Of a DNA stretch of 64,000 nt, positions 1 to 64,000 are shown in pieces. The stretch is taken from IMG/VR virus record IMGVR_UViG_3300016674_000066. One strand, 5' to 3'. How positions within the stretch are numbered: the stretch's first letter is position 1; the number at the start of each line of letters is the position of its first letter. The position numbers and the translations under genes are program-made. This DNA is from a virus. Lineage: Duplodnaviria; Heunggongvirae; Uroviricota; Caudoviricetes. The notes beneath the pieces are model-generated. The model ran no database searches, was not told the DNA's origin, and was given only the letters and a program-made list of their open reading frames with translations.

Positions 1-2
1 GC

Positions 3-3000
3 GAGCAGGCCCTGGCCCGCATCGAGACCGTGGCCGAGTGGATGGGCGTGAACCTGGGCGACATCGCCCAAGGCGTCTCTCAGCAGAGCAACGAGCAGGC
101 AGGCCCTCCGACTCGTCCCCAGCAGGTCGGCCAGATGATCACGTCCACGCCTGGCTTGAGTGGTCAGGAGCGCGACGAGGCGCTGCAGTCGATGATGGCT
201 TGGCGCAACACTCGCCTGCCCGCCCGCACCCGCCAGGCCGCACTGGATCGCGCCCTCGAGATCGTTGGTCGCACCCAGGCACCGCAAGGCAGGGCCAACC
301 CGGATCGCCAGCCCGCCGTGATGCGCGACATCGCGCCGCAAGAGGGCGCGCCGGAGTACTTCCTGCGTGAAGCTGAGCGCCGCGAGGATGGCGCCTACCA
401 GTTCCGCGCTCTTGGCTATGACGATGAGGCTGATGCTCTACTGCTTGAGGCCGACAGCCTGCGTGAAGCCGCCGCCTCCGCGCGCGCTGGCACGCTGAAT
501 GTGGAGGACTCCGCAGAAGCTGACGCAGATATTGCTTCGCAATCAAGAGCACTTTCTGTTGACGAGGCAAGCGGAAGTTTGCCCCGTGTGCAGATCCCGG
601 CATCAACCGATCAAGAAATCGGCGAGGCCAGCACCGCGCTGCGCCGCAAGCGCAAAGCCCAGATTGCTCAGATCGTCGGCAACGGCTTCGACACGGTCGA
701 GCGCTCCGGCGAAGGCTTTGTCCTGCGCAACACCAAGACCGGTCAGAGCGTGATGCTCGACGGCATGGCCGATGCGCAGATCGCCCGCAACGCCATCAAG
801 GCGCGCGTCGACGAGCTCGCCAACACCGCTGCGGCCAGTCCACTGAACGATCGCCTGGAGCCCACCGAGGCCCAGATCAAGGCTGGCAACTACAAGAAGT
901 CCGACGTCATCGAGCTCAACGGCGTCAAGGTGGTCATCGAGAACCCGCGCGGCAGCGTGCGTCGCGGCGTGGGTGCCGATGGCAAGCCGTGGGAGACCAA
1001 GATGGCCCACCACTACGGCGAGATCGTTGGCACCGAGGGTGCTGACGGCGACCGCGTGGATGTGTTCATCGGCGATCGCCCGGCCAGCAACAAGATCTTC
1101 GTCATCGACCAGGTCAACCAGGATGGCACCTTCGATGAGCACAAGCTCGTCTTCGGCGCCGTCAGCGAGGCTGATGCACGCCAGACCTACTTGGCCAACT
1201 ACGACAAGGGCTGGACCGGTCTGGGCGCCATCAAGGAACTCCCGCTTGCCGACCTGAAGACCTGGCTCAAGGATCACGCCAAGAAGCCCGCTGCAGAAAG
1301 CGGCATGGGTGCCATCCAGGTTCGCGTCAAAGGCAAGACCTACACCGTCAGCGCTGTGCCGGTTGAGAGCCTGCCCGCGAGCTCTGGCGACTCTCCGTCG
1401 CGCGGCGTCAAGGGCGCCCAAATCACCAAGCAGCAGGCCATCCTGCTCAAGGGCCTGGCTGGCTTCTTCGGCAAGGACATCGTGTTCTTCTCCGACCCGC
1501 AGTCGAAGGTCGACTCGGACGGCTTCGTCATTCCTGGTGATGATGTCACGATCTACCTCAACGAGCGCTCCGGCATCTCCCCTCTGGCTGTGTTTGGCCA
1601 TGAGCTGATGCACATCCTGCGCAGCGACAACCCGGCTGCCTACGACGCCATCGCCAAGGTGGTTGCCGAGCGCGTGCAAGACCCCAAAGGCTTCCGCGAG
1701 AACTACTACGGCAAGGACTCCGCTGAGGCCAAGAGCGACGCCGCCCTGAGCGACCGCGACCTCGAGGAGCTGATCAGTGACCTCAATGGCGACCTGATGA
1801 GCGACGGCGCCTTCTGGCGTGATGTCTTCGCGAAGATCCAAGATGACAACGGCGCGCAAGCCAAGAGCATCATCGCCAACCTGGCGGCGTTCTTCCAGAA
1901 GATACTGGACGGCGCCATCGCCGCGATCAAGGGTCAGCCCAGCTTCCGTGCCAGCCGCTTCATCAACGATGCCGAGGCTGTGCGCAATGCCTTCCGCGAC
2001 GGCATGGCCATGTACGCCCAGGGCGCTGGCATCAGCAAGGCCGCCATGCAGGCTGAACTGCTCAAGGCTCAGCAGAAGCTTGGCGACATCAAGCGCTCAG
2101 CTCCGCGCCCTGACGACGGCCTGACGGTCGATGGCTACCACTTCAGCAAGCAGGCGCGCCAGATCCTGTCGACAGGCTTCTTCGGCACCGGACTGCAGGG
2201 CAGTGACCGCGAAGAGATCATGTCGAACCCCGACATGCGTCTGCGCCAGCGCCTGTCCTTCTACGTCAACAAGGGCACCGGCATTCGCCCGGAGTCTGGC
2301 GTTGGCCCCATTGCCCACAAGGCAACGCTGACCAACATCTACGACGCTGACGCGGACGTCAAGCGCCTGAAGCAGGGCCGAGACAAGCGCGCCTTCGAGA
2401 CCGCCGTGATCAACGCCGGTTACTCGGGCTACCTCACGCGCCTCGATGGCAGTCAGCCTGGCCAGGTCATCCTGCTGGGTAGCCAGACCGTGAAGACCGA
2501 AGTCCTCGGCATGCGTACGCAGATCGATGACGCCAAGGTTGTGCCGGCCATGGCCAAGCGCGACGCTGACCTGGGCGACAAGTTTTCCGCCCTGAAGATC
2601 CCGCTAAACGGCCAGCTGATTCCGCAGCGCTGGGCCCAGATGGTGATGGCGCGCGACCCTGAGTTGGCCGCGCAGCTGATGGATATCGGCGCCTTCGAGG
2701 GCGACAAGCCGATGTATCAGGACGAGTTTGTCGCCATGGTGCGGCAGAAGGTCGGCGCACCAAAGAGGCCCTCTGGTCTGCAGGCCGCCGGGATCGTCTT
2801 TAAGGCCGCAGACACAGGCCGAATCCTGATGGCAAAGCGCGGATCATCTGTTGCCAACCCCGGCACATGGAGCATCCCGGGTGGCGCCGTCGATGCCGGC
2901 GAGTCGCTCGAGGCCGCCGCATTGCGTGAGGCCAAGGAGGAGATCGGTTTTCAGGGCCAGGTCAAGCTTGCCCGGATCGCCGAAGCCAAGTTCGGCAACG

Positions 3001-6000
3001 CAACGTTCAACACCTTCATCGCAACGGTTCCATCCGAGTTCTCTGTTCGCTTGAACGGGGAAAACTCAGAGGCGAAGTGGGTGGACCCGGACTCACTGCC
3101 GGACGGGCTGCACCCCGGATTTAGAGATGTCAAAGACCTGGTTGTTGGCGCCGCAAAATCCAAGAATCCGGCCGCATTGAGCCTGGATGGAAGCGAGATC
3201 AAGCGAAGCGCGCAGCGCGCCAAGGACGAGTACGCCGAAGTCGAGGCCAAGTACAAGGGCACCGACCAATGGCTCAAGGCGCCCAACGGCGGAAAGACGA
3301 ATCTGACCGAGCGCCAGTGGGTGCAGGTCCGCACTCCGGCCTTCAAGAAGTGGTTCGGTGACTGGGAGGCTGCGATCGCCAAGGGCGGCGTCTGGGCCGA
3401 CGACAGCACCTCCAAGGTTGTCGACGAGAACGGCGAGCCGCTGGTCGTCTATCACGGCACCGACAAGGGCGGCTTCATGGAGTTCGAGCAGCCCGGCGGC
3501 ACTGGCCGTGGCGACTTCGGGATCTTCACGACGCCCAACTGGGATATGGCGCGCAGCTACGTTCGCAAGAACCGCGCAAACGCAGTTGTCGACAGCGATA
3601 CCTCCGAGGCTGGCGACCAGCCCGGCATCTACGCCCTGTTCCTGAACATCCGCAACCCCAACGAGAGCGACTTCGAGGGTGCGACATGGAGCGGCGAGCG
3701 CTTCGGCCAGTACCAGGTTCTCGACGAGGACGGTGAGCCCATCTACGACGAGGCAGGCAACGGCTTCTTCGATTACGAGACGGCAGAAGAGCTGCTTGAG
3801 AAGAATCCCGGCTCCTACATTGAGCAGGCTGGCAGCCACTACGAAACTACCGACTCGGTGGTGAGAGAGGCCTGGCGCTATAAGAACGACGGCGCCATCG
3901 TGCGCAACGTAGTTGACGACGGCGGTGGCCCTGGCGCCTACGACATGACGCCGGCCGACATCTTTGTGGCCCTGTCACCCAACCAGCTCAAGTCCGCCGA
4001 CTTCAATGGTGGCGAGTTCAGCGCTGAGTCTGACGACATCCGCCGCAGCACGTCGCGCGAGTACAAGCTCGCCATCGACCGGGAGAGTCGCGTCAAGGCG
4101 AAGGTGGTTCGTTTGCTACCTGAAGAGATTTCGGCAATCGAGTCGGACGCGAAGAAGTTTGGCCTGTCGACCTCTCAGGTGAAGTCGGTGATGGATAGTG
4201 CCAAGGCAACAAAGCGGCAGTATCCGGCGTCTGAGGGTTGGGCCCAGATCTCAGTCATCGGCATCAACGTCAAGAAGGATGACAATGGCAACATTGTCCC
4301 GAACAGCGAAGAGCCGAAGTTCAAGGAGATCTCTTACGGCTTCAACGTTCCGCCCGGAAAGACCCGTGCGTCGCCAAAGCTGGATGCAGATCTGGCTGGC
4401 AAGGTTGCCAAGAAGTTTGAGCAGCTCATCCTGGACGTCTACGACCGAGCCGAGTCTGGCGACAAGAACGCCCAGATCATCGTTGGGCACCAGACCTGGT
4501 ATCGCAACGTGGCCGAGGTTCTGCGGCGCGAGTATGGCGCGGCCGGTGACATGTTGGCCGACCTGCTTGGTGCAACTTCCCCGAATACGCCAGTAGACAC
4601 CAACTGGAAGTTCTCTATCGACATCATGCGCCGCTTCATGCGGGGCGACTTTGATGAGCAGCTGGAGAAGTTCTCTGCCTTTGTTGAGCGCGGTGGCGAC
4701 CCGTCAAAGTATCCGGCCGCAGACAAGATCCGCCAGATCAGCGGCAAGCTGTATGGCATGAACTCCACCAACGCCATGAAGGCGCTGGTTGATATGTGGC
4801 GGCTGATTGAGCCGGGCCAGGCTCCGAAGGCGCGCAACTTTGCGTTGAACCTGATTGGCCAGTCGAACATGGCAACGATAGACGTGTGGGCTGCGCGGAT
4901 GCTTCGTCGCGCTGCCAACATGGTGAGAGGCGTCAGCCTGCCACGCATCCCTCCTGTTGCTGAGACCGGAGTGACTGGCGCCTGGAACGCGGACAGCACC
5001 AAGGTGACTGGCGAGTTTGGCTTTGGCGCTGAAGTCATGCAGATGGTCTCTGACTCGCTGGCCAAGAAGGGCGTCGTCGTATCCCCTCCAGATCTGCAGG
5101 CGATTGCGTGGTTTGCTGAGAAAGAGTTGTGGGGCCAGAAGGGATGGACCACAAAGACCGGCGAAGGCGGGTCGTTTGAGGAGAACATCGAGGCAACTCC
5201 GGTTGAGCGATACCTGGCCGGATGGAGCATCCAGCAAGGCGAAAAGCGCCCCGAGGATGGCAAGGCCACCGTGGCGCAGGCCCGCGTCATGTCCATGCTG
5301 GTTGGTGATGACACGGTGCTGGCTGCGCGCGTCATGCCGACTTACGGTCTGTACGGCGGCACCATCGAGGCATCGTTCGATACCGAGTGGACGGCGCAAA
5401 AGGGCAAGCATGACCCGACGCTGGTGATGGCCGAGATCGCCAAGCTGGCGCAGGAAAACAATCAGTGGGACATCTTTGTGTCCAGGGTTGTGCAACCGAA
5501 CGAGGAAAACAGAAACGCACGCCCAGGCGTTGAGATCTACTTCCGCGACCGCAAGTCTCTCGACCAGGCCATGCCCATCCTGGAGCGATTCACATCGCGC
5601 GGTCAGGATGGATTTACAATGGCCGTTGACCCACGAGCCAAGAAGAAAGGGCTGGAGGATCAGGAATTTATTGGGGTGAGGCTCCAGTACGTTCCCGAGA
5701 TCTCGATGCGCTGGGATGAGTCCTTGCGCGAAGAGATCATGAAGCCTGGTGCGATTGAGCAGATTCTCGATGAGAAGCGCCAGCTTCTTCACGAGATCGC
5801 TCGCGAGGTTAGGTCCATGGATGGCGTGGCTTTCGCCTCCATGCAGCAGTACGACACGGTTGTCGTCGGAAAGGAAAACTACGATGAGTACATTGATCGA
5901 GCAACTGAGGAAGGACGTCAGGGAGCTCGAACGCAAGCATGGTTCGGACGACCCGTACGTCAAGGACTTGAAAGAGCAGTTGCGCGCCTCAGAGGAGAAC

Positions 6001-7070
6001 GCGAGCAAGCCGGCCGAGGAGGTGTACAAGATGCAGGCGACGCAGTTCAAGCCAAACCTGCCCTCTCGGCCGACGCGCAAGCAATTCTCGACGCAAGCGG
6101 AGTACGAAGAAGCCCTGGCCGGGTGGCAGAGCAGGGTCGGTCGGATCAAAGCTCTGGGCGCGAAAAAGACGGGAGCCTGAATGGCCTGCCGCGCGACTTC
6201 ACTGTCGCCGGCATCGACATCCGCGCCAGCCACTGGGCACCAGCCGAAGCTGTAGCGCGTCAGTACATGGAGCGCGCCGGTCTCGAGTACCGGCCTCCAG
6301 CCAAGTACGCCAAGGTCGACAAGGAGCGTGCCGCGCGCATCGCTGCCGAGTACGACCGCATGAAGCACGATCCGAAGAATCCTGTGGTCAAGGCTGCCTA
6401 TAAGGCCCTGACCAAGGAAACGATCGAGCAGTACCGCGCCGTCGTCGAGTCTGGGCTGCAGGTCGAGTTCATCGACTTCGCCTCCCAGGGCGACCCGTAT
6501 GCCGCCAGCCCGCGCCTCATGACCGAGGACGTGCGCAACAACAACCACATGTGGGTGTTCAGCACGCGCGACGGCTTCGGCACCGACGCATCCTTCGACC
6601 CTGAGGACAACCCGCTCCTGGCGGAAACCGAGTTCGAGATCAGCGGTCAGAAGGCCCTGGTCAACGACCTGTTCCGCGTGGTGCATGACTACTTCGGTCA
6701 CGTCAAGGAGGGCGTCGGCTTCCGCGCTGATGGGGAGGAGAACACCTGGCGCGCCCACAGCTCTATGTTCAGCCCGCTGGCTCAGCGCGCGCTGACCACC
6801 GAGACGCGCGGCCAGAACAGCTGGGTGAACTTCGGGCCCCATGGCGACAAGAACCGCACGGCATCTGCTGGCGAGACGCACTTCGCTGACCAGAAGACTG
6901 GCTTGCTGCCGCTGTGGGTGAGCGAGGACGGGCGCTACGACGAAGATGCCTCGGCTCAGCCTGACGACATGACGATCCGCATTGGCGAAGAGACTCAGAA
7001 ATCAGACGCCGACGAATACAATCAGCGGATCGCGGCACTCGAAGAGTTGATCGCCTGCCTCAACAAGTAA
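3..7070 (+). CDS. Giant multidomain 'polyvalent' virion/effector protein. It is 5'-partial: frame 0 is open from the window edge. Domains: inorganic-pyrophosphatase-like, HExxH zincin, Nudix, PARP-like ART, and a C-terminal module starting at 6181
   Basis: Frame 0 is open from nt 3 with high GC3. Motifs: ENPRGS...HHYGEI...DGDRVDVFIGD (PPase-like, about nt 930-1110); FGHELMHIL (HExxH, about nt 1600); GGAVDAGESLEAAALREAKEEIGF (Nudix box, about nt 2880-2950); VVYHGT...GDFGIFTTP...NPNESDF (H-Y-E ART-like, about nt 3440-3680). Confidence 0.75.
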   Translation, partial: EQALARIETVAEWMGVNLGDIAQGVSQQSNEQAGPPTRPQQVGQMITSTPGLSGQERDEALQSMMAWRNTRLPARTRQAALDRALEIVGRTQAPQGRANPDRQPAVMRDIAPQEGAPEYFLREAERREDGAYQFRALGYDDEADALLLEADSLREAAASARAGTLNVEDSAEADADIASQSRALSVDEASGSLPRVQIPASTDQEIGEASTALRRKRKAQIAQIVGNGFDTVERSGEGFVLRNTKTGQSVMLDGMADAQIARNAIKARVDELANTAAASPLNDRLEPTEAQIKAGNYKKSDVIELNGVKVVIENPRGSVRRGVGADGKPWETKMAHHYGEIVGTEGADGDRVDVFIGDRPASNKIFVIDQVNQDGTFDEHKLVFGAVSEADARQTYLANYDKGWTGLGAIKELPLADLKTWLKDHAKKPAAESGMGAIQVRVKGKTYTVSAVPVESLPASSGDSPSRGVKGAQITKQQAILLKGLAGFFGKDIVFFSDPQSKVDSDGFVIPGDDVTIYLNERSGISPLAVFGHELMHILRSDNPAAYDAIAKVVAERVQDPKGFRENYYGKDSAEAKSDAALSDRDLEELISDLNGDLMSDGAFWRDVFAKIQDDNGAQAKSIIANLAAFFQKILDGAIAAIKGQPSFRASRFINDAEAVRNAFRDGMAMYAQGAGISKAAMQAELLKAQQKLGDIKRSAPRPDDGLTVDGYHFSKQARQILSTGFFGTGLQGSDREEIMSNPDMRLRQRLSFYVNKGTGIRPESGVGPIAHKATLTNIYDADADVKRLKQGRDKRAFETAVINAGYSGYLTRLDGSQPGQVILLGSQTVKTEVLGMRTQIDDAKVVPAMAKRDADLGDKFSALKIPLNGQLIPQRWAQMVMARDPELAAQLMDIGAFEGDKPMYQDEFVAMVRQKVGAPKRPSGLQAAGIVFKAADTGRILMAKRGSSVANPGTWSIPGGAVDAGESLEAAALREAKEEIGFQGQVKLARIAEAKFGNATFNTFIATVPSEFSVRLNGENSEAKWVDPDSLPDGLHPGFRDVKDLVVGAAKSKNPAALSLDGSEIKRSAQRAKDEYAEVEAKYKGTDQWLKAPNGGKTNLTERQWVQVRTPAFKKWFGDWEAAIAKGGVWADDSTSKVVDENGEPLVVYHGTDKGGFMEFEQPGGTGRGDFGIFTTPNWDMARSYVRKNRANAVVDSDTSEAGDQPGIYALFLNIRNPNESDFEGATWSGERFGQYQVLDEDGEPIYDEAGNGFFDYETAEELLEKNPGSYIEQAGSHYETTDSVVREAWRYKNDGAIVRNVVDDGGGPGAYDMTPADIFVALSPNQLKSADFNGGEFSAESDDIRRSTSREYKLAIDRESRVKAKVVRLLPEEISAIESDAKKFGLSTSQVKSVMDSAKATKRQYPASEGWAQISVIGINVKKDDNGNIVPNSEEPKFKEISYGFNVPPGKTRASPKLDADLAGKVAKKFEQLILDVYDRAESGDKNAQIIVGHQTWYRNVAEVLRREYGAAGDMLADLLGATSPNTPVDTNWKFSIDIMRRFMRGDFDEQLEKFSAFVERGGDPSKYPAADKIRQISGKLYGMNSTNAMKALVDMWRLIEPGQAPKARNFALNLIGQSNMATIDVWAARMLRRAANMVRGVSLPRIPPVAETGVTGAWNADSTKVTGEFGFGAEVMQMVSDSLAKKGVVVSPPDLQAIAWFAEKELWGQKGWTTKTGEGGSFEENIEATPVERYLAGWSIQQGEKRPEDGKATVAQARVMSMLVGDDTVLAARVMPTYGLYGGTIEASFDTEWTAQKGKHDPTLVMAEIAKLAQENNQWDIFVSRVVQPNEENRNARPGVEIYFRDRKSLDQAMPILERFTSRGQDGFTMAVDPRAKKKGLEDQEFIGVRLQYVPEISMRWDESLREEIMKPGAIEQILDEKRQLLHEIAREVRSMDGVAFASMQQYDTVVVGKENYDEYIDRATEEGRQGARTQAWFGRPVRQGLERAVARLRGEREQAGRGGVQDAGDAVQAKPALSADAQAILDASGVRRSPGRVAEQGRSDQSSGREKDGSLNGLPRDFTVAGIDIRASHWAPAEAVARQYMERAGLEYRPPAKYAKVDKERAARIAAEYDRMKHDPKNPVVKAAYKALTKETIEQYRAVVESGLQVEFIDFASQGDPYAASPRLMTEDVRNNNHMWVFSTRDGFGTDASFDPEDNPLLAETEFEISGQKALVNDLFRVVHDYFGHVKEGVGFRADGEENTWRAHSSMFSPLAQRALTTETRGQNSWVNFGPHGDKNRTASAGETHFADQKTGLLPLWVSEDGRYDEDASAQPDDMTIRIGEETQKSDADEYNQRIAALEELIACLNK
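5884..6180 (+). CDS. Embedded small ORF in the +1 frame (98 aa, K/E-rich coiled-coil-like protein, MSTLIEQLRKDVRELERK...) lying inside the giant ORF
   Basis: High GC3 and a realistic amino-acid composition in frame +1. Over the same span frame 0 has AT-rich third codon positions and an R/G/A-rich low-complexity translation. RBS: GGAAAGGAAAActacgATG. Confidence 0.4.
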   Translation: MSTLIEQLRKDVRELERKHGSDDPYVKDLKEQLRASEENASKPAEEVYKMQATQFKPNLPSRPTRKQFSTQAEYEEALAGWQSRVGRIKALGAKKTGA

Positions 7071-7082
7071 CGGAGAAGCCAG

Positions 7083-10000
7083 ATGGCGCAATTGATGTCG
7101 ACCTCGTGCCTGAAGTTGGTCGCAAAAATCAACGAGAGAGACCAGGATGCGCTGCTCTCTCGCCTCGACGAGCTCCAGGCCCAGGGCATGCCGGCGCAGC
7201 GCGCCCAGATCCAGGCCGCCATCGATGTGCTCTCTGGCCTTCGCCGCGAGGCTGCAAACGCCTCGTCCATCCCCGAGGACCAGGACATCAACCCGGACCA
7301 GCCCGACATCAAGCGCAGCGCTGCCCGAGTCATCCCTGACTTCGTTGAAGAGAACATCGAGGACACGGAGTACCCGGGCTCGAAGTATGCGGAGTTCGAT
7401 GACGGAGCCGCGTACGTGAAGTTCTTTGCGGACAACAAGGGGGATCTGCGTGTCACGACGCTGAATACCGAGGGCTCAGATAAGGTGCGCGGGCGAGATG
7501 TGTTGCGCTGGCTTGGGCAGACGTACGGTCGCCCGATCCTGGTCAACGAGGTCGACCCTCCTGCGTCTGGCTTCTGGGACAAGATGCAGGATGAAGGCAT
7601 CATCAAGGACTGGTCCAGGGATGCGTATCGAGGCAAGACGTCTAGCTTGCCGGATACCGACATCAAGCGCAGCACCGGCAGAAGCGAGGAAGAGATCGCA
7701 GCCGCCAGGGCTGATGGCTGGACCATCGCCGACAACGACCTGCCGTCGCGAGAGGCTGCAGAGCGCATCGTCAAGCTTCGCACCAAGGGCAACAGCGTCG
7801 TCAAGCCGATGGCCGCCTGGCAAGGCGCTGAGGTGCGCGTTGTCGAGAGCGACAACCCCGGGTTCTGGGCGATCGAGGCTCGCCGACCCGACGCAAAGCG
7901 CAGCGCCGCGCGCGACATCACCCGCAGCCGCAAGCGCCAGCCATCTGAGATTTTCGGCCGAGAGATCGCGCCAGCTGCAATCCGCGCATACAAGTCACTC
8001 TCCGCTGGCGCCAAGTCGATCGTCGACGGCTGGAACGTCAACTGGTCCATGGGCCAGGGCAGGCTGCGCAACAGCAAGGACTTTGATGAGGTGGTCAAGG
8101 CCTATGAGCCGGTGCGCGAGAAGCTGCGCCAGGTGTACGGCAGCACCGTGCCGGCATTCCGAGGCGAGAAGCAGGACGGCACCGAAAGCACGGACGATCG
8201 ATTCCTGTTCTCATGGACGCCGATGCGCGACATTGCAGCCGGCTTCGCCGTCAACCGCCGCTACGGCATGCCGGCCGAGATCCCGCAGTCTAAGGTCGAC
8301 GAGCAGATCGAGGCGTACAGTAAGACGGGCATCGCCCGCCTGAATGGCTACAAGTTCGTCCGCAAAGATCCGGGCGACTACGAGCCCGACGGCCCGGACT
8401 ACTACTACATCTACCAGGGCGGCGAGATGATCACCGACGGTGACGACATCGCCCGGGCTCTGCAGCAGGAGAAGGATGAGCGCGACGCATGGATCGGCGA
8501 GTTGCGTGATGGCGGCAAGCTCTACGCCGGCAACATACCGGTTGACTCAGTGGCATTCATCCCTGTTGGCGCCAACCTGCGCCAGCCCGAGTTCGTTGCC
8601 GAGTACAACCCCCGCAAGGACGCGGCTGGCGAGATCCGCCTAAGCACCAAGCGCAACGAGCTCGGCTTCCATTCTGCTCTCGAGCGTGGCATCGAAGACA
8701 TGCAGACCAAGTCTGCTCTTGCCGGTGCCTGGAAGGCCCAGATCAAAGGCTTGGTCAACAAAGGTGCCGTGAAGCAAGACGAGGTCACCTGGTCCGGCAT
8801 TGAAGACTGGCTCGACATCCAGGATGGCAAGGTCACCAAGGATGCAATCGCCGAGTACCTGAAGCAGGGCGGCGTGCAGGTGGAGGAGGTGACGCTGGGC
8901 GCCGTGGAGACTGGGCCCCAGCTCGATGCCTGGCTCGAGAAGTGGTCAGAGGAAAACGATGGTGAAACCGCCAACGCCATCTACAACGGCCAGGCCTGGA
9001 GCTATATCCAGCGCATTGCAAAGCAAGAAGGCCACCAGGATGTTGTTGACCGCATCGAGGCTAAGGTCAGTGGTGCGGAGCCCAAGTACGGCCAGTACAC
9101 CCTGCCTGGCGGCGAGAACTACCGTGAGGTGCTGCTGACGCTGCCGCCGATTGGCGGTGTGAGGTACACCGAAGAGAACGTCATTGCCATCGACGACTCC
9201 GATGACCCGAAGCGGTCGCAATACTTTTGGCGCTTCAAAGTTCCTGGCAACGAGCTGCAGATCTCCAAGCAGGTCTACCGCACCCAAGAGGAGGCAAAGG
9301 CTTACATCCTGAAGGAGAAGCAGCCAGAACCGCCAGCAGACAAGAACTACCGCTCCAGCCACTGGGATCAGCGCAACATCCTCGCTCACATCCGCGTCAA
9401 CGACCGCGCCGATGCCGACGGCAAGCGCGTTCTGTTCGTCGAGGAGCTGCAGAGTGACTGGGGGCAGGAGGGCAAGAAGAAAGGGTTTGCAGACAAAAGT
9501 GTGAGCATGGCTGAACTGGCCAAGCAGTTCGACGAACTCAACCGAGAGCGCCGCACCCTTGAGCAGCAGATTGCGGAAGGCGACGACGCTGACCAGGCAA
9601 CTCAAGCGGCTGTTGAAAGGTCGGTTGATGTCAACCGCCAGATGGTTGCACTGTCTGACCGCATGGCCGCACTTCGCTCCGGCGTCCCCACCGCACCCTT
9701 TGTGACCAAGACCGAAGGCTGGCTCAACCTCGCCCTCAAGCGCGTCATCGCCATGGCGGTGGATGGCGGCTACGACGCAGTCGCCTTCGTCAATGGCGAC
9801 CAGTCGGCTGATCGGTATGACCTGAGCAAGCACGTCGATGAGTTGATGATAGAAAGGGATGGAGACAGCTTCAAGATTTCCATGAAGCCCATCGGCGGTT
9901 ACTACGGGGACGGCGGGCGCTGGAGCGGAAAGGTGCAAGAGCTACCAGACGTCTTGGGCAAAGAGCTTGCGGACAAGGTCGCAGCGCAGCCGGAAGGTCG

Positions 10001-13000
10001 GTCCTACATAAACGGTGTTGACCTCAAGGTAGGCGGCGAAGGCATGAAGGCCTTCTACGACAAGATCGTACCCAACGCTGTGAAAGCCCTGCTGAAGAAG
10101 GTGGGCGGAGAGCAGCTCGAGAAAGTCGGCATCCCAGACTCCAATGCTGGCCGCGAGGTTGTTGCAGCCAAGGTGCCGGGCGAAAATATGTGGGGCGTCT
10201 ACGATCGCCAGAAGGGTCAGTGGCTCGAGAGCTGGGACCGCGAGACCTACACATCTGACCCCGAGAATGCGGAGCTGACAAGCGAGAAAACGGCAAAGAG
10301 TATCGCTTCCGCGATCATGCGAGATGCCGGCGTTCTTCTGGAGCAACCCGGCTTCACCATCACCGACGCCATGCGCGAGAAGGTGGCAACCGAAGGCCTG
10401 CCGCTGTTCAGCCGCAAGCGCGACGTCACCGAGACGCCGGAGTTCCAGGCGTGGTTCGGTGACTCCAAGGTGGTGGACGCCGATGGCAAGCCGATGGTGG
10501 TGTATCACGGGACCGGCAAAGACTTCAGCGCATTCGGCGGCGGTTTTTCACCGGACCACGGGAGCGACGTTCACTTCTTCACCCCTGACCCGGATGTGGC
10601 GAATGGCTTTACCCCAGCAAGCGGCAATGGATCGGTAATTTATCCGGTCTATCTGTCGCTGCAAAATCCTGCTGAGCTTGATTTCTTTGGTGAGGACTAC
10701 GACGGAGAAGCCGTCAATGACGCGATAGACGAGGCGATCGCTGCTGGAAACGATGGCCTAATCATCACGAACATCAATGACGTGAAGGCATCGGAAATGC
10801 AGTACATCGCCTTCCGCCCAGAGCAGATCAAGAGCGCCATCGGCAACCGTGGCACCTTTGACCCAAGCGACGCAGACATCCGCCGCTCCACTGGCCGCAC
10901 CTTCACTGGTGCCGACTGGGACTCGCCCAGCGCCTCGAAGTTTGACGACCTGGTCTACAAATTCCAGGACAAGCTGATCGACACCAAGCGCGTGGTCGAG
11001 GCTATCAAGGACACGTCAGGCGCCATTGCTGACGACCTCGATGTCTACCTCCAGGAGGAGCTGTACCACGGCCGCGCCGCCAAGCGCACCGAGGACTTCG
11101 TGAACATGGAGCTCAACCCGCTGGTCGAGCAGCTGACCAAGGACGGCCTGAAGTTGGAAGACCTCGAGGAGTTCCTGCACGCCCGCCATGCGCCCGAGGC
11201 CAACAAGGTCATTGCCCAGCGCAACCCGGGCGTGGCAGGCCTCCAGGATGGCGGCTCCGGCATGAAGACGTCGGACGCCCTGGACTACATGACCACGTTG
11301 CCGGCAGACCTGAAAGCCAAGCTCGAGGCGGCAGCAGCCAAGGTCGACGACATCATCGCTCAGACCCGCAAGCTGTACGTCGACTACGAGCTCGAGAGCC
11401 AGGAGACGGTGGACGCCTGGGGCAAGATGTTCCAGCACTACATCCCGCTGCAGCGCGAAGACAAGGATGGCAGCGGCAGCCCGGGCCTGGGTCAAGGCTT
11501 CAGCGTCAAGGGCAAGGAGACCAAGGGCCGCACCGGTTCAACCCGCAAGGTGGTCGACATCCTGGCCAACATCGCCATGCAGCGCGAGAAGGCGATCGTG
11601 CGCGGCGAAAAGAACCGCGTGTCTCAGGCCCTGGTTGGCCTGGCCAGTGCCAATCCCAATGAGGGCTTCTGGACCGTCGACGAGGTGCCCACCGAGCGCG
11701 TGTACGACGAGCGCCTGGGTGTTGTGGTGGATCGCCCTGACCCGATGTGGAAGGCGCGCGAGAACACCATGGTTGCCAAGATCGTGGGGCCTGACGGCAA
11801 GGTCAAGGAGCACGCCGTCGTCTTCAATGAGGAGGACGAGCGAGCCATGCGGATGGCCAAGTCCCTGAAGAACCTGGACGCCACCCAGCTCGAGGGCCTA
11901 CTCGGCGTTAGCGCCAAGATCAGCCGCTACTTCGCCGCCATCAACACCCAGTACAACCCGGTGTTCGGCGTGGTCAACCTAGTGCGCGACGTCCAGGGCG
12001 CCGTGCTCAACCTGTCCTCCACTCCACTCGAGAACGACCGAGCCAAGATCGCCAAGGACACAGCATCCGCGCTGCGTGGCATCTATGGCGACGCCCGCGC
12101 CGCACGCAAGGGCAAGAACCCGTCGTCGGCCTGGGCGCAGCTCTGGGATGAGTTCCAGGAAGTCGGTGGACAGACCGGCTACCGCGACCTGTTCAGGACC
12201 AGTGCCGAGCGCGCGGAAGCCATCAAGAAGACGCTGAACCCGGATGCCTGGGCCGACAGCAAGCTTGGAAAGATCTTCACCGCCAACGGCGCACTGAAGG
12301 TGCCCATGGCCCAGGCCAAGCGCGGTGCCGGCTGGATCTTCGACTGGCTGAGCGACTACAACCTGGCCATGGAAAACGGCGTGCGCCTGGCGGCCTACAA
12401 GGCTGGTCTGGAGCGCGGGATGTCCAAGGAGCAGGCAGCATCGGTCGCCAAGAACCTGACGGTAAACTTCAACCGCAAGGGCCAGGTGAGCCAGCAGGCC
12501 GGCGCCATGTACGCCTTCTTCAACGCCTCGGTGCAGGGCACGGCGCGCATCGCCCAGACCATCTTCACCATGGAGCCTGGCAAGCCCAAGACCATCCGCC
12601 TGAGCCCCTTCGGCAAGAAGGTGGTGTACGGCGGCATGCTGGTTGGCTCCGTCCAGGCTCTGGCCCTGGCGGCTGCCGGCTTCGGCGACGAAGACCCGCC
12701 GCAGTTCGCCCGCGAGCGCAGCCTGATCATCCCGCTGATGAACGGCAAGTACATGACCATCCCGATGCCGCTGGGCTTCCACGTCATCCCCAACATCGGG
12801 CGCATCACCACCGAGTTCGTGTTGAGCGGATTCAGCAAGCCGCACGAGCGCGCACTGCAGCTGTTCGGGCTGTTCGCCGACACGTTCAACCCGATCGGCA
12901 ACGCCGGCATGTCCATGCAGACCCTGGCCCCCACGGCGCTTGACCCGCTGGTGGCGCTGACCGAGAACCGCGACTGGACCGGCAAGCCGATCGCCCGCGA

Positions 13001-13604
13001 GTCGATGAACCCAGCCACCCCTGGCCACGCCACGGCGCGCGACACGGCAACCGCCCTGTCCAAGTTCCTGGCCGAGGCCATCAACACGGCGTCCGGCGGC
13101 AACCAGTACGTGGCAGGCGTCTTCTCGCCCAGCCCGGACCAGATCGACTACCTGATTGGCCAGATCACCGGCGGCGTAGGTCGCGAGCTCTCGAAGGTTG
13201 AACAGTCATCCCTGGCCGCGCTGCGTGGCGAGGAGCTGCCCACCTTCAAGATCCCGCTGGTGGGTCGCTTCGTTGGCGATGCCAAGCAGCAGGCCAGCGA
13301 GGGCTCAGCGTTCTACGCCAACACCGAGCGCATCAACAAGGTGGAGACGGAGATCAAGGGCCTGCAGAAGGACGGCAAGTACGCCGAGGCGGCCGAGCTG
13401 CGCCGCACCAACAGTGACGCCTACCTGATCGCCGTGGCCAACCAGGCCGAGCGCCAGATCCAGAAGCTGCGTTCTGAGAAGCGAGAGCTGATCAAGAACA
13501 ATGCGCCGCGCGAGCAGGTGCGCGCCGTCGAGGAGCGCATCACCGCAGTGATGGCCCGTCTGAACCGTGCCGCCGAGAGACTAAGGGAGCAGCAGGGCAA
13601 CTGA
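7083..13604 (+). CDS. Second giant polyvalent protein (2173 aa) with repeated DIKRS(A/T)xR linkers, a PARP-like ART domain and a C-terminal coiled coil
   Basis: Uninterrupted ORF with high GC3. The motif VVYHGTGKDF...VHFFTPDPD...NPAELDF (about nt 10490-10690) is a paralog of the ART-like domain in the first giant protein. The D-I/A-K/R-R-S motif occurs four times. Confidence 0.75.
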   Translation: MAQLMSTSCLKLVAKINERDQDALLSRLDELQAQGMPAQRAQIQAAIDVLSGLRREAANASSIPEDQDINPDQPDIKRSAARVIPDFVEENIEDTEYPGSKYAEFDDGAAYVKFFADNKGDLRVTTLNTEGSDKVRGRDVLRWLGQTYGRPILVNEVDPPASGFWDKMQDEGIIKDWSRDAYRGKTSSLPDTDIKRSTGRSEEEIAAARADGWTIADNDLPSREAAERIVKLRTKGNSVVKPMAAWQGAEVRVVESDNPGFWAIEARRPDAKRSAARDITRSRKRQPSEIFGREIAPAAIRAYKSLSAGAKSIVDGWNVNWSMGQGRLRNSKDFDEVVKAYEPVREKLRQVYGSTVPAFRGEKQDGTESTDDRFLFSWTPMRDIAAGFAVNRRYGMPAEIPQSKVDEQIEAYSKTGIARLNGYKFVRKDPGDYEPDGPDYYYIYQGGEMITDGDDIARALQQEKDERDAWIGELRDGGKLYAGNIPVDSVAFIPVGANLRQPEFVAEYNPRKDAAGEIRLSTKRNELGFHSALERGIEDMQTKSALAGAWKAQIKGLVNKGAVKQDEVTWSGIEDWLDIQDGKVTKDAIAEYLKQGGVQVEEVTLGAVETGPQLDAWLEKWSEENDGETANAIYNGQAWSYIQRIAKQEGHQDVVDRIEAKVSGAEPKYGQYTLPGGENYREVLLTLPPIGGVRYTEENVIAIDDSDDPKRSQYFWRFKVPGNELQISKQVYRTQEEAKAYILKEKQPEPPADKNYRSSHWDQRNILAHIRVNDRADADGKRVLFVEELQSDWGQEGKKKGFADKSVSMAELAKQFDELNRERRTLEQQIAEGDDADQATQAAVERSVDVNRQMVALSDRMAALRSGVPTAPFVTKTEGWLNLALKRVIAMAVDGGYDAVAFVNGDQSADRYDLSKHVDELMIERDGDSFKISMKPIGGYYGDGGRWSGKVQELPDVLGKELADKVAAQPEGRSYINGVDLKVGGEGMKAFYDKIVPNAVKALLKKVGGEQLEKVGIPDSNAGREVVAAKVPGENMWGVYDRQKGQWLESWDRETYTSDPENAELTSEKTAKSIASAIMRDAGVLLEQPGFTITDAMREKVATEGLPLFSRKRDVTETPEFQAWFGDSKVVDADGKPMVVYHGTGKDFSAFGGGFSPDHGSDVHFFTPDPDVANGFTPASGNGSVIYPVYLSLQNPAELDFFGEDYDGEAVNDAIDEAIAAGNDGLIITNINDVKASEMQYIAFRPEQIKSAIGNRGTFDPSDADIRRSTGRTFTGADWDSPSASKFDDLVYKFQDKLIDTKRVVEAIKDTSGAIADDLDVYLQEELYHGRAAKRTEDFVNMELNPLVEQLTKDGLKLEDLEEFLHARHAPEANKVIAQRNPGVAGLQDGGSGMKTSDALDYMTTLPADLKAKLEAAAAKVDDIIAQTRKLYVDYELESQETVDAWGKMFQHYIPLQREDKDGSGSPGLGQGFSVKGKETKGRTGSTRKVVDILANIAMQREKAIVRGEKNRVSQALVGLASANPNEGFWTVDEVPTERVYDERLGVVVDRPDPMWKARENTMVAKIVGPDGKVKEHAVVFNEEDERAMRMAKSLKNLDATQLEGLLGVSAKISRYFAAINTQYNPVFGVVNLVRDVQGAVLNLSSTPLENDRAKIAKDTASALRGIYGDARAARKGKNPSSAWAQLWDEFQEVGGQTGYRDLFRTSAERAEAIKKTLNPDAWADSKLGKIFTANGALKVPMAQAKRGAGWIFDWLSDYNLAMENGVRLAAYKAGLERGMSKEQAASVAKNLTVNFNRKGQVSQQAGAMYAFFNASVQGTARIAQTIFTMEPGKPKTIRLSPFGKKVVYGGMLVGSVQALALAAAGFGDEDPPQFARERSLIIPLMNGKYMTIPMPLGFHVIPNIGRITTEFVLSGFSKPHERALQLFGLFADTFNPIGNAGMSMQTLAPTALDPLVALTENRDWTGKPIARESMNPATPGHATARDTATALSKFLAEAINTASGGNQYVAGVFSPSPDQIDYLIGQITGGVGRELSKVEQSSLAALRGEELPTFKIPLVGRFVGDAKQQASEGSAFYANTERINKVETEIKGLQKDGKYAEAAELRRTNSDAYLIAVANQAERQIQKLRSEKRELIKNNAPREQVRAVEERITAVMARLNRAAERLREQQGN

Positions 13605-13734
13605 GTAGAGGAATGAGCCCAGGGCCGCAAGGCTCAGGCCACCCCAAACCAGGAACAGCAGCAGCTCCGTCAGCTCTTGGCGCATGAGGCCTATGGCTAC
13701 GCAGATGGCGATGAAGATTATTGCGACAAAAAAC
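13575..13734 (-). CDS. Possible small membrane peptide (MFFVAIIFIAICVAIGLMRQELTELLLFLVWGG...)
   Basis: Manual translation of the minus strand. The peptide is hydrophobic, the RBS is weak, and it overlaps the 3' end of the giant gene. Confidence 0.2.
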
Positions 13735-13904
13735 ATCACCGATTCTATAGGTACTCAACGAATCCGTGATGCCTTTCGGTGTGGCTGTTGCTGTTGCTGT
13801 TCTGCGCTGAATGTGTCTGTATGTGGCTGCCAGAAAGGACAAAGGCCGCCGCCCCATCCAGATCCAGGGAGGCGGCAGCAGGGGTTGCAATCATCGATCG
13901 ATCG

Positions 13905-14216
13905 TCAGGCCTTCTTGGCTTGGCCCAGTTGATGCGGCATCCAGATGCAGTGGCGATACGCCGGGGCCGAGTCTCCCTCCTGCACCAGCGTGACGGAGTT
14001 GAGGGCAAACGTATTGCCGGCGTGGTCAGTGATTCGCAGGTTGACCATTCGATCATCCCAGACGTAAATCACTGTGGCATCCATGGGCTGATGACCATAT
14101 GACACCGGATTGACCAAGCCCCCGTCGGCGGCGATCGTCTGGCAGTTGTCATGGATGTACCAGACCTTGCGGCCGATGGTCGGCGTGATGATGGTCGGAT
14201 TCTTTGCTTCTTCCAC
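13905..14216 (-). CDS. Hypothetical protein (103 aa)
   Basis: ORF-track entry with a GTG start and a composition that looks coding. Confidence 0.45.
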   Translation of the reverse strand: MEEAKNPTIITPTIGRKVWYIHDNCQTIAADGGLVNPVSYGHQPMDATVIYVWDDRMVNLRITDHAGNTFALNSVTLVQEGDSAPAYRHCIWMPHQLGQAKKA

Positions 14217-14259
14217 TTCATTTCCTTGGTGAAGCGCCGGCAGCCGGCCGGCACGGTTG

Positions 14260-14805
14260 TCAGGCGAACGTCAGTATCTGGGCCTGAACCACTTCGCGTT
14301 GATCGCCACGGCGGTATTCGCGCAGGCGGTTGCGCTTGCGGATCTCGGCCAGCTCTGGCTCCTGCAGCTTTCGGATCTGCTCCAACAGCCCAGCCACGGT
14401 CGGTGGATCGACGATGATCTCCTCGGCGTCTGGCGCCCATGGAGAGAACACATCAAACGGGTTGCGCGCCGGCTTATCCGTGAAAGATGGGATCATGTCG
14501 ACGCGGCTGTAGCTAGGCAGTGGTGACTCGGCGTAGACAAGGTGCTTGTCTGTGGCGATGACTTGCACGCCATTCATGACCACCGGCTGCGAGACCTGGC
14601 TGTAGTGCGAGTTCATCAGCTGATTCGTGTCCACCCGGCCGGTCAGGCAGATGCCTGCCTTCCTGTGCTTGGCGATGACGTTGGTGAACATGCCACCCAG
14701 GTAGTCCTCCTCGACGGCGAACTCCCACCCGCCGAGCTGCATCGATCTGGTGTCGCTGCGCATGCCGCACCACCAGACCTCGATCTCAGGAGACCGCAGG
14801 AACAT
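14260..14805 (-). CDS. Hypothetical protein (181 aa)
   Basis: ORF-track entry lying within the co-directional early operon. Confidence 0.5.
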   Translation of the reverse strand: MFLRSPEIEVWWCGMRSDTRSMQLGGWEFAVEEDYLGGMFTNVIAKHRKAGICLTGRVDTNQLMNSHYSQVSQPVVMNGVQVIATDKHLVYAESPLPSYSRVDMIPSFTDKPARNPFDVFSPWAPDAEEIIVDPPTVAGLLEQIRKLQEPELAEIRKRNRLREYRRGDQREVVQAQILTFA

Positions 14806-14997
14806 CAGCGAATCTGCCCGTCCTGGATCTGCTGCTCGATGTCAGCGAGCTTGAGCTCTTCGGCGCGCAGCACAGACTTGGCCGCCTCGACGGCGCGCAT
14901 CTGCTTGAGCAGCGCCTCCTCGGCTTTCTTGAATTGTTCTTCGTTGATCTTTTTGGCGACAGAATTTTTCAGTGCGCCGATGTCGATAAGTGCCATG
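14805..14997 (-). CDS. Small hypothetical protein (about 64 aa, MALIDIGALKNSVAKK...)
   Basis: Internal ATG preceded by an AAGAGG RBS; it abuts the downstream gene. Confidence 0.35.
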
Positions 14998-15042
14998 GTT
15001 CTACCTCTTTGCTTCATTGCCGGCAGCCGGCCGGCGCGGTTT

Positions 15043-15468
15043 TCAAAATCTGTATGCCTGCCAGCGGGCGATCTCTTCTGCGGCACGCTTCGTCTCGCGA
15101 TGCTTTGCGCCATAGCCGGACAGGCCTTCCTGGATGTTGTCAATGTTCCGAGCCAGGCGCTTGATCCCTGCCTCGTAGTACCGCTCAACCCAGGTGTGAT
15201 CCAGAATCGTCCTGCTGTCATCAGGGCTGGTGGATAGCCGGGGAATCCCAATTGGGTCTCCAGGGTTGACGACGATGCACTCGACGTCGATGCCGCGCTC
15301 CTTGATCAGCCTGCGAACACGATCCGCCTCACTGGGTTCCGCGAAGATGATGCGGTCTCCATCTTTTACCGACTCGATCAGTGATGTGGTCCGGCCTGAT
15401 CTGCGGCCGCATGCGAGGTACACATTTACGGCGCCCATCACGCCGGCACCGATCCCAAAATGGTCCAT
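15043..15468 (-). CDS. Hypothetical protein with a Walker-A-like motif (P-loop-like)
   Basis: The motif GRRSGRTT resembles GxxxxGK[ST] but has Arg in place of the conserved Lys. Confidence 0.5.
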   Translation of the reverse strand: MDHFGIGAGVMGAVNVYLACGRRSGRTTSLIESVKDGDRIIFAEPSEADRVRRLIKERGIDVECIVVNPGDPIGIPRLSTSPDDSRTILDHTWVERYYEAGIKRLARNIDNIQEGLSGYGAKHRETKRAAEEIARWQAYRF

Positions 15469-15476
15469 GTCGACTC

Positions 15477-15848
15477 CTATTTTTCAGACGACCATGCGTC
15501 GCTGTATTCCCGATGAATCTCTCGGTTTGCCTGATCAATGATCTCATGCACGCAGCGCAACGCCTTCCGGTAGGTAGGCTGCATACGCATCCAGCCCTCG
15601 TGGCTGATTGCTCTTGTCGAGTAGATGGCCCTACTGCGAACAATCAGACCCCCTCCATTCGGAAGACTTTCGAGCTGGGAGGTTTTAAAAGTAAGCCCAT
15701 CAAAGACCTTGTAGACCAAGGAAAATTTTTCAACCTTGATCGCGAAACATTGGGCGACCCAGGCGACTGCTGGTCTGCCGGTCAGCTTGTCGTACTCGAT
15801 GTAGACGCGCCACCTGGTGTGGCCCTGCCTGATGCGCTTCTTCATTGT
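15477..15848 (-). CDS. Hypothetical protein; the probable start is the internal MKKRIRQ
   Basis: ORF track; the internal start gives an ATGA-type junction with the upstream gene. Confidence 0.45.
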   Translation of the reverse strand, partial: TMKKRIRQGHTRWRVYIEYDKLTGRPAVAWVAQCFAIKVEKFSLVYKVFDGLTFKTSQLESLPNGGGLIVRSRAIYSTRAISHEGWMRMQPTYRKALRCVHEIIDQANREIHREYSDAWSSEK

Positions 15849-16084
15849 GGCCTCCTGAACCAGGCCGCATCCATCTTCCCGCCCAGCATGAGGCCTTGCT
15901 TGGGCACCCTGGGCTCGACGATGTAGCAGACCTTGCTCTGAAAGAACTTCGACCGAAACCTGGCGACCACCCTGTGCCTCGTCCATTCGCCTGAGAAGGG
16001 TGTCTCCACCTCATCCCCGATGTTGAACTCCAGGCACTCCGGCGTGGTCTTGCCAGCCCAGCCGCAGCACTCGGTCGCCTTCAT
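15842..16084 (-). CDS. Hypothetical protein (80 aa)
   Basis: ORF track. Confidence 0.4.
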   Translation of the reverse strand: MKATECCGWAGKTTPECLEFNIGDEVETPFSGEWTRHRVVARFRSKFFQSKVCYIVEPRVPKQGLMLGGKMDAAWFRRPQ

Positions 16085-16087
16085 GGC

Positions 16088-16972
16088 TTACGCCAGCTCG
16101 CCGCCCAGGGCGGCCACCAGATCGGTCACCAGTGCGCGCAGCTCGCCGGTGGCAATCATCACGTCGGCATCGAAACCGCCATCGTCCTGCTGCTTGTCAT
16201 CGAACACGCCGTCCAGGAAGGCAATCTTCTTGATGTGCGTGCCCTCGGTCAGCACAAAGGTCGCGCGGCCATCCCAGTCCAGCGCCAGCTTGGTGGGCAG
16301 CTTGCCCTGACTGATGTGCTTGCGCATCTCCTCGTCGTCGAGGTGGTGGCGATCAAACTTCACCACGGACTTCATCTCGTCACCGCTGTGCAGCTCGACG
16401 TGGCGCCCGGGGGCGAAGTGCTCTGGCCAATCGTCGGCATTCGCCACCAGCCAGGAGGTCATCGCTGCCTGCGGCGCCACCTGGGTGTTGAGGCGCGACA
16501 GCTGCAGCTGATCCATGGTCTTGACCAGAAGCGTGGTGACCTCGTCGAGCACGGCGTTGGACGAGCTGCCGATCACGATGCGGCCGTTCTCGTAGTCGAT
16601 CCACACCTTCACGCGGCGCTGCTTCGAGAATGCGTGCGGCAGCAGCTGATGCACCACCTCATCGCGCAGGTCGCGGGTCTCCTTGCGGCCTGGCTTACGA
16701 CCCTCGTTGCGCTCGATGGCATCGCAGACCTCGGCGAGCTTGCGCTTCACGGCTTCGCCGGGAACCTTCTTGGTTTCGATGGCCACCTCGATGATGGCAT
16801 CTCGACCGAAGCGCTCGACCAGTGGGCTGTGCTTTTCGCCGCGAGGCGGGACAAAGCCGATGGCGAACTCCTGGGTTGGACCGCACGGCTCAAAGGTGGC
16901 CTTTGCGAGATCCTGATCAATGAACACACCAATGTCGCCGGCGAACTTGAAAACAGAGATTTCCTTGAACAT
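16088..16972 (-). CDS. rdgC: Recombination-associated protein of the RdgC family
   Basis: About 294 aa, with the N-terminus MFKEISVFKF... typical of RdgC; lies in a recombination/replication gene neighbourhood. Confidence 0.7.
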   Translation of the reverse strand: MFKEISVFKFAGDIGVFIDQDLAKATFEPCGPTQEFAIGFVPPRGEKHSPLVERFGRDAIIEVAIETKKVPGEAVKRKLAEVCDAIERNEGRKPGRKETRDLRDEVVHQLLPHAFSKQRRVKVWIDYENGRIVIGSSSNAVLDEVTTLLVKTMDQLQLSRLNTQVAPQAAMTSWLVANADDWPEHFAPGRHVELHSGDEMKSVVKFDRHHLDDEEMRKHISQGKLPTKLALDWDGRATFVLTEGTHIKKIAFLDGVFDDKQQDDGGFDADVMIATGELRALVTDLVAALGGELA

Positions 16973-16983
16973 CTTGAACTTCC

Positions 16984-17352
16984 TTACATCAACTTGCTGA
17001 TCTGATCCTGGAGCGCGATCTTGCGGTCGTGGACCTTGCCACCAAACGCGAGCGCCTCGATTGCATCGGCCTTGGTCATGCCGTCAGCCATCTTTATGAC
17101 GATGCTGTACAGAAGGTTTGCAACACTGCCAACCATCGCCTTGACGAACCCACCATCTTCTTCATTGGTTGCGCCGACAATGTGGCCAACCATCTCCATC
17201 ACCTGATTTGACTCGAATGCAGCAATGCTCAGCCGCTTGAACTGCTCGCCCCGAACACCAGCCGACTCGAACATGTCGCTGATACGGCGAAGCTCTTCTT
17301 CGAGCTTGGCCTTGATTTCTTGATCCATGTAGAACTCCTGTTGCGTGATCAA
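16984..17352 (-). CDS. Hypothetical protein
   Basis: ORF track. Confidence 0.45.
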   Translation of the reverse strand: MITQQEFYMDQEIKAKLEEELRRISDMFESAGVRGEQFKRLSIAAFESNQVMEMVGHIVGATNEEDGGFVKAMVGSVANLLYSIVIKMADGMTKADAIEALAFGGKVHDRKIALQDQISKLM

Positions 17353-17408
17353 ACTATAGCAGAAAAGGTTGATGGCGCAACAGGATGTTGCTACAAAAAC
17401 GACGAAAT

Positions 17409-17990
17409 TTATTGGTGCAGTTTGTATTCGGTGACCTGTGCCCAGGAAACATGGTTTGCTGGGATGGCCTCGCGCTCAAACTCGTTGCCGCGAATGTCGA
17501 CAAGTATGTCGGGGCGCTCAAGCCTTGGGCCAAGTTTGGAGCCATGCCACACAGTCCACATCTTGGGTCCGATGGTTGCGCCACCCTCCGACACAGCCAT
17601 CGATCGAGGACTATTCAGAGGGTCATTCAACTGAACAGTGGGGCCGGGGCCGCCAGCACCTCCAGCCGAGATCGATGCGAACCGTGGCGCATCCTTGATG
17701 ATGGAGTCGACGAAGATGCTGCCAATAGGCTGATCCTCGTTGAGCATCTCGATGCGGCGCTGCAGTGTGTCGATCGCCTCCTGGACGTCCTTACGGAAGT
17801 CCTTGCCAGCACCGCGCTGCCCAGCAAGCAACAGCTTCTTGATGGCGTGGCCCAGGGCCTGGTCGGTCACATTGAACAGCTCGAGCACGCGGTACACATC
17901 GATGACCGTCAGCTTCGAGACGTCCTTGAAGTAGTGGCTGTGCTTGCGCTTCTGTTGTGCGTCAAGCTGTCCGCTGGGTGAGATTGTCAT
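17409..17990 (-). CDS. Hypothetical protein (193 aa)
   Basis: ORF track. Confidence 0.5.
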   Translation of the reverse strand: MTISPSGQLDAQQKRKHSHYFKDVSKLTVIDVYRVLELFNVTDQALGHAIKKLLLAGQRGAGKDFRKDVQEAIDTLQRRIEMLNEDQPIGSIFVDSIIKDAPRFASISAGGAGGPGPTVQLNDPLNSPRSMAVSEGGATIGPKMWTVWHGSKLGPRLERPDILVDIRGNEFEREAIPANHVSWAQVTEYKLHQ

Positions 17991-18168
17991 TGGGTCTTCT
18001 TTCTTGCGTTGCGTTTACGCCAGCAGCTGGCGCAGAAGAATTTCGATCCGAGCTCGACACCACCGGATGGGTATTTGGGACCACACCCGGGGGTGGAGCA
18101 CTCCTTGAGCGGCCTGGTGAATTTGTGGCTACCAGGCAGCAGAGGCGGTGCTTGCATTGCGCTCATGG

Positions 18169-18840
18169 TCAGAACGACTTGCCGCCCTCTTTGACGCGGT
18201 TCTCGATCTTGTGGTCCTCGCGCACGGCGTTGAACTGCAGCTTCTCGCGGATGGCGCCGCCCAGGTCCAGGCCGAGGCCACCGGCCAGGTCGCCGATACG
18301 GATCACTGCATCCGCCAGCTCAACCTCGAGCATCGGGCGGTGCGGAAGCTTGTCGTCCTGCAGCCCCTTGCGGTGACCTTCCAGGCCCTCGGAGACCTCG
18401 CTGTGAATCAGTGCCAGCTTGGAACCAACCCACAGATTGAGGAACTTCTCAGGCCAGGAGCGGACGTCTTGTCCGGTCTCAGCGTCGATCCACCAGCCTG
18501 CGGTGTAGGCGCGGCTGTAGCAGATTTCCTGCAGTGCAGAGGCGGCGTCGCCGGCAATCTCGAAGTCGGTGGCAATGCGAGCCTTCTCGCCGTCGAGCTG
18601 GGCAGCCAGACGCTGCAGAGAAACGTATGCATACCGCAGATCCTCGGCCAGGCCGGCGGCTTCGTCGTTGGTTTCTTGATCGGGAACAGTGATGTCCTCG
18701 ATCAGCTTCGTCGCCATGAGCAGGCGCTCGGCGGGCGTCTTCGGGTTGATGACGGATTCGACGCCGGCGCGGAACTGGTCTGCGCCCTGGGTGGCCATGT
18801 CTGCGGCTTCGTAGCCGACGGTGGTTTGCTGTGCTTCCAT
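18169..18840 (-). CDS. MazG-like nucleotide pyrophosphohydrolase
   Basis: Motifs ALIHSEVSEGLE and ELADAVIRIGDLAG...LDLGGAIREKLQFN are typical of MazG/NTP-PPase EExxE helices. Confidence 0.75.
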   Translation of the reverse strand: MEAQQTTVGYEAADMATQGADQFRAGVESVINPKTPAERLLMATKLIEDITVPDQETNDEAAGLAEDLRYAYVSLQRLAAQLDGEKARIATDFEIAGDAASALQEICYSRAYTAGWWIDAETGQDVRSWPEKFLNLWVGSKLALIHSEVSEGLEGHRKGLQDDKLPHRPMLEVELADAVIRIGDLAGGLGLDLGGAIREKLQFNAVREDHKIENRVKEGGKSF

Positions 18841-18873
18841 GATGCTGGTCTTTCGATGAATCTGGTTGATGAA

Positions 18874-19683
18874 TTACTTGCCGACGTTGACAATGCCCTT
18901 GAAGTCCTGGGGCACGACGATGGTGTTCACCTTTCCGGCCTTGATGGCTTCAGCGATCGTCAGCCCGGCCTGAGCCTGCATGTAGGAGATGGCGTTACCG
19001 TTGGCGTTCAGAGCTGCCACGCGCTCGGCTTCCTTGCGTGCCGTCTGCACCTCAATTTCCTTGGTCTTGAGCTCGTTCTGAGCGCGCACCAGCTCGTTGG
19101 CGGAGCGGATGATGTCGTCGGACGGCAGGACGTTGCGCACCTGTACGGCGCCGATCGTGATGGCGTGCGAGAGCTTCTGCTCGTTGAGCTCGGCGGTGAC
19201 GATTGCGCGGATCTCGGCTTCGATCTTGGCTCGGTTGTCGGCTACCTCGAGCGCCTTGTACTGGCGGATCGACTTGTAGGCCGCGTTATTCACCAGGGTC
19301 TCGATGAACCGGAACATCAGGTAGATGTCCTCCTTGCCAACATAGTGAAAGGCCATCGACTTCTGCGTGTACAACTCATTCACCGATGACGGGTTGATGC
19401 TGTAGATCGCGGTGACGTCGAAGTCCTTGAGGGCGGAGTTGTCGGCCGTCAGCGGCGTTTTGTTCTCGATCTCCATCGCGATGTCGCGCACCGGGAATGT
19501 GAGCACCTCGCCGATGATGGTCTGGTTCAGTGAGCCTGGCTGGAGTTCGGATGGGTTGACGGTCTTGTCGTACTGGCGACGCAAGCCGACCTCGCCGGTT
19601 TCAATGCGAGTGCATCCCGCGAAGACAAAGGCGGAGATGATCGCCAGGAAGAGTGTGAGTGAGCGTTTCATGGTGATACTCAA
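18874..19683 (-). CDS. Lipoprotein with an SPFH/band-7 domain (a stomatin/prohibitin/flotillin/HflC-like membrane-scaffold family)
   Basis: Lipobox LAIISAFVFAGC, followed by a band-7-like domain and a C-terminal coiled coil. Confidence 0.75.
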   Translation of the reverse strand: MSITMKRSLTLFLAIISAFVFAGCTRIETGEVGLRRQYDKTVNPSELQPGSLNQTIIGEVLTFPVRDIAMEIENKTPLTADNSALKDFDVTAIYSINPSSVNELYTQKSMAFHYVGKEDIYLMFRFIETLVNNAAYKSIRQYKALEVADNRAKIEAEIRAIVTAELNEQKLSHAITIGAVQVRNVLPSDDIIRSANELVRAQNELKTKEIEVQTARKEAERVAALNANGNAISYMQAQAGLTIAEAIKAGKVNTIVVPQDFKGIVNVGK

Positions 19684-19856
19684 AAGATGGTGACGATGGC
19701 GGCCAGGGCGGCCGTGGCGGCAACTGCCGAAATGAAGCCGAGGCCGATCGCCTTGGCTGCACTGATCGCGCCTGACTTTGTCCAGCGGCGCCAGGTGGAT
19801 AGCCCCAGGGCAATCAAGCCCCAGAGCACCAGAAAGATCGCGACGTATCGGAGCAT
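19680..19856 (-). CDS. Small two-TM membrane protein; possibly an NfeD-like partner of the adjacent SPFH-domain protein
   Basis: MLRYVAIFLVLWGLIALG...; its stop overlaps the start of the SPFH-domain gene by 4 nt. Confidence 0.5.
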   Translation of the reverse strand: MLRYVAIFLVLWGLIALGLSTWRRWTKSGAISAAKAIGLGFISAVAATAALAAIVTIF

Positions 19857-19857
19857 C

Positions 19858-20070
19858 TCAGCGCAAAGTGGCCAAACCAAGGCGGTGCTGAGCAACCTTC
19901 TTGCGCATCTTGTCGCCCGGCTTGCCAGGCTTTCCAGGCTCGCGTGAGCGTCGCTGGAAGGTTGGGTGGCGGTACACCGGCTGCGGCATAGGGGGCGCAC
20001 TGAAGAAGCCGCCGGCGACTGCGCTGAACATGCCACCGAGCGCGGCAAACATCGATGCAATACGAGACAT
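19858..20070 (-). CDS. Small Gly/Pro-rich protein (70 aa)
   Basis: Strong RBS (AAAGGAGAAATCCATG); lies 1 nt from the downstream start codon. Confidence 0.45.
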   Translation of the reverse strand: MSRIASMFAALGGMFSAVAGGFFSAPPMPQPVYRHPTFQRRSREPGKPGKPGDKMRKKVAQHRLGLATLR

Positions 20071-20077
20071 GGATTTC

Positions 20078-20116
20078 TCCTTTGAAAAGTTGAGCCCCCA
20101 GTATACAACAAAATGT
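20078..20116 (-). terminator. Hairpin terminator or attenuator downstream of ssb
   Basis: Perfect 12-bp stem GTTGAGCCCCCA/TGGGGGCTCAAC, followed on the minus strand by TTTTC. Confidence 0.5.
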
Positions 20117-20132
20117 TGGGGGCTCAACAAAA

Positions 20133-20693
20133 TTAGAAGGGAATGTCGTCGTCCATGTCATCAAAGCCGCTGCTGCCGCTGTTGGCCTGCTGCTGCTGAC
20201 GAGGAGCCTGCTGCTGCTGGCGCTGCTGAGGCGCCGAACCGCGAGGAGCCTGGCCGCCTTGGCGCTGCTGGCCGCCGCCTTGACCCTGGCGCTGCTGCTG
20301 CCCGCCACCCTGACCTTGGCGCTGAGGCTGGCGCTGACCGCCACCGTTGCCGCCCTGCCCATCCTCATCATGGCCGCGCGGAGCGCCGGCGAACTCGATG
20401 GTCGCGATGTTGCCCATCAGCTTGTGGCCGGGCCCGTTCTGGCCTTGGTAGGTCTCGATGTGGATGTCGTCGATCACGACGTACACCTTCTGCCCTCGAG
20501 TCATGTACTCGGCCAGGTGCTCGGCGCGCTGACCCCAGAGTGCGCCATCAACCCACTGGGTGGGCCGGTTGCCGGATTCATCCTTGCGGCCGTAGTTGAA
20601 GGCCAGCGCCAGGTTCATGACGGCCTGACCGCTCGGCGTGTAGCGAAGCTCCGCGTCACGACCGAGGTTTGCGATGCCGATGAGTTGTGCCAT
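20133..20693 (-). CDS. ssb: Single-stranded DNA-binding protein
   Basis: OB-fold N-terminus, a Gly/Gln-rich linker, and the acidic tail DDDIPF. Confidence 0.9.
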   Translation of the reverse strand: MAQLIGIANLGRDAELRYTPSGQAVMNLALAFNYGRKDESGNRPTQWVDGALWGQRAEHLAEYMTRGQKVYVVIDDIHIETYQGQNGPGHKLMGNIATIEFAGAPRGHDEDGQGGNGGGQRQPQRQGQGGGQQQRQGQGGGQQRQGGQAPRGSAPQQRQQQQAPRQQQQANSGSSGFDDMDDDIPF

Positions 20694-20705
20694 TTCGTTT
20701 TCCTT

Positions 20706-20918
20706 TCAATAAAAAGTGGCAAGGTTGTTGTGCGCGGCGGACAGTCGGGCGAGACTGTTGGGTGCCTTCAGCGCTTTCTGCGCTTTGTCGACTGCGTCCT
20801 TATAGGAGACGGATCGCTGGTACGACCCGTTCTTGACGCTGTCCGGGATCTGCTTGAGCATGCGCTCGATGCCGTCCCGGTAGATCTTCAGCTGGTCAGC
20901 GTCGGCGCGTGCCATCAC
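20706..20918 (-). CDS. Hypothetical protein (70 aa)
   Basis: ORF track. Confidence 0.4.
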   Translation of the reverse strand: MMARADADQLKIYRDGIERMLKQIPDSVKNGSYQRSVSYKDAVDKAQKALKAPNSLARLSAAHNNLATFY

Positions 20919-21118
20919 TGAGGGCCGCGAGCGCGGGACCGCTTGTACGCAGACTTGAGCTGCAGGTGCATGGCGCGCACGCTGATGGGCTCATTGACCA
21001 CGCGGACGTGGCCATTGACCTTGGCCACCTTCAGCTCGCGATCGACGACGCCACGGTCACCGACCATTTCTTCGCGCGCCATCTTGCGCAGGCGCTTGGC
21101 GAGTTTCCCGTTCATCAC
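20915..21118 (-). CDS. Hypothetical protein (67 aa)
   Basis: ORF track; has ATGA-type overlaps with both neighbouring genes. Confidence 0.4.
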   Translation of the reverse strand: MMNGKLAKRLRKMAREEMVGDRGVVDRELKVAKVNGHVRVVNEPISVRAMHLQLKSAYKRSRARGPQ

Positions 21119-21774
21119 AAACCTTTCTTTGCCTTGACGGCTTTGATGCGATCCTGCAGCGCATCGACTTTCTGCTTCACCTCGGCCAGGAACCGGGTCA
21201 TCTCGACGTGGAGATTGGACAGACGCAACTCATCGCGCTTGACCTCGACGATGTGCAGCTGCAGCTCCGGCGGGAAGTCGGGGTTGTAGCTGACGAAGTA
21301 CCAGCTGTCGTAGCCGGTGACGTACATGCCGCCATGGACCTGCCACTCGTACTCGTCCGGGGGCTGATCGACCAGCTCCAGGTAGCGCAGGTGCGTGTCG
21401 GCGTCGGGGCTCTTGATCTCGAGGCCGGACTTCTTGCCAAGGATCAGGCCATCCGGCGAGGCGCCGCAGCGCAGGAAGGCGTGCTTCATGAAGCCTACCT
21501 CCTGGACGATCATGCCGGTCTCGGCCTCGAACGCCATGCGCGCAAAGGGCTCGCGCTCGTTGCCACGCTCCATGGCCGCCGACTTTCCACTCTTGATCAG
21601 GGGTTTCCCTGTGATGATCTCGGTGGCCAGATGGTCGGCGTACTTCTGGCGAGTGACGGAGGGCGCGCTGCCGCGACCCTTGGTCATGATGTCGCCGTAG
21701 CGTGATGCACTTGCGTACCCTGCGCGCTCGGCAAACCAGGCATCACTGCCCTGGATGATTTCTTCAGCCGGCAT
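21115..21774 (-). CDS. YqaJ/lambda-Exo-like phage exonuclease of the PD-(D/E)XK family
   Basis: QGSDAWFAERAG...SPDGLI...GLEIKSP; paired with RecT. Confidence 0.8.
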   Translation of the reverse strand: MPAEEIIQGSDAWFAERAGYASASRYGDIMTKGRGSAPSVTRQKYADHLATEIITGKPLIKSGKSAAMERGNEREPFARMAFEAETGMIVQEVGFMKHAFLRCGASPDGLILGKKSGLEIKSPDADTHLRYLELVDQPPDEYEWQVHGGMYVTGYDSWYFVSYNPDFPPELQLHIVEVKRDELRLSNLHVEMTRFLAEVKQKVDALQDRIKAVKAKKGL

Positions 21775-22675
21775 TGACAACCCCTTCCAGTACATCCTTG
21801 CGATTGAGCACGGCGCGCTTCAGCACGTCGTAGCCCTTCTTATCCTCAGCCTTCTTGGCGGCATCAACAGCCGCCTTCCAGACCTTCTCCAGCTCCTTCG
21901 TGGTGCGTGCATTGGCCACCTGCTCGAGCCAGTGGACCTGGTCGAACACGGCCTTCTCGGCTCCGGCCTGGTTGATGGGCGCCAGGCCCTCTTCGCCTTC
22001 GGTGTTGACGTGGTGGATGGCCGCGTCCAGGCGGTCGGTCTTGGGCCACATCTTCGAGCTGCGCTTGACGATCGTCTTCTTGATCATCTCGCCCTCGTCG
22101 GTCACCCATGGGCAGGACTTCTGCTTGCCGATCCAGGCCTTCCACGCTTCAGAGCGATCGCGGATGTCGTACACTTCGTCGATCGTCATGGTGTCCGTGA
22201 GGTAGTCGCCATCAGCAGTCTTGGCCACGCAGTACACACCAACGATGTTGCCGCGCTCACGATCGAACGGCTGGAAGTCGTGCGTCGGCAGCTTGTCCAG
22301 ACCATTCAACTGGAACAGATCTTTCTCGCGGACGATCTCGGCCTTGGCCCAACGCACAGAGCCGCTGGAAACAGCAAGCTCAACCAGACCCATGTAGCTG
22401 ATGTCCAGGCACACGCTGTTCTTGCGCGGCACCAGGTAGGCGTGCTTCTTGGCCGGGTTCAGCGACAGGCCGATGGCTGCCAGGTTGGTCACAGCATTGA
22501 CCACAGACTGCCGGTTGTTCAGGGCAACCTTGGTCAGGTAATCGTTGGCCGAGATGATCTGGATAGCGAACTCTGCCTCACGCTCGAACTTGATCGAGCG
22601 GTCGGACAGAACGCTGTTGAAGGTCGGGCCGACAGCGTAGATGTCGGTTTCGATGACCTGCAGAGCGTTGCTCAT
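21764..22675 (-). CDS. recT: RecT-family single-strand annealing recombinase
   Basis: Motifs AIGLSLNPAKKHAYLVP and ISYMGLVEL; lies adjacent to the YqaJ exonuclease gene. Confidence 0.85.
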   Translation of the reverse strand: MSNALQVIETDIYAVGPTFNSVLSDRSIKFEREAEFAIQIISANDYLTKVALNNRQSVVNAVTNLAAIGLSLNPAKKHAYLVPRKNSVCLDISYMGLVELAVSSGSVRWAKAEIVREKDLFQLNGLDKLPTHDFQPFDRERGNIVGVYCVAKTADGDYLTDTMTIDEVYDIRDRSEAWKAWIGKQKSCPWVTDEGEMIKKTIVKRSSKMWPKTDRLDAAIHHVNTEGEEGLAPINQAGAEKAVFDQVHWLEQVANARTTKELEKVWKAAVDAAKKAEDKKGYDVLKRAVLNRKDVLEGVVNAG

Positions 22676-22677
22676 GT

Positions 22678-23766
22678 TCAGATGCCTCCGAAGGAAAGGG
22701 CTTCGCCGGTCTTGACGATGTAGGACTTGGCCGTCTCGTCGTCGACTCCGAAGTGGGTTGCCACGGCATAGACCACGCGGGCGACGTCGGGGATCTGGTC
22801 GTCGAACAGGCGGTCTTCGTGGGTGGCACCCAGGTCAATAGGCGGCTGGCTGCCGACGGGCAGGGCGTCAAACGGCACGTCGTCGTTGAACGACTCCTCG
22901 GCAGACCAGGATTCTGTTGCCGGATTGATGGGCTCGCCTTTATGCAAGCTCTCAACAACACCGGTGACCACGGGCACATCACCTGACGGGTAAACCTTGA
23001 CGGCGCCGACGCCGGTGGTAGCAGCCTGATCGACAGCAGCATGCACGGCAGCAGATTGCGACGCTGTCAGCTTGGCCACCATGGCCTGCATCTCGGCGAG
23101 CTGCTGGCGCAGACGCTCGTTCTCGGCTTGCTGGGCGGCAACGCGGGCAGCCTCTTCTTCGCGCAGCTGGATCTTCGCCTTCAGGGTGTGCAGCTCTGAG
23201 ATCACCTTGGTGCGGGTGTGCTCGGCCTCTGCCAGGAACTCCTGGAAGAACTCGGGATTCAGGATGGCGCCAAGCCCAACGATGATGGCGTCGATGTCAC
23301 CAACGGACAGGCGGTCAGCCTCTGCGCGCGCCGTGGTGCCAGCAATGCGGGTGATCTCATCGCGGATGATGGTGATGCGCTCGGCTTCCTTGCGCTCAGC
23401 CTCTTCCTTCTCGCGCTGCTTGCGCTCTTCCTCGGCTGTAATCTGGGCGTCGATCGGATCTTCGATCGCGCGAACCGCCAGGGTGATGCGCTCGGCCTCA
23501 GAGTTGAGCGCCGTCTGCGCAGCCTTGATGCGGGAGGCTTCCTCCTTGCGGATGCGCTCGACGTTGTAGCGCACCTCGCGGATGGTCATGCGGGCCTTCT
23601 TGGCCTGATCCATGCCCTTGGTGGTGGCCACATCGAACACGACGTTCTTGTAGGTCTCGCTCAGTTTGGCTAGACCCTTGTCGACCTTGCTCAGCTCCTT
23701 GAGCGCCATGACGGCGAAGTTGTTCTTTGCGACGGAGCCCTGTGCTCCTGCAGTCTGCTCTTCCAT
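22678..23766 (-). CDS. Coiled-coil hypothetical protein (362 aa)
   Basis: ORF track; long E/R/K-rich heptad region. Confidence 0.5.
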   Translation of the reverse strand: MEEQTAGAQGSVAKNNFAVMALKELSKVDKGLAKLSETYKNVVFDVATTKGMDQAKKARMTIREVRYNVERIRKEEASRIKAAQTALNSEAERITLAVRAIEDPIDAQITAEEERKQREKEEAERKEAERITIIRDEITRIAGTTARAEADRLSVGDIDAIIVGLGAILNPEFFQEFLAEAEHTRTKVISELHTLKAKIQLREEEAARVAAQQAENERLRQQLAEMQAMVAKLTASQSAAVHAAVDQAATTGVGAVKVYPSGDVPVVTGVVESLHKGEPINPATESWSAEESFNDDVPFDALPVGSQPPIDLGATHEDRLFDDQIPDVARVVYAVATHFGVDDETAKSYIVKTGEALSFGGI

Positions 23767-23842
23767 TTGAACTCCTGTTGGTGGTTGAGTGACTGCAGTC
23801 TAACACAAAATGTTGGCCAGTCAACACAAAGTACCGGCCAAA

Positions 23843-24118
23843 TCAAATTTTTTTTGCGGTCAGTTCAAACATCTCGACGGACCTGCGGCCACGGGTGTCG
23901 CAAGCCTTCTCGTTGCACACGCGCACTGCGCCGGTCTTGGCCATGGATGAGGTCAGCTTGCTGACAGTGGAGGGGTGCAGGCCTGTGACCTGGGCGATGT
24001 CAGACCTGGAGAATGGGCCGCGCACCATCCTGGCCAGCGCGTGGGCAAAGGTGATGTGGGTGACTCGTGCTGGTCTTTGCTTTGACATGGCGTAATTGTA
24101 TGACAAAGCGTTATACAT
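23843..24118 (-). CDS. HTH DNA-binding protein; candidate repressor or regulator (the start may be the internal MSKQRP)
   Basis: Helix-turn-helix SRSDIAQVTGLHPSTVSKL. Confidence 0.55.
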   Translation of the reverse strand: MYNALSYNYAMSKQRPARVTHITFAHALARMVRGPFSRSDIAQVTGLHPSTVSKLTSSMAKTGAVRVCNEKACDTRGRRSVEMFELTAKKI

Positions 24119-24130
24119 GGAACAGAAAGT

Positions 24131-24207
24131 TGGAGCGCCCGGAAGGATTTGAATCCTCGACCTGGTGACTAGAATTCACTTGCTCTATCCAGCTGAGCTA
24201 CGGGCGC
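24131..24207 (-). tRNA. tRNA-Arg (anticodon TCT)
   Basis: Cloverleaf read by hand. Acceptor stem GCGCCCG/CGGGCGC is perfect; D-arm is GCTCAGCTGGATAGAGC; anticodon loop is ATTCTAG; CCA is encoded. The T-stem has one mismatch. Confidence 0.65.
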
Positions 24208-25830
24208 ATGTTGACGGTGGCCGGTGCTGATCTCCGGCTTAGCGAAATCAGATCAAGTCAACCAAGACAACTTGCTTGGCAACCCATCGCCACAGAACTT
24301 TGCGCATCAGCCTGCGCATTCACCATCACATCAGCGGGCCGGGCTTGATACCGACTCAGGAAGTCATCGAGCGTGGCCGCCGATCACAAAGTCACGACGG
24401 TTGGGCCTCCTGCCTCACGGCTTGGCGTGTCCTTCCACGCTGCCGCTGGTGTGATGGTGCCGGTTACGCGATCCGGCGACAACGTGCCGATCAGTCGCCT
24501 GTGTGCGTGGCGACCGCTCGACCGTGACCGTTTTCAGACCCAGCGCTCCTACGCACAGGAGAGGGGCTGGATCGTAGAAAGTTTGCCGGTTACGTATCGT
24601 CCGGCACCGGGGCAAGGACGGCGAACCCCGATCGTTGACACATCTGCGTGCCGTCAAGCTGATGGTGCCAGTCGCACTGCCAGGCCATTGGGCAACTCGA
24701 AAGCCACCCGCACAACCGCATCGGTCCCGCAGCAAATGCTGTACGCGGACTGGAACTCCGTCAGGCTTTCGCCTTCACCATCAAGTGTGACGACTGACTC
24801 AGACCGATGGGCGGCTGTGGCTAAGCACCCATCATGCATAGCATCAATCGTCACGCTTGATGGCCCGTTACTCACGGCACATCAAGGATGTCTTTCCATC
24901 AGTCAGAACCTGTTGGCCGGTGTTCACCGCACTCTAACGATATGGCGTTTTCGCATTGCCCGCCCAGGACCGGTCGCCTGTCGAGTGACACCCTTCGTGG
25001 ACATTTATAGACCGTCTTGAAGGATGAAGTCATCCAGTCTTTTCTGTCTGGCAAGGGCGATAGGACTCGAACCTATGACCCCAGGGATCAAAACCCCGTG
25101 CTCTACCAACTGAGCTACACCCCACCATCAAGTGACGACCGCCCTACTATGCCGAGGGCCCCGGCGGAGCGATCCCAGCGTTTCAACACGATCGTCGCTT
25201 GATGGCCCTATCGAAGCAGGATCACCAAGGAGAGTTTTTCAATCCTCTCTGCCCCAGATGCTTGGGCCTTACCGCCGTGCTCGCCCGCTTTCAGATTCAT
25301 CGTCTTCGGTACTTTGCGCGCCGAGGCGCCGCTTACCTACTGGCTTCACCTTACTTGCTTGACAGTCCGCACTCTTTGATACGCCAGGCCGGAATCGAAC
25401 CGACTCATCGCCACCGGTATGACGACGTGCTCCAACACACTCCAGGCGCGGGCCGCAGCGGTATCCAGCCACTGCGGCTTGATCAGTCATCATGAAGCCT
25501 CACCGGCCCGCTGCATCCCGACTTACCCTCGTCCGTCGAGACCGGGCATTCCCGGTTACTTCGCGTTAGGGGTGCCGGATCGGCTTCATCATGACTGACT
25601 CAAGTCTTCGTGCTCACAGGCCGTGGATACCACTGGCCACCTCAGCTCGCACGGAGAATGACCCGTGCCAATTGCGTTTGCAACCGCAGCCTCGGAGGTG
25701 AACACGAAGGCTTGATGGCCCGATAACGGGGGCCAGTCGGCTAAGTCAGTGTGTTGACCGCTTCAGCTCGCGGCAGGAGTCCGGGCCACTACGCCCCCGC
25801 ACACACCACACGGTATGAACCATGGGTGCG
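24208..25830. ncRNA. Leader of about 1.6 kb with no coding potential, containing repeated structured RNA-like modules and tRNAs
   Basis: No ORF with plausible codon usage. Recurrent motifs include GCTTGATGGCCC (3 copies) and CACCATCAAGTG (2 copies), and there are long-range helices with compensatory changes. Confidence 0.4.
25049..25124 (-). tRNA. tRNA-Gln (anticodon TTG) with a U1·U72 terminal mismatch
   Basis: D-arm GCTCAGTTGGTAGAGC; anticodon loop TTTTGAT; perfect T-arm ATAGG-TTCGAGT-CCTAT; CCA encoded. The acceptor stem forms 6 of 7 pairs, including 2 G·U. Confidence 0.55.
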
Positions 25831-25831
25831 A

Positions 25832-25859
25832 GTATACACACATTTTTTGCTACACCAAC
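25832..25859 (-). promoter_or_regulatory. Leftward sigma70-like promoter (P_L-like): TTGGTG-N16-TATACT
   Basis: Hexamers read on the minus strand; the operator palindrome CCAACATTTTGTTG overlaps the -35 element. Confidence 0.4.
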
Positions 25860-25984
25860 ATTTTGTTGAGTAAATGTTGTGCTGCGGCCACACCAAGAAC
25901 CGGGGTCTGACAGAGAGACCCGGAGCCGGTTGCCAAGCTCGCCTCAATGAGGCGCTCAAGAAAGATTGCCACACAAAAAAAGTG

Positions 25985-26014
25985 TTGGCAAGGCAACAAA
26001 AAGATATGTAGAAT
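25985..26014 (+). promoter_or_regulatory. Rightward sigma70-like promoter (P_R-like): TTGGCA-N18-TAGAAT
   Basis: Hexamers and spacing read directly. The half-sites AAAAAGTGTTGGC and GCAACAAAAAG flank and overlap the -35 element. Confidence 0.45.
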
Positions 26015-26085
26015 CAGCGCAGTGCAGGCGGATACTAGCATGCACGTACGTGGTTCTGTGACCACTATCACCGAAGGAGTAGCAG

Positions 26086-26451
26086 TTGAATACCCATCAA
26101 ACCAGCGCATCGCCCGCGCCGGAAACCATCTTCCGCGTCCGCGCCTCAGACCCAGTGACGAGCGTCATGGCTGCAGAGTCTGCCGAGATGTTCGCCGGCA
26201 AGCACAAGGACCGCATCCGGCTCGCCTTGACAAAGCTCAAGTCCGCAACGGCGCACGACATTGCCAGGGTCACCGGCCTGACTGTCGTGCAGGTTGACCG
26301 ACGCCTGCCAGAGCTCAAGCGCGATGGCGTCGCAGATGTTGTCGAGGCATCGCCTGGCGTTGATCTTCTGAGGGATGGGTTCCGTGTGTGGGCCCTGAAA
26401 AAAATTTCGACCGAAGAGCAACAGGAAGTTGCCGAGGCAACAGGAGTTTGA
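26086..26451 (+). CDS. Winged-HTH protein (TTG start); the first gene of the rightward operon
   Basis: RBS GAAGGAG; HTH HDIARVTGLTVVQVDRRL. Confidence 0.5.
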   Translation: MNTHQTSASPAPETIFRVRASDPVTSVMAAESAEMFAGKHKDRIRLALTKLKSATAHDIARVTGLTVVQVDRRLPELKRDGVADVVEASPGVDLLRDGFRVWALKKISTEEQQEVAEATGV

Positions 26452-26454
26452 CTG

Positions 26455-26916
26455 ATGAGCGCAGCAGAAAAATACAAACCGCTCATCGACGAACTTACCA
26501 AGGTGGTAAACGCAACGGAGCTGGAACTCCGTTCTCTCGCAGCCATTCAGCAGCTGGTGGCAGAGCTGGATGCTGCCTCCAAGAAGAAGGTCAAGAAGCA
26601 GGTGACGCCTGGATTCGAGAAGTTCTGGGCGGCATGGCCAACCAACTCACGCAAGGTCAACAAGCAGGGGTGCCTGACGAAGTGGCTGGCCGCCGGCCTC
26701 GAGTGCCGCGCATCCGAGATCGTCGAGCACGTCGAGGCCTGCAAGATCGGTCGCGACTGGGTCAAGGACTCCGGCGCATTCATTCCTGCGCCGCTGGTCT
26801 ACCTCAATCAGGAGCGGTATCTGGCACCTCCGCCGCCACCCCCGAACCAGGCTGGCAGCCTGGCCAACATCAAGTACAGCAAGGACGCCTTCGACAACCA
26901 TGGCCACCTCTATTGA
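26455..26916 (+). CDS. Hypothetical protein (153 aa); possibly the replication-initiation partner of the DnaC-like protein
   Basis: ORF track; the assignment rests on gene position. Confidence 0.45.
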   Translation: MSAAEKYKPLIDELTKVVNATELELRSLAAIQQLVAELDAASKKKVKKQVTPGFEKFWAAWPTNSRKVNKQGCLTKWLAAGLECRASEIVEHVEACKIGRDWVKDSGAFIPAPLVYLNQERYLAPPPPPPNQAGSLANIKYSKDAFDNHGHLY

Positions 26917-27703
26917 AAGCCTCGTCATGACCGTGGATCTCGGCGAGAGGGAGCGCTCGTGCGAGAAGCATGGCCAGTACATCTCGTCCGGCAAGAAGTT
27001 CACCGTGGGCAAGGGGCGCGAGGTGTGGACTATGTGCCCCGGCTGCAGAGATGAGATGGAGTCTATGGCCGAGACGGCCAAGCAGGAGCTCACCCTGCGC
27101 AGCCGGCAGCAGGAGCTCGAGAAGAAACTGAACCAGACCGCCATACCGAAGCGGTTCCTGGACCGTGGCTTCGACAACTGGGTGGCGGCCAACGACGCCC
27201 AGGTCAACGCGCTTCGCATTGCCCAGGAATACGTGGCCAACTTCGACAGCCACCACGCCAACGGCAAGAGTCTCATCTTCTCCGGCGGCCCAGGCACCGG
27301 CAAGTCGCACCTGGCCACGGCCATTCTGCGCGGCATCCTTCCCAGGCATGTTGGCGTCTACCTGACCTTCATGGGGATGATCCGCCTGATTCGCGAGACC
27401 TGGCACCCGTCCTCCACCAGGAAGGAGTCCGAGGTCATTGCCGACCTTGGCACGCTGCCGCTGCTGGTCATCGACGAGATCGGCGTGCAGTACGGCACCG
27501 ACGCCGAGCACACCCTGTTGTTCGAGGTGATGGACCGCCGCTACCGAGACCAGCTCCCGACCATCCTGTTGACCAACCAGGACACCGCAGGCTTCAAGCG
27601 CTTCGTCGGTGACCGCGTGTACGACCGGCTGCGCGAGACCGCTCGGTGGGTCAGCTTCGACTGGGACAGCTACCGCGCGCGGGCCAGGAGGGAGCAGCAA
27701 TGA
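26900..27703 (+). CDS. DnaC/IstB-like AAA+ helicase-loader ATPase with an N-terminal CxxC...CxxC zinc finger
   Basis: Walker A IFSGGPGTGKSHLATAI; Walker B LLVIDEIG; sensor LLTNQ. Confidence 0.8.
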   Translation: MATSIESLVMTVDLGERERSCEKHGQYISSGKKFTVGKGREVWTMCPGCRDEMESMAETAKQELTLRSRQQELEKKLNQTAIPKRFLDRGFDNWVAANDAQVNALRIAQEYVANFDSHHANGKSLIFSGGPGTGKSHLATAILRGILPRHVGVYLTFMGMIRLIRETWHPSSTRKESEVIADLGTLPLLVIDEIGVQYGTDAEHTLLFEVMDRRYRDQLPTILLTNQDTAGFKRFVGDRVYDRLRETARWVSFDWDSYRARARREQQ

Positions 27704-28077
27704 CTCTCTCGAGAGACCACTGCAACGCTGAAGAGTTGGCGGCGCATGCCGCTCTTGATGCGGTTCGCGCTGGCATCGACGTTCCCTCGGCGACAATCAT
27801 GAGGGCCCTCTGGACAACGGGGGATGCCGTCGGCCTGGACACAAGAATCGAAAGCACAACCAACATGAGACCGCTGCACATCAACGAGCCCCGCTGCGCC
27901 GGGCGCGACAACAAGGACATCACCAAGATCTGCTCTCGCCGCGAGCTTTGCCATCGCCACAAGCAGCTCGACGTCGACCGCGACATTGGCATTGCGGGCA
28001 GCAAGCAGATCAAGGTTCTGAACCTGCCGTACGTGCCTGGCCAGGACTGCCACTACTTCAAGGCCATCGCAGCATGA
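27700..28077 (+). CDS. Hypothetical protein (125 aa)
   Basis: The internal ATG overlaps the stop of the upstream gene. Confidence 0.4.
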   Translation: MTLSRDHCNAEELAAHAALDAVRAGIDVPSATIMRALWTTGDAVGLDTRIESTTNMRPLHINEPRCAGRDNKDITKICSRRELCHRHKQLDVDRDIGIAGSKQIKVLNLPYVPGQDCHYFKAIAA

Positions 28078-28328
28078 TCGACCACGAGCAGCACCGGGAG
28101 ACCATGGTGTCTCACTTCGTGATGATGGTGCAGATCGACGCCGACTATGCGCGCGCTGCCGTTCGCGAGTATGTGGCTCGCCCAGGCTGCCTGTTCCCGC
28201 AGATCGCGAAGGATGTGAAGAGCCGACTCGATCTGCTGGGCATCACACCTGAGCCGCCCCAGGATGAGCCCTGGTTTCTTCAAGCGCCAGATCGCAATGG
28301 CTGGCGATTCAAACCCGCAGCACCATGA
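28074..28328 (+). CDS. Hypothetical protein (84 aa)
   Basis: ATGA-type overlap. Confidence 0.4.
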   Translation: MIDHEQHRETMVSHFVMMVQIDADYARAAVREYVARPGCLFPQIAKDVKSRLDLLGITPEPPQDEPWFLQAPDRNGWRFKPAAP

Positions 28329-28798
28329 GCGAAGTCATCCTCATCAAGACGCCGAATGGCAGCCTTGTCCCAGCCGATGAAGAGAGCCAAGAGAGGGTTA
28401 AGAAGATCAAGACCGGGGCTGCTGTGCGATGCAAGATTGCGCAGATGCGAAACCCCCAGTTCCACAAGAAGTTCTTCGCTTTGATCAAGTATCTGTTCGA
28501 CATCTGGTCGGAGTCCATGCCGAATCAGACGTACCGTGGCGTCGAGGTGCGGCCGTCGTTCGAGAAGTTCCGCGAGAACCTGATCATCATGACGGGAAGG
28601 TTTGACGCCTACTACAACATCTTCGGCGACGTTCGCCTTGAGGCTCACAGCATTAGCTTCGCCAACATGGAGCAGGGCGAGTTTGAGAAGTTGTACTCAG
28701 ACGTCATCGACATTGGCCTCTCCAGGATCATGAATCGCCCAGACCTGACGCCAGAGAAGGTTCGCCGCCTGGTCGACCAGCTCCTCCAGTACGACTGA
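28325..28798 (+). CDS. Hypothetical phage protein (157 aa)
   Basis: ORF track; translationally coupled to the upstream gene. Confidence 0.5.
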   Translation: MSEVILIKTPNGSLVPADEESQERVKKIKTGAAVRCKIAQMRNPQFHKKFFALIKYLFDIWSESMPNQTYRGVEVRPSFEKFRENLIIMTGRFDAYYNIFGDVRLEAHSISFANMEQGEFEKLYSDVIDIGLSRIMNRPDLTPEKVRRLVDQLLQYD

Positions 28799-28891
28799 CA
28801 ATCACGTCGCACGTAAGGATCGTGCCTGTTTAGCTGCAACAAAGTGTTGGCGGCCAATAGAATTGGCCACCACAACTTTGAGGCATTAGGC

Positions 28892-29179
28892 ATGCTCAAG
28901 AATGAACTGATCAAGATCGTCTCCAAGGAGTCCGGCGTGGCCTCCGAGCAGGTTCGCCTGGTGATGGAGCAGATCAACAAGCACACCATCGAGGCTGTGC
29001 AGCGCGGCGAAGAGGTCATGCTGTTGGGCCTTGGCAAGATCTCCGTCACCAACCGTGGCCCCAAGCAGGCCCGCAACATCCACACCGGCGAGTCCGTGAT
29101 TGTGCCGCCACGTCGCGTGCCGATCTTCCGCCCCAGCGTCTCCCTGACCAAGGCCGCCCAAGGCAGCTCCCAGGAATGA
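28892..29179 (+). CDS. HU/IHF-family DNA-binding protein
   Basis: MLKNELIKIVSKESG...GLGKISVTNRGPKQARNIHTGESVIVPPRRVPIFRPS, the bacterial-histone fold. Confidence 0.8.
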   Translation: MLKNELIKIVSKESGVASEQVRLVMEQINKHTIEAVQRGEEVMLLGLGKISVTNRGPKQARNIHTGESVIVPPRRVPIFRPSVSLTKAAQGSSQE

Positions 29180-29529
29180 CGGTGCGCCGTGTCGCCTCGA
29201 AGTACGGGGCAAAAAAGACTCAGGTTGACGGCATCACCTTTGACAGCCGCGCAGAGGCCGCGCGCTTCCTGGAGCTCAAGGCCCTCGAGCGCGCAGGCCA
29301 GATCACCAACCTCGAGCTGCAGCCGAAGTTCGAGCTGGCCCCAGCGGTCAAGCTGGGCGGGCGCACAAAGCCGGCGCTCCGGTACATCGCAGACTTCCGC
29401 TACATCGACCACCTCGGCAACGTCGTTGTCGAGGACGTCAAGGGTGTGCGGACTGACTCGTACCAGATCAAGCGCCACATGATGAAGTTCGTCCACGGCA
29501 TCGAGATCACGGAAGTCAGGAAGCGATGA
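29176..29529 (+). CDS. Hypothetical phage protein (117 aa)
   Basis: ORF track. Confidence 0.5.
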   Translation: MTVRRVASKYGAKKTQVDGITFDSRAEAARFLELKALERAGQITNLELQPKFELAPAVKLGGRTKPALRYIADFRYIDHLGNVVVEDVKGVRTDSYQIKRHMMKFVHGIEITEVRKR

Positions 29530-30038
29530 CCCCAGACGACATCCCATCACGTCTCGAGCGGCTGGCCACAGCCGTCTCAACATCGAACCTCACGTTCGAC
29601 ACCGAGCACCGCACCCCGGTCGACCGCATCATCGCGCTCGGCCTGGCATCGAAGCAGTCGGTGGTCACCAGCAACGTGCTGCGCCTGTACCTGGCGAAGT
29701 CGCCGGAGGCCTGGTATGCAGCCAAGGCCTCGGTGCTTGGCGTGGTGCGTCGTCTGTCGGACAGGCGGAAATGGGATCTGTCGCCGGAGGACGCCGACAA
29801 GGTGGCCACGCAGAGCCTGCTGATGCACATCAACCCGTCGTGCTCTCACTGCAAGGGCCACGGGTTCAAGGTGATCCCGGGCACGCCGACGTTGAGCCAC
29901 AAGCCGTGCGAACACTGCAAGGGCACCGGCCGGCGCCCACCCAACAAGAAGTTGCGCGTCCAGATCGAGGCGACCATCGCCACCCTGGAGCACATCGACT
30001 CAATGACGGAGATGGCCGTCGGAAGGTATTTGAGATGA
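29526..30038 (+). CDS. Zinc-ribbon protein; a candidate late-gene regulator (Q-like)
   Basis: CSHCKGHG...CEHCKGTG; the Q-like role is inferred from gene position only. Confidence 0.45.
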   Translation: MTPDDIPSRLERLATAVSTSNLTFDTEHRTPVDRIIALGLASKQSVVTSNVLRLYLAKSPEAWYAAKASVLGVVRRLSDRRKWDLSPEDADKVATQSLLMHINPSCSHCKGHGFKVIPGTPTLSHKPCEHCKGTGRRPPNKKLRVQIEATIATLEHIDSMTEMAVGRYLR

Positions 30039-30487
30039 CCACCTGTGCCTGGAATGGCGAATTCATTGCGGCCGACACACTGGGGGACCAGCAGTGCCTG
30101 CGCATGTACAACACCAAGATCTACCAGAGCGACACCTTGATCATGGCCGGGGCTGGTGAGCGGGCCTGGATGCTGCGCTACTGGCAGGCCATCAAGAGCA
30201 TGAGCCTCCAGGAGGTTCTGTCGCTTGGATACCCTGACTACAACAGCGAGAACAACCATCCAGGGATGATCCTGGTTGGCAGGCACAACCCGAAGACCGC
30301 ATGGTTCCTGACTGGCAATGCGTGGTCGCCGATCACTCGCCCCTACCACGCCATCGGGTCCGGTCGCGACTTTGCCCTGACTGCCATGCGCCTTGGGCAG
30401 CCCATCGGCAGGGCCATCGAGATCGCCGCTGAGTTCGACGTCTACACCGGCGGCCAGATCGAGGTCGTCAAGATCGCCCTGACTTGA
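30035..30487 (+). CDS. HslV-like Ntn-hydrolase (a proteasome beta-type peptidase homolog, 151 aa)
   Basis: N-terminal MTT (catalytic Thr) and segments alignable to HslV, including AIGSGRDFALTAMRLG and AIEIAAEFDVYTGGQIEV. Confidence 0.65.
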   Translation: MTTCAWNGEFIAADTLGDQQCLRMYNTKIYQSDTLIMAGAGERAWMLRYWQAIKSMSLQEVLSLGYPDYNSENNHPGMILVGRHNPKTAWFLTGNAWSPITRPYHAIGSGRDFALTAMRLGQPIGRAIEIAAEFDVYTGGQIEVVKIALT

Positions 30488-30975
30488 TGAAGCGCTCGGC
30501 ACTGGTTCGCAAGACGCCGATGAAGCGTGGCGGCTGGGCGCGAAATCCGGGCCGCCAGGACGATATCGAGGAGCAGCCAGTACCAGCGCCTCAGCCCAGG
30601 CCGATCGCGCCGCCACGGGCCCGCCTTGCCGTGTTCTCGGACAAGGTCACGAGCATCCCGAAGGAAGACGTCGTCAGGTCAGAGGAGTACCGGCGCCTGG
30701 TGGCCGCACTGCCTTGCATCATCTGCGGCGTTCAGGGGTATAGCCAGGCCGCTCATCCGAACACGGGCAAGGGGCAGGGGATCAAGACGGACGACAGGCT
30801 GTGCTTCCCTCTGTGCTGCGACAGGCCTGGCGTGCAGGGCTGCCACCCGAAGTTCGACCAGCATGCCCTCTACACCAAGGAGGAGAGGAGGGTGCTGGAG
30901 CCAGCCTGGGCCGCACAGACCCAGGCCAGGATCATTGCGGATGGGGCGTGGCCTGCCGGGCTTCCGCTGCCTTGA
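30484..30975 (+). CDS. Cys/His-rich HNH-like (DUF968-like) protein
   Basis: LPCIICGVQGYSQAAHPN...CHPKFDQH. Confidence 0.45.
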   Translation: MMKRSALVRKTPMKRGGWARNPGRQDDIEEQPVPAPQPRPIAPPRARLAVFSDKVTSIPKEDVVRSEEYRRLVAALPCIICGVQGYSQAAHPNTGKGQGIKTDDRLCFPLCCDRPGVQGCHPKFDQHALYTKEERRVLEPAWAAQTQARIIADGAWPAGLPLP

Positions 30976-31276
30976 CGTACCAGATACGACCGTAGCCATC
31001 ACCGCAGTCAGACTTTGAGCGCACGGAGCCGGCCAGGCCTCGCTCCTTGATGAAGTTGCGCATGCGCTTGGCCGCGCGCGGCGCACCCTCCACGCTGCAG
31101 CGAATGGGCAGGCCGTCGTTGATGGCGCGCAGGAACTTCGCCGAGTACTTGGCGGCCCAGCCATTCCACCTTGAGAAGATGGCCTCGTCCTCGAGCACGA
31201 TCTCGTTGTCTGGCTGGTCGTCAACGGGCTTGCCGGTGAAGGGGTTGATGCCCCCTGCGAACTTGGTCTTGATCAT
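30932..31276 (-). CDS. Hypothetical protein (114 aa)
   Basis: ORF track. Confidence 0.45.
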   Translation of the reverse strand: MIKTKFAGGINPFTGKPVDDQPDNEIVLEDEAIFSRWNGWAAKYSAKFLRAINDGLPIRCSVEGAPRAAKRMRNFIKERGLAGSVRSKSDCGDGYGRIWYVKAAEARQATPHPQ

Positions 31277-31548
31277 TTTCTTGCCGTCTCCCAGGACAGC
31301 TTCATTTCGTTGAGGTGGACGTTGGCCTTGTACTCGATCCAGGTCTCGAGCTCTTCCTTGGCCTTGGCCGCCATGACCTCGTACTCCTCACCCCAGGCGT
31401 CGTCGGCGCATTCAAGGTTTCTGGGGTTGCCAGGATGAACGCACGAGCTGCATGGCGGCGAGATGTGACACGAGCAGTTGCCGCGTCCGTGGTCAAGATA
31501 GAACTGGAAGGCCTCTCGCTCGGCCCAGGGCATCAGACGCTTAGGCAT
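31273..31548 (-). CDS. Cys-rich hypothetical protein (91 aa)
   Basis: ORF track. Confidence 0.45.
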   Translation of the reverse strand: MPKRLMPWAEREAFQFYLDHGRGNCSCHISPPCSSCVHPGNPRNLECADDAWGEEYEVMAAKAKEELETWIEYKANVHLNEMKLSWETARK

Positions 31549-31771
31549 GGTAATGCGACCTTTGCTTCAGCTCGTCGATCTGGTTCTGGAGGTTGGCGAC
31601 GGTGTCGATCAGCTCGGCAACAGCGATGGCCAGAGCCATGGATGGAAGGTTAGGGTTGAATGCCTGGTCTATCTCGAACTGCTTCCTTGGAAAGGAGTAC
31701 TGCCGGCCCGTGTCTGAGTAGAGCTCGATGTCTCCATTCGGGCGAAATGTAATATTTTCGATCGTGATCAT
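31541..31771 (-). CDS. Hypothetical protein (76 aa)
   Basis: ORF track. Confidence 0.4.
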   Translation of the reverse strand: MITIENITFRPNGDIELYSDTGRQYSFPRKQFEIDQAFNPNLPSMALAIAVAELIDTVANLQNQIDELKQRSHYHA

Positions 31772-31923
31772 TTCTTGGATTCCTTGAGGGCGACGCAGAC
31801 TGCATCCACGCAGACTGCGACAAAGACGATTGCTGGCGCGACGGCAAGGGTCGGGCTGGATAGCGCTGCAACACCAGCGATGCAGGCCAGGATGCAGCAG
31901 AAGACGAAGTGGCGCGCGCTCAT
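31768..31923 (-). CDS. Small membrane protein (51 aa)
   Basis: MSARHFVFCCILACIAGVAAL...; ATGA-type overlap with the upstream gene. Confidence 0.4.
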   Translation of the reverse strand: MSARHFVFCCILACIAGVAALSSPTLAVAPAIVFVAVCVDAVCVALKESKK

Positions 31924-32318
31924 GCTGCGGACTCCGGCAGGTAAATGGCTCGCGCCTTCGATGCGCTGATTGGCGTCGGCTTGTCTGGGTGAGCGCAGTT
32001 CGCGAGCCGGCCGGACAGCAAGACCTTCCACGCCTTCAGGTCGTTGGGTACAGGGCGGTGCGGCCCGCCGTCGTACATCTTGTTGAGGCTGCCGTCAGCG
32101 CGCCTGTAGTAGGGCGTGGTGCGGGCAAGAGGCTCAGCAACGGCCTTCGGCACGGCGATGCAGGTGCTCGTGCTGCAGATGCTCTTGGCCTTGGCCTCGT
32201 CGTACAGCCCGGCCTTGTCGATGCAGACGGTGTAGCCACGGCTGTCTGGCTTCCACCAAGTGACGTGCTCATCCAGCTTGCCGGTATGGCCAATGTGGGC
32301 GATCAGGTACTGACTCAT
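31920..32318 (-). CDS. Hypothetical protein (about 133 aa)
   Basis: ORF track, using an internal start. Confidence 0.45.
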   Translation of the reverse strand: MSQYLIAHIGHTGKLDEHVTWWKPDSRGYTVCIDKAGLYDEAKAKSICSTSTCIAVPKAVAEPLARTTPYYRRADGSLNKMYDGGPHRPVPNDLKAWKVLLSGRLANCAHPDKPTPISASKARAIYLPESAA

Positions 32319-32812
32319 ACTGCGCCGCCTTTCACTTCCGCGATGGCGGATCGAGCTTTCGGCACAGGGCAATCATCCAAATGCACAATTTGCGTGCAAT
32401 CCAGATGCGTCTTGCTGCAGTACTCGCAAGCAAAAAGAGCGTCTGTCCCTTGAGTTCCTCGCCATCCGTTTTGCGGATTATCTTGTGTGCCAACAAGAGT
32501 CTCCAGCGCCGCCAGCAGCTTGTCGCGCTGGGCGATGGCGTCACGCATTGCGTAAGTGGCGAGCCTCCAGCCGTTCGCCAAATTGCCGTCAAGCCCCAGC
32601 GCTTCGGTGCTGATGCCCTCACAGGCATTCCAGCAGGCCACCAGGCGGCGGGCGAAAGACCTCTGCTCGGCGTTGAAGTCATGCACCGGGGCGTCATCAA
32701 TGCTCAACTTGGCGACCTTGCGATTGCCAAGCATCAGCCAGATGTCCTGATAGGGCTCTGTGTGCTCCGACTCGTCGGTGGTCAGCCGCCCATGTGTGTG
32801 CTGCGCGTTCAT
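32315..32812 (-). CDS. Ead/Ea22-like hypothetical protein (has an inverted paralog at 41165-41575)
   Basis: RRLVACWNACEGISTEAL... and a C-terminal ...EVKGGAV. Confidence 0.5.
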   Translation of the reverse strand: MNAQHTHGRLTTDESEHTEPYQDIWLMLGNRKVAKLSIDDAPVHDFNAEQRSFARRLVACWNACEGISTEALGLDGNLANGWRLATYAMRDAIAQRDKLLAALETLVGTQDNPQNGWRGTQGTDALFACEYCSKTHLDCTQIVHLDDCPVPKARSAIAEVKGGAV

Positions 32813-33018
32813 TGCACATCCCCCTCGGCTCGCGATGGGAAGCATTGGCCGCCGTCACGAGAGCTCAAGTACGCTTTGTGCTGGCCGTTGCGCTTCTCCT
32901 GCTTGATGGCTTTGCAGGACTTGCTACAGAAGCGTGCCCATCCACGGGCGCGGTCTGCGGTGCGGGCCTGAAATGGGTCGCCGCAGTTGGAGCACTTGTA
33001 GGTTTGCTTTGCGCTCAT
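32809..33018 (-). CDS. Small zinc-ribbon protein
   Basis: CSNCGDPF...CSKSCK. Confidence 0.45.
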   Translation of the reverse strand: MSAKQTYKCSNCGDPFQARTADRARGWARFCSKSCKAIKQEKRNGQHKAYLSSRDGGQCFPSRAEGDVQ

Positions 33019-33275
33019 GCTTCGCCGCCTTCCGTGTCATCGGCAGGCAGCCGCTGCACTTTGGGTGCGCCGGCATCGAAGTAACCGGTGATGTTGGGGC
33101 TGACGGAGTGGCGCGCGCGACGCGTGGTCACGACGGTGCGGTAGTTGCCCATGGCCAGAGGCGATCGCGGCTGCTGCTCGATGGTGAGCACCACGCCGGA
33201 TGCCTCAGCCTTGGCCACCAGGTCGCGGGCGAGGAGGTCGATTTCTTGGATGGTGTGCATGGTCGACCTCGACAT
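33015..33275 (-). CDS. Hypothetical protein (about 86 aa)
   Basis: ORF track, internal start MSRSTMHT. Confidence 0.4.
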   Translation of the reverse strand: MSRSTMHTIQEIDLLARDLVAKAEASGVVLTIEQQPRSPLAMGNYRTVVTTRRARHSVSPNITGYFDAGAPKVQRLPADDTEGGEA

Positions 33276-33277
33276 CA

Positions 33278-33401
33278 GTTGGTTGCGCCAGGCAGCCCGT
33301 AGTACAGGGCGATGAAGATGACGGCGGCGGCCCCCAGTAGAGATATCCACACGACGGGGTCGTCGCTGGAGGCGATCAGGCGGACGATTGTTTTCAAGGT
33401 G
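33278..33401 (-). CDS. Possible small hydrophobic peptide (TTG start)
   Basis: AGGAG RBS; the first gene after the promoter/operator at 33410-33460. Confidence 0.25.
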
Positions 33402-33477
33402 CTCTCCTGTAAAGCGTTGAAGAAACACCTCTATTATCAACAAAAAGTTGCGTGGCAACTGTTGTGTTTTTGCGACG

Positions 33478-34188
33478 TCAGTTCAGCAGCCCGGATCTCG
33501 AGAGCTGGTGTTTGGCCCACTCTCCGGCGATCCACTCGACTCCCTTTGGCGTCATCTTCACGTTGGTGTATGCGTGATTGGTGTCTTCGCTGATGCCGGT
33601 GGTGATGCGGAAGCGGCCTGCATCGATGTGGTTCTGGTAGGCCATCATCCGGCCCTGGAGTCGGTACATGATCCGCTCGGCAACAAGGAACTCGCGGAAC
33701 CTGGCTTCATTGGCGCCAAGAATTTTGCATACCTCGCGGAAGCCCTTCTCTCCGGTGGCAGCGTTCACGTACCGATCGACAAACTCGACGGCCGGCTTCT
33801 GCTGCTCGATCAGCTTTTGCTGCTCCTCGATCCTCTCGGCCTGTTCGGCCGCCAGGCGGAGGGCGCCAGAGAGGGTGGTTGGAACCTGGAATGCAGGCGT
33901 CGAGACCGCTGCCTCGAGCTCCTGCCAGCGGTCGATCACCCTGGCTGTGAACTCGGGGGAGAGCCTGGCCACCAGGACGAGGCTGTCTCGCTTGTTCAAG
34001 ACGAACTGCTTGTACGTCTGGCCATTCTGTTCGCTGACGTAGGGGGTCTCCTGAATTTCAGGACACACCCCAGATGCCTGCAATTCCCGGCAAATGACGG
34101 CGACGTTGTCGTGACGACGGCCGGTGATGGAGGCGATCTCGCGGCTGGTCATCGTGATCGATGGTCCGCTGTGGATAAGTTGGTTCAC
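33478..34188 (-). CDS. Phage antirepressor with an Rha N-terminal domain and a KilA-C C-terminal domain
   Basis: ITMTSREIASITGRRHDNVAVICRELQ (Rha) and VKMTPKGVEWIAGEW (KilAC). Confidence 0.8.
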   Translation of the reverse strand: MNQLIHSGPSITMTSREIASITGRRHDNVAVICRELQASGVCPEIQETPYVSEQNGQTYKQFVLNKRDSLVLVARLSPEFTARVIDRWQELEAAVSTPAFQVPTTLSGALRLAAEQAERIEEQQKLIEQQKPAVEFVDRYVNAATGEKGFREVCKILGANEARFREFLVAERIMYRLQGRMMAYQNHIDAGRFRITTGISEDTNHAYTNVKMTPKGVEWIAGEWAKHQLSRSGLLN

Positions 34189-34713
34189 AGGAATCCTTTC
34201 TTACTGACAAGGAGGTTGGTAAACATCTTCCTGAAACCTCATCACCCAAGGGAGCGTTGGAATCCCTGACCGCAGGGAGGCCCAAACCCACGAACGCATC
34301 GCGAGTTCAGGCCTCCCCGCGAAGGTCGACACCCAGTGGTCGGTCGTCACCCCTTCGGTTGTCTAAAGCGCCGGTACGCGCAGAAGCTGTGCCAATCAAC
34401 CCCATGTACCTGGGTCAAGCTCGCGCATTGGCATTCGGCGCGCTGGTGGTTTGAGCTGCATCCTTCCACCTCTCGCACAACCCGGATCGAGACCGCACCC
34501 CTATCTCACAGGGATTGGTGACGCATGAGGCGTGTGCCAGTCGACGTGGAAAGCAAAAGCCCTCTGGTTCCTTCCTCTCCGGTGGAAACCTCGGCACCTT
34601 TCGATGCTTTGGCGGAGAGGAGGAGCCAGAGGGCTCGATGTCTTGCAGGTTTCCACGCCTGACGCTGCGAAGTATAGCAACAAAATGTTGGCGTGGGAAG
34701 TGTCGACAAAGAA

Positions 34714-34760
34714 AAAGCGCCGGAGCTGTTGTGCGTCCGGCGCTTTCGCGTCTCAAACTC
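34714..34760 (-). terminator. Rho-independent terminator-like hairpin, oriented for leftward transcription
   Basis: AAAGCGCCGGA...TCCGGCGCTTT followed on the minus strand by TTCTTTGTC. Confidence 0.4.
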
Positions 34761-34894
34761 ATCAGAGGTAGTGGGGTTACTTCATCTGGGGCTCCTCGGA
34801 TTGGTTGGTGTTGGACTGTTTGTCAATGCATCACAAAGGATGAGCCCCCATTGTGCATGCCGGCCGTAGAAAAAAGCCATACCCGACAAGAGTG

Positions 34895-34963
34895 TGTGGT
34901 TATATGTTGCAATGTTTTTGTTCTGTGTGCAACAATTACTTCAACGCAAACACAGAGGTCGAT
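34895..34963 (+). promoter_or_regulatory. Cassette promoter/operator module, copy 1
   Basis: TTGCAAtgTTTTTGTTCTGTGTGCAACAATTAC...CGCAAACACA..ATG; homologous to the modules at 37.4, 40.7, 44.2 and 47.1 kb. Confidence 0.5.
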
Positions 34964-35290
34964 ATGGACAACACCAGCTTACGCAACGCACGCATCAACT
35001 CCTTTGCCGGCCAGGCCGTCATCGCGAGCCTGAGTACTGCCGGGTCGACCCGAGTACCGAACGGTGCGCGCCGCATCTTCATCGAGTTCCTGGTTCGTGA
35101 TGGCTGGCGCCGCCGCGACGCAGCCCATGAGTTCGACGAGTTCCTGGTCTGCAACGGCGTGGCCCGCACCAAGGATAGCTACCTGGTCGTCCGCCGCACC
35201 GGCGCGCGCACCTGCCTTGCCCGGGCGCAGCGTGAGTCGGTCTACCTGACCTTTGCCAACGCCATCAACCACGCAACCTTCGAGGCATGA
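34964..35290 (+). CDS. Hypothetical protein (108 aa); first gene of cassette 1
   Basis: ORF track, internal ATG. Confidence 0.45.
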   Translation: MDNTSLRNARINSFAGQAVIASLSTAGSTRVPNGARRIFIEFLVRDGWRRRDAAHEFDEFLVCNGVARTKDSYLVVRRTGARTCLARAQRESVYLTFANAINHATFEA

Positions 35291-35291
35291 C

Positions 35292-35483
35292 ATGAGCAAC
35301 ATCCCAGCGCCGCTCAAGTCCGGCCACTTGTGCCAGGACTGTGACGGAACCGGCGCCGATCGCGCCAAGACCCAGGATGCCGCCCGCAAGGGGCTGCTGT
35401 CTGGCGGCGGATACATCCGCTGCTGGACCTGCAACGGCAACGGCCTGGACCCCGCAGCCTATTTCAACTGGAGTTCCAAGTGA
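35292..35483 (+). CDS. Small zinc-ribbon protein
   Basis: CQDCDGTG...CWTCNGNG. Confidence 0.45.
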   Translation: MSNIPAPLKSGHLCQDCDGTGADRAKTQDAARKGLLSGGGYIRCWTCNGNGLDPAAYFNWSSK

Positions 35484-35761
35484 GCGCATTCCAAGCCAAC
35501 ACCGTGATCCTGGCCGCGACGCTCACCGTCAGTGGCAACAAGGCCATCTACGAGATCGATGAGCACAAACTCGCCGGCCGCGCCTACCCAGGGCAAAGCC
35601 AGAACGCTCGGCTCATTGAGCTCGGCAAGCTGCTCGCCGTGAAGAACGGCGGCATATGGTTCAACAAGCGCGACGGCCGCGCCAGCTGGTCTGAGCGCAT
35701 CACCGACCGCAAAACCTTGGCTCTCCTGGAGAGCTATCCGCTCGCATCACTGGAGCAGTAA
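35480..35761 (+). CDS. Hypothetical protein (93 aa, GTG start)
   Basis: ORF track. Confidence 0.4.
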   Translation: MSAFQANTVILAATLTVSGNKAIYEIDEHKLAGRAYPGQSQNARLIELGKLLAVKNGGIWFNKRDGRASWSERITDRKTLALLESYPLASLEQ

Positions 35762-36078
35762 TGCATCGCATCGAAATGACGGAGGTCGACCAGCGCATCG
35801 CCAAGGTGTGCGACCCGGCCACAGCCAACCGCTATGCGGTGGTCTACCACAACCCCAACACCGGCGAGCAGTGGCTGGTAGCTCTCGTACTACCCGGCGA
35901 CATCGGCCGCTTCAGAGAGGCGTTGATCGCCCAGGGCTGCGAGATCGTGGTTGCCAACCTGGAGGGAGGCGAGTGGAACTCCGTCGCCTGGCTGCAGCGC
36001 TACCGCAAGGATGCGCCGCTGCAGGAAATCGCCGACAACCTCCGCGCCCTTGGTGGTCGCGGCTTTTACTTCAACTGA
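35761..36078 (+). CDS. Hypothetical protein (105 aa)
   Basis: ORF track. Confidence 0.45.
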   Translation: MHRIEMTEVDQRIAKVCDPATANRYAVVYHNPNTGEQWLVALVLPGDIGRFREALIAQGCEIVVANLEGGEWNSVAWLQRYRKDAPLQEIADNLRALGGRGFYFN

Positions 36079-36083
36079 CAACC

Positions 36084-36635
36084 ATGAGCTACACAGACAT
36101 CATCAGCGACGGCGGGCTGGACCCTCGTAACGCCGCAGATACCGACGCCGCGCGTCTCGCCGCCCACCGCGACCTGCACCGCACCGTGCACCAGGACATC
36201 ACCGAAGCCGTCCGCCACCGCATCATGGTCGAAGCCGCCAACACCGAGGCAGAGATCCGATGCAAGCTGATCGACATGGGCTGGCGCCCGCCGACCAAGC
36301 CTGTCAACCAGCCGCAGGTGCCCACAAAAGCGTGGCTGCACGCCACCAGCGACGCCTGCGTCACCACGGACCCAACCGCTTACGACAAAGGGCGCCAGCT
36401 GGTCCTCAAGGACGACGTGTGCGACCACGTCGAGTGGCTCGAGGCAGGCATCGACGAGTGGCGTGGCGAAGCGATGACGCAGCGCAAACACGCATCCGCC
36501 GCGCGCGCCACGGCAACAATAGCCATCCGCCACCTGCAAGCCATCCTAAACGAGAGCCGCACGGCAACCGAGTCCTGGCAAGCCGAGCAGGAGGCGCGTC
36601 AGTGGCTCCTCAGTATCGGAAGCGAACCGCGCTGA
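36084..36635 (+). CDS. Hypothetical protein (about 183 aa)
   Basis: Internal ATG lying after the stop of the upstream gene. Confidence 0.45.
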   Translation: MSYTDIISDGGLDPRNAADTDAARLAAHRDLHRTVHQDITEAVRHRIMVEAANTEAEIRCKLIDMGWRPPTKPVNQPQVPTKAWLHATSDACVTTDPTAYDKGRQLVLKDDVCDHVEWLEAGIDEWRGEAMTQRKHASAARATATIAIRHLQAILNESRTATESWQAEQEARQWLLSIGSEPR

Positions 36636-36667
36636 GCCGCACCCATCAACCAACCGGAGATTGATCC

Positions 36668-37006
36668 ATGAAAAAACTCGCCATCGCCATTGCCGCCCTC
36701 GCGCTTTCGGCTGCATCACACGCCCAGTCCTGGACTGGCAACGACCTGCTGACTCGCCTGCAGTCAGACGAGCACGGCTCACGCATGGCCGCCCTTGGCT
36801 ACGTGCGCGGCATCGCTGACGCGCTGCAGGGTGAGATCTTTTGCCCGCCCGACGGCGTGACCTATGGCCAGGCCTACGACGTCGTGGCCAACTGGCTGAC
36901 CGTCAATGCTGCGCAGCGGCACCGTGGAGCTGGGCCACTGACGATCGTTGCCCTGGCATCAACCTGGCCCTGCAAACAGCAGCGGCAGCAGAAAGGTGGC
37001 GCCTGA
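36668..37006 (+). CDS. Secreted hypothetical protein carrying a signal peptide
   Basis: MKKLAIAIAALALSAASHAQ. Confidence 0.5.
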   Translation: MKKLAIAIAALALSAASHAQSWTGNDLLTRLQSDEHGSRMAALGYVRGIADALQGEIFCPPDGVTYGQAYDVVANWLTVNAAQRHRGAGPLTIVALASTWPCKQQRQQKGGA

Positions 37007-37076
37007 TGTGTCGCCGGCCTAACCTCTTTGGGTGGTTCGTCTAGGCCATCATCATCTTGATTTTTTGGATTGCATC

Positions 37077-37406
37077 ATGAACGAAAACGAAGTTATCAAG
37101 GGTCTCGCGAATCGCGTTAGCGCCATCGCCAAGCTGGAGAAAGAACTGGTCGAAGCCGAAACTGTGATGCGCAGGCTCGAGCTGAAGCTCAATGACCAGG
37201 GGGTGACCGTCGTCCTGGGTGGTGTGCATCACTCGGTCACCACCATTCGTTATGGGCAGTACGGCGGGGTCTCTTCCGAGGTCTCGCCCGGGGCCTCCGA
37301 CCTGCACGCGCTCTGCCTGAAGCTTCAGCGCAGCCACATCATTTCACTCAAGAGCAGGATCGAAGGACAGCGCTTCAAGCTCAAGAAGGAGGTTGCGCAA
37401 GTCTGA
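37077..37406 (+). CDS. Hypothetical protein (109 aa)
   Basis: ORF track, internal start. Confidence 0.4.
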   Translation: MNENEVIKGLANRVSAIAKLEKELVEAETVMRRLELKLNDQGVTVVLGGVHHSVTTIRYGQYGGVSSEVSPGASDLHALCLKLQRSHIISLKSRIEGQRFKLKKEVAQV

Positions 37407-37409
37407 CTT

Positions 37410-37477
37410 TTTTTGTCGGCTGTGTGGCAACAATTGCTTGTCTGTGCAATAATATGTTCAGCAAAGGAGTTTGAGAA
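37410..37477 (+). promoter_or_regulatory. Cassette promoter/operator module, copy 2
   Basis: TTTTTTTGTCGG...GCAACAATTGC...GCAATAATATG...GGAG..ATG. Confidence 0.45.
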
Positions 37478-37723
37478 ATGGCAACAAGGACTTTTGTCGT
37501 ACAGGTTGAGGCAAGAAAAGACATCGCCGACCTGGGCGACATCATCGCCAACCGCGCTTACACCATCGACGGCGTCGAGAACGCGACAGCTACCGAGATA
37601 ACGGTAGCAGTGGCCGATGACGCGGAGCTCAGCGTCGACATGGTCGATGACTGGCCCGACACGTTCCTGGAGCGGCTTGGCCGCGCGATCGACGGCTTCG
37701 TCGAGGGCTGGCGTGGACATTGA
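37478..37723 (+). CDS. Hypothetical protein (81 aa)
   Basis: ORF track; RBS AAAGGAG. Confidence 0.45.
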   Translation: MATRTFVVQVEARKDIADLGDIIANRAYTIDGVENATATEITVAVADDAELSVDMVDDWPDTFLERLGRAIDGFVEGWRGH

Positions 37724-37967
37724 GATCCGTGCGTGCGGCATCCCGTGCGTTGCGCGGGTGACCCACTACGTCGTCAAGAAGGGAGACCCGTCCTGCAAGG
37801 ACTCCGACCTGGACTTCTACGGGTACACGGAGCTCGAGTACGACATCCTGGATAGACGACTTCGACCGGCCTCATGGCTGGAGAGGAAGATCAGAGAAAC
37901 AAAAGGCGCCGACGACCTTGTCCGTGAGCAGGTGTTGGCCGGATTGGAAGGTGATGACCATGAGTGA
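37713..37967 (+). CDS. Hypothetical protein (84 aa, GTG start)
   Basis: ORF track. Confidence 0.4.
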   Translation: MDIEIRACGIPCVARVTHYVVKKGDPSCKDSDLDFYGYTELEYDILDRRLRPASWLERKIRETKGADDLVREQVLAGLEGDDHE

Positions 37968-38319
37968 TTGCGACAGCTGCAGCGGGTGCCCGGCATCCGC
38001 AGACCCCGGGACTTGCGAGGATGCATCGAAGCAAGTGCTCTCCCATGGCCTGGTCCAGTACACGATCGAGAGCGATGTTGATACGTGTCGCGGGTGCGTC
38101 GCCCTTGGAGACGGTGACCTGTGTCAGGAGCTCTCAGCCAAGCACAAGTGCGCGACCAACAGCGTCATCTTTGCGCGCGTCCCATCCCGGCTTTCGCCGT
38201 CCGACTTCGATGAGCTGAAGAAGAGGGCCATCGAGCTGCATGCTGGCGAGTGGCTGCATCACTGGGGTCGCCTGGTCGAGGATGAGGTTCTGCGCCGCAA
38301 CGGGGTGATCGTCAAATGA
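37954..38319 (+). CDS. Cys-rich hypothetical protein
   Basis: CDSCSGCPASADPGTCED. Confidence 0.4.
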   Translation: MTMSDCDSCSGCPASADPGTCEDASKQVLSHGLVQYTIESDVDTCRGCVALGDGDLCQELSAKHKCATNSVIFARVPSRLSPSDFDELKKRAIELHAGEWLHHWGRLVEDEVLRRNGVIVK

Positions 38320-38960
38320 AGTTCTCGTTTGACCCGTCCTACGTGCCGCTGCTGTCTCGCTTCATGGCGAAGCACGACATCCGCTACTACCTCAACGGCA
38401 TCCGCGTGGAGCCGTCCGAAAAGGGTGGCGTCTACCTGGTGGCCACCAACGGCCACATCATGCTGGTGATCCACGACGCCTCCGGCACCTTCGAGGGTGA
38501 CGCCAAAAGCTATGCATCCATCAGGCTCACGCCGTGGTTCATTTCGGCCTGCAAGTCTCGCGACGTGAAGTCCTACGTGCTGCGCGCACACCTGGATGGC
38601 AAGCGCTTGTACATCGGGCCGGAGTCCGGCGAGCACCACCACACCCTGGAGAAATTCGTTCAGGGCGGGAGCCCGTTCATCGAAGGCAACTTCCCAAACT
38701 GGCGACGCCTGCTGCCGGACTTCTCAAGTCTGGAATCCGGCGGCTTTGTCAACGGTGGCGTGGCTACCAGTAGCCTGGTCCCGTTCCACACGAGCAGTAA
38801 GTACTCGGCTATCAGGCTTTGGCGCGCAACTGGTGCAACCGATGGGCAGGCCACCTACGTGCAAATGGTCGACATGCCGGAGGCGCTGGGGATCGTGATG
38901 CCGACGCGCTGCGACTACCCGCACCAGTTCATCAAGCACATGCCAGGAGCAGGAAAGTGA
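38316..38960 (+). CDS. Truncated DnaN-like sliding-clamp protein (214 aa; domain II plus part of domain III)
   Basis: DIRYYLNGIRVEPSEKGGVYLVATNGHIMLV matches DnaN RYYLNGMLFE...TVATDGHRLAV; NFPNWRRLLP matches FPDYRRVLP; the C-terminal IVMPTR matches VVMPMRL. Confidence 0.6.
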   Translation: MKFSFDPSYVPLLSRFMAKHDIRYYLNGIRVEPSEKGGVYLVATNGHIMLVIHDASGTFEGDAKSYASIRLTPWFISACKSRDVKSYVLRAHLDGKRLYIGPESGEHHHTLEKFVQGGSPFIEGNFPNWRRLLPDFSSLESGGFVNGGVATSSLVPFHTSSKYSAIRLWRATGATDGQATYVQMVDMPEALGIVMPTRCDYPHQFIKHMPGAGK

Positions 38961-39181
38961 ACAATCGCGAGCGTCAGATCAGGAAGCTGATCTCTGACTC
39001 TGGCCTGGAGTGCTCCGCACTCCGGTTAGCCAAGAGTGGGCACTACAAGGCCACGGTCGTGTCGGAGTCCGGCAGGGCCGCCCAGGCCATGTTCTCAGGG
39101 ACGCCGAGCGATCGGCGTGGCGACCTCAACAAGAAGTCCTCCCTGAGGCATTTTGCAAAGACTGGGGTGATGCGTGGCTGA
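38957..39181 (+). CDS. Hypothetical protein (74 aa, GTG start)
   Basis: ORF track. Confidence 0.35.
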   Translation: MNNRERQIRKLISDSGLECSALRLAKSGHYKATVVSESGRAAQAMFSGTPSDRRGDLNKKSSLRHFAKTGVMRG

Positions 39182-39401
39182 GGCAAAGACTTATGGCTTG
39201 TGGTGTGGGCAGCGTGCCTTCATGTGGCACGGCCACGTCCACCTGATGATCGGTGACCATGGCAGCTGGGTGAAGCTGGTTGGCCAGACCCACGACTTCC
39301 ACCCGTTCACCGAGGCGGATCTCAGAGACCCGAAATACCGCACCGACCTCAAGCGGGTTGGCGGCGAGTACGTCTCGGCCTATGCAACGAGGGTCGCCTG
39401 A
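39174..39401 (+). CDS. Hypothetical protein (75 aa)
   Basis: ORF track. Confidence 0.4.
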   Translation: MAEAKTYGLWCGQRAFMWHGHVHLMIGDHGSWVKLVGQTHDFHPFTEADLRDPKYRTDLKRVGGEYVSAYATRVA

Positions 39402-39670
39402 TGGAGTTGATGGGTTACAGCGTCTGTGCTGGGTTGAACAAGGACGTCGCCAAGAGGCAGCACTACTCCACGGTTGGCCAGTGCATCGAGGCGGTGCGCG
39501 CGGCGAGCAACCCTGGCGGGATCTGGATGGCGCCGGTCACCAGGTTCGGCGTCGGGCGGTGGATTCAGGTCGCCAGGTATGACGGCCGTGGTCGAGTTTT
39601 TGTTGGCATGGATGATGAGGAGGCCACGGAAGAGGCCTTGATCAAGCTTGCCAACTTCATGTTGTTGTGA
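39401..39670 (+). CDS. Hypothetical protein (89 aa)
   Basis: ORF track. Confidence 0.4.
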   Translation: MELMGYSVCAGLNKDVAKRQHYSTVGQCIEAVRAASNPGGIWMAPVTRFGVGRWIQVARYDGRGRVFVGMDDEEATEEALIKLANFMLL

Positions 39671-39677
39671 GGTTCCC

Positions 39678-39977
39678 ATGCGGAGGGAAGAGCGAAACAA
39701 ACTGAGGATAGATACAACAAACGACGCGGTGCGCAAGGCGCTGCGTGACAACCGGGGCGGGCTCACCACAAAGCAGGTGAGTGCCATCACGGGGCTGACC
39801 GGCGCGGCCGTCTACAACGCGCTCTACAGGTTGCCGGAGGTCTGGATAGACAGCTGGCTACTGACTGGCACACAGGGCCGCCCGTCGGCCGTCTGGAAGA
39901 TCGTGCCGGACGACTGCCCATCGCCCAAGGCGTCCGGCAGGAAGAAGTCAACCAAACGCAAGAAGGTGGTCCAATGA
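39678..39977 (+). CDS. HTH protein
   Basis: LTTKQVSAITGLTGAAVYNALYRL. Confidence 0.45.
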   Translation: MRREERNKLRIDTTNDAVRKALRDNRGGLTTKQVSAITGLTGAAVYNALYRLPEVWIDSWLLTGTQGRPSAVWKIVPDDCPSPKASGRKKSTKRKKVVQ

Positions 39978-40288
39978 AGTTCACGGACCTGCAATTGATC
40001 GAGGCTGTTGAGCAGGCCTGCCGCGAGGCGACATTCGCCTTTGCCGGGCTGCTGGAGCACGTCAAGAACGACGACGGCGCAGTCGTCCACCATGGCGGCA
40101 TGACGCCTCGGATTGCCTACATCCTGGGCGCAAACGACCAGATGGTCCGCCGACGCCTGGCGACGATGCACAAGAAGGGCCTGATGAAGCGCCATCAGGG
40201 GCGCGGCAACGGAACCATCCGTTGGTGGCCCGTCGGCCTGTTTGACCGCGTCAGCGCGGGCAAAGAAGTTTCCCAACCCGCCAACTGA
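39974..40288 (+). CDS. Hypothetical winged-helix-like protein
   Basis: ORF track. Confidence 0.4.
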   Translation: MKFTDLQLIEAVEQACREATFAFAGLLEHVKNDDGAVVHHGGMTPRIAYILGANDQMVRRRLATMHKKGLMKRHQGRGNGTIRWWPVGLFDRVSAGKEVSQPAN

Positions 40289-40300
40289 CAGGAGGTCAAC

Positions 40301-40669
40301 ATGGCAAATCTCGAAGATGTGAAAGCTCGTAGGCGCCAAGAGGCGTTCATGTCCGCCCTCAAGACCCTGGATGCCCAGGGTTGCAAGTACAAGGTCATCA
40401 AGGATGATGGTCAACAGTTCGGCGACCTGGTCCTGCAGAGCGATGTTGTTGCGCCGAAGCGGAGAGACTGCAAGCGTTACGGATACATCGAAAAAATCTC
40501 CGGCATGAAGGTGGACGACATTGTCACGATCAAGGCTGACAGTCTGGAGGACATGAAGACGCTCGCTGCCTGCTGTTGCCACTACGGGTCCAGAATTTTT
40601 GGCGTGCGCTCGATCGCATCCAAGACCAACAAAGACACCCTTGAGGTTGAGCTTTATCGAAAATACTGA
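40301..40669 (+). CDS. Hypothetical protein (122 aa)
   Basis: ORF track; RBS GGAGG. Confidence 0.45.
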   Translation: MANLEDVKARRRQEAFMSALKTLDAQGCKYKVIKDDGQQFGDLVLQSDVVAPKRRDCKRYGYIEKISGMKVDDIVTIKADSLEDMKTLAACCCHYGSRIFGVRSIASKTNKDTLEVELYRKY

Positions 40670-40689
40670 CCGTAATTCCTGAGTGTTGC

Positions 40690-40769
40690 GTGTGGGTATT
40701 GCTTGACGCTTTTTGTTCTGTCGTCAACAATTCCTTCACCGCAACACAGTTTGTTTCAGGAGTACCGCA
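40690..40769 (+). promoter_or_regulatory. Cassette promoter/operator module, copy 3
   Basis: CTTGACgcTTTTTGTTCTGTCGTCAACAATTCC..CACCGCAACACAG...AGGAG..GTG. Confidence 0.5.
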
Positions 40770-41168
40770 GTGAAGATCGAACTCAACATCGGCCTCGACG
40801 TCAAGGGCAGCACCAACACCCAGGTGCAGCGCACCGAGCGTGCCCGCAAGGCCTTGGACATCATCCGCGCCGCCGGCCTGCGCTATCAGGTCGAGCGCCT
40901 GGCCAGCCAGTACGAAGACAACGAGGGCGTGGTTCACCTCGAGGACACCCTGGTGGTCGAGGCTGACGTGCCGCCCATCGGTGGCGAGCGCACCATCAAC
41001 GCCCTGGCGTACCAGATCTGCATCGAGATCCAGCAGGAGTGCATCGCCGTCTACAACCATGTCCGCCAGCGCGGCGAGCTGATCGGCCCGAATGCCAGCT
41101 CCTGGGGCTCGTTCGACATCAACTTCTTCCGGTTCTACAGCGAGGCGGCCCTGCCGCGTGCAGCATGA
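40770..41168 (+). CDS. Hypothetical protein (GTG start)
   Basis: ORF track. Confidence 0.45.
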   Translation: MKIELNIGLDVKGSTNTQVQRTERARKALDIIRAAGLRYQVERLASQYEDNEGVVHLEDTLVVEADVPPIGGERTINALAYQICIEIQQECIAVYNHVRQRGELIGPNASSWGSFDINFFRFYSEAALPRAA

Positions 41169-41575
41169 GTGCGCAGCAGATACAGGGGAGGCTGCAAGCC
41201 CATCACGATCACGGATGGCTTGTAATCGAATCAGACTGCGGTGGGCTGTATATCAAGGTCGAGAAAGGCTCTGCCGCATCAAAATCGATGCCGGCCGCCC
41301 GCCGTCTGGTGGCTTGCTGGAATGCGTGCGAAGGCATCAGCACCGAGTCGCTGGAGCGAGGACCGCTGTCTAAGGCATTCGAGCTTGAGCAGGACCGGGC
41401 AGATTCTGCTGGGCGCCAGCGCGACGAACTGCTGGCGGCGCTGAATCAGGTGCGAGGCGAAGTGCAATACATGGCCAGCGGCATGACGCACTCGACGTGG
41501 CGAACCAAGCAAGCGCAAGATGCGATGGCAAATATCGACGCAGCCATCGCCAAGGTGAAAGGCGGTACGGCATGA
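41165..41575 (+). CDS. Ead/Ea22-like hypothetical protein (a paralog of 32315-32812)
   Basis: ARRLVACWNACEGISTESL and ...KVKGGTA. Confidence 0.5.
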   Translation: MSAQQIQGRLQAHHDHGWLVIESDCGGLYIKVEKGSAASKSMPAARRLVACWNACEGISTESLERGPLSKAFELEQDRADSAGRQRDELLAALNQVRGEVQYMASGMTHSTWRTKQAQDAMANIDAAIAKVKGGTA

Positions 41576-41799
41576 CAAAGAACGGCTGCTACAACCGCGC
41601 CCCCTTCCTCCCGGGCATCCACCTCCAGAAGCTGGAGGCCGGGCGGGGTGGGTTCGTGAACATCAAGACAATCTTCATCCCTCACCGGATGACGACCGAG
41701 TGCCAGTACAGCCGAGACCCCATGGGCCTCGGGCAAAAAGACCTCGGCTGTGTCGGGTGCAAGTGGAAAGCAGGAGAGCAGGATGCCGGCCCAACTTAG
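41572..41799 (+). CDS. Hypothetical protein (75 aa)
   Basis: ORF track. Confidence 0.4.
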   Translation: MTKNGCYNRAPFLPGIHLQKLEAGRGGFVNIKTIFIPHRMTTECQYSRDPMGLGQKDLGCVGCKWKAGEQDAGPT

Positions 41800-42037
41800 T
41801 GAAAAGGCGAAGGCGCAGATCATGGATGGGGTTGCTAGCTTCTTGGGTGCAGGAGGTGGGGCGATTAAGTTCAACGGGATCTCTTTTAGTAAGTCAGGCG
41901 ATGTGTTTCGCGTAGGGTTTTGCCACAACGGGGTCGAGATTGCATTCGAGCATGTTTCGGGTGCGAGGCTTGATCTCGGCGACATCATTCATGTCAACGG
42001 TTTTGATGGTTCCATGGGTTTGGAGATTTCAAATTGA
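41783..42037 (+). CDS. Hypothetical protein (84 aa)
   Basis: ORF track, internal start. Confidence 0.35.
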   Translation: MPAQLSEKAKAQIMDGVASFLGAGGGAIKFNGISFSKSGDVFRVGFCHNGVEIAFEHVSGARLDLGDIIHVNGFDGSMGLEISN

Positions 42038-42444
42038 GTACGAAGCAAGAGCGCGTCGAGCACGCCAACCAACTCATCCAGGCGATCGCCAAGTATGGCC
42101 GCCGGTTCTTCTACGACAAGAGGCACGACCGCGTGGCGCACATCGAGCTGCGCCGTGGCCGGGTGTACTTCGTCGACGACTACACCGGCAAAGCCATCTA
42201 CACCCACGAAACCATCTGGACCAACCGGTGGCGTGGCTTCAGCCATGGGGGCACGCTGCGCAGCCTGATCGAGCGCATGCGCGACTACATCATGGCCGGC
42301 GAACAGATACCGATCGGATTCATTGCGCCCTCGTACTACGACGACACCAAGGGCAACATCTGGGGCTACGACAGCCTGGAGGCATACAAGCTGCGCACCG
42401 AGGCCATGGGCATGCCGATCATTGATGGGGTGAGCCGTGTCTGA
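42034..42444 (+). CDS. Hypothetical protein (TTG start)
   Basis: ORF track. Confidence 0.4.
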   Translation: MSTKQERVEHANQLIQAIAKYGRRFFYDKRHDRVAHIELRRGRVYFVDDYTGKAIYTHETIWTNRWRGFSHGGTLRSLIERMRDYIMAGEQIPIGFIAPSYYDDTKGNIWGYDSLEAYKLRTEAMGMPIIDGVSRV

Positions 42445-43045
42445 TCTGAAAGCATACGTGGCCACCGATGGTGGCGATGGCTGGGCCGTTGTGTTCGGCA
42501 AGACCAATGGGCACGCTCGCCGGCTGGCGGCCGACGAGATTGGTTGCGGATTCGAGGACATCGAGATGTGCCGCCGCGACCGTCGCTTCGATGCCTACGC
42601 TGGCAAGAAGATCCCGCTGCAGGCCTACCTGGATTGCGGCTGGAGGTATGAGTGCTCGAACTGCGGCGATGTGTTCGACTCCGAGCCAGACGAGTTCCGG
42701 CTTGATGGCGAAGGTTTTCCGGTGGACACAGAGAGTCTGGCGCCGGTAGAGGACGAGATTGGCATCTACTGCTGTGCGGCCTGCCAGATGGCGGGCTACC
42801 AGGGCTTTCTTCTGCGAGGCCACAGCGACGCCGCGATAATCGAGGCGGTCGAGATCAACTTCCCTGGCGCGAAGGATGTGCAGGCCTTCAGCTCCAGGAG
42901 TGGCAGCACGGCATGGTTTCGGTTTCCGGGCTCCCATGGCCACGCAACATGGAAGGTCGGCGCCAGCGAGGTGAGCCTTGATCAGCGAGACGTACAGGCA
43001 TTTGAGGCCTGGAAGAGTGCCGGCTATCCGGTGGAAATGAATTGA
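42437..43045 (+). CDS. Hypothetical Cys-rich protein (202 aa)
   Basis: ORF track. Confidence 0.45.
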   Translation: MSDLKAYVATDGGDGWAVVFGKTNGHARRLAADEIGCGFEDIEMCRRDRRFDAYAGKKIPLQAYLDCGWRYECSNCGDVFDSEPDEFRLDGEGFPVDTESLAPVEDEIGIYCCAACQMAGYQGFLLRGHSDAAIIEAVEINFPGAKDVQAFSSRSGSTAWFRFPGSHGHATWKVGASEVSLDQRDVQAFEAWKSAGYPVEMN

Positions 43046-43052
43046 ATCTGCA

Positions 43053-43856
43053 ATGAAAAACTACATTGACCTTGTCGACAAAATCATCTGCACCGGAGAG
43101 CGCCGCCAGGACCGCACCGGCGTGGGCACGCTGTCCATCTTCGGTGGCAGCATCGAGTGGGATCTGCGCGACCGCTTCCCGCTGGTGACGGCCAAGGAGA
43201 CCCGCTGGCGCACCGCGTTCCTGGAGATGCTGTGGTTCCTGCGTGGCGAGAGCGCCATCGACTGGCTCAACAAAAACGGGTCGAAGCTCTGGGATGCCTG
43301 GGCCGATGATCGTGGCCGCCTTGGTCCCATCTACGGCGTGCAATGGCGCGGCTGGCCAGACAGCGAGGGCAACTACATCGACCAGGTTGCGGTCATGATC
43401 AACGGGATTGTCAGCAACCCGACTGGCCGCCGCCACATTGTCAGCGCCTGGAACGTAACCGACCTGGATGACATGGCTCTGCCGCCCTGCCATGCCTGGC
43501 ACCAGTGCTACGCCGGGGGCGACGAGTGGCTCGACATGCAGGTCTACCAGCGCAGCTGGGACGTTGCCCTGGGGGCTCCGTTCAACATCGCTCAGTATGC
43601 GCTGCTGTTGCATCTGTACGCCCGCGCCACCGGCCGCAAGGCGCGCCGCCTGGTGTTTGCCTATGGCGATGCCCACCTGTACCTCAATCACGTCGACACG
43701 ATGAAGCGAGTGGTCGCCGCCGGCCCGGTGTGGGGCGACAGTTCGCAGCTGGTGATCAAGACCGACAATACCGACATCGACGGGTACAAGATCGACGACT
43801 TCGACATCGTCGGCTACCACCCGCGCGAGTTCGTCAAGCTCGAGGTTGCCGTATGA
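43053..43856 (+). CDS. thyA: Thymidylate synthase
   Basis: GGSIEWDLRDRFPLVTAKE, VSAWNV, and LPPCHAWHQCY with the catalytic Cys. Confidence 0.85.
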   Translation: MKNYIDLVDKIICTGERRQDRTGVGTLSIFGGSIEWDLRDRFPLVTAKETRWRTAFLEMLWFLRGESAIDWLNKNGSKLWDAWADDRGRLGPIYGVQWRGWPDSEGNYIDQVAVMINGIVSNPTGRRHIVSAWNVTDLDDMALPPCHAWHQCYAGGDEWLDMQVYQRSWDVALGAPFNIAQYALLLHLYARATGRKARRLVFAYGDAHLYLNHVDTMKRVVAAGPVWGDSSQLVIKTDNTDIDGYKIDDFDIVGYHPREFVKLEVAV

Positions 43857-44203
43857 GTGGCTCGATCGGCGTGCGTGGCGGCACGGTGTCTGGCCGCATC
43901 CCCTTGCGCCTGGGCCTGGTGGACCTCCAGTTCCGCAAGAACCCGGAGCCGCTGAGGCGAACGGACATCCCGCCAGCAGCTGGGGCCGGACGGGTTCGCA
44001 GGGTGCAGCATGTCAAACACCCGGACGGCGTGGTACTCGAGGTCAGGCGCCTGAGTGAGCAGGCGAAGCTCTCGCGGTCCAAGATCGTTGCCGAGCTGAA
44101 GACCAAGGGCATCGAGATCGACGAAAAGGATGTCACCAGGTACGCCACCTATGCGACCCGTGGCGCCCTGGTCCCGGACGAGAACGCAGCACCCTACATC
44201 TGA
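43853..44203 (+). CDS. Hypothetical protein (116 aa)
   Basis: ATGA-type overlap with thyA. Confidence 0.45.
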   Translation: MSGSIGVRGGTVSGRIPLRLGLVDLQFRKNPEPLRRTDIPPAAGAGRVRRVQHVKHPDGVVLEVRRLSEQAKLSRSKIVAELKTKGIEIDEKDVTRYATYATRGALVPDENAAPYI

Positions 44204-44207
44204 GGAA

Positions 44208-44234
44208 AGCCCCGCCTGAGTGTGGGGTTTTTCT
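44208..44234 (+). terminator. Rho-independent terminator
   Basis: CCCCGCCTGAGTGTGGGG followed by TTTTT. Confidence 0.6.
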
Positions 44235-44304
44235 TCATTTAACTTGCAACATTTTGTTGTTGCGTCAATAATTTCTACATCGCAACGCAAACAGGAGTTC
44301 ACCA
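44235..44304 (+). promoter_or_regulatory. Cassette promoter/operator module, copy 4
   Basis: TTGCAACATTTTGTTGTTGCGTCAATAATTTC..CGCAACGCAAAcaGGAG..ATG. Confidence 0.55.
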
Positions 44305-44822
44305 TGTATTTAGGTCACCACCCCGACGGCAGCGGCGTCCAGCTTCACAGTGCTGGCGGCCTGTACCCCTACGTCATCGCACTGCGCGAGCGCTACAACA
44401 GCGAGACCGACAGCTTCGTCCGCACCTACGAAGTGACCGGCCCGGCTGCCGAGTACGAGTGCCCGACCTGGGATGAGGCAGTGGCCTTTGCAGAGGCGCG
44501 ACGCGACGAGTGGAAAGGGCGCAACAAGCCGGTCAAGGTTGAGCGACCGGCGCCGCGCCAGCCTGGCGGCATTGGCATCGAGGCCAGCGTCAAGGGCCAG
44601 CATGCCGTGGGCGTCCATCAGACGACGTTCAATGGCATCACCTACGAGACCTACTACATCGTCGGCCCGCGCGCCACGGATGAGGTGTTCTACACCCACC
44701 GCGCGGCCACCAGGGCGATCGACTACCTGGAGAGCGACTTCCACACGATCGAGCTGCAGTTCACTCGGGCACGCCAGCGCGCCTGGAGCCAGTGGGCTGC
44801 AGACCGCAACAAGACTCACTGA
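44305..44822 (+). CDS. Hypothetical protein (172 aa)
   Basis: ORF track. Confidence 0.5.
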
Positions 44823-44902
44823 TGACCCAGCCATCTGCCCGGCGCGCTGCGGCAGATGGGTGTGAATCACCGACCCATCCAAAACCTTGAAAGGAAAATG
44901 AA

Positions 44903-45130
44903 ATGCAAGACCTCGCCCAGATCCGCCGCCAGAATGGCAACCACATCAACAGCGTTGTGCCCGACCTGGTCGCCCAAGGCAAGCACGTTGTCGTCCACTA
45001 CACCGGCCTGAACTACGCGGGCCACCAGGCTTTCGACACCGCCGAGGAGGCCGCAGGCTACGCCGAGAAGAAGGCGACCGAGCGCGGCACCACCGTCAAG
45101 ACCTACAGCCCCGACCCGGTCGCAGCCTGA
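44903..45130 (+). CDS. Hypothetical protein (75 aa)
   Basis: ORF track. Confidence 0.45.
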   Translation: MQDLAQIRRQNGNHINSVVPDLVAQGKHVVVHYTGLNYAGHQAFDTAEEAAGYAEKKATERGTTVKTYSPDPVAA

Positions 45131-45174
45131 TTCATCAAGTCCGGCCCACCCGGGCCGGCACCCAGGAGTTCACG

Positions 45175-45897
45175 ATGAAAGCAGTTGAGCGTCGCATCTA
45201 CATCAACACGCCGGAGTACCACCTTTACATGCGCGCCAGGCTCCCTGGTGGAAGTTGGAACAAGAATTCTTTCGAGTTTGATGGCCACCGCTGGGCCTAC
45301 CGCTACTCATCGTTCGACGATCAAGGCGAGTACCACTTGATCTATCGATGGGTCGATGAGCCGGAAGACGCAAAGCCTGAGTCGATCGAGAACACCGTGA
45401 CGGTGCGCTACGACCTGAGTGCTGTTGAGGTCGATGGCGCCATCCGCGACAAGCTCATCGAGATGGGTTGGAGCCCGCCAGGCGCAGAGGTCGTGTTTGG
45501 TGTTGACTGGGGCGTCCATGGGGACAGGTCGTGCGCCTCCGTTGTCAAGAAGATGCCCGGCGGTGCAATCCATGTCCTGGCTACAGAGTTCGCTCCAGAC
45601 CCTATCCCAAGGACCGACGATTCCAGCGAAAACGCACCCTGGCTAACAGAGGCTCACGCCCTCTGCACAGATGCCGGTATCGAGCAGGGCGACATCACAT
45701 CGAGAATCAGGGCGCTTCGTGAGGTAATCACCGATGCGTTCTCATGGAAAAGCTTGACGCCGGACGAAATCGAGAAGGGTCGTCAGCTGACATTCAGTAC
45801 CGACAATCCGTTCTGCCCTTGCGACAGCAAGACCATGTTGAAAGCCGTGCAGTGGGCAGACCGCGAGCTGAGAAAGAAGAATGGAGTTTTGAAATGA
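45175..45897 (+). CDS. Hypothetical protein (240 aa)
   Basis: ORF track. Confidence 0.5.
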   Translation: MKAVERRIYINTPEYHLYMRARLPGGSWNKNSFEFDGHRWAYRYSSFDDQGEYHLIYRWVDEPEDAKPESIENTVTVRYDLSAVEVDGAIRDKLIEMGWSPPGAEVVFGVDWGVHGDRSCASVVKKMPGGAIHVLATEFAPDPIPRTDDSSENAPWLTEAHALCTDAGIEQGDITSRIRALREVITDAFSWKSLTPDEIEKGRQLTFSTDNPFCPCDSKTMLKAVQWADRELRKKNGVLK

Positions 45898-46529
45898 CGT
45901 TGAATGCATGGACTGGCGGGCTCGACCCAAGCTCGCCGCGAAAGGATCGGTCGACGGGCATCCCGCCCAAGCTCACGCCCGAGCAGATTGACGACATCGA
46001 CCAGGGCATGTGCGGTGAGCGCGAATGCGTGCAACCTTTCGCGCAAGGCGTCGCAGACGCTCGCGACCAGCAATGGCTCGACATGCTGTCAGCAGTGCCG
46101 GGGACTGAGAAGATCATGGACATGCTCGACAACTTTGAATACGCCGTTCTTGGTGTGATGCAAGGCCGACGCAGTCCTGATGAGCCAGCGCAAATGAAGG
46201 CCGACATCCGCGCCGCCATCGAGCAGGCGCTGGAGTCCGAGGGCGTAGCCGCACACCTCAACGGCTACAGGGAAGCGGAGCGGGCGCTGGCGGCCTGCCG
46301 AGATGTGTTCGCACCGCCAGAGCCAGGCACGGAGGCCGAGCGCCAGTGGGCTCAGGCCATGGTCGACCCGGAATCTGTGCCTGCCTACATCAAGCACCGC
46401 AAGGAGGTTTTCGAGTCCGTGCTGCGCCAGGCGCTGGCGGCGCTGGAACAGGTTGCGGCATGGGAAGAGGGAGGCAGACGCATGGCGCAAGAAGCCATCG
46501 CCGCCATCCGCAAGTGCGTGGGAAAATAA
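45894..46529 (+). CDS. Hypothetical protein (about 211 aa)
   Basis: Internal ATG with an ATGA-type overlap. Confidence 0.45.
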   Translation: MTLNAWTGGLDPSSPRKDRSTGIPPKLTPEQIDDIDQGMCGERECVQPFAQGVADARDQQWLDMLSAVPGTEKIMDMLDNFEYAVLGVMQGRRSPDEPAQMKADIRAAIEQALESEGVAAHLNGYREAERALAACRDVFAPPEPGTEAERQWAQAMVDPESVPAYIKHRKEVFESVLRQALAALEQVAAWEEGGRRMAQEAIAAIRKCVGK

Positions 46530-46533
46530 CGGC

Positions 46534-46776
46534 ATGAACATCATCATCTACACCAAGAACGGCTGCCCCAACTGCGACAGCGCGAAGCAATTGTTGGCTG
46601 CAAAGAGCCTGCCCTACACAGCGCACAACGTCGAGACCATGGAGGGCCTGGCTGCATTCGTCCCAGCCCGGGAGAAGTATCCGGCCATTCGCCAGATGCC
46701 TGCCATCATCATCAACGACCAGTACGTCGGTGGCCTGGCTGGGCTGCAGGCGGCGCTGAAGCAGCTCAACCTCTGA
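46534..46776 (+). CDS. Glutaredoxin-like protein
   Basis: IIYTKNGCPNCDSAKQLL with a CxxC active site. Confidence 0.65.
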   Translation: MNIIIYTKNGCPNCDSAKQLLAAKSLPYTAHNVETMEGLAAFVPAREKYPAIRQMPAIIINDQYVGGLAGLQAALKQLNL

Positions 46777-46786
46777 GGCGGGCGGC

Positions 46787-47134
46787 ATGAGCGACTGGAG
46801 CCAGGAGCTGGCCAAGGCGAAGGCGGAGCGCCGCACTCCGGCGCCTGATCGCATGCCGCCCAACATGAAGCCTGCCGCCAAGAAGCGCAAGAAGCCAAAG
46901 GCCAGGTTCCACGTCATGTGGCGGTCCAACCTGGGTGGCATCCTGAAGGGCGGCATGGTCGTCGGCAGGTACAAGACGATGGAAGAGGCGCTGGCCTGCA
47001 TCGAGCGCAAGGTGCGCAGCGCATACGTCAGCGGCATGCACTACCCGTCCGGCACGCCCATCGACGATCGGGTGCTGCTGGATGAGCAGGCCAAGCGCCG
47101 AGCCAGGTACTGGGTCAAAGACACCGGGGAATAG
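46787..47134 (+). CDS. Hypothetical protein (115 aa)
   Basis: ORF track. Confidence 0.45.
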   Translation: MSDWSQELAKAKAERRTPAPDRMPPNMKPAAKKRKKPKARFHVMWRSNLGGILKGGMVVGRYKTMEEALACIERKVRSAYVSGMHYPSGTPIDDRVLLDEQAKRRARYWVKDTGE

Positions 47135-47149
47135 CCCTACTTTTTTGTC

Positions 47150-47217
47150 GGGATATCTTGCAACTTTTTGTTGTGCGGTCAATAATTTCATCACCGCAAC
47201 ACAAAACGGAGAGCAAG
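47150..47217 (+). promoter_or_regulatory. Cassette promoter/operator module, copy 5
   Basis: TTGCAACTTTTTGTTGTGCGGTCAATAATTTC..CACCGCAACACAAAacGGAG..ATG. Confidence 0.55.
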
Positions 47218-47592
47218 ATGGCAAACAAGGTATTCAATCAGTTTCACGCAGGTTCCGACGTTGTCGTCGTCGGCTCGAATTCCGAGCTGGCCGACATCGA
47301 CAACCCTCGCGGCGACATCTTCGGCTTCACCGCTTACGTTGTGGCCTTCAACGAGTATGGCGACACCCGTCTGTCGCCCAGCATCGGCACCTTCCCCTCT
47401 GATCGCGCTGCCGTCGAGGCCGCCGAGAAGCAAGCCGCCGCGCTGCAGTCCCGCTACGACAACCTGGGCAAGCTGCCGGTTGGCTTTGACCGCTGGGCCG
47501 AGGGTCGGGCGATTTACGGCTCTGAGGCCTACGTCGAGTACGGCGCGGATGACGACCTGGCTTGGGAGCGTTCGCAAGAAGAGGTTTTCTAA
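47218..47592 (+). CDS. Hypothetical protein (124 aa)
   Basis: ORF track. Confidence 0.5.
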   Translation: MANKVFNQFHAGSDVVVVGSNSELADIDNPRGDIFGFTAYVVAFNEYGDTRLSPSIGTFPSDRAAVEAAEKQAAALQSRYDNLGKLPVGFDRWAEGRAIYGSEAYVEYGADDDLAWERSQEEVF

Positions 47593-47653
47593 GTCCCCAT
47601 CGCACAGCCTTCGGGCTGTCCAATGGCGATTTGCCAGAACACAGGAGATCGAA

Positions 47654-48091
47654 ATGTCCAAGACCCGCACCATCACCGCCACGTACGATGGCGTGACCTT
47701 CAAGCGCAAGACGCACCGCAACTACAGCCACGTCATCATCGGCCGCCTGGATGTCGAGAAGCTGGTTCGCTGCGAGCGCGAATTCGCCGAGAAAAACTTG
47801 CGCAGCAACTGGGGCTTCTACACCGAGGTCGCGAACGGCACTCACCGCAACATCGAAACCATGTCTCAAGCCCAGCTGGACGAAGCCAACCATGTGGCGT
47901 CGCTGGGCATCGATGGTGCAGCCAAGTATCGCGGCGACCAGGCCGAGACGCGAGCCCGCAATCGGGCTGCCAAGGGCTGGGAGCCGCTGGCCTGGGCTGG
48001 CCGCCCGGACCTGGCAGCCAAGCAGGTGGATGAATGGAAGAAGTCAATCCACTGCTTCGGCCAGGTTCTCGCCATACACGTCGACGCCTGA
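47654..48091 (+). CDS. Hypothetical protein (145 aa)
   Basis: Internal ATG with RBS ACAGGAGATCGAA. Confidence 0.45.
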   Translation: MSKTRTITATYDGVTFKRKTHRNYSHVIIGRLDVEKLVRCEREFAEKNLRSNWGFYTEVANGTHRNIETMSQAQLDEANHVASLGIDGAAKYRGDQAETRARNRAAKGWEPLAWAGRPDLAAKQVDEWKKSIHCFGQVLAIHVDA

Positions 48092-48157
48092 GCCCTCATC
48101 GAGTAGCCCTGCTGGCCAGGGCCTCTCAATGCGGATTCGCAGATCAAGGAGTTCATC

Positions 48158-48457
48158 ATGGCCACATGGCATCAGAGTCAAAACCAGGCGGCGATCAAGG
48201 CGTTATGGACGCCGCACGCCACGAAGTGGAAGTGCATCAGCGACAAGCACGACCGGCCTGCATCCTGCATGACGTTCGACGATCGCAAGAGCGCCAAGGA
48301 GTACGCCGAGCGCACCGGTGACATCCTGATTGCGCCCCGCATCACCAAGCGCGGGTACTTCTTGGCATGGGTGGGGTCTGCTGATGAGGCGCGCCGCGAG
48401 CGCCGGCAGGTCTTCAGCATCAAGAGCCGCGAGCCGGAAGAGTGGGCATTTGCCTGA
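48158..48457 (+). CDS. Hypothetical protein (99 aa)
   Basis: ORF track. Confidence 0.45.
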   Translation: MATWHQSQNQAAIKALWTPHATKWKCISDKHDRPASCMTFDDRKSAKEYAERTGDILIAPRITKRGYFLAWVGSADEARRERRQVFSIKSREPEEWAFA

Positions 48458-48475
48458 CACAGCAAGGAGTTCAAC

Positions 48476-48718
48476 ATGCAACAACAAGTTCACGCAGGCC
48501 ACAAGGCCACGGGCCGCACCGGCGGCGCCCTGCAGCGCAAGATCATCGCGGCCGAGGTCAAGCTGCTGTCCGTTCCCCTGGCAGACCGTGACGAGGACTG
48601 GGCGGCCACCATCGGTGGTGTGCGCCACGCCAACGACCTGCTCTCCCAGGGGCGCCGCGCCAAGGCTGGAAAGGTTCTCGCAAACGCAATCAAGGCAGCA
48701 GAGGGGGCGAAGTCATGA
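48476..48718 (+). CDS. Hypothetical protein (80 aa)
   Basis: ORF track. Confidence 0.4.
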   Translation: MQQQVHAGHKATGRTGGALQRKIIAAEVKLLSVPLADRDEDWAATIGGVRHANDLLSQGRRAKAGKVLANAIKAAEGAKS

Positions 48719-49119
48719 TCGACCTCAGCAACATCAAGGTCGGCGACAAGCTGGCTCTGCGCGAAAAGAGCAGCGGATGGGGCTACTACTCCATCTCTCA
48801 CCGCATCCTCGTCGTTGATCGCATTACCGCCACCCAGGTTTTGTGCGTCAACGAACAAGGCGGCAGTGGTGAGTGGCGCTTCCGCAAGTCCGACGGCAAG
48901 GAGATTGGCGAGAACTACTCGCACGCAGAGCTTGCGACCGACGAGCTGCTTTCATCCGTCAATGAGCAGCGCAGCCGTCTTGCGCGACACCTTGCCGCCC
49001 GCCGGAAGCTCAACGACCTGGAAGGCAAGCACCTGCATCAGCTTGACCTGACCCTGGAGCAGACCGAGGCGCTGGCCAATGCCTGGCTGGAGGTCAAGGC
49101 TATGGGGGCAAAGCTGTGA
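48715..49119 (+). CDS. Hypothetical protein (134 aa)
   Basis: ATGA-type overlap. Confidence 0.45.
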   Translation: MIDLSNIKVGDKLALREKSSGWGYYSISHRILVVDRITATQVLCVNEQGGSGEWRFRKSDGKEIGENYSHAELATDELLSSVNEQRSRLARHLAARRKLNDLEGKHLHQLDLTLEQTEALANAWLEVKAMGAKL

Positions 49120-49230
49120 GGCGCACCAGCAGGCTGGCCCGCGTGTTCGCTGCCGTGGACCTGGAAAACCTCAAGCGCCAACAGGGTCGCCAGCTGGATG
49201 CCAGCGGCCGCCCGGCGCAACAAAAAGTGC

Positions 49231-49256
49231 TTGACACAACAGGCACTGTGTATAAT
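49231..49256 (+). promoter_or_regulatory. Putative late promoter (TTGACA...TATAAT, but with a spacer of only 14 nt)
   Basis: The hexamers are exact; the short spacer suggests the promoter is activator-dependent or that the hexamers are misidentified. Confidence 0.35.
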
Positions 49257-49601
49257 TCGCGCACGCCAGCGCATCGTTCGTGATCGCAGGTGAATTCAAA
49301 ATTGCCGGGCCTGGCGACCAGTGATGGTTGCGCTCGCCCAAAAGATTTCGGTTCGCCAAGACCGGTTGGTGTTGCAAGCACCGCCCGTCCATCCCAGCGA
49401 CGCAAAAGGCTGGGGCCATCACATCAGCGGCAGACAGCCCGGAGTGCGGTTACGGGGCATGAAAGTGCGGTAGCCGTTCTGCTGCTGGTGTGATGGTCAA
49501 GCACAGCGAGCCTCTCTGTCTCGCAATCAGGAGGTGTGCAGGGTTGGGGGCGCCCGGCCGCCATCATCTTATTGGGTTCAGTAGGCAAGCACCAGCCCTT
49601 T

Positions 49602-49633
49602 CCCGCATCGCCTACGGGTGCGGATATTTTGTT
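49602..49633 (+). terminator. Rho-independent terminator ending the 370-nt late leader
   Basis: CCGCATCG..GGGTGCGG hairpin followed by ATATTTTGTT. Confidence 0.5.
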
Positions 49634-49705
49634 CGGTAGCTCAGTTGGTAGAGCGTCGCACTGTTAATGCGATGGTCGCTGGTTCGAGGCCAGCCCGGAC
49701 AGCCA
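49630..49705 (+). tRNA. tRNA-Asn (anticodon GTT)
   Basis: Acceptor stem TGTTCGG/CCGGACA with one G·U; D-arm GCTCAGTTGGTAGAGC; anticodon loop CTGTTAA; T-arm GCTGG-TTCGAGG-CCAGC; CCA encoded. Confidence 0.75.
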
Positions 49706-49796
49706 GATCCCCTTGTGGGGCTTGTCCTGCGTAGCTGATCACTGCGCGGTCGAGGCGGCGACACCGTCCACTCGGGTGAGAAGCCCGTCCATATCA

Positions 49797-49823
49797 CAGC
49801 CACCTCCGGGTGGCTTTTTCGTT
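49797..49823 (+). terminator. Rho-independent terminator
   Basis: GCCACCTCCGGGTGGC followed by TTTTT. Confidence 0.65.
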
Positions 49824-49836
49824 TCTGGAGGCAAGC

Positions 49837-49977
49837 ATGCGCTACGAGGTTCGCTGGAACAACGGTTACCACAAGTTGTTCGACACGGTGGAGTACACCG
49901 ACGTCGGCCTGTTTTTCATCAGGACCGAGGCCGAGAAGGCCTGCCGTGAGGCCAACGCTGGCCGTGGGGCGCGCTGA
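49837..49977 (+). CDS. Small hypothetical protein (46 aa) lying upstream of the holin gene
   Basis: RBS GGAGGcaagcATG; manual translation MRYEVRWNNGYHKLFDTVEYTDVGLFFIRTEAEKACREANAGRGAR. Confidence 0.35.
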   Translation: MRYEVRWNNGYHKLFDTVEYTDVGLFFIRTEAEKACREANAGRGAR

Positions 49978-50201
49978 TGGAGCTGATCCACAACGCAAAG
50001 GTGGTCCTGCTCAAGGCATGGTCCGTCCGGCTGGCTCTGTTGTCGGCGTTCTTCTCTGGCGCTGAGGCGCTGAGCCTGGTGCTGCCCTACCTGGACGGCA
50101 TCTTCCCGGCGCGCACGCTCGCTGGCCTGGGTGCCCTGGCTGCCATCGGCGCCGTTGGTGCTCGCCTGGTGGCTCAGCCCAAGATGGATGAGGCCAAGTG
50201 A
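49977..50201 (+). CDS. Holin or pinholin (two TM segments)
   Basis: Two hydrophobic helices; gene position is immediately upstream of the SAR endolysin gene. Confidence 0.6.
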   Translation: MELIHNAKVVLLKAWSVRLALLSAFFSGAEALSLVLPYLDGIFPARTLAGLGALAAIGAVGARLVAQPKMDEAK

Positions 50202-50791
50202 AGGTGCGTCACCCCAAGGTGGCTGCCAGTGCGTTGTCACTGTCGGCCCTGGCATTCGTTGGCCTGATCACCCACGAAGGGTGGTTCGAGCGCGCGACGG
50301 TGCCGACCAAGGGGGATGTCCCGACGGTGGGCCCGGGTCTGACCCAGCGGCCAGACGGCACGCCGGTGCAGCTGGGCGACACCATCAAGCCGGTCGAAGG
50401 CATCCAGCGCAGCCATGCCCACATCGCCAAGGATGAAGCGGGCCTGAAGGCGTGCGTGACAGGCGAGCTCAGCCAGGTTGAGTACGACCTGCTGATGGAC
50501 TTCTCCTACCAGTACGGCGTGGGGGCTGCCTGCAGCTCGCCCATGGTGAAGTACATCAACGCTGGCAAGTACGTTGAGGCCTGCCAGGCGTATGCCCAGT
50601 ACCGGTTCATGACGGACACCGTGCCGCACCAGGGCTGGGAGGCGTACCGGTTCGACCCTCAGGGCAAGCCTATTCGCTGGCGTTACGACTGCTCAACCAT
50701 CTCGAGCTCCACCGGCAAGCCCAACAAGGTGTGCTGGGGTGTGTGGACGCGGCAGAAGACCCGCATCGACAAATGCATGGCGGCGCAATGA
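50198..50791 (+). CDS. SAR endolysin (GH24 phage lysozyme with an N-terminal signal-anchor-release domain)
   Basis: N-terminal hydrophobic segment VAASALSLSALAFVGLI followed by THEGWFERATVP...TVGPGLT, the lysozyme catalytic E..D..T motif. Confidence 0.8.
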   Translation: MKVRHPKVAASALSLSALAFVGLITHEGWFERATVPTKGDVPTVGPGLTQRPDGTPVQLGDTIKPVEGIQRSHAHIAKDEAGLKACVTGELSQVEYDLLMDFSYQYGVGAACSSPMVKYINAGKYVEACQAYAQYRFMTDTVPHQGWEAYRFDPQGKPIRWRYDCSTISSSTGKPNKVCWGVWTRQKTRIDKCMAAQ

Positions 50792-51327
50792 AGATCCTCG
50801 AGCTCGTTCCGCGCTGGGTGTTGGCAGCGCTGGTTGCCGTCATGGTCGTCATCGGCTTCGTGCAGACACTGACGATCTCCGACCTGCGAGTGAGCCTGGC
50901 TGACAACAAGGTCGTGTCCGAGGCGCTGAGAGCTGACATCGAGAAGCTGCAGGCCGATGCCGCCAAGCAGAGAGCCATTGACGAGGCCGCCGCGCGCAAG
51001 AGAGAGCGCGAGCTGGTGCAGTTCTACGACCAGCAGGAGAAAGCCAAGGATGAACAGATCGATCGCCTGCGCGCTGATGTGCGCAATCTTCGCAGTGGGC
51101 TGCAGCACCTCCCGGCCCGACCCTCAGCCACTGGCCAGGACGTCGGTGCAAGAGACCAGGCTGCCGCCGCTCAAGCGACTGCCCAGCAGTGTGACAAGCC
51201 CGTCCTTTACCGAGAGGATGGGAGCCTTCTTGTCGACGAAGCAGAGCGAGCAGAAACCATCCGGCTCGAGCTCCTCCGAGTCTACGAGCTCTACGACAAA
51301 GCCCGAGAAGTAACCGAGCAGCCGTGA
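50788..51327 (+). CDS. i-spanin (Rz-like)
   Basis: N-terminal TM segment, a coiled coil, and position after the endolysin gene. Confidence 0.65.
   Translation: MKILELVPRWVLAALVAVMVVIGFVQTLTISDLRVSLADNKVVSEALRADIEKLQADAAKQRAIDEAAARKRERELVQFYDQQEKAKDEQIDRLRADVRNLRSGLQHLPARPSATGQDVGARDQAAAAQATAQQCDKPVLYREDGSLLVDEAERAETIRLELLRVYELYDKAREVTEQP
51050..51313 (+). CDS. o-spanin (Rz1-like lipoprotein) embedded in the +1 frame of the i-spanin gene
   Basis: MNRSIACALMCAIFAVGCS lipobox followed by a Pro/Ser-rich sequence. Confidence 0.6.
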   Translation: MNRSIACALMCAIFAVGCSTSRPDPQPLARTSVQETRLPPLKRLPSSVTSPSFTERMGAFLSTKQSEQKPSGSSSSESTSSTTKPEK

Positions 51328-51689
51328 GCAACGAAGCACAAGGCGGATACCCAGGGAGGGAGCGACGCTCCAACGCCCTGTCTGAGGAGCGCGCCACTCA
51401 GATGATCAACGAGGCCGTGGCCCAGGCGATCGACACCCACGACCAGGACATGCGCCAGTTCATCAAGGCCGAGATGGCCGAGCTGAGCAAGCTGATCCGC
51501 TCCGCATTCCCTGATGGTGACCCCGATGGCCACCGCCGCGCACACGAGGAGGAGATCGCATCAGCCAAGCGCTGGACGGCGATCAAGGTCTCGGTGATGG
51601 AGAAGGTGGTCACCGGTGGCGTGTGGGGTCTGATCTCCTTCCTGGCCCTGGCCGCCTGGGAGCACTTCAAGCGCGGGGTCAACACATGA
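51324..51689 (+). CDS. Hypothetical protein with a C-terminal TM segment
   Basis: ORF track. Confidence 0.45.
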   Translation: MSNEAQGGYPGRERRSNALSEERATQMINEAVAQAIDTHDQDMRQFIKAEMAELSKLIRSAFPDGDPDGHRRAHEEEIASAKRWTAIKVSVMEKVVTGGVWGLISFLALAAWEHFKRGVNT

Positions 51690-52189
51690 GCAAAGAGGAG
51701 CGAATCAGGTTCCTGCTCGACCACAGGGCTGGCCGAGTGCTGGTCAAGGTGGCCCAGGTGTTCGCTCCCTTCATCGGCTTTGCTGTATCCCTGTTCTTCG
51801 CCTGGAACATAGAGACCAGGCTTTTCCCTGTCATCACTGGGTGGTCGATCAATCCCATCCAGATTGTGGACGGGCACTTCGTACTCTCGGGAACGATCCG
51901 CAAGGACCGGGCCTGTGACCTGGTGGCCACATCAGTGGTTGCCGTACCAAAGACCAAGGATCTTCCCAGGCAGCTGATCTTCCAGATCAAGCCCGGGGAC
52001 ATCCTTGGCGGGAACGTACCAACCGGCCTCTCAACCTGGGGCCCATGGGTGGTGAAAGTTCCGAAGCAGCTGGCAGAAGGCCGGGACGCAATCGCGTACC
52101 TCGAGGTCGTCGGTCAGCACAACTGTCACGCCCTGTGGCACCAGGAAACGGTGTACGGCAGGATTCCCATGGACCAAGTCCCATCATGA
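51686..52189 (+). CDS. Hypothetical membrane protein (167 aa)
   Basis: Internal ATG with an ATGA-type overlap. Confidence 0.45.
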   Translation: MSKEERIRFLLDHRAGRVLVKVAQVFAPFIGFAVSLFFAWNIETRLFPVITGWSINPIQIVDGHFVLSGTIRKDRACDLVATSVVAVPKTKDLPRQLIFQIKPGDILGGNVPTGLSTWGPWVVKVPKQLAEGRDAIAYLEVVGQHNCHALWHQETVYGRIPMDQVPS

Positions 52190-52407
52190 TTGATCTCAAG
52201 CCGCACGAAGAGCGCGTCGTTCAAGAGAAGGCCGACCTCGACGAGAAGCTGTACAAGCTGCGCACCTTCATGGCTGACGAACAGAAGTTCGCCGCCATCG
52301 CTCGCGAGGACCAGTGGCTACTGCGCATGCAGCTCGATGTCATGGAGTCCTACAGCCGCGTGCTGAGCCTGCGCATCGCCCGCTTCACCATGGCCAAGAG
52401 CCTGTGA
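52186..52407 (+). CDS. Hypothetical protein (73 aa)
   Basis: ATGA-type overlap. Confidence 0.4.
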   Translation: MIDLKPHEERVVQEKADLDEKLYKLRTFMADEQKFAAIAREDQWLLRMQLDVMESYSRVLSLRIARFTMAKSL

Positions 52408-52419
52408 GGGAGGGCTGGG

Positions 52420-52827
52420 ATGACTGACGCCAAGACACCGGTATGGCCTGAGCGCCCAACCTGCCACGACAACGACTACCGAGCCCAGGCCCCGTTCTCG
52501 TACGGAAAGCCTGAGTGGCACACAGCCGCATCGCGAGGCTTTCGCTCCTGCAGCTTCTGTGGGTGCATTCACCCGGAAGACCTGATCCAGGCTGTGAAGG
52601 ATGGCTCCAAGCTGGAGATGGCTGACTGGAAGTACGGATGGCCGCACAAGCTGTACGTGTCCGGCGGCAAGGTGGGTCACGCCAAGTTCTACACCGAGCA
52701 CCTGCTCGAGATGTCTCCTGAAGCTCAGGACACCCTGCTGCCAGTACTGAGCAACGACACCGGCATTGTGTTCTTCAGGGATGAGCGTGGCATCGGATAC
52801 AAGGGTGCGCGACCCTTCGCTGTGTGA
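52420..52827 (+). CDS. Hypothetical protein (135 aa)
   Basis: ORF track. Confidence 0.45.
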   Translation: MTDAKTPVWPERPTCHDNDYRAQAPFSYGKPEWHTAASRGFRSCSFCGCIHPEDLIQAVKDGSKLEMADWKYGWPHKLYVSGGKVGHAKFYTEHLLEMSPEAQDTLLPVLSNDTGIVFFRDERGIGYKGARPFAV

Positions 52828-52968
52828 GGCGGACACTCATGAAGCCAAGGATCAAATGGATCGCAGATCTGGGCTGCTGGGTGTGTTTGCTGATAAGCAG
52901 GTTCGCGGTGAGTGGTACAGGCTCGACGAATCGGACCTCGGCTTTATGGCGTCTCGGGCGCGATTGGT

Positions 52969-53577
52969 ATGACAGAGAAGAAGTTTGTTGACTGGGAGCT
53001 GATCGAGCGCGACTACCGCGCCGGCATCAAGACTCTGCGTCAGATCGCTGATGAGCACGGCGTCTCTCACACCGCGATCCAGAAGAGGGCTAAGAAGGAC
53101 GAGTGGAGCCGCGACCTCACAGAAAGAGTTCAGCAGAAAGCAAAAGAGCTGGTTGCCAAGAAAGAGGTTTCCAAAGAGGTTGCCAAGGAACAGAAACAGA
53201 GCGACCTGGAAACCGTCCGTGTTTACGGCGAGGTTGTAGCCAACATCGACCTGAGTCAGCGCGAGGATGTGAAGCTGGCCATGGCCAACGCTCGCGGCAT
53301 GCTGGTTGAGCTGGTGCAGCTGAGCAACCCGGAGTTCCAGAGCGTGCTCGAGTGGATGGCTGGCGAGTTCGATGAGTCGAACCCGACCTTCAAGGACAAG
53401 GCCAACGAGCTGTACCGCTACATCATCGGGTTGGCTGGCCGCGTGAAGATGGCCAAGGAGCTGGCCGCAGTGCATGGCGTGTACGTGCCGCTGCAGCGCA
53501 AGATCTACAAGCTGGACGACGAGGGCAGCAACAAGACCTCGATCGATGAGCTGCTGGAATCCATCAACGCAGGATGA
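52969..53577 (+). CDS. Terminase small subunit
   Basis: N-terminal HTH IKTLRQIADEHGVSHTAIQKRAKK; lies immediately upstream of TerL with an ATGA-type overlap. Confidence 0.65.
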   Translation: MTEKKFVDWELIERDYRAGIKTLRQIADEHGVSHTAIQKRAKKDEWSRDLTERVQQKAKELVAKKEVSKEVAKEQKQSDLETVRVYGEVVANIDLSQREDVKLAMANARGMLVELVQLSNPEFQSVLEWMAGEFDESNPTFKDKANELYRYIIGLAGRVKMAKELAAVHGVYVPLQRKIYKLDDEGSNKTSIDELLESINAG

Positions 53578-55088
53578 GCAAGTACACCCCCGAGCAGATC
53601 GAGAAGCTCAAGAAGCTGATCCAGGATGACGAGGCTTACTGCGCGCACTGCCTGAAGGTGCTCGACAAGGCGGGCAACCTGGTTCCGTTCCTGTGGAACA
53701 AGGCTCAGAAGTTCATCCATGAGCGCCTGGAGAAGCAGCGCGAGGAGAAGGGCTACGTCAGGGCGCTGATCCTGAAGGGTCGCCAGCAGGGCTGCTCCAC
53801 TTACGTGGCTGCCAGGTACTACAAGCGCACCAGCACGAAGAAGGGTCGCCGGGCGTTCATCGTTTCGCACGAAGAGAAGTCGACGCAGAACCTCTTCGCG
53901 ATGGTGAAGCGCTACGACGACCACAACCCGCTGGCACCGAGCAAGAAGGCATCGAACGCCCAGGAGCTGATCTTTGGCCGCCTGGATGGTGGCTACAAGC
54001 TGGCGACCGCTGGCAGCCAGGACGTGGGCCGAGGCAACACCGCGCAGATGCTGCACGGCTCGGAGTTCGGCTTCTGGCAGAACGCACAGAAGCACCTGGC
54101 CGGTATCGGTAACTCGATCCCGTTGGCCGAGGGCACAGAGATCATCCTCGAGTCGACGGCAAACGGCCTGGGCAACGCCTTCCACGAGATGTGGCAGGAG
54201 GCCGAGGCTGGGCGCGGTGAGTACATCGCCATCTTCGTGCCCTGGTACTGGCAGGAGGAATACCAGCTGCCGGTGCCCGAGAACTTCGAGCTGTCGGAGC
54301 AGGACGAGAAATACATGTCGGCCTACGGGCTGACGCTGCCGCAGATGGCCTGGCGCGCGGCCAAGATCGCCGAGTACGGCAAAGGCTTCGCGTGGCTGTT
54401 TGACCAGGAATACCCGGCGACTGCAGCCATCGCCTTCCAGACGGCGACGCAGAACCCGCTGGTGAACCCGCACGACGTGATGGAGGCTGTGAACAGCACC
54501 TACCGCGAGCGCACGGGCCCGCTGCTGATCGGCTGTGACCCGGCTGAGGAGGGCGCAGACCGCACGGCGATCATCTTCCGCCAGGGTCGAACGGTGTTCC
54601 GCATCGAGTACCACGAGAAGAAGAAGCCCATGGAGGTGGCCGGCCTCCTTGCCAAGTACTGGCAGGAGCACAGGCCCGACGGCATGTTCATCGACAAGGG
54701 CGGCATCGGTGCTGGCATCGTCGATCGACTGAGAGAGCTGAGCATCCCGCACATCCCGGTCAACTTCGGTGAGCGTGCGACGGACACTGAGCTGTACGAA
54801 AACAAGCGCGCTGAGTGCTGGTGGCGAATGAAGGAGTGGATCGAAGACCACCCCAACCGCCTGCCCAGAGACTCGGCGCTGATCTCGGACCTGATCGGCC
54901 CACAGCCGATGGTGACGAGCAAGAGCAAGCGCCTCCTCGAGTCCAAGAAGGACATGAAGAAGCGCGGCATTCGCAGCCCCGACGGCGGTGACGCCCTGGC
55001 TGTGACATTCGCCGAGTTTGTGGCACCGGTGTCGACCGTCCTTGGCGCAGGCCAGGGGGCAGTTGCTCCGACCACGGCAGGCTACTAA
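53574..55088 (+). CDS. Terminase large subunit
   Basis: ATPase and nuclease architecture of about 500 aa; Walker-A-like ILKGRQQGCST; canonical gene position. Confidence 0.75.
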   Translation: MSKYTPEQIEKLKKLIQDDEAYCAHCLKVLDKAGNLVPFLWNKAQKFIHERLEKQREEKGYVRALILKGRQQGCSTYVAARYYKRTSTKKGRRAFIVSHEEKSTQNLFAMVKRYDDHNPLAPSKKASNAQELIFGRLDGGYKLATAGSQDVGRGNTAQMLHGSEFGFWQNAQKHLAGIGNSIPLAEGTEIILESTANGLGNAFHEMWQEAEAGRGEYIAIFVPWYWQEEYQLPVPENFELSEQDEKYMSAYGLTLPQMAWRAAKIAEYGKGFAWLFDQEYPATAAIAFQTATQNPLVNPHDVMEAVNSTYRERTGPLLIGCDPAEEGADRTAIIFRQGRTVFRIEYHEKKKPMEVAGLLAKYWQEHRPDGMFIDKGGIGAGIVDRLRELSIPHIPVNFGERATDTELYENKRAECWWRMKEWIEDHPNRLPRDSALISDLIGPQPMVTSKSKRLLESKKDMKKRGIRSPDGGDALAVTFAEFVAPVSTVLGAGQGAVAPTTAGY

Positions 55089-55103
55089 ACCGAGAGCAAG
55101 ACC

Positions 55104-55313
55104 ATGAAAGACGAGTACATCGAGGCCTGGACCGAGGAAGAGGACGGCAAGCAGGACGACCCCGTTGTGAGCGCCGTCAAGGCCGCGCGCCAGGCTGATG
55201 CCGATGAGTACGCCAACGCCTTCAAGAACGACGCCTTCGACAAGCCTGCGGCCGAAGAGGACGAGGACGAAGAAAAGCGCAAGAAGAAGGCTGAGCAAGG
55301 CGAGGCTGCCTGA
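55104..55313 (+). CDS. Acidic hypothetical protein (69 aa)
   Basis: ORF track. Confidence 0.4.
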   Translation: MKDEYIEAWTEEEDGKQDDPVVSAVKAARQADADEYANAFKNDAFDKPAAEEDEDEEKRKKKAEQGEAA

Positions 55314-55412
55314 TGTGGTGGCCTGTTGCAGTGTGCATCGGCGTGGCGGTTGCCGCGCTGCTCTTCTTCGAGAACTTCGAGTTTTTCATTCCCCAAGACA
55401 AGGACATGAGCG

Positions 55413-55766
55413 ATGAAGAATCCCGGTGACTTCGTGCTGACGATGATGAATGCGCGCACCGCCGCGCACATCGCCCACCTGCAGACCCAGAGCTACGCCG
55501 CCCATGTGGCGCTGGCCGGGTTCTACGAAGGCATCGTGCCGCTGATCGACTCGTTTGCCGAGGCGTACCAGGGCTGCTACGGCCTCATCAAGTTCACGGG
55601 CTCCAACTTCAAGCTGGAGAAAGACCCTGCGGTGATGCTGTCCGGCCTGAAGGACTTCATCAAGCAGGCTCGCATGGACTGCAACGAGCCCGCCCTGCAG
55701 AACATCATCGACGAGATGACCGCCCTGGTGGCCTCCACCATCTACAAGCTCAAACACCTGGCGTAA
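55413..55766 (+). CDS. Hypothetical protein (117 aa)
   Basis: ORF track. Confidence 0.45.
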   Translation: MKNPGDFVLTMMNARTAAHIAHLQTQSYAAHVALAGFYEGIVPLIDSFAEAYQGCYGLIKFTGSNFKLEKDPAVMLSGLKDFIKQARMDCNEPALQNIIDEMTALVASTIYKLKHLA

Positions 55767-55769
55767 AGC

Positions 55770-58055
55770 ATGGACCAAGACATCGAATACCAGCTCGCAG
55801 CAGAGCAAGAGCTAAGTGAACGGCCCGAGCAAACCCAGGAGCTGCACGCCCTTGGCGTCAAGCTGATTGCCGAGTTCGCCCAGGCCGAGGCCGATCGTCT
55901 GCTGACCGAGCAGCGCTGGCTGAAGGACTTGCGCCAGTACAAGGGCCAATACGACCCTGAGGTCGAGGCCGCCATCGGCAAGAACCGCTCGCGAGCCTTC
56001 CTGCGCAAGACCCGGGTGAAGGTCAAGACGGCAGACAGCCGCGTCATGGACCTGCTCTTCCCGGCTGGCACCGAAAAGAACTGGGACATCGATTCCACTC
56101 CGGTGCCATCGCTGCCCGACGAGATCAAGCAGCAGGTGCTCGAGACGCTGATGCGCGTCACCAATGGCCAGCAGCCACCCAAGGAGGTGGTCGACAAGGC
56201 CATGCTGGGTGTGGCCAAGCAGCGCGCCAAGGCCATGGCCAAGGTCGTCGAAGACCAGCTGGCAGAGGTGCGCTACCGCCAGGTTGCCAAGGATGTCGTC
56301 CACAGCGGTCACCTGTACGGCACCGGCGTGCTCAAGGGCCCGCTGATCGAGCGCAAGGTGCGGGTCAAGTTCGTGAAGGAGGGCAACCGCTGGGTGCCGA
56401 AGAATGAAGAGTACGTGGTGCCCTTCATCGACTTTGTGCCGGTGTGGCGCTTCTACCCGGACATGAACGCGGCCAGCCTGGAGCAGTGCCAGTACATCTA
56501 CGAGCGCCACCAGATGACGCGCTTCGAGCTGGCCAACCTTGCCAACCGCAAGAGCTTCGACCGCACCAAGATCATCGACTACCTGAAGGCCAACCCCAAC
56601 GGGTTCCTGAAGCTGCGCTACTTCGACAACGAGCTGAAGGTCATCGGCGACCGCACAGCCAACCAGGGCAAGACCGGCCAGCAATACGAGGTGTTCGAGC
56701 GCTGGGGCTACCTCAACGGCGAGCAGCTCAAGGAGGTGGGCGTCAACATCCCCGATGACCGCATGCACGAGAGCTTCTTCTCGAACGTGTGGCTCCTGCC
56801 TGATGGCACGGTGATCAAGGCCGCCCTGCAGCCCATCAACGGCGTGACCTGGCCGTACCACCTGTACTACTTCGACAAGGACGAGACCTCGATCTTTGGC
56901 GAGGGCCTGCCGATGATCATGCGCGACGACCAGACGATGCTGAACGCTGGCATTCGCATGATGCTGGACAACGCGGCCATGACGGCTGGCGGCATGTATG
57001 AGGTCAACCCGCACCTGCTGCACCCGCTGACCAAGCACGACGAGATCTTCCCGCACAAGATCTGGCTGCGAAACCAGACCAACCCGGGCTCGCCTGCTGT
57101 CAGCGCCATCCAGTTGCCCAACGGCCTGAACACGTTGATGCCTCTGCACAACCTGTTCGAGAACAACGCCGACGAGGTGAGCGCCATCCCGCGCTACATG
57201 ACAGGCGAGAACGCCACCCAGGGCGCTGCGGGCACCAGCTCCGGCCTGTCCATGCTGATGGGTGCGGTGAACATCGTCATCAAGGACTTGATCACCAACT
57301 GGGATGAGGGCATCACCCGCCCGTTCGTGACCGGCCTGTACCGCTGGAACATGCAGTTCAACCGCGACGACAACATCAAGGGCGACTTCGATGTGAAGGC
57401 GCGCGGCACGGCCTCCCTGATCGCCAAGGAAGTGCGGGCACGCCAGCTCAACGAGTTCGGCGCCCTGACGGCCAACCCGCTGGATGCGCCCTTCATCAAC
57501 CGCCACCGCCTCAACCTGCTGCGCGCCGAAGCCAACGAGCTGTCCGACGTGGTCAGGAGCGAGGAGGAGGTGCAGGCCGAGATGCAGAGCGAGCAGGCGA
57601 AGCAGCAGCAAGAGCTGGCCATGCGTACACAGATGGCCCAGCTGGCAGAGCTCGAGGGCAAGGCCCGGGCCGCTGCGGCAGAAGCCAAGCTGCGCGAGGT
57701 CAAGGCGGGCGAGGTGCTGGCCAACATCGACCTCATCGTGGCCAAGGCCGTGAGCACCAAGGTCGAGGGCATCTACGCCGCGCTGCAGGCTGCTGGCGTG
57801 GCTGTCACGCAGCCCATGATTGCTCCGGCTGGAGACGAATTGCTGCGCAGCGCGGGCTTCAAGGATGCCACTCCGACGCCCTCCATAGCACAGATTCTTG
57901 GCCAGGATGTGCAGGTCATGGGCGCACAAGGACAAGAAGTTGCACCACTGCAACAAAATGTGGATAAAATTGCACCGCAACCCCAACAGCTTCAAGCTCA
58001 GACTGGGATGAGCGGTGTTAGATCAGGTATCGAGACGCCGGAGCTTGGAGAATGA
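55770..58055 (+). CDS. Portal protein
   Basis: 761 aa, lying immediately downstream of the terminase genes. Confidence 0.6.
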   Translation: MDQDIEYQLAAEQELSERPEQTQELHALGVKLIAEFAQAEADRLLTEQRWLKDLRQYKGQYDPEVEAAIGKNRSRAFLRKTRVKVKTADSRVMDLLFPAGTEKNWDIDSTPVPSLPDEIKQQVLETLMRVTNGQQPPKEVVDKAMLGVAKQRAKAMAKVVEDQLAEVRYRQVAKDVVHSGHLYGTGVLKGPLIERKVRVKFVKEGNRWVPKNEEYVVPFIDFVPVWRFYPDMNAASLEQCQYIYERHQMTRFELANLANRKSFDRTKIIDYLKANPNGFLKLRYFDNELKVIGDRTANQGKTGQQYEVFERWGYLNGEQLKEVGVNIPDDRMHESFFSNVWLLPDGTVIKAALQPINGVTWPYHLYYFDKDETSIFGEGLPMIMRDDQTMLNAGIRMMLDNAAMTAGGMYEVNPHLLHPLTKHDEIFPHKIWLRNQTNPGSPAVSAIQLPNGLNTLMPLHNLFENNADEVSAIPRYMTGENATQGAAGTSSGLSMLMGAVNIVIKDLITNWDEGITRPFVTGLYRWNMQFNRDDNIKGDFDVKARGTASLIAKEVRARQLNEFGALTANPLDAPFINRHRLNLLRAEANELSDVVRSEEEVQAEMQSEQAKQQQELAMRTQMAQLAELEGKARAAAAEAKLREVKAGEVLANIDLIVAKAVSTKVEGIYAALQAAGVAVTQPMIAPAGDELLRSAGFKDATPTPSIAQILGQDVQVMGAQGQEVAPLQQNVDKIAPQPQQLQAQTGMSGVRSGIETPELGE

Positions 58056-58300
58056 ATCAAGTCCTCGACATCAACGCTGGCAAGGCCGCCGATGCTTTGG
58101 TTGAGTTGAGGGCCTACGCGGGCACCGAGCCTGTGAAGTCACTCATCCGACTGCTCGACGCACTCGAGTCGCAATACAAGACCGACCTCGAGAACGTCAC
58201 CGTAGACCAACTAATCCCGCTTCAGACCGCGCTGCGCCAGGTTTCAGCCTTGCGCCGCTCCGTCATGTCCGAAGCGTTCATCGACTGCAAGATTCTCTGA
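58052..58300 (+). CDS. Hypothetical protein (82 aa)
   Basis: ATGA-type overlap. Confidence 0.4.
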   Translation: MNQVLDINAGKAADALVELRAYAGTEPVKSLIRLLDALESQYKTDLENVTVDQLIPLQTALRQVSALRRSVMSEAFIDCKIL

Positions 58301-58410
58301 CCGAGACCCCCGGGCCTCGAGCTGCAAACCAGGTGTTGGCGGCAGGGGCAAGGGACAGTTCAAGGCCGGTTCGCGCCGGCAACAACGAAGCCGGTGAAAG
58401 GACCGCAAAC

Positions 58411-59415
58411 ATGATCACTGAAGAGCAACGCCGCGAAGACGAAGCTGCATACGCTGCTGCGTTTGGCGAAGAGATGGCGCCCACGACCACTGAGGACGAT
58501 TCTTTCGGCCTCGATCCCAAGGAAGAGATTGCCGCCTCTGCTGATGGCGCAGCTGCAGACAATGCCGCTGACGCCCCGGCTGGTGACTCCGAAACCCTGG
58601 CTGTGGCCGTGGTGGACGAGGGCGAGATCGATCGCGCAGCTGAACAAAAGGTTGCAGACGCAACCACTACCACTGCCGACGAAGAACAAGATCAGCCGAC
58701 TGATCCTAAGGAGATCCAGCGCCAGAAGAGCTGGGAAGGCCGACTGCGTGCCCGCGAGGAAGAGCTGGCCCGCCGCGAAGCTGAGCTCAAGGCTATGATG
58801 GAAGGCAAGGGCAAGACCTCTGCCGAGGCTGGTGATGGTGCCCCCAATGAGGATGCCATGCAGCAGGCTGCAGAGCAGCTCGAGGCTGAAGGCAACACCG
58901 AGGGCGCTGAAGCCGTCGAGGAAGTGGCCGAGCGCGTCGAGAGTGGCGAGCTCACTCCCCAGCAGGCCATGGAAATCCTGGCCGAGGACTTCGGCCCCGA
59001 GTTCGTGAAGATGATCCAGGTCATCGCCGTGTCCCAGGCTGAAGGCGCCGCGAAAAACGCGATCGGCAAGGTGGAGCGGTCGGTGGATGGCTTGATCGCC
59101 TCCATCACCGACGACCGCGCACGCAGTCACTTCGAGACCATCGCCGACGCGCACCCCGACTTCAACGACCTGGCCTCGAGCCCCGAGTTCGCCGAGTTCG
59201 CCAAGAACTACCCTGATGGTGATCGCATCACCCAGGCTGGCACGGCGCGCGAGATCGTGAAGATGCTGAACAAGTACAAGGAAGGCCTCAAGCCTGCGCA
59301 GAACGAGCCCGACCCCGCACTCGATGCGGCTGAAGGCGTGCGCTCCGCTGGCCTGCGTCTGCCCGAGACCCCGGTGAAAGCTGACGGTTACGAGGACGCC
59401 TGGAGTCAGTTCTAA
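58411..59415 (+). CDS. Scaffolding protein (acidic, coiled-coil)
   Basis: E/A/D-rich composition and position between the portal and major capsid genes. Confidence 0.55.
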   Translation: MITEEQRREDEAAYAAAFGEEMAPTTTEDDSFGLDPKEEIAASADGAAADNAADAPAGDSETLAVAVVDEGEIDRAAEQKVADATTTTADEEQDQPTDPKEIQRQKSWEGRLRAREEELARREAELKAMMEGKGKTSAEAGDGAPNEDAMQQAAEQLEAEGNTEGAEAVEEVAERVESGELTPQQAMEILAEDFGPEFVKMIQVIAVSQAEGAAKNAIGKVERSVDGLIASITDDRARSHFETIADAHPDFNDLASSPEFAEFAKNYPDGDRITQAGTAREIVKMLNKYKEGLKPAQNEPDPALDAAEGVRSAGLRLPETPVKADGYEDAWSQF

Positions 59416-59651
59416 CCGAATCTGCTAAGGCAGCCCATCTGCCTCACAGCCGGCGTTGCTAGGTGCGCCGGATACCAATCACCAAGCAACTGGAGCACGA
59501 CTAAGCAGTCGCGCACGACGCGAACCGGGACACCCCTCACGGGCCCCAGCATGGTTCACATGTGTCTGCACACGGCAAAGCGATGTCAGAAGCTTCTTTC
59601 CGATGGCTGTGAAAACAGCAACCAACTGCCATTACGAAAGGAAACATTGAT

Positions 59652-60632
59652 ATGGCAACGACCTACGGCGATATTTCGCCCCGTACCGCCGCGTACGCAG
59701 AAAAAGAACTGCTGAAGCGCGGCCTCCCGTTCCTGGTGCTCGAGAAGTTCGGTCAGGCTAAGCCCCTGCCCGAGAACTCCACCAAGGTGATGAAGTTCCG
59801 TCGCTACAACGCGCTGCCCAACACGCCCCAGGCCCTGACCGAAGGCGTGACCCCTGCTGGCCAGAGCCTGACCGTGACCGACGTTACGGCCACCCTGACC
59901 CAGTACGGCGACAAGGTGACGATCACCGACGTGATCCTGGACACCCACGAAGACCAGACTCTGAACGAGGCTGTGGCTCTGCTGGGTGAACAGGCTGCGC
60001 AGATGATCGAGAAGATGCGCTTCGGCGTGCTGAAGGCTGGCACCAACGTGCTGTACGCCAACGGTGCTGCTCGCAACGCGGTGAACACTCCGATCACCAT
60101 CACCCTGCAGCGTCGTGCTGTGCGCGCCCTGAAGCGCCAGAACGCCCGCTTCATCACCAGCGTGATCCGCTCCACCCCGAGCTTCGGCACCGAGAACGTG
60201 GCCCCTGGCTTCGTGGCGCTGATCCACCCGGACCTGGAAGCCGATGTGCGCGGCCTGACCGGCTTCGTCCCCGCCGAAAAGTACGGCTCGATGACCCCCT
60301 GGGAAAACGAGCTGGGCAAGTGCGAGGACGTGCGTTACGTCAGTTCCACCATCTTCGAGCCCTGGGCCGATGCTGGTGGCGCGAAGGGCACCATGCTGTC
60401 CACGACCGGCACCAACGCCGACGTGTACCCGGTGCTGTTCGTGGCGCGTGACGCCTACGCGATCGTGGCGCTGAAGGGCATGTTTGCTCTGACGCCCATG
60501 GTGGTGAACCCCAAGCCGTCCGACAGCGACCCGCTGGCTCAGCGTGGTCACGTCGGCTGGAAGGCCATGCAGACCTGCGTCATCCTGAACGACGCCTGGA
60601 TGGTTCGCGGCGAGGTGGCTGCAACCGCCTGA
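59652..60632 (+). CDS. Major capsid protein
   Basis: 326 aa; strong RBS; position after the scaffold gene; capsid-like composition. Confidence 0.7.
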   Translation: MATTYGDISPRTAAYAEKELLKRGLPFLVLEKFGQAKPLPENSTKVMKFRRYNALPNTPQALTEGVTPAGQSLTVTDVTATLTQYGDKVTITDVILDTHEDQTLNEAVALLGEQAAQMIEKMRFGVLKAGTNVLYANGAARNAVNTPITITLQRRAVRALKRQNARFITSVIRSTPSFGTENVAPGFVALIHPDLEADVRGLTGFVPAEKYGSMTPWENELGKCEDVRYVSSTIFEPWADAGGAKGTMLSTTGTNADVYPVLFVARDAYAIVALKGMFALTPMVVNPKPSDSDPLAQRGHVGWKAMQTCVILNDAWMVRGEVAATA

Positions 60633-60740
60633 TCGGGCATGACCCAGTAATGGGTCTGTGAGTAAAGGGGCTGCCTTCGGGTGGCCCCTTTCGCATTTCT
60701 TGGGTGCGCAATCCCAAGTGCTTCCTGTGAGGACATAGCA

Positions 60741-61097
60741 ATGAGCGACTCCAAAGTCACGACCCTGGATGACGGCGCCGAAAACACCGGCACCGCACCC
60801 GCAACCACTCAAGCCGCGAAGACGACCGCAGCCAAGGGTGGCAACAAGAGCGCCGCAGCCAAAGAGGCCGGCATCAGCGACACGCGCAAGAGCATCACGA
60901 TTCACCAGGGCGAAGGCGCCGCTGGCCGTGACGACGTCGATGTGTTCGTCAACGGCTACGCATTCCGCATCAAGCGCGGCAAGCCGGTGGACGTGCCCGT
61001 CGAAGTGGTCGAGGTGCTGAAGAACGCCGTGACCACGCAGTACGAAGGTGGCGAAGCCATCGAAGTGCCGCGCTTCGCATTCACCGTTCACAACTGA
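60741..61097 (+). CDS. Hypothetical head-associated protein
   Basis: ORF track, internal ATG. Confidence 0.45.
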   Translation: MSDSKVTTLDDGAENTGTAPATTQAAKTTAAKGGNKSAAAKEAGISDTRKSITIHQGEGAAGRDDVDVFVNGYAFRIKRGKPVDVPVEVVEVLKNAVTTQYEGGEAIEVPRFAFTVHN

Positions 61098-61115
61098 TAG
61101 CCAGGGCGGCCTGAC

Positions 61116-61751
61116 GTGAAACTCAGAGAATTCCATCGGTTCATCATGCCGGAGGTTGTCGGCTGCCCTGAGCCCTTGCTTGACCAGGCCTTGCTGCAGA
61201 CGGCCTACGACTTCTGCGACCAGTCTGGTGTGTGGGACGAGATCCAAGACCCACAGACCATCAAGGCTGGTGTGGCGGACTACGACATCGAGCGCCCGAG
61301 CGAGGGCATCATGCTGCGCGTGCGCGAGGTGTGGGTCGACGATCGTGCCATCACGTTCCAGCCGATCCGCGAAGTCAACCACATGTCGAAGAGTGGCGGC
61401 ACGCCGGTCTACTACAACGCGGCCGCAGACCGTTCGCAAGTCCGGCTGTTCCCGACGCCAAGCACCACTGGCTCCAAGCTGAAGGTCCGTGCCGTCTATG
61501 CCCCGAGCATGGCGGCAACGAACCTGCCTGACTTCCTGTTCCACCGGTACATCGACGGCATCGCCTCCGGCACCAAAGCCAAGCTGATGGCGACGGCGGG
61601 CCCAGGCATAACCTGGTCCAACCCGCAAATGGCTGTGATCTACATGCAGCGGTTCAACGAGGTGCTGGTGAATGCCCGCATCGAGAGCTTGCACGAGAAC
61701 GTGGAGGGCTCCCTTCAGGCTGCCCCGAGACCTTTCCACGTCAGGAGATAA
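61116..61751 (+). CDS. Hypothetical structural protein (GTG start)
   Basis: ORF track. Confidence 0.45.
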   Translation: MKLREFHRFIMPEVVGCPEPLLDQALLQTAYDFCDQSGVWDEIQDPQTIKAGVADYDIERPSEGIMLRVREVWVDDRAITFQPIREVNHMSKSGGTPVYYNAAADRSQVRLFPTPSTTGSKLKVRAVYAPSMAATNLPDFLFHRYIDGIASGTKAKLMATAGPGITWSNPQMAVIYMQRFNEVLVNARIESLHENVEGSLQAAPRPFHVRR

Positions 61752-61754
61752 CCG

Positions 61755-62405
61755 ATGGTCGCAGCCCAGGACATCATCAAGAAGGCGCACACCGCGCTGC
61801 AAGACGAGGATGGCACTCGCTGGCCAGCGCATGAGCTAGTGGCCTACCTCAACATGGGTCAGCGCCAGATCATCATCGATCGGCCCGACCAGAAGTGCGA
61901 GACCACAGAATTCGCGCTGGCCGCAGGCGTCAAGCAGATCATCCCCGCCGCCGCGATGGCGCTGATGGATGTGCCCAACAACTCCACTGGCCGCATGCGT
62001 CGCATCACCAAGATCGACGTCGTCCAGCTGGATGCAGTGCTGCCCGAGTGGCGCAGCAAGGCCCAGGCGAGCGAGATTGTGCATTTCATGCACGACCTGC
62101 GTGAGCCCAAAGTTTTCCGCGTCTACCCGCCCGCCATCGCTGGCACGAAGGTCGACGTCACCTACTCCCTCTATCCGGTCGACGTACCGATCCCCAGCGG
62201 CCAGGCCGCAAGCAGCGTGACGGGGAGCATCGATCTGGATGACATGTGGGAGTCGGCCCTGCTGAACTACGTTCTGCACAAGGCCTACTCAAAGGACGCC
62301 GAGTTCGGCGGAAATTCTCAGTTGGCCGCTGGCTACCTGGGACTCTTCAACGCGGCCGTCGGGTCGCAACTCCAATCCACCGCAACGGTGGCACCTCAGA
62401 CCTGA
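61755..62405 (+). CDS. Hypothetical structural protein
   Basis: ORF track. Confidence 0.5.
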   Translation: MVAAQDIIKKAHTALQDEDGTRWPAHELVAYLNMGQRQIIIDRPDQKCETTEFALAAGVKQIIPAAAMALMDVPNNSTGRMRRITKIDVVQLDAVLPEWRSKAQASEIVHFMHDLREPKVFRVYPPAIAGTKVDVTYSLYPVDVPIPSGQAASSVTGSIDLDDMWESALLNYVLHKAYSKDAEFGGNSQLAAGYLGLFNAAVGSQLQSTATVAPQT

Positions 62406-62417
62406 TAGGAAACTAGC

Positions 62418-62840
62418 ATGGCAGCCTTCAACAAGTTCCAAATCTTTACCCGCGACCTGGCCGCTGGGGTGCATAACTTCACGACGCACACCCTCAAGGC
62501 GGCCTTCACCAACACCGCTCCGGTCGACACCAACCAGACGCTGTCCAACATCACGCAGATCGCGGCCAGTGGTGGCTACGTTGCGGGTGGCGTGACGCTG
62601 GATGGCGTGTCGCTGACCACCACGGGGGGTGTGGCGAAGCTGACCATCAACGACGAGGTGTTCACCGCCACCGGCGCCGTGGGCCCCTTCCGTTACGTCG
62701 TGCTCTACAACGACACGCCGACCTCGCCCGTGGACCCGCTGATCGGCTGGTACGACTACGGCCAGAGCATCACGCTCAACACCGACGAATCGCTGACCAT
62801 CGACTTCGATGGCACCAACGGCGTGCTGACCATCACCTAA
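62418..62840 (+). CDS. Hypothetical structural protein (140 aa)
   Basis: ORF track. Confidence 0.5.
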   Translation: MAAFNKFQIFTRDLAAGVHNFTTHTLKAAFTNTAPVDTNQTLSNITQIAASGGYVAGGVTLDGVSLTTTGGVAKLTINDEVFTATGAVGPFRYVVLYNDTPTSPVDPLIGWYDYGQSITLNTDESLTIDFDGTNGVLTIT

Positions 62841-62850
62841 TAGGTGCTGC

Positions 62851-63480
62851 GTGCCCATCATCAAGTACTCAGATGTAGGCCGCCCCCTCACGATCTCTGA
62901 GGGGGATGAGAACTTCGGCGAGCTCGATGCACGCACACGCCTTGGTTGGCGCGACAACATCGTGCCGTTCGACGTCGAGGCCGGCAACCCGAACTCGCCT
63001 GTGCTGAACGTGTTCCGAGGGAACATCAAGCGGTACACGTTCTTCGCTGGCCAGATGACCGAGGCGAGCGCCGTGTGGCACGTCGACCACGACTATGCGC
63101 TGGGCACCAAGCTGTACCCGCATGTGCATTGGTCTGTCGTCGGCAATGCGCTGGGTACGGTGCGCTGGGGCTTCGAGATCACCGTGGCCCGTGGCCACCA
63201 GCAGGAGGCCTTCGGCGCGCCGTTCACGGTGTACGTCGAGCAGTCCAGCCTGGGCGTGAGCTACATGCACTACGTGGCCGAGGTGAGCGAAGCCAACGCA
63301 ATCGACGGAGCCCTGCTCAACATCGAGCCGGACACCCTGATCATGGCCCGCTGCTTCCGAGACGGAGCACACCCGAATGACACACTGGACGCAGACGTTT
63401 TCGGTCTGTGTCTTGACCTTCACTACCAGGCCGACAAGGCGACCACGCTCAACAAGGCTCCCAACTTCTTTGGGGCCTGA
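62851..63480 (+). CDS. Hypothetical structural protein (GTG start)
   Basis: ORF track. Confidence 0.45.
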   Translation: MPIIKYSDVGRPLTISEGDENFGELDARTRLGWRDNIVPFDVEAGNPNSPVLNVFRGNIKRYTFFAGQMTEASAVWHVDHDYALGTKLYPHVHWSVVGNALGTVRWGFEITVARGHQQEAFGAPFTVYVEQSSLGVSYMHYVAEVSEANAIDGALLNIEPDTLIMARCFRDGAHPNDTLDADVFGLCLDLHYQADKATTLNKAPNFFGA

Positions 63481-63482
63481 TC

Positions 63483-64000
63483 GTGGCAATTCAGTACATC
63501 TCTGGGGGCGCGGCGGCAGCTGGTGCTGCAGCGCTCACAGTCTCCCTGCCGACTACGCGGGCAAACGATGACCTGCTGCTGTTGCTGGTTGAGACCGCCA
63601 ACCAGGCAGTCACCACGCCGACTGGCTGGTCGATCGTTGCTGGAACCCCTCAAGGTGTAGGTACTGCGGCGGCAACGACCGCCACGCGCATCAGCCTGTT
63701 CTACCGCTTCGTGGATGGGTCGGAGACAAACCCATCGATCGCGGACTCGGGCGATCACCAGATTGCGCAGATCATCTGCTATCGAGGCGTTGACCCGGTC
63801 AATCCGTTCAACGCGAGCGCCGGCAGCGTCAAGAGCACGGCCAGCACGACGGCGACGTTCCCTGGCATCACCACGACCAAGGACAACTGCCTGGTGCTGC
63901 TGGCCGAGGCGCACGCGCTGCCCGACAGCAACAGCACGGCGATTGCCGGCACGCGCAGCGGGTCGAACCTGACCGGCCTGGTTGAGCGGCTGGACAACAA
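63483..64000 (+). CDS. Hypothetical structural protein, 3'-partial (runs off the window)
   Basis: Open frame from the GTG at 63483 to the window end, with high GC3. Confidence 0.4.
   Translation, partial: MAIQYISGGAAAAGAAALTVSLPTTRANDDLLLLLVETANQAVTTPTGWSIVAGTPQGVGTAAATTATRISLFYRFVDGSETNPSIADSGDHQIAQIICYRGVDPVNPFNASAGSVKSTASTTATFPGITTTKDNCLVLLAEAHALPDSNSTAIAGTRSGSNLTGLVERLDN

Follow-up and report, generated by a model that had tools for sequence, protein, structure and literature searches.

The two adjacent giant open reading frames at the start of the 64,000-nucleotide stretch of phage DNA analysed here (the window) belong to a known class, the phage polyvalent proteins described in 2017 (Iyer, Burroughs, Anand, de Souza and Aravind, J Bacteriol; PMC5512222), in which each giant chain carries many unrelated enzymatic domains. 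The original prediction of such an architecture is supported by the presence of ART-PolyVal, InPase and LPD38, families defined from polyvalent proteins; lysozyme/SLT and HExxH domains are likewise shared by this pair with the published set, and in both cases the genes lie alongside virion genes (Iyer et al., 2017). The two proteins have this domain content, stand at the end of a late operon and are homologous to virion-associated giants of other phages, and by analogy with those homologs they would be packaged and ejected. We consider it quite probable that they are polyvalent proteins made late, packaged in the head and expelled, consisting of a delivery chassis and a cargo, with candidate cleavage by an embedded zincin-like domain.

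Both reading frames are real and were recovered as claimed, at 3..7070 and 7083..13604.

30/3..7070, + strand: ORF1, 5' end open, last 2355 codons of a gene encoding 3059 aa
7071..7085, + strand: ORF1 stop (TAA), GGAGAA Shine-Dalgarno and ORF2 ATG, from the sequence
7083..13604, + strand: ORF2, a 2173-aa polyvalent protein, from ORF calls and Pfam

The window does truncate ORF1 at its 5' end as stated, and its full length can now be given; the translated part coincides exactly with the C-terminal portion of protein P0001, and the N-terminal 704 residues, outside the window, include a lytic transglycosylase (SLT) and a conserved region rich in Gly and Ala. The ORF2 start codon is in frame with ORF1, and the boundary suggests two separate genes that are translationally coupled rather than read-through. 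Relatives hold the content of both ORFs in one protein, and both ends are joined in single proteins in P0018, P0023 and the Dartukuta giant.

The source is an 82,398-bp (82.4-kb) podovirus-like phage genome, which is probably circular or circularly permuted because two assemblies of exactly this length start at different points. One uninterrupted + strand run encodes TerS, TerL, portal, MCP, two SU10-type adaptors, tail fibres, a 611-aa protein, ORF1 and ORF2, and the strand switches directly afterwards. The giants are thus the final genes of the late virion operon, within reach of late transcription as had been proposed. The tail genes form a podovirus-type module in which S74 and gp38-type fibres have genes of their own; among the called genes Pfam gave no match of tail-tube or sheath type, and no prohead protease was detected within the virion module.

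The modules of ORF1 are as follows. Pfam matches were counted only above the gathering score, and their amino acid positions follow window numbering.

867..1271, + strand: InPase, family I inorganic-pyrophosphatase-like, polyvalent-protein clade (PF18823, aa 289-423, E 4e-50)
1272..2090, + strand: zincin-like HExxH region, candidate processing metallopeptidase (HELMH at nt 1599-1613)
2091..2780, + strand: unannotated conserved module 5' of Nudix (full-length aa 1401-1630)
2784..3122, + strand: Nudix hydrolase with an intact Nudix box, GAVDAGESLEAAALREAKEEIGF (PF00293, aa 928-1040, E 3e-17)
3423..4019, + strand: ART-PolyVal domain 1, with a long insert (PF18760, aa 1141-1339, E 2.5e-15)
4404..4904, + strand: DUF7178 (PF23802, aa 1468-1634, E 4e-9)
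6168..6971, + strand: C-terminal domain, highly conserved, candidate enzyme-like (from conservation)

The predicted pyrophosphatase-like motif set and canonical Nudix box therefore both fall in domains recognised by Pfam. The InPase match spans the whole model (1-135/135) and includes ENPRGS, HHYGEI and DGDRVDVFIGD. The domain also matches the C-terminal end of gp19, the Pa193 portal sequence (E 3e-31), an InPase-portal fusion of the kind recorded for BcepF1, and the association of InPase with Nudix has been recorded as well (Iyer et al., 2017). The Nudix domain is also matched by PDB Nudix entries. It reaches none of the NCBIfam equivalog cut-offs, and the strongest of its weak matches are generic or MutT-like, which leaves an NAD- or nucleotide-directed toolkit speculative.

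For the region around FGHELMH, the predicted HExxH motif holds up, with G-HExxH and a downstream Glu and Asp invariant across 17 homologs, but a zincin fold was not confirmed. Pfam gives no match to the ORF1 copy, Peptidase_M48 is matched weakly by 4 of the 17 homologs (best E 5e-4), and fold searches with a good model of the region (pLDDT 85) returned no significant match. The module that follows it is present in 20 of the first 120 homologs and has no Pfam match. DUF7178 sits within a cargo block of about 690 aa (full-length aa 2051-2738). The C-terminal domain is a member of a very large family whose invariant residues include N-D..R.VHD.FGH...G..F...GEEN.W..H and E-T.GQ.SW; neither a Pfam model nor a solved fold relative was found for it.

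ORF2 is divided into an N-terminal cargo, a second ART and a conserved C-terminal module:

7083..10475, + strand: N-terminal cargo, unannotated, delimited by homology breakpoints
10476..10859, + strand: ART-PolyVal domain 2 (PF18760, aa 1132-1259, E 3e-22)
10899..13601, + strand: conserved C-terminal LPD38 module, aa 1273-2173 (PF18857; phrog_14770, E 3e-192)
12621..12677, + strand: TM-like hydrophobic segment in the LPD38 module
12693..13259, + strand: LPD38 Pfam core (PF18857, aa 1871-2059, E 3e-39)

The N-terminal cargo consists of a leader (aa 1-76), small modules (aa 77-271) and further modules (aa 272-517 and 519-1115), with homology breakpoints at about aa 192, 518 and 1114. Only nine homologs of it were found, and no Pfam, PHROG or PDB match; about half of the 5232 residues of ORF1 and ORF2 together are without annotation. 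The predicted paralogy of the two ADP-ribosyltransferase domains is borne out (30% identity, E 8e-17), and both match PF18760. The assignment to a PARP-like type ending in Glu does not stand, as the Glu of NPNESDF/NPAELDF is not conserved. Conservation falls instead on a His, an aromatic residue and the 'NDG' Asp, columns filled in ORF2 by H1142, F1165 and D1224, so that by their residues both domains are of the H-aromatic-D clade, not PARP-like H-Y-E; the Tyr used to define that clade is Phe in both.

Comparison with relatives suggests that the conserved N-terminal region and the C-terminal LPD38 module frame swappable cargo. Conservation is highest over ORF1 aa 200-560 (88 of 119 homologs, about 46 of those with the LPD38 module). 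The closest relative is about 90% identical across the aligned flanks, yet its cargo differs: full-length aa 2097-2704 of ORF1, most of the DUF7178 block, are replaced, full-length aa 1621-1716, part of the Nudix module, have no counterpart in P0002, the closest relative of ORF1, which has no Nudix Pfam match, and aa 112-1109 of ORF2 are replaced by about 110 aa in its own closest relative, P0124.

Large virion proteins of other short-tailed phages offer the closest parallels. In tblastn, ORF2 matches Stx-converting podophages, Dartukuta and MetMV from about aa 1265 onward, and the Stx-converting podophage proteins carry a homologous LPD38 module (31% over about 830 aa, E 5e-94). Their phi24B counterpart gp47 and the large protein of the 933W-group Stx phages combine LPD5, LPD1 and LPD38 with a MuF-C metallopeptidase; gp47 is abundant in virions by mass spectrometry and has been proposed as an ejection protein. 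The tail there is laid out much as here, adaptor genes or rings coming as two paralogs, and the large gene of Min27 lies downstream of, and on the same strand as, other virion-region genes, like the giants here; however, InPase, Nudix and ART are not reported for gp47. Burkholderia and Ralstonia phages are also among the ORF2 matches, and the SLT region is common to 23 Ralstonia phages. The 4515-aa 'DarB-like' giant of the Lessievirus JC1 (Bcep22/JC1), gp69, is virion-associated by mass spectrometry and, like ORF2, closes the virion module before reverse-strand genes, but it is a single ORF whose annotation, compared by description only, implies other domain content. T4 Alt and internal proteins and the phiKZ-like inner-body proteins are head-packaged and injected, as proposed for the giants; Alt is a single-domain ART of the R-S-E clade. 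T7 gp16 is a large internal or ejected protein likened to ORF1 by its N-terminal lytic transglycosylase, not by sequence homology, and unlike the giants here it has no effector enzyme array.

Alternatively, the main role of the giants might be structural, as ejection or internal-core proteins such as T7 gp14-16 and P22 gp7/gp20/gp16 that build a trans-envelope DNA conduit, with the enzyme domains as minor passengers. The SLT at the ORF1 N-terminus, as in T7 gp16, the TM-like segment and a glycine-zipper-like stretch, and the fact that conservation is strongest in the LPD38 module and in an N-terminal region without enzymatic character would fit, and a conduit role for gp47 was proposed by the phi24B authors. 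We regard it as rather unlikely, given that InPase, the Nudix box, the ARTs (H and D) and HExxH all keep intact catalytic motifs and that cargo turns over among close relatives, as befits conflict-driven effectors; moreover, conduit and effector roles are compatible with each other. That the giants are DarB-like anti-restriction proteins is highly improbable, even though ORF1 has phrog_10089 'DarB-like antirestriction' as its best-named PHROG (E 1e-41) and Ralstonia phage relatives bear this annotation in GenBank. The PHROG match covers only aa 187-436, with InPase (aa 289-423) inside it, profile searches found no methyltransferase or helicase domain in either ORF, and the label appears to follow giant size and common accessory domains. 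Large size and position after the tail fibre genes are all that would recommend tape-measure or tail-fibre proteins, which we hold to be next to impossible in a phage with the tail module described above, where the giants match enzymatic domains and no fibre, tape-measure or receptor-binding protein.

Compared with the published set, the polyvalent proteins here divide their content between two coupled ORFs, include in their cargo a widespread C-terminal domain without a Pfam model, and display a defined junction motif; the 2017 paper does not mention 'linker' and has three mentions of 'cleavage', on other subjects (Iyer et al., 2017). The motif, D-I-[KR]-R-S-x-x-R, delimits modules of both ORFs in nine copies:

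2085..2108, + strand: motif 1, DIKRSAPR, after the zincin-like region
3195..3218, + strand: motif 2, EIKRSAQR, after Nudix
4035..4058, + strand: motif 3, DIRRSTSR, after ART 1
6099..6122, + strand: motif 4, GVRRSPGR, about 20 aa upstream of the ORF1 C-terminal domain
7305..7328, + strand: motif 5, DIKRSAAR
7659..7682, + strand: motif 6, DIKRSTGR
7890..7913, + strand: motif 7, DAKRSAAR
8631..8654, + strand: motif 8, EIRLSTKR, a variant at the aa 518 homology breakpoint
10875..10898, + strand: motif 9, DIRRSTGR, after ART 2, at the start of the LPD38 module

Eight strict copies were observed against 0.002 expected, with the variant as the ninth, and none occurs among the other predicted proteins of the window (13.9 k aa). 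Copies fall on homology breakpoints, and their Ser codons are mixed (TCA, TCC, AGC), therefore selection acts on the protein. These motifs may be processing sites marking where the chain is cut. In 12 homologs a copy lies at most 2 aa from the end of the zincin-type domain, and proteins that share this zincin type have a 2.7-fold higher density of motifs, a link confounded by relatedness. Among 162 other giants, the motif is enriched around the C-terminal-type domain (25 vs 2.9 just upstream, 13 vs 2.9 just downstream). It is not universal, because it stands within 60 aa upstream of that domain in only 37 of 165 copies in other giants and the Stx-phage counterpart (Min27) has DIRKG, without Ser, at the LPD38 boundary.

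There is a considerable chance, somewhat short of even, that the motifs are not cleavage sites but a structural cap or linker, a basic DNA- or capsid-contact patch, or a by-product of module recombination. Many giants have no junction motif, the ART family carries it inside a conserved C-terminal extension (Q-x-K-S-A..N-x-G-x-F.....D-I-x-x-S), and N4 vRNAP, ArdC and TraC1 carry MPTase domains and are delivered uncleaved (Iyer et al., 2017). However, the motif adjoins the zincin-like region, Nudix, the C-terminal domain and N-terminal modules of ORF2, which are unrelated to one another, and lies in segments modelled with low confidence, and the mixed Ser codons speak against DNA-level recombination signals. 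Furthermore, copies within any one protein share a lineage-specific flavour, and such co-variation is expected for a shared reader, for example a protease. Processing of head-packaged proteins by a phage protease at short consensus sites is known from T4 gp21 and phiKZ gp175. T4 and phiKZ use a prohead protease, whereas the candidate protease here is embedded in its own substrate.

In the favoured account of late-made, cleavable polyvalent proteins, ORF1 and ORF2 would be produced alongside the virion proteins, packed in the head of a short-tailed phage of the phi24B/933W/Bcep22 style and released into the host cell before or together with the DNA. The N-terminal SLT of ORF1 would cut peptidoglycan, and the Gly/Ala-rich N-terminal region with the LPD38 module would act as the delivery chassis, helping to build or cross an envelope conduit. 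The HExxH domain would probably cleave the chains at the nine junctions, freeing the modules. The variable middle, made up of InPase, Nudix, two H-aromatic-D ARTs, DUF7178, the enzyme-like C-terminal domain and several unknown modules, would then be the cargo, with nucleotides and proteins of the host as its targets during the first minutes of infection.

Two adjacent giant open reading frames are present, as the original prediction had described, and translation verified their coordinates and recovered every motif quoted in that prediction, in the order given.

ORF1: 3-7070, plus strand, 2355 codons of a gene that starts upstream of the window
ORF2: 7083-13604, plus strand, a 2173-aa protein

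The full ORF1 protein (3059 aa) is encoded on an 82,398-bp metagenome contig (ENA ERZ27292641) that also encodes the exact ORF2 protein. Upstream of the window, its N-terminal 704 aa contain an SLT lytic transglycosylase domain (PF01464, E 1.5e-7; motifs ES, GGMQ and AYYYGG) and, after it, a Gly/Ala-rich region. ORF1 and ORF2 share a frame and lie 12 nt apart; they are two coupled genes, because a TAA stop and then a GGAGAA Shine-Dalgarno sequence with ATG separate them, and read-through or fusion was rejected on the same evidence. Furthermore, two independent assemblies (ERZ27292641 k141_133284 and ERZ27292636 k141_433224) are both exactly 82,398 bp, and since these equal-length contigs from two samples start at different points, they suggest a complete source genome that is circular or circularly permuted. 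The GC content (~61%), together with homologues from Piscinibacter, Limnobacter and Burkholderiales, gives a hint that the host is a betaproteobacterium. Megablast against phages returned no match for the structural region and a single 275-nt match for the giants, inside the ORF1 C-terminal domain, which indicates no close cultured relative.

The giants close a late operon. The phage genes of the window include small and large terminase, portal, a scaffold-like protein, the major capsid protein (Phage_capsid_4), holin and lysozyme, with RdgC, an SPFH protein, SSB, YqaJ and RecT on the opposite strand. Beyond the window end the order is an 866-aa protein, S74-type and gp38-type fibre genes, a 611-aa protein in which a Pfam scan found no match, ORF1 and ORF2. 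An unbroken single-strand run thus extends from the small terminase to ORF2, and the strand switches after it, so the giants are the final two genes of a plus-strand run from terminase through tail fibres and are linked to virion morphogenesis, in the position downstream of the structural genes that had been predicted for a circular genome. SU10-type adaptor genes (PF24175) occur as tandem paralogues at 61116-61751 and 61755-62405. In phage phi24B, two paralogous adaptor rings with near-identical folds are stacked (2026 preprint), and because the tandem genes mirror these rings, a shared phi24B-like tail plan is suggested.

Several other genes of this phage deserve mention. A DUF5856 gene (phrog_858, 'starvation-inducible transcriptional regulator'; 55413-55766) occupies an unusual place between large terminase and portal. 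Beyond the window, a 281-aa protein with a Pfam match to TctC, a tripartite tricarboxylate transporter substrate-binding protein, is encoded inside the tail-fibre cluster (compared locus L006, 3025-3870) and could be a solute-binding fold co-opted for receptor binding. In addition, thymidylate synthase (43053-43856, E 4e-92), an SPFH/Band_7 protein adjoining the recombination genes (18874-19683, minus strand) and a Rha/KilAC antirepressor-type protein (33478-34188, minus strand) were found.

The pyrophosphatase, Nudix and ADP-ribosyltransferase (ART) domains claimed for the giants were all recovered by Pfam, and every domain call in the two ORFs exceeds the curated gathering cut-off.

Pfam domains of the two giants (all plus strand)
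ORF1 window aa 289-423: InPase (PF18823), E 4e-50
ORF1 window aa 928-1040: NUDIX (PF00293), E 3e-17
ORF1 window aa 1141-1339: ART-PolyVal (PF18760), E 2.5e-15
ORF1 window aa 1468-1634: DUF7178, E 4e-9
ORF2 aa 1132-1259: ART-PolyVal (PF18760), E 3e-22
ORF2 aa 1871-2059: LPD38 (PF18857), E 3e-39

Both proteins are therefore multi-effector chains, with SLT, InPase, Nudix, ART and DUF7178 in ORF1 and ART and LPD38 in ORF2. The InPase match covers positions 1-135 of 135 in the model and retains the acidic D-x-D-x-x-D cluster of family I (DGDRVDV); PDB entry 9b41 provides no structure for it, as the InPase part of the portal of Pa193, a phage in which the two are fused, is without density. The predicted canonical Nudix box (G-x5-E-x7-R-E-U-x-E-E-x-G-U) is intact and a perfect match (GAVDAGESLEAAALREAKEEIGF). 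All NCBIfam equivalogs checked (NudE, NAD+ diphosphatase, NadM-Nudix) scored far under their cut-offs, for example 22.9 against 169 bits for NudE and 23.2 against 158 bits for NAD+ diphosphatase, and the top weak match was a generic Nudix or MutT-like model. Scans of the giants with NCBIfam and PADLOC gave only sub-threshold Nudix matches. A Nudix role directed at NAD or ADP-ribose is possible, although unsupported.

The two ART domains are indeed paralogous, aligning at 30% identity (E 8e-17), and need reclassification at the active site. Across 62 sequences, H1142 and the Asp of 'NDG' (D1224) are each conserved in 61, and column 1165 is aromatic (F 30, Y 21, W 9), with Phe in both ORF1 and ORF2. 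The Glu of NPAELDF/NPNESDF, taken as catalytic in the PARP-like H-Y-E reading, falls in a variable column (V 19, R 11, E 9, D 9), and the site instead has the H-Y-D configuration of Tox-ART-HYD2 and ART-PolyVal described by Iyer et al. (2017; PMC5512222).

The HExxH zincin proposed for ORF1 stands as a motif and only tentatively as a fold. In an alignment of 17 homologues the G-H-E-x-x-H of FGHELMH never varies, nor do a Glu and an Asp downstream of it (H110, E111, H114, E166), and an AlphaFold (AF2) model with pLDDT 85 places a helix, strands, the HExxH helix and a later helix bearing the Glu, resembling the minimal zincin core of Iyer et al. (PMC5512222). Pfam and PDB profile searches with this region gave no match; Peptidase_M48 was weakly matched in 4 of the 17 homologues (best E 5e-4), and the best Foldseek E-value was only 0.3, with ZMPSTE24 and Ste24 at 0.8-1.4. 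The region is probably a metallopeptidase.

The hallmark domains, with PF18760 (twice), PF18823, PF18857 and PF01464 all above the gathering threshold, and the virion-operon position uphold the phage-type polyvalent architecture. The main lines of the first reading are correct, and the giants belong to a class already described in 2017, named and modelled in Pfam. The ART-PolyVal, InPase and LPD38 families were defined from polyvalent proteins, InPase, LPD38 and lysozyme were reported as confined to the phage type, and InPase-Nudix associations were already noted (Iyer et al., 2017; PMC5512222). A homologue search found 217 giants at E <= 1e-10; in the best 120 of them, on which the homologue analyses rest, the same domains and other LPD domains occur in shuffled combinations. 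For the C-terminal 900 aa of ORF2, matches were found in Stx-converting podophages at 31% identity (E 5e-94), in Bacillus phage Dartukuta at 58% and in a Methanosarcina virus at 43%.

Other readings of the giants found less support. A DarB-like anti-restriction role was rejected, as neither ORF has a methyltransferase or helicase match in Pfam or NCBIfam; the 'DarB-like' PHROG covers just ORF1 aa 187-436, and the InPase domain lies within this span. Tail-fibre and tape-measure readings were likewise rejected. As for delivery, the 2811-aa LPD5/LPD1/LPD38 protein gp47 of phi24B is abundant in virions by mass spectrometry, invisible in cryo-EM and proposed by its authors to be an ejection protein (2026 preprint), and the 4515-aa gp69 of Burkholderia phage JC1 is virion-associated and ends a virion module, with reverse-strand genes next. 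Because homologous giants have been detected in these virions, there is good reason to infer that ORF1 and ORF2 are packaged, and they may then be delivered to the host. The giants are a clean, well-placed example of the class and confirm that the late operon of phi24B/Bcep22-style podophages ends with such proteins. In Escherichia phage Min27 the counterpart is annotated as two adjacent ORFs of 1291 and 1484 aa (L005, 1384-9772), whereas phi24B gp47 is reported as a single protein; splitting of giants into two genes may be recurrent, or the split may be an artefact of annotation or sequencing.

The C-terminal domain of ORF1 (nt 6168-6971) is very common, strongly conserved and enzyme-like, and has neither a Pfam model nor a solved fold relative. 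In an exhaustive profile search the family came to 5243 clusters (50% identity), of which 3283 had E <= 1e-30, and most of the top matches are 2000-4300-aa giants. Copies that stand alone, 250-340 aa long, cover ORF1 aa 2760-3027, and in two unrelated phage contigs such copies lie directly 3' of the portal gene. This is the usual position of head-packaged minor proteins, and these copies adjoining portal genes support the idea that the domain could work as a free unit inside heads. Four stand-alone homologues (P0193, P0209, P0231 and P0247) have a common N-terminal peptide, M..F(N/D)PNE(P/A)RD.HG(R/K)W, which may act as a signal for docking or for targeting to the head. The giants' sole nucleotide match to a cultured phage also lies here (6659-6933; 76% over 275 nt to Octadecabacter Antarctic BD virus 1), so that conservation of the domain is visible at the DNA level across distant phages. 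The matched gene is annotated as 'lysin containing a beta/gamma crystallin motif', which may be misleading.

Comparison with other giants separates a conserved frame from its cargo. Among the homologues listed, coverage of ORF1 is maximal at aa 200-560 (88/119), outside every enzyme domain, and ~46 of ORF1's homologues carry the ORF2-type LPD38 module. Both ends occur in one protein, with other cargo between them, in the homologues P0018 (5234 aa) and P0023 (Piscinibacter prophage, 4393 aa) and in the Dartukuta giant. A hydrophobic segment resembling a glycine zipper, with a weak match to C19orf12, lies in the conserved N-terminal stretch of ORF1, and the LPD38 module has one TM-like segment. 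The closest relative among the homologues listed, on a 78.4-kb contig (78,437 bp), has giants with ~90% identical flanks and different cargo.

The giants compared with those of the closest relative
ORF1 aa 1-1620: 90% identical
ORF1 aa 1621-1716 (part of the Nudix module): nothing equivalent
ORF1 aa 2097-2704: other sequence substituted
ORF1 aa 2705-3059: 89% identical
ORF2 aa 112-1109: ~110 residues instead

Judged from these sequences, the pattern is a conserved delivery frame with a fast-changing payload. Exchange of cargo among near-identical phages, including the Nudix-module segment, points to modules under current selection. Pfam scans of the unannotated modules found nothing besides DUF7178, and the N-terminal 1206 aa of ORF2 gave 9 matches only in the homologue search.

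The modules are punctuated by a short junction motif. The pattern [DEG]-[IAV]-[KR]-R-S-[ATP]-x-R occurs eight times in ORF1 and ORF2 against 0.002 expected from shuffles, and in none of the 13.9 k residues of the window's other predicted proteins; EIRLSTKR at ORF2 aa 518 is a ninth copy. Copies follow the zincin-like region, the Nudix domain and each ART, lie between the N-terminal modules of ORF2 and stand ~20 residues upstream of the ORF1 C-terminal domain, and homology breakpoints against other giants at ORF2 ~aa 192, 518 and 1265 coincide with motif positions. Because the Ser codons (TCA, TCC, AGC) and the Arg codons differ between copies, the motif is conserved at the protein level. In the homologue set listed, 36 proteins (both ORFs included) have at least two copies, often of a protein-specific flavour, such as five xKFSLK in P0117 and five I[RK]KS in P0015, and class agreement is 65% within proteins versus 40% between them. 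In 12 homologues a copy lies within 2 residues of the end of the zincin profile. Motif density is 2.7-fold higher in proteins with the same zincin type (p 5e-8), a comparison confounded by relatedness. A further 162 giants were retrieved by way of the C-terminal domain. In them the motif is enriched at 21-40 residues before the domain (25 vs 2.9) and just after it (13 vs 2.9), with only 37 of 165 domain copies having it within 60 residues upstream. Stx phage Min27 differs in having DIRKG in its place.

The junction motif may be regarded as a candidate processing site; a role in structure or packing is a serious alternative. The idea that polyvalent proteins are processed by MPTase domains comes from Iyer et al. 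(PMC5512222), whose text lacks the word 'linker' and uses 'cleavage' three times, each on other subjects. A fuller version of the processing reading, offered tentatively and at somewhat less than even chances, is that the giants are true polyproteins in which [DEG]-[IVA]-[KR]-[RFYKL]-S-x-x-[RK] marks every module boundary and is recognised by the HExxH peptidase within the chain, with cutting after packaging or ejection. The same junctions would delimit the units swapped between phages, and a chassis of lysozyme/SLT with a Gly/Ala-rich N-terminus and a C-terminal LPD38 would carry exchangeable, self-releasing effectors.

What is directly established is the domain content, the place in the operon and the homology to giants of virions; beyond this, a course of infection can be proposed. 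The giants would be made late and packed into the head. At infection the SLT domain would open peptidoglycan, and the N-terminal hydrophobic region of ORF1 and the LPD38 module would engage the envelope. Once cargo had entered the cytoplasm, the HExxH domain could free modules at the junctions, InPase and Nudix could hydrolyse small molecules containing pyrophosphate, and the two ARTs could modify host macromolecules using NAD+. The repeated junction motif makes the idea that MPTases process polyvalent proteins precisely testable. If the polyprotein reading is true, the motif would be the earliest processing code to be defined for polyvalent proteins, and in thousands of uncharacterised giants it would become possible to predict where modules end and which effectors are freed.

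Follow-up and report, generated by a model that had tools for sequence, protein, structure and literature searches.

A conserved small gene nested out of frame in a giant polyvalent-protein gene of a Caudoviricetes virus: a probable case of dual coding

Our analysis gives us good confidence that nucleotides 5884 to 6180 of the window (the whole 64,000-nucleotide stretch of Caudoviricetes DNA analyzed here, IMG/VR record IMGVR_UViG_3300016674_000066) form a true dual-coding segment, in which a small gene and a linker of a giant polyvalent protein would be read from the same nucleotides. The small gene extends on the plus strand from ATG 5884 to the TGA at 6178 to 6180 and would encode 98 amino acids in the +1 frame relative to the giant open reading frame (ORF) (3 to 7070, plus strand). 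It is located entirely within the listed extent of that ORF (30 to 7070) and on the same strand, and the two thus constitute a same-strand nested pair. On the strength of sequence comparisons, we regard the +1 ORF as a real gene of an undescribed family. Moreover, the same +1 nesting was found directly after a DUF7178-containing module in at least 12 independent metagenomic loci with GC contents of 51% to 69%, and this conserved small gene within a giant polyvalent gene probably represents a new and widely conserved case of dual coding.

The nested set comprises the window together with loci L008, L009, L010, L011, L012, L017, L026, L027, L030, L033, L034, and L036, several of the comparison contigs being short or low-coverage metagenome assemblies. 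The host ORFs around the nested small ORF have 354 to 5109 codons, and identity between the small proteins drops to approximately 45% among nested loci and lower still in L034 and L036. The earlier note on this DNA had proposed that orthologs with a continuous giant frame and no conservation of the +1 ORF would speak against a small gene. The giant frame is indeed continuous in these loci, but they have also conserved the +1 ORF, so that only half of this expectation was borne out. In the window, the first listed start of the giant ORF is GTG 30 and the frame is open from nucleotide 3, which suggests that the window edge probably truncates it; the L008 ortholog begins about 7.5 kb 5' of its small ORF.

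The composition of the segment agrees with much of that first description, which had pointed to G/C-biased third codon positions in the +1 frame, over A/T-rich third positions and an Arg/Gly/Ala-rich translation in the giant frame. Between 5884 and 6180, the +1 frame has a GC content at third codon positions (GC3) of 0.80, against 0.43 for the giant frame, whose translation contains 15 Arg, 15 Ala, and 14 Gly per 100 residues, and the +1 product is rich in Glu, Lys, and Ala. On the 5' side of the overlap (5400 to 5883), GC3 amounts to 0.73 in the giant frame and 0.63 in the +1 frame; on the 3' side (6181 to 6700), the values are 0.85 and 0.66, respectively. The cumulative GC3 difference is lowest at 5889 and highest at 6165, matching the ends of the ORF, and among the roughly 4,500 codons that the window's two giant ORFs comprise, this segment is the only one where the GC3 of the other frame exceeds that of the host frame by more than 0.3. 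A sharp recovery of the giant frame at position 6181, which had also been described, was not seen, as giant-frame GC3 is already 0.56 in 6034 to 6180, compared to 0.31 in the first half of the overlap.

Three other features of the window were considered and rejected. A second GC3 shift, at 57867 to 58055, corresponds to the low-complexity tail of a 761-amino-acid ORF and comes without an alternative ORF. A minus-strand ORF of 725 amino acids (6881 to 4704) is a shadow ORF, since it mirrors the plus-strand composition and carries stops in most homologous loci. Finally, the ATG at 6181, directly after the TGA of the small ORF, was dismissed as a restart site: it lies in the small frame, is followed by only 24 open codons, and is missing in L008. 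A search for a promoter or terminator around the small ORF found none.

The small gene carries translation-initiation signals of its own that are independent of the residues encoded in the outer frame. The motif previously noted before ATG 5884, GGAAAGGAAAA, is present, with a Shine-Dalgarno (SD)-like AAAGGAA at 5870 to 5876 (plus strand) separated from the ATG by a 7-nucleotide spacer. In the giant frame, these nucleotides correspond to the codons Gly-Lys-Glu, and the predicted duplex with the anti-SD sequence (-5.6 kcal/mol) is among the weaker ones of the loci. AAGGAG, AGGAG, or GGGAG is located 4 to 8 nucleotides before the start in 12 of 12 nested loci, and an SD-like element occurs 6 to 7 nucleotides before the start in five of five partial loci. 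The element is kept despite differing giant-frame residues, in four contexts (GKE, GRE, SGE, and FRS), and the start codon, which is ATG except for a GTG in L009, is retained at the homologous position in every locus.

This retention bears directly on the possibility, raised in the earlier note, of programmed +1 (or -2) frameshifting near 5880, which would yield, instead of or beside independent initiation, a truncated isoform ending at 6180, made of the modules up to and including the DUF7178-containing one plus a 98-residue tail. An SD-like element just 5' of the shift site stimulates +1 frameshifting in prfB, and the +1 frame of the window is open for 47 codons 5' of the ATG; the small ORF also occupies a constant place relative to the module end, which would fit a shift. 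However, stand-alone homologs begin exactly at the conserved start codon, and the confident family members all match from residue 1, without a convincing fusion to a large protein. In addition, an in-frame stop lies 5 to 6 codons 5' of the ATG in L010, L033, and L024, so that just the SD region (18 nucleotides) would be left for a shift, and inspection of these 18 nucleotides, as opposed to a formal motif scan, revealed no slippery or hungry-codon motif. Also by inspection, the codons AAC UAC GAU GAG are not shift-prone and the A site holds neither a stop nor a rare codon, and a -1 slippery heptamer cannot give the +1 frame. The junction contains no Rfam element, and RNA folding across 5840 to 6000 is not unusual compared with shuffled sequences (z = -0.29). 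With a conserved start and SD-like element in every locus and no shift-prone site seen, we leave frameshifting a very small chance. Well-known programmed frameshifts, those of the phage tail chaperone G/GT (-1) and prfB (+1), share with this locus two frames over one stretch and an SD-like element just upstream, but the locus differs from them in having no slippery site, a conserved start, free-standing homologs, and, in some loci, nearby upstream stops.

The same comparison disposes of an artifact that had been suggested as well, namely, a pair of indels near 5884 and 6180 that arose in sequencing or assembly and compensate each other; the Lys/Glu-rich segment would then truly be in frame, or the giant ORF would fall into separate genes. 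In a single assembly, an indel pair would indeed be expected to leave a frame switch with a boundary on either side. The identical +1 arrangement, with the junction YDTVVVGKENYDEY lying over the SD-like element and the ATG, is shared by no fewer than 12 independent assemblies, which come from different projects, and this refutes the artifact reading and leaves it practically no probability. Furthermore, we found no homolog carrying the segment in frame inside a large protein, and the small-ORF ends differ between loci (63 to 118 amino acids), while the frame relation is constant.

Members of the small-protein family share the motif MSTLIE..LE.KHGSD.P[FY]VKDLKEQLRASE...GK...EV[FY]RMQA, and the window protein includes the stretches DVRELER, HGSDDPYVK, and ASEENASKPAEEVYK. 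Its AlphaFold2 (AF2) model has a pLDDT of 83.4 and is all-helical, with four helices. A word-index search returned 31 homologs, every one of them 64 to 158 amino acids long, and a profile search of 1.84 billion representatives returned 115 clusters at an E value of ≤1e-3, nearly all of 49 to 201 amino acids and nearly all aligning from residue 1 (MSTLIE...). Four long matches to the profile consist of many short stretches and, judged by match pattern alone, resemble coiled-coil noise; neither among the 115 clusters nor among the 31 homologs did we see a convincing match inside a large protein. Searches of the small protein against Pfam, PHROGs, NCBIfam, and PADLOC gave no above-threshold match, only sub-threshold coiled-coil matches (DUF1843, DUF1192, and DUF465), and the best Foldseek hit in the PDB had an E value of 3.5. 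Comparison of the small protein and the module with cultured phage and plasmid records returned nothing useful, the matches being partial, confined to the downstream domain, and annotated as "large polyvalent protein" or "RelA/SpoT." In L003 and L006, which are mobile-element-like bacterial contigs, homologs are stand-alone called genes, and in general, gene calls for the small ORF are limited to short fragments and to stand-alone copies.

Substitution patterns indicate that the small frame encodes a genuine protein under purifying selection. In an OLGenie-style test, its dNN/dSN ratio is 0.62 (0.45 to 0.79). The fraction of synonymous codon differences is 0.31 in the small ORF, compared with 0.51 when the flanking module is scored in the same pairs of genomes (44/45 pairs); in stand-alone homologs it is 0.48. 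Between the window and L008, this fraction is 13/79 in the small ORF versus 149/341 in the module (Fisher's exact test, p = 5e-6). Nucleotide identity between these two peaks at 5850 to 5985 (0.97 to 0.98), and the first 35 small-protein residues are identical (35/35), all three nucleotide changes being synonymous in the small frame. A stronger GC3 bias in the small ORF, constraint around the site of translation initiation, or local recombination could account for part of this synonymous suppression.

These results weigh against a scenario wherein only the giant frame is functional and the +1 ORF is the untranslated relic of a captured gene, open by chance. Gene callers do omit the small ORF on long contigs, and its C-terminal two-thirds evolves fast in both frames (25% amino acid difference between the window and L008), which would suit a relic. 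Yet the small ORF, its start, and its SD-like element are intact in all nested loci despite saturated synonymous sites, the latter even where giant-frame residues change, and purifying selection is evident in the small frame, including the N terminus that is identical between the window and L008. A relic would also predict constraint in the giant frame, and the observed dNN/dNS of 1.04 (0.79 to 1.39; stand-alone control, 1.25), a test with low power at this divergence, gives no sign of such constraint. We therefore consider a relic highly improbable and favor a translated small gene. Given the ratio of 1.04, we make no claim of selection on the linker sequence as such; the role of the giant-frame peptide may be just that of a spacer free of stops.

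The giant frame, which is coding on both flanks, is nevertheless kept open by selection beyond chance. Judged by host codon usage, 1.0 to 6.3 stops per locus would be expected in the overlap, whereas none occurs in 12 loci; the corresponding probability of finding no stop is 0.015 for the window and 0.0002 to 0.34 for the other nested loci (0.0002 for L010 and 0.0014 for L017), and it ranges from 0.015 to 0.22 in shuffles of each locus's own codons. By contrast, all 11 stand-alone small genes carry one to five stops in the equivalent frame, with the first 40 or more codons being open in most of them too.

In the giant frame, the overlap and approximately 20 further codons (5883 to 6243, plus strand) comprise the end of the last helix of the upstream module, termed the X module here, a short predicted helix (VRQGLERAVARLR), and a disordered Arg/Gly/Ala-rich linker. 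The AF2 pLDDT of the giant-frame product is 71 to 77 at model residues 581 to 600 and 25 to 38 at residues 602 to 682, and the product of the overlap is thus predicted to be mostly a disordered linker; TQAWFGRPVR and QGLER are among its peptides. As a separate observation, L024 and L016 carry a natural change equivalent to C5898T, which converts a giant-frame CGA to TGA and leaves the small frame synonymous (ATC to ATT). Downstream of the linker, a domain matching phrog_3170 occupies 6244 to 7067 (plus strand) and takes the same position after the overlap in L008 and L033; elsewhere, the giant frame continues into ART-PolyVal, LPD38, or MuF_C (E values of 1e-12 to 1e-43), and such polyvalent domains extend for up to 2,330 codons. 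In the window, the phrog_3170 domain is not preceded by any in-frame start codon (ATG, GTG, or TTG) that has an SD, so that this domain would be reached only by reading through the overlap.

This arrangement is hard to reconcile with the converse scenario, in which only the small frame is functional, the openness of the giant frame is due to chance, and the locus comprises three genes: that of the module, the small one, and a downstream gene with an initiation site of its own. The high GC3 of the small frame does make giant-frame stops rarer, the early part of the equivalent frame is open in most stand-alone homologs, and constraint at the amino acid level is not detectable in the giant frame. 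However, separate initiation would call for the SD-preceded start that we did not find, and the long downstream domains continue in the same frame. Zero stops in 12 of 12 nested loci, set against stops in 11 of 11 stand-alone genes, also argue against chance, as does the suppression of synonymous change in the small ORF. Furthermore, as the module frame has no terminating stop, the overlap must be read through in any case. We accordingly rate this scenario as improbable as that of a relic, and retain dual coding as the preferred reading.

The X module itself (4404 to 5883, plus strand), delimited by Pfam and the nested-locus alignment, combines a DUF7178 match with a conserved C-terminal alpha/beta domain. 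The DUF7178 match (PF23802; 37.1 to 41.2 bits, gathering cutoff of 27) spans nucleotides 4404 to 4904, the N-terminal part only, and across the nested loci the C-terminal end aligns as ...MDGVAFA..YDTVVVGKENYDEY. Model residues 333 to 570 reach an AF2 pLDDT of 74 to 90, within a whole-module model that averages 57 because of too few homologs, and the fold of the C-terminal domain weakly matches phage SAM lyases. A word-index search with the C-terminal 335 amino acids returned 14 mostly fragmentary proteins, the source of L033 to L036. The module is always followed by the small gene, a linkage that persists down to 31% X identity (L034 and L035).

Beyond this module, the giant ORF contains InPase (3.9e-50), NUDIX (2.6e-17), and ART-PolyVal (2.4e-15) in addition to DUF7178 (4e-9), and a neighboring ORF contains ART-PolyVal and LPD38. 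As a giant, multidomain ORF with polyvalent-specific domains, it is a polyvalent-protein ORF. It resembles the published polyvalent proteins of phages and conjugative elements (Iyer et al. 2017, PMC5512222) in its ART-PolyVal, NUDIX, InPase, and DUF7178 domains, in the LPD38 and MuF_C of related loci, and in a domain order that differs between relatives. An internal out-of-frame gene, however, is outside that description, and neither "frameshift" nor "overlap" occurs in the text of that article (PMC5512222).

Considering these data, we propose a model for the expression and origin of the segment. The 98-residue helical protein would be translated from its own SD-like element (5870 to 5876) and ATG 5884, probably on the mRNA of the giant gene. 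Ribosomes translating the giant ORF would read the same nucleotides one base earlier, producing the tail of the DUF7178 module and then the Arg/Gly/Ala-rich linker that joins the module to the next domain. That both products are expressed is what we infer from these sequence features. The starting state would have been a small gene that came after the module gene and overlapped it only briefly, as in L035, where the two overlap by only 17 nucleotides and module-frame stops lie inside the small ORF. The module frame would next have been extended through the small gene, as in L034, where the module tail runs through the entire small ORF and terminates 13 codons beyond it, and would then have been fused to further domains, with selection keeping the giant frame free of stops afterwards.

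Embedded genes of this kind have well-known precedents. In Rz/Rz1 of lambda and in B-in-A and E-in-D of phiX174, a small gene is embedded on the same strand in another frame (+1 for Rz1), has its own ribosome-binding site and start, and is expressed along with its host from one mRNA; the embedded gene is usually regarded as the novel, overprinted one, and the Rz/Rz1 proteins form a complex of known function. The present pair is similar in that the embedded same-strand gene has its own start signals. Unlike in those pairs, the host frame looks like the newcomer, and the host is a polyvalent protein of several thousand residues. Stop-loss is another relevant process: the 3' end of the upstream gene is lengthened into an overlap, which normally halts at the next chance stop and remains short. 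The series from L035 through L034 to the nested loci fits such an extension over a preexisting gene, but here the extension engulfs a whole gene and continues into functional domains, turning the overlap into an interdomain linker.

In viral overprinted pairs, the younger frame is the compositionally odd, disordered one (PMC8227390). The embedded gene has stand-alone homologs, host-typical codon usage, and a confident predicted fold, whereas the host-frame product of the overlap is atypical and mostly disordered, and hence the small gene is probably the older, dominant frame and the giant linker the newcomer. The suggestion in the earlier note of an overprinted gene within a disordered linker therefore stands insofar as the gene is conserved and the linker has low pLDDT values, but the two frames probably have the opposite polarity to that of classical overprinting. 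One finding runs against this direction: of the 11 stand-alone copies, 9 still have the codons that would be read as WFG in the other frame, and the nested state could thus be the older one.

As the small gene stays at the 3' end of the module across very divergent elements, its product might act as a partner of the upstream module, for instance, as a cofactor, chaperone, or regulator; of all our proposals, this is the one we put forward most cautiously. The constant association with the DUF7178 module nevertheless offers a handle on that module's function. Because gene callers forbid fully nested same-strand genes, annotations of giant phage genes do not show the small family. The locus also provides a clean test case for dual coding, in which homology backs the inner frame, stand-alone copies with stops serve as natural controls, and single-base changes silent in one frame could separate the two products.

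In conclusion, the locus suggests that, in giant modular counter-defense proteins, domains can become joined when the reading frame runs across a gene lying between them. More speculatively, and with the odds in our estimate somewhat against it, polyvalent proteins may grow by such "read-through fusion" over a partner gene that remains functional in another frame and is still expressed from an internal ribosome-binding site. The small protein would then be a partner, encoded in cis, that the DUF7178 module cannot do without (a cofactor, chaperone, or inhibitor). If so, module and small protein would constitute a new two-component counter-defense unit.

The giant ORF, which occupies at least 30..7070 of the plus strand in a frame open from nt 3, wholly contains a +1-frame ORF of 98 aa (ATG 5884, TGA 6178-6180). 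Since the orthologue at comparison locus L008 begins ~7.5 kb before its small ORF and only 5.9 kb is available here, the window probably cuts the 5' end of the giant gene. Over 5884-6180, GC3 is 0.80 in the +1 frame versus 0.43 in the giant frame, which has 0.73 and 0.85 at its flanks (5400-5883 and 6181-6700), and the cumulative GC3 difference has its turning points at 5889 and 6165, the ends of the small ORF. This confirmed the frame contrast described in the earlier note, as did the translations, R/A/G-rich in the giant frame and E/K/A-rich in the +1 frame; such a contrast between overlapping frames agrees with the overprinting literature (PMC8227390). The giant frame does not, as had been claimed, regain high GC3 exactly at 6181: recovery is gradual, with a GC3 of 0.31 over the first half of the overlap and 0.56 over the second half.

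This frame-switched segment is unique among the ~4,500 codons of both giant ORFs of the window, the second of which (7083-13604; 2173 aa; ART-PolyVal, LPD38) begins 13 nt past the end of the first. In L009, L010, and L027, the equivalent domains of the second ORF share one single ORF with the module, the segment directly preceding the small gene; the polyvalent gene appears to be either split in the window or fused in those loci. GC3 also shifts toward the +1 frame in the final ~60 codons (57867-58055) of a 761-aa ORF; we rejected this segment as a second nested gene, as it holds no alternative ORF of at least 50 aa and is a Q/A-rich low-complexity tail. A 725-aa antisense ORF (4704-6881, minus strand) was likewise dismissed as a shadow ORF, its codon-position GC mirroring that of the plus-strand genes; most related loci have stops in the homologous frame.

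Viral, genome, and metagenome contigs were scanned with the family alignment and then run through a frame-span script, which gave three kinds of loci: nested, otherwise linked to the module, and small gene without the module (11 distinct loci). Nested small ORFs occupy the +1 frame of host ORFs of 2356+ (window), 2956 (L008), 4132 (L009), 4370 (L010; contig GC 51%), 2975+ (L011), 1990+ (L012, a Pseudoxanthomonas MAG; GC 68%), 2540 (L017), 2017 (L026), 5109 (L027), and 2613+ (L030) codons; others are nested in proteins of 460 aa (L033, an integrase/Mob_Pre element) and 354 aa (L036), and that of L034 occupies the 3' tail of a 516-aa module homologue that stands alone. Every nested small ORF begins directly after the giant-frame motif ...MDGVA.A..YDTVVVGKENYDEY, which closes a conserved ~500-aa module whose N-terminal part is Pfam DUF7178. 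Because so many independent assemblies show this nesting, the possibility that two compensating sequencing indels near the ORF ends created it is excluded.

Among the other module-linked loci, L035 has a 515-aa module gene that ends 5 codons past the small gene's ATG (17-nt overlap); the small gene is here a called, divergent homologue of 59 aa, and the module frame has stops within it. The module frame ends inside the small ORF in L019, L020, and L024 and passes through it, but in shorter ORFs, in L013 (311 codons) and L031 (183 codons). In L013 (9808-10719; Desulfobulbus alkaliphilus DSM 24258), a 303-aa ORF comprising only the module's last ~60 residues and the overlap holds a nested 123-aa small ORF and lies upstream of a 1148-aa P-loop protein, a setting that possibly represents a defence island or mobile element; L019, L020, and L031 hold comparable mini-cassettes.

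When the small-protein sequence is kept constant and its codons are sampled according to the usage of the host ORF, 1.0-6.3 giant-frame stops are expected per locus, and none was observed in 12/12 nested loci (P of no stop, 0.015 in the window, 0.0002 in L010, 0.0014 in L017, and 0.003 in L033). Shuffling each ORF's own synonymous codons gave P values of 0.015-0.22 in the ten loci tested. All 11 stand-alone homologues carry one to five stops in the giant-equivalent frame, for example, in L016, where ATT-GAR at codons 5-6 reads TGA in the other frame. By these counts, the giant frame is clearly kept open across the overlap. Beyond it, the giant frame encodes strongly matching polyvalent domains, ART-PolyVal, LPD38, and MuF_C (E 1e-12 to 1e-43 across loci), and no Shine-Dalgarno-preceded ATG, GTG, or TTG lies in frame ahead of the window's downstream domain; ATG 6181 lies in the small frame, is open for 24 codons only, and is absent in L008. 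For module plus overlap, AlphaFold2 confidently predicted an alpha/beta domain that extends to the overlap (pLDDT 74-90), then a short helix, VRQGLERAVARLR (71-77), and ~80 disordered residues to the next domain (25-38). In L024 (1365-1381), as in L016, a small-frame-synonymous change of Ile5 from ATC to ATT yields a giant-frame TGA 5 codons past the small-gene ATG; the L024 TGA, which splits an otherwise module-type frame on a contig with ~2.5x coverage, may reflect natural un-nesting or an error in the reads.

In the same genome pairs, third-position divergence is 0.53 in the single-coding module at 35% amino-acid divergence versus 0.33 in the small ORF core at 42%. Among residues that are both identical and degenerate, the small ORF shows synonymous codon differences of 0.31 and the module 0.51, with the small ORF lower in 44 of 45 pairs; stand-alone homologues of similar divergence show 0.48. 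Between the window and L008, the counts are 13/79 for the small ORF and 149/341 for the module (p = 5e-6). Nucleotide identity between these two reaches 0.97-0.98 over 5850-5985, its maximum within 2.5 kb. Small-gene codons 1-35 hold three differences, all small-frame synonymous and giant-frame non-synonymous, and those in codons 35-99 are even across the three codon positions, as expected when every site falls at a first or second codon position in one frame or the other. An OLGenie-style partition gave a dNN/dSN of 0.62 (0.45-0.79) for the small frame; with a giant-frame dNN/dNS of 1.04 (0.79-1.39) versus 1.25 in the stand-alone control, selection on the giant-frame amino-acid sequence within the overlap was not detectable. 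By these measures, the small frame is clearly under purifying selection, and its synonymous sites carry extra constraint.

A word-index search found 31 homologues of the small protein, all of 64-158 aa and none with a name or Pfam domain. Scanning all 1.84 billion cluster representatives with a HMMER profile of these 31 retrieved 115 clusters at E<=1e-3 (48 at E<=1e-10), nearly all of 49-201 aa and matched from residue 1 of both profile and protein; four long matches, each made of many short stretches, we read, uninspected, as coiled-coil noise. The N-terminus MSTLIE and the core LE.KHGSD.P[FY]VKDLKEQLRASE...GK..EV[FY]RMQA are conserved, and AlphaFold2 gave a confident four-helix model (mean pLDDT 83.4) with no significant fold match in the PDB; Pfam, PHROG, NCBIfam, and PADLOC held no matching family. 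The bacterial contigs L003 and L006, which resemble mobile elements, carry a homologue as a called stand-alone gene, with an outer-membrane beta-barrel gene on one side and a DUF4156-like gene on the other; the L003 contig encodes Mob_Pre and AlpA, and that of L006 an HTH_3 gene, with the OMP beta-barrel gene adjoining as in L003. The conserved core spans only the ~57 N-terminal residues. In L009 (10001-10192) and L027 (8242-8430), where a different downstream domain joins, the small ORF has only 62-63 aa, placing domain-shuffling junctions in the gene's variable C-terminal third. As judged from sequence, the +1 ORF is a real gene, and its family has no earlier description.

The start codon is ATG in all 12 nested and 5 partial loci analysed, except for GTG in L009, and AAGGAG, AGGAG, GGGAG, or AAAGGAA precedes it in every one, with spacers of 4-8 nt (nested) or 6-7 nt (partial); in the window, AAAGGAA lies at 5870-5876, 7 nt before the ATG. 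Giant-frame residues there differ (Gly-Lys-Glu, Gly-Arg-Glu, Ser-Gly-Glu, or Phe-Arg-Ser); what is conserved is thus the nucleotide motif itself. Neither a sigma-70-like promoter nor a terminator was found flanking the small ORF, which is presumably translated from the giant gene's mRNA. Programmed ribosomal frameshifting from the giant ORF, proposed earlier as the source of a truncated isoform, is unlikely given a start codon at every locus, in-frame stops 5-6 codons before the ATG in L010, L033, and L024, and no shift-prone codons among those left available there. Furthermore, there is no Rfam match or unusual RNA structure, and the 115-cluster scan, its four long matches being taken as noise, showed no convincing fusion of a homologue to a large protein. 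The best explanation, and a probable one, is dual coding with independent initiation.

Rz1 within Rz, and phiX174 B within A and E within D, are same-strand nested genes, and the small gene is of the same kind, although its host, a polyvalent protein, is unusual. Its origin resembles overlaps arising by stop-codon loss and 3' extension, but here the extension engulfs a whole gene and runs on into more domains. "Frameshift" and "overlap" are absent from the text of the paper defining polyvalent proteins (PMC5512222), full-text searches returned nothing relevant on polyvalent proteins with overlapping genes and no mention of DUF7178, and the family's context is previously unreported.

The series from L035 through L034 to the nested loci suggests that the module frame was extended across its downstream neighbour gene and later fused to further domains. 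The small gene is probably the older frame, on four grounds: host-typical codon usage, a confident fold prediction, the existence of free-standing homologues, and variation among loci in the domains fused downstream, those of the window and L008 differing from that of L009. The idea of an overprinted gene in a disordered linker is borne out for the gene and the predicted disorder, but probably not for the small frame as newcomer. Nine of 11 stand-alone copies (L003, L006, L014, L016, L021, L022, L028, L029, and L032) keep CAT-GGT-TCN in the K-H-G-S codons, so that the unused -1 frame reads WFG as in the giant proteins; some stand-alone copies may therefore have escaped from nested ones, which is a caveat on the direction proposed here.

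Taken together, these comparisons show two frames maintained over 297 nt. One would encode a small protein, predicted to fold, with its own start signals, and the other a stop-free connector inside the polyvalent protein, both presumably translated from one mRNA. As linkage to the module's 3' end is constant, down to ~31% module identity, we propose on this ground that the small protein may act as a partner of the module.

Follow-up and report, generated by a model that had tools for sequence, protein, structure and literature searches.

About a dozen early promoters in the 64,000-nucleotide stretch of phage DNA analysed here (the window) carry a 13-base palindrome with the core form CAACA-N3-TGTTG, and nine related metagenomic phages retain these sites at orthologous promoters, with invariant half-sites and drifting cores and linkers. 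From the enrichment, promoter overlap and conservation of the motif, together with a deletion in the window and the helix-turn-helix (HTH) fold of a protein encoded by relatives, we consider it reasonably likely that the palindromes are operators of a lambda/434/P22-type immunity repressor of this lineage, whose gene was lost here by deletion.

A sequence-only reading of the window had listed about 12 variants of CAAC-N5-GTTG and proposed that they were intergenic operators of a single phage repressor or activator. Exact matches to CAAC-N5-GTTG indeed number 12 against 1.02 expected, and none of 100 dinucleotide shuffles reached 12. The A/T-core form gave six exact matches, and ten when up to one mismatch was allowed (0.20 expected). 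All six exact A/T-core matches were intergenic according to a codon-usage gene call (8.5 kb of intergenic DNA), where a Markov model trained solely on intergenic DNA expects 0.005, so the motif is far commoner than chance. The claim that every site is intergenic holds for these A/T-core sites, but not for four exact matches with G/C-richer cores:

4835, 26419, 29942 and 39652: exact matches inside open reading frames.

A weight-matrix scan separated eight strong sites (20106, 23803, 25856, 28837, 33438, 34678, 44247 and 47161; scores 22.9-29.3) from a next best score of 17.7, and all eight were intergenic. The perfect palindrome CAACATTTTGTTG is identical at four sites, and at seven of the eight strong sites the T-rich side of the A/T core is on the non-template strand, i.e. 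oriented with transcription. The usual spacing is N5, and N7 or N8 occurs at the O_R and HU promoters. Tallying 25 intergenic sites gave the consensus GTTG-N6-CAAC-W-TTTT-GTTG-N6-CAA. The sites first listed were real, although their coordinates were 1-14 nt off (20092 should be 20106); the degenerate sites placed at 25983 (P_R) and 49221 correspond to family members at 25994-26006 and 49218-49249, and the intergenic site at 17378-17390 is additional to that list.

A sigma-70-like promoter underlies every strong site, and the register relative to the hexamers takes at least three forms: the site occupies the spacer between -35 and -10, covers the -35, or sits just upstream of the -35 and extends into it. 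The overlap with promoter hexamers noticed earlier at several sites is seen in several registers. Tandem pairs are frequent, in a 13+6+13 layout (6-nt linker, 19 bp centre to centre). Since a promoter-intrinsic element would keep one register, the multiple registers and tandem pairs argue for an operator rather than a promoter element, and a repressor fits better than an activator, given that most sites cover the -35 or the spacer between the hexamers. A dispersed operator set, as first proposed, is accordingly the best-supported reading, with its repressor option preferred. The leftward operator-promoters between 17353 and 25868 are:

17353..17390, minus strand: tandem operator-promoter upstream of gene 16984-17328, which itself precedes RdgC; CAACATCCTGTTG (17378-17390), linker CGCCAT, CAACCTTTTCTGC (17359-17371), -10 TATAGT (17353-17358).
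20088..20130, minus strand: promoter-operator downstream of the SSB gene; -35 TTGAGC (20122-20127), CAACATTTTGTTG (20106-20118), -10 TATACT (20100-20105).
23797..23834, minus strand: tandem operator-promoter of the 362-aa/RecT/YqaJ/SSB operon; GTACTTTGTGTTG (degenerate, 23822-23834), linker ACTGGC, CAACATTTTGTGT (23803-23815), -10 TAGACT (23797-23802).
25831..25868, minus strand: O_L/P_L, driving the leftward tRNA/non-coding region and the 91-aa HTH gene; CAACAAAATGTTG (25856-25868), linker GTGTAG, CAAAAAATGTGTG (25837-25849), -10 TATACT (25831-25836).

The motif was found at orthologous promoters in the related loci L089-L096, L017/L024/L001, L016 and L020. The architecture at 17353..17390, where the -35 TTGCGC overlaps the upstream operator (17378-17390, minus strand), recurs at L089:15717 and L090:7493. 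Orthologues of the 20106 site occur at L090:4191, L094:5935, L095:9734 and L017:14608; this site and its promoter are enclosed in a hairpin with a 12-bp stem (arms GTTGAGCCCCCA / TGGGGGCTCAAC; z = -5.75), so the terminator loop reported at 20092 is real but lies at 20106. The stem sequence differs yet pairing is kept in L090, L094, L095 and L092, and the hairpin also looks like a terminator of the SSB operon. In a seven-genome alignment of the 23803 promoter (-35 TTGACT), GTTG, CAA and TA.ACT were invariant and the 6-nt linker varied; the neighbouring protein was only 42-64% identical. The P_L -35 TTGGTG is overlapped by the upstream operator CAACAAAATGTTG, and O_L/P_L has orthologues at L089:6842 and L096:9208.

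Three further sites lie on the plus strand, from P_R to the HU gene:

25972..26014, plus strand: O_R/P_R; CACA-N8-GTTG (25972-25987), -35 TTGGCA (25985-25990), linker GCAAGG, CAACAAAAAGATA (25994-26006), -10 TAGAAT (26009-26014).
26419..26431, plus strand: CAACAGGAAGTTG, in the last codons of the 121-aa winged-HTH (wHTH) gene, just upstream of the replication-initiator gene (26455).
28834..28863, plus strand: HU-gene promoter-operator; CTGCAA (-35-like) overlapping CAACAAAGTGTTG (28837-28849), -10 TAGAAT (28858-28863), followed by a hairpin at 28848-28872.

The O_R sites are the least canonical of the set, despite standing at the supposed heart of the switch: CACA-N8-GTTG overlaps the P_R -35 and CAACAAAAAGATA is half-degenerate. 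The block GTTGGCAAGGCAACA is conserved at O_R in L089, L091, L092 and L017, and the full site CAACAGAAAGTTG at the 25994 position in L017 supports family membership there. The coding-region site at 26419 is probably functional, as judged from CAAC-N5-GTTG orthologues with varying cores in five relatives (L089:5715, L091:5899, L092:8092, L093:7381 and L095:3631) and from its rare codons CAA and GTT; at L096:8316 the site remains though the body of the wHTH gene is absent. Sites orthologous to that upstream of HU are present in L089, L091 and L096, and variants in L092, L093, L095 and L017.

The remaining sites are associated with an antirepressor-like gene, with a promoter cassette that we call type B, and with the region preceding the late genes:

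33431..33458, minus strand: promoter-operator driving the small leftward genes 33275-33397 and 33015-33260; -35 TTGCCA (33453-33458), CAACTTTTTGTTG (33438-33450), -10 TAATAG (33431-33436).
33478-34188: Ant/Rha antirepressor-like gene (KilAC and Rha domain matches), after a U-run hairpin.
34671..34699, minus strand: promoter-operator; -35 TTCCCA, CAACATTTTGTTG (34678-34690), -10 TATACT (34671-34676).
34905..34945, plus strand: degenerate type-B cassette with an incomplete palindrome, TTGCAATGTTTTTGTTC...GCAACAATTACTTCAAC, upstream of gene 34925-35290.
40703-40760: second degenerate type-B copy, TTGACGCTTTTTGTTC.
44244..44300, plus strand: type-B promoter cassette upstream of gene 44304-44822; -35 TTGCAA overlapping CAACATTTTGTTG (44247-44259), N7, -10 AATAAT, conserved leader TTCTACATCGCAACGCAAACAGGAG.
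47158..47214, plus strand: type-B promoter cassette upstream of gene 47218-47592; TTGCAA overlapping CAACTTTTTGTTG (47161-47173), N7, AATAAT, conserved leader.
49218..49256, plus strand: tandem degenerate operators on the promoter preceding the tRNA-Asn gene and late genes; CAACAAAAAGTGC (49218-49230), linker TTGACA, CAACAGGCACTGT (49237-49249), G, TATAAT (49251-49256).

A U-run hairpin of high stability (about 34556-34640; z = -7.1) lies downstream of the 34678 promoter-operator, and the 33438 site itself overlaps a T-run hairpin, a possible terminator of the Ant gene transcript. The 44247 cassette is identical at L020:6311 and has a degenerate orthologue at about L017:415; the 47161 site has orthologues at L001:1359 (CAACATTTCGTTG) and L016:720 (CAACCGTCTGTTG), and the orthologue of the degenerate 34905 cassette, at L024:6682, has the full palindrome CAACTTTCTGTTG. 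The sites at 49218-49249 were assigned to the family on their common 13+6+13 architecture and are putative members.

The four type-B copies (44247, 47161 and the degenerate ones at about 34905 and 40703) resemble each other over about 60 nt of flanking sequence, clearly by descent from one ancestral cassette, the degenerate ones retaining TTTTTGTT while CAAC is lost. This, and the T-rich core that follows the direction of transcription at seven of eight sites, would suit a motif with no dedicated binder, either an inherited promoter cassette or a spacer element recognised by RNA polymerase, duplicated like the promoter-stem-loop cassettes of T4-type phages. We regard this as very improbable: type-A, tandem and type-B sites have no common flanks besides the motif and differ in register relative to the promoter hexamers, the motif forms a perfect palindrome, unlike polymerase elements, half-sites are retained in relatives while the core changes, and a simple promoter scan made no sigma-70-like call at 26419. 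Under the operator reading, the core orientation is needless for a symmetric dimer and hints at an additional promoter-related constraint.

The most likely candidate for the protein that binds these operators is a cI-like XRE-family repressor of 145-148 aa carried by six relatives, encoded between the P_R and P_L sites in L089, L091, L092, L093 and L096, as in lambda. Its N-terminal 63 residues are nearly invariant and its C-terminal half is variable; homologues carry Pfam HTH_3/HTH_31, and the N-domain of a structure model best matches the DNA-binding domains of P22 c2 and 434 repressor. The protein lacks an S24 peptidase domain. Only 15 homologues make up the family, and those traced to contigs belong to the lineage of the window. 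Comparison with L089 located the corresponding scar in the window:

25919..25960, no strand: scar of the deleted cI-like gene.

About 570 bp of L089 (6176-6782) are missing from the window, where an internal fragment of 37 nt is all that remains of cI, a 10-bp direct repeat (CCCGGAGCCG) marks one deletion junction, and the O_L site overlaps the retained last 24 codons of a small gene located after cI in relatives. A tblastn search with the relatives' CI found no intact CI in the window; two small deletions removed the cI-like gene. Integrases are present in L089, L090, L092 and L094, and none was found in the window. With the cI-like gene deleted and integrase absent, the operators are orphans, and the phage is probably a recent lytic (clear-plaque-type) derivative.

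Well-formed sites also persist in two other genomes that lack CI (L095 and L017), which implies that the deletions are recent or that something else constrains the sites. The weakly canonical O_R sites and the varied spacing of some sites (N7, N8) also count against the cI reading. Intact operators in a cI-less window could also be explained by a regulator that is still encoded, either the 121-aa wHTH protein (26086-26451) or the 91-aa wHTH protein (23843-24118), the two binders named in the sequence-only reading. Both give winged-HTH-type matches. The 121-aa gene is the first after P_R, in the position of lambda cro, where its product would turn down early promoters during lytic growth, and it is conserved in the window, L089, L091, L092, L093 and L095; the 91-aa gene directly adjoins the 23803 site. 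CI is present in six of nine genomes and the 121-aa protein in six of eight, so distribution alone does not tell the two apart. We nevertheless judge an encoded regulator unlikely. The 121-aa family has an invariant recognition helix (TGLTVVQVDRRLPEL), shared even by three unrelated lambdoid phages, where the homologue lies just upstream of replication genes and downstream of separate CI/Cro/CII-type genes, and 60 kb from these phages contains no CAAC-N5-GTTG; moreover, L096 and L017 keep the motif without the 121-aa gene. The 91-aa protein occurs only in a single sub-clade (the window, L089, L090 and L091), whereas the motif occurs in every relative examined, including L092-L096 and L017.

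Persistence without cI would likewise be expected if the sites were bound by a host protein or another conserved phage protein. Two candidates are the HU/IHF-like protein (28892-29179), which would then behave at early promoters as TF1 does in SPO1, and the 170-aa zinc-finger protein (29526-30038), which would be a Q-like factor that is loaded at promoters. Both are encoded in every family locus examined that covers those genes (seven of seven for the zinc-finger protein, whose gene is at the end of the early operon), so distribution does not count against the zinc-finger protein. The zinc-finger protein weakly matches a PHROG annotated as a Q-like antiterminator (E = 3e-4), the lambda Q-binding element likewise lies between -35 and -10, and many motif promoters adjoin hairpin terminators. 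The Q-like match is marginal, however, and a profile search of solved structures returned no Q protein, its sole matches being zinc fingers of the DnaJ type, which as a rule contact proteins. By its score the HU homologue is a generic HU/IHF, and the IHF consensus is not kept by the motif in relatives (CAACATTTCGTTG, CAACCGTCTGTTG). We know of no host regulator motif that matches, and the palindrome is absent from three other phages with comparable G+C (60-62%); binding by such proteins therefore appears decidedly unlikely.

If the palindromes are cI-like operators, dimers of the 145-148 aa XRE-HTH protein would bind the 13-bp sites and, since many promoters have a full site with a weaker site 6 nt away, two dimers probably bind cooperatively at tandem sites. 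Bound operators would block host sigma-70 RNA polymerase at about a dozen early and middle promoters, each with its own operator, serving recombination, replication, HU, Ant/Rha, nucleotide-metabolism and pre-late units, such that lysogeny would need one repressor at many dispersed sites, as in P1, L5 and phiC31. Given a repressor without an S24 domain and an Ant/Rha-type gene behind one operator, induction would probably proceed by antirepression.

This arrangement resembles lambda, 434 and P22 in that relatives have an XRE-type HTH gene between divergent P_R and P_L, each overlapped by neighbouring palindromic operators, and the fold predicted for the HTH domain is nearest to that of the P22 c2 and 434 DNA-binding domains. 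In its odd length of 13 bp and its A/T-rich centre the palindrome is also like the 434 and P22 operators. It differs from these phages in that the relatives' repressor, at only 148 aa, lacks an S24 peptidase domain and a separate Cro was not recognised, and from lambda in that operators occur at about a dozen promoters, beyond P_L and P_R, and the repressor gene is missing in the window. Palindromic repressor sites (conserved inverted repeats) also lie at many dispersed early-region positions in Streptomyces phage phiC31, and the C repressor of Rhizobium phage 16-3 binds ACAA-N4-TTGT and ACAA-N6-TTGT, i.e. the same half-sites at variable spacing, as here (N5 mainly, N7/N8 at O_R and HU). Proteins and site sequences differ from those of phiC31 and 16-3, and the likeness is one of site pattern. 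Phage P1 similarly has many dispersed operators for one repressor, C1 (22 operators; PMC8546580), and its induction works through an antirepressor (Ant/Coi), not through cleavage; the window has an Ant/Rha-type gene following an operator-bearing promoter and structured leader, and an Rfam search found no c4-type RNA. The P1 operator is a 17-bp asymmetric sequence, unlike the palindrome here, and C1 is an unrelated protein. Mycobacteriophage L5 gp71 acts at about 24 13-bp sites (stoperators) spread through intergenic regions, and the lytic derivative D29 has lost the repressor gene via a small-homology deletion, kept L5-type sites and is repressible in trans (PMC5712189, PMC9283540). L5 sites are asymmetric, bound by monomers and mostly block elongation inside operons, whereas those of the window are palindromic and on promoters, and D29 kept its integrase whereas the window has none. 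The window likewise lost its repressor gene, in its case cI at a 10-bp direct repeat, and kept its sites, and if the cI reading is true a related prophage should still be able to repress this phage in trans. A dispersed operator set is an ordinary kind of phage switch; the twist is that here the operators have been orphaned.

The window is phage DNA of approximately 61% G+C that encodes a large terminase, a portal protein and two giant ORFs, together with a lambdoid early region whose left side carries RecT, YqaJ, SSB and RdgC and whose right side carries a replication initiator, a DnaC-like loader, DUF1367, HU and DUF1064. A sequence-only reading had described CAAC-N5-GTTG palindromes at about 12 sites, and this family proved to be real: the exact 13 bp pattern occurs 12 times in the window against 1.02 expected. 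The form with an A/T core occurs six times exactly, and ten times with at most one mismatch (0.20 expected). Gene calling relied on codon usage learned from the window itself and left 13% of the sequence intergenic; all six exact A/T-core sites lie in intergenic DNA, where a Markov model of intergenic DNA alone predicts 0.005. The claim that all sites are intergenic holds for these six but not for four exact matches with G/C-richer cores, which fall inside ORFs. The sites listed in that reading are genuine, although their coordinates were displaced by 1–14 nt, and we found an additional intergenic site at 17378. A genome-wide weight-matrix scan, which had been proposed as a check, set eight strong sites (scores of at least 22.9) apart from the next match (17.7). 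The best form of the motif is CAACA-N3-TGTTG, and the perfect palindrome CAACATTTTGTTG is present in four identical copies. The strong sites and about five weaker ones are spread across 17.3–49.3 kb, with a like spread in relatives.

Overlap with promoter hexamers had been noted for several sites; we found that all eight strong sites sit on sigma-70-like promoters, in three layouts. In layout A the palindrome forms the spacer and touches the -10 hexamer (TTGnnn-N3-CAACWTTTTGTTG-(0/1)-TAnAnT). In layout B its left half overlaps a TTGCAA -35, and an AATAAT -10 lies 7 nt past the site. Layout C is a tandem arrangement in which the GTTG of a full palindrome begins the -35 and is followed, after a 6-nt linker, by a half-degenerate site that touches the -10.

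Motif-bearing promoters and cassette copies (strong sites of the weight-matrix scan are named by start coordinate)
17378: layout C pair
20106: strong site, layout A
23803: strong site, layout A; also a layout C pair
25831-25868: P_L, layout C pair
25856: strong site
25972-26014: O_R/P_R, layout C pair
28837: strong site at the HU gene, similar to layout B
33438: strong site, layout A
34678: strong site, layout A
34885-34945: cassette copy
40700-40775: cassette copy
44240-44306: cassette copy; strong site 44247, layout B
47154-47220: cassette copy; strong site 47161, layout B
49218-49256: layout C pair, in a promoter preceding tRNA-Asn and late genes
L001:1355-1420: cassette copy in a related contig
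L024:6640-6700: cassette copy in a related contig

The layout B sites are part of a recurring promoter-leader cassette some 60 nt long (consensus cTTGCAAC-N5-GTTG-N4-GTCAATAATTTC-N2-CA-N2-GCAACACAAA-N-GGAG) that precedes several middle genes and is better conserved between phages than the genes downstream of it; degenerate copies at about 34905 and 40703 have lost the palindrome. At nearly all motif-bearing promoters a CAAC also lies 7–11 nt past the -10, near the predicted start site.

The centre of the motif lies at about -19.5, -27 or -39, depending on the promoter. An element intrinsic to sigma-70 promoters, such as an extended -10, an UP element or a MotA-like box, would be expected in a single register, so the differing registers argue against one, whereas a repressor that occludes polymerase is free of that constraint. 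Most site positions, in the spacer or on the -35, are incompatible with simple activation. ECF and sigma-54 promoters were set aside by inspection, as their spacings are unsuitable. An IHF site was considered since CAACATTTTG fits CAA-N4-TTR, but the orthologous sites in the related contigs L001 and L016 break this pattern yet keep CAAC/GTTG. An RNA element was likewise rejected: the predicted start sites lie downstream of the motif, whose potential stem is only 4–5 bp. Rfam searches returned tRNAs only, and a P1-type c4 RNA ahead of the antirepressor-like (Ant/Rha) gene was not found.

The promoter-operator downstream of SSB (20088-20130) lies inside a terminator-like hairpin whose 5′ arm holds the -35 and whose loop contains the operator and the -10. 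Its counterparts in relatives (L090:4176-4232, L094:5918-5975, L095:9716-9775 and L092:13540-13590) differ in stem sequence with pairing preserved, and L089 and L017 have no hairpin. A further CAAC-N5-GTTG (26419-26431) lies within the final codons of the gene for a 121-aa winged-helix (wHTH) protein, directly before the replication-initiator gene. It is kept with varying cores in five relatives, and persists in L096 without the wHTH gene body; its codons CAA and GTT are rare in the window genome, and some 12 nt upstream there is an A-tract. This site could be another operator or be related to the origin.

No close cultured relative was found in INPHARED, where the best TerL match was 42% identical and DNA matches were tRNA-sized only. 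The window's TerL protein is the same as that on ENA metagenome contig ERZ27292641 k141_133284 (82.4 kb), and look-ups in IMG/VR and metagenomes yielded a graded series of syntenic relatives, comprising L016, L020, L089, L090–L096 and an 85-kb contig represented by three parts (L001, L017 and L024). L089 is 88–96% identical to the window in DNA across window positions 13.9–31.5 kb. A probe of viral contigs with the DnaC-like protein found no relatives, and a contig walk by exact DNA pattern extended 1.1 kb only.

The motif is present at orthologous promoters in every syntenic relative. An alignment of seven distinct promoters of a 362-aa gene has three invariant elements, namely GTTG in the upstream site, CAA in the downstream one and the -10, and a 6-nt linker that varies; the adjoining protein is just 42–64% identical. 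Cores drift (ATTTT, TTTTT, ATTTC, CGTCT, TAATC) around constant half-sites, and a tally of 25 non-redundant intergenic sites gave GTTG-N6-CAAC-W-TTTT-GTTG-N6-CAA. A protein that recognises the CAAC/GTTG half-sites would leave this footprint. The sites are probably operators of some dimeric DNA-binding regulator. A literature search for a CAAC/GTTG phage operator gave no relevant match.

The earlier proposal of one regulator with a distributed operator set survives in outline, but the two binders named for it are not supported. The 121-aa wHTH protein (26086-26451) is encoded by the first gene past P_R, and its family has an invariant recognition helix (TGLTVVQVDRRLPEL). The same helix occurs in three unrelated lambdoid phages (L097–L099) whose 60 kb, of similar G+C, contain no CAAC-N5-GTTG, which disfavours this protein as a Cro-like binder. 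In all three the gene directly precedes replication genes; in L098 and L099 it follows separate XRE-type or CI/Cro/CII-type regulator genes. This consistent location suggests that a role in the replication module is more likely. The 91-aa HTH protein (23843-24118) is too narrowly distributed, being confined to the window, L089, L090 and L091, while L092–L096 and L017 retain the motif. The HU homologue is a generic HU/IHF protein.

A better candidate is encoded by six relatives (L089, L091, L092, L093, L094 and L096) as a cI-like protein of 145–148 aa with an XRE-type HTH. In the five of these with both flanks covered (all except L094), the gene is bordered by P_R-side and P_L-side sites, as cI is in lambda, with divergent early promoters overlapped by palindromic operators. 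A tyrosine integrase closes the leftward operon in L089, L090, L092 and L094, and the relatives are temperate. The cI-like homologues match Pfam HTH_3/HTH_31, and residues 1–63 are nearly invariant over 15 known homologues while the remainder varies; this near-invariant HTH portion matches the invariant half-sites. An AlphaFold model (mean pLDDT 70 overall) is confident only in the N-terminal domain, which is closest to the DNA-binding domains of the P22 c2 and 434 repressors (28–39% identity). The C-terminal part is modelled as helical or disordered, and no match to an S24 (LexA-like) autocleavage domain, the basis of SOS induction in lambda-type switches, was found in the protein. The family is very small (15 close members), and those traced to contigs belong to this phage lineage. 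On balance, these features favour the cI-like protein as the binder.

This gene is missing from the window. Compared with L089, about 570 bp are absent between 25919 and 25960, leaving a 37-nt internal fragment of cI, and one junction lies at a 10-bp direct repeat. No intact copy was found in the window by tblastn, nor any XRE HTH in Pfam scans of about 60 window ORFs. Both promoter-operator regions (25831-25868 and 25972-26014) remain despite the deletion. No integrase was detected in the window, including the interval 13605-13904 where relatives carry one. L017 and its close relative L095 also lack cI, with an end-point that differs from the window's at least in L017, so that at least two different deletions are represented; all three leave in place the last ~24 codons of the gene that follows, a stretch overlapping the P_L operator. 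The deletion in the window looks recent, since its sites match those of L089, which has cI, exactly or almost exactly. With cI and integrase both missing by comparison with relatives, the window genome resembles a lytic derivative that arose naturally from a temperate lineage.

Another reading is that the palindromes, rather than being relics of a lost repressor, are bound by a still-unrecognised factor conserved throughout the family. Alternatively, they may be actively kept in repressor-less lytic derivatives, which would let the phage detect a resident related prophage and give way to it. An example of such a factor would be a 170-aa zinc-finger protein (29526-30038) loaded as an antiterminator at each early promoter. 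This protein is encoded in every family locus covering its region and has only a DnaJ-type zinc finger and a marginal match to a Q-like PHROG (E = 3e-4); neither solved structures nor NCBIfam supported it as a Q homologue. Of the promoter-then-terminator arrangement expected at a Q-type binding element, one case was seen, the 34678 promoter, which precedes a strong hairpin with a U-run. We regard this reading as improbable and prefer a recently lost cI-like repressor.

Going beyond the sequence itself, we infer a mechanism and lifestyle in which repressor binding is putative. Dimers of the cI-like repressor would bind the 13-bp palindromes, probably cooperatively at paired sites 19 bp apart, and would keep RNA polymerase off about a dozen early, middle and pre-late promoters, thereby maintaining lysogeny. 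Autoregulation of cI at O_R is plausible, since the upstream site overlaps the P_R -35 and adjoins the region of the divergent cI promoter. Downstream of one operator-bearing promoter, past a very stable U-run hairpin, is a KilAC/Rha antirepressor-type gene (33478-34188); given this gene and the lack of a cleavage domain in the repressor, induction would probably proceed by antirepression. In the window the operators would be orphaned, and the phage should grow lytically yet stay sensitive to the repressor of a related prophage.

Several neighbouring features were also recorded. The hairpin after the 34678 promoter (34556-34668, minus strand) is long and exceptionally stable (-69 kcal/mol, z = -7.1) and ends in a U-run; about 350 nt of non-coding DNA separate it from the Ant/Rha gene. 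It has no Rfam match and could give a short terminated transcript or an attenuator-like leader. About 1.6 kb of non-coding DNA (24210-25830), predicted to be transcribed from P_L, carries two to three tRNAs and modules of about 80 nt closed by inverted CCATCAAG...CTTGATGG arms, with five of the window's 15 CCATCAAG copies clustered there. Window 49260-49630 was grouped with this stretch, and a relative has a similar non-coding region, without callable tRNAs (L017:8270-9900). At 25380-25449, an odd tRNA call by ARAGORN has a 4-base anticodon. Beside tRNA-Gln, 53 bp (24991-25043) match unannotated DNA of Xanthomonas phage RiverRider at 100% identity, which may hint at a Xanthomonas-like host or a shared tRNA-flanking element. 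Two very large ORFs on the plus strand (3-13604; >2355 aa and 2173 aa) are arranged head to tail and adjoin the leftward early operon, the second being 83% identical over 724 aa to L017:18871-21042. The middle region encodes a full-length homologue of thymidylate synthase, a glutaredoxin and a homologue of a Rap1a-type immunity protein (43053-43856, 46534-46776 and 36668-37006), cargo that is unusual for a lambdoid early region.

For an uncultured lineage of temperate phages of roughly 80 kb, these results provide a regulatory map that can be tested. It consists of a single small repressor of the 434/P22-like type, a 13-bp operator, the dozen or so promoters under control and a probable route by antirepression. 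The repressor- and integrase-less state of the window bears on its predicted lifestyle and its sensitivity to superinfection immunity. For annotation more generally, the regulator of a conspicuous operator family may be encoded elsewhere, and comparison of relatives can recover it.

The mechanism is otherwise familiar. The lambda, 434 and P22 switches are alike in repressor fold, in palindromic operators and, for the relatives, in a cI flanked by O_L and O_R; they differ in having an S24 domain, which the cI-like protein lacks, and here no Cro was recognised and the window has no repressor gene. As in the dispersed-operator systems of P1 C1, L5 gp71 and phiC31 type, the sites (eight strong and about five weaker) extend past the immunity region over the early and middle genome; P1 has 22 C1 operators (PMC8546580) and L5 approximately 24 stoperators (PMC5712189, PMC9283540). 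Unlike those of L5 and P1, the sites described here are symmetric and on promoters; L5 stoperators are by definition asymmetric, monomer-bound and inside transcription units, whereas these are palindromes on promoter hexamers. The closest analogy to the state of the window genome is mycobacteriophage D29; in this lytic derivative a deletion at short homology removed the repressor gene, and the repressor sites were retained (PMC5712189).
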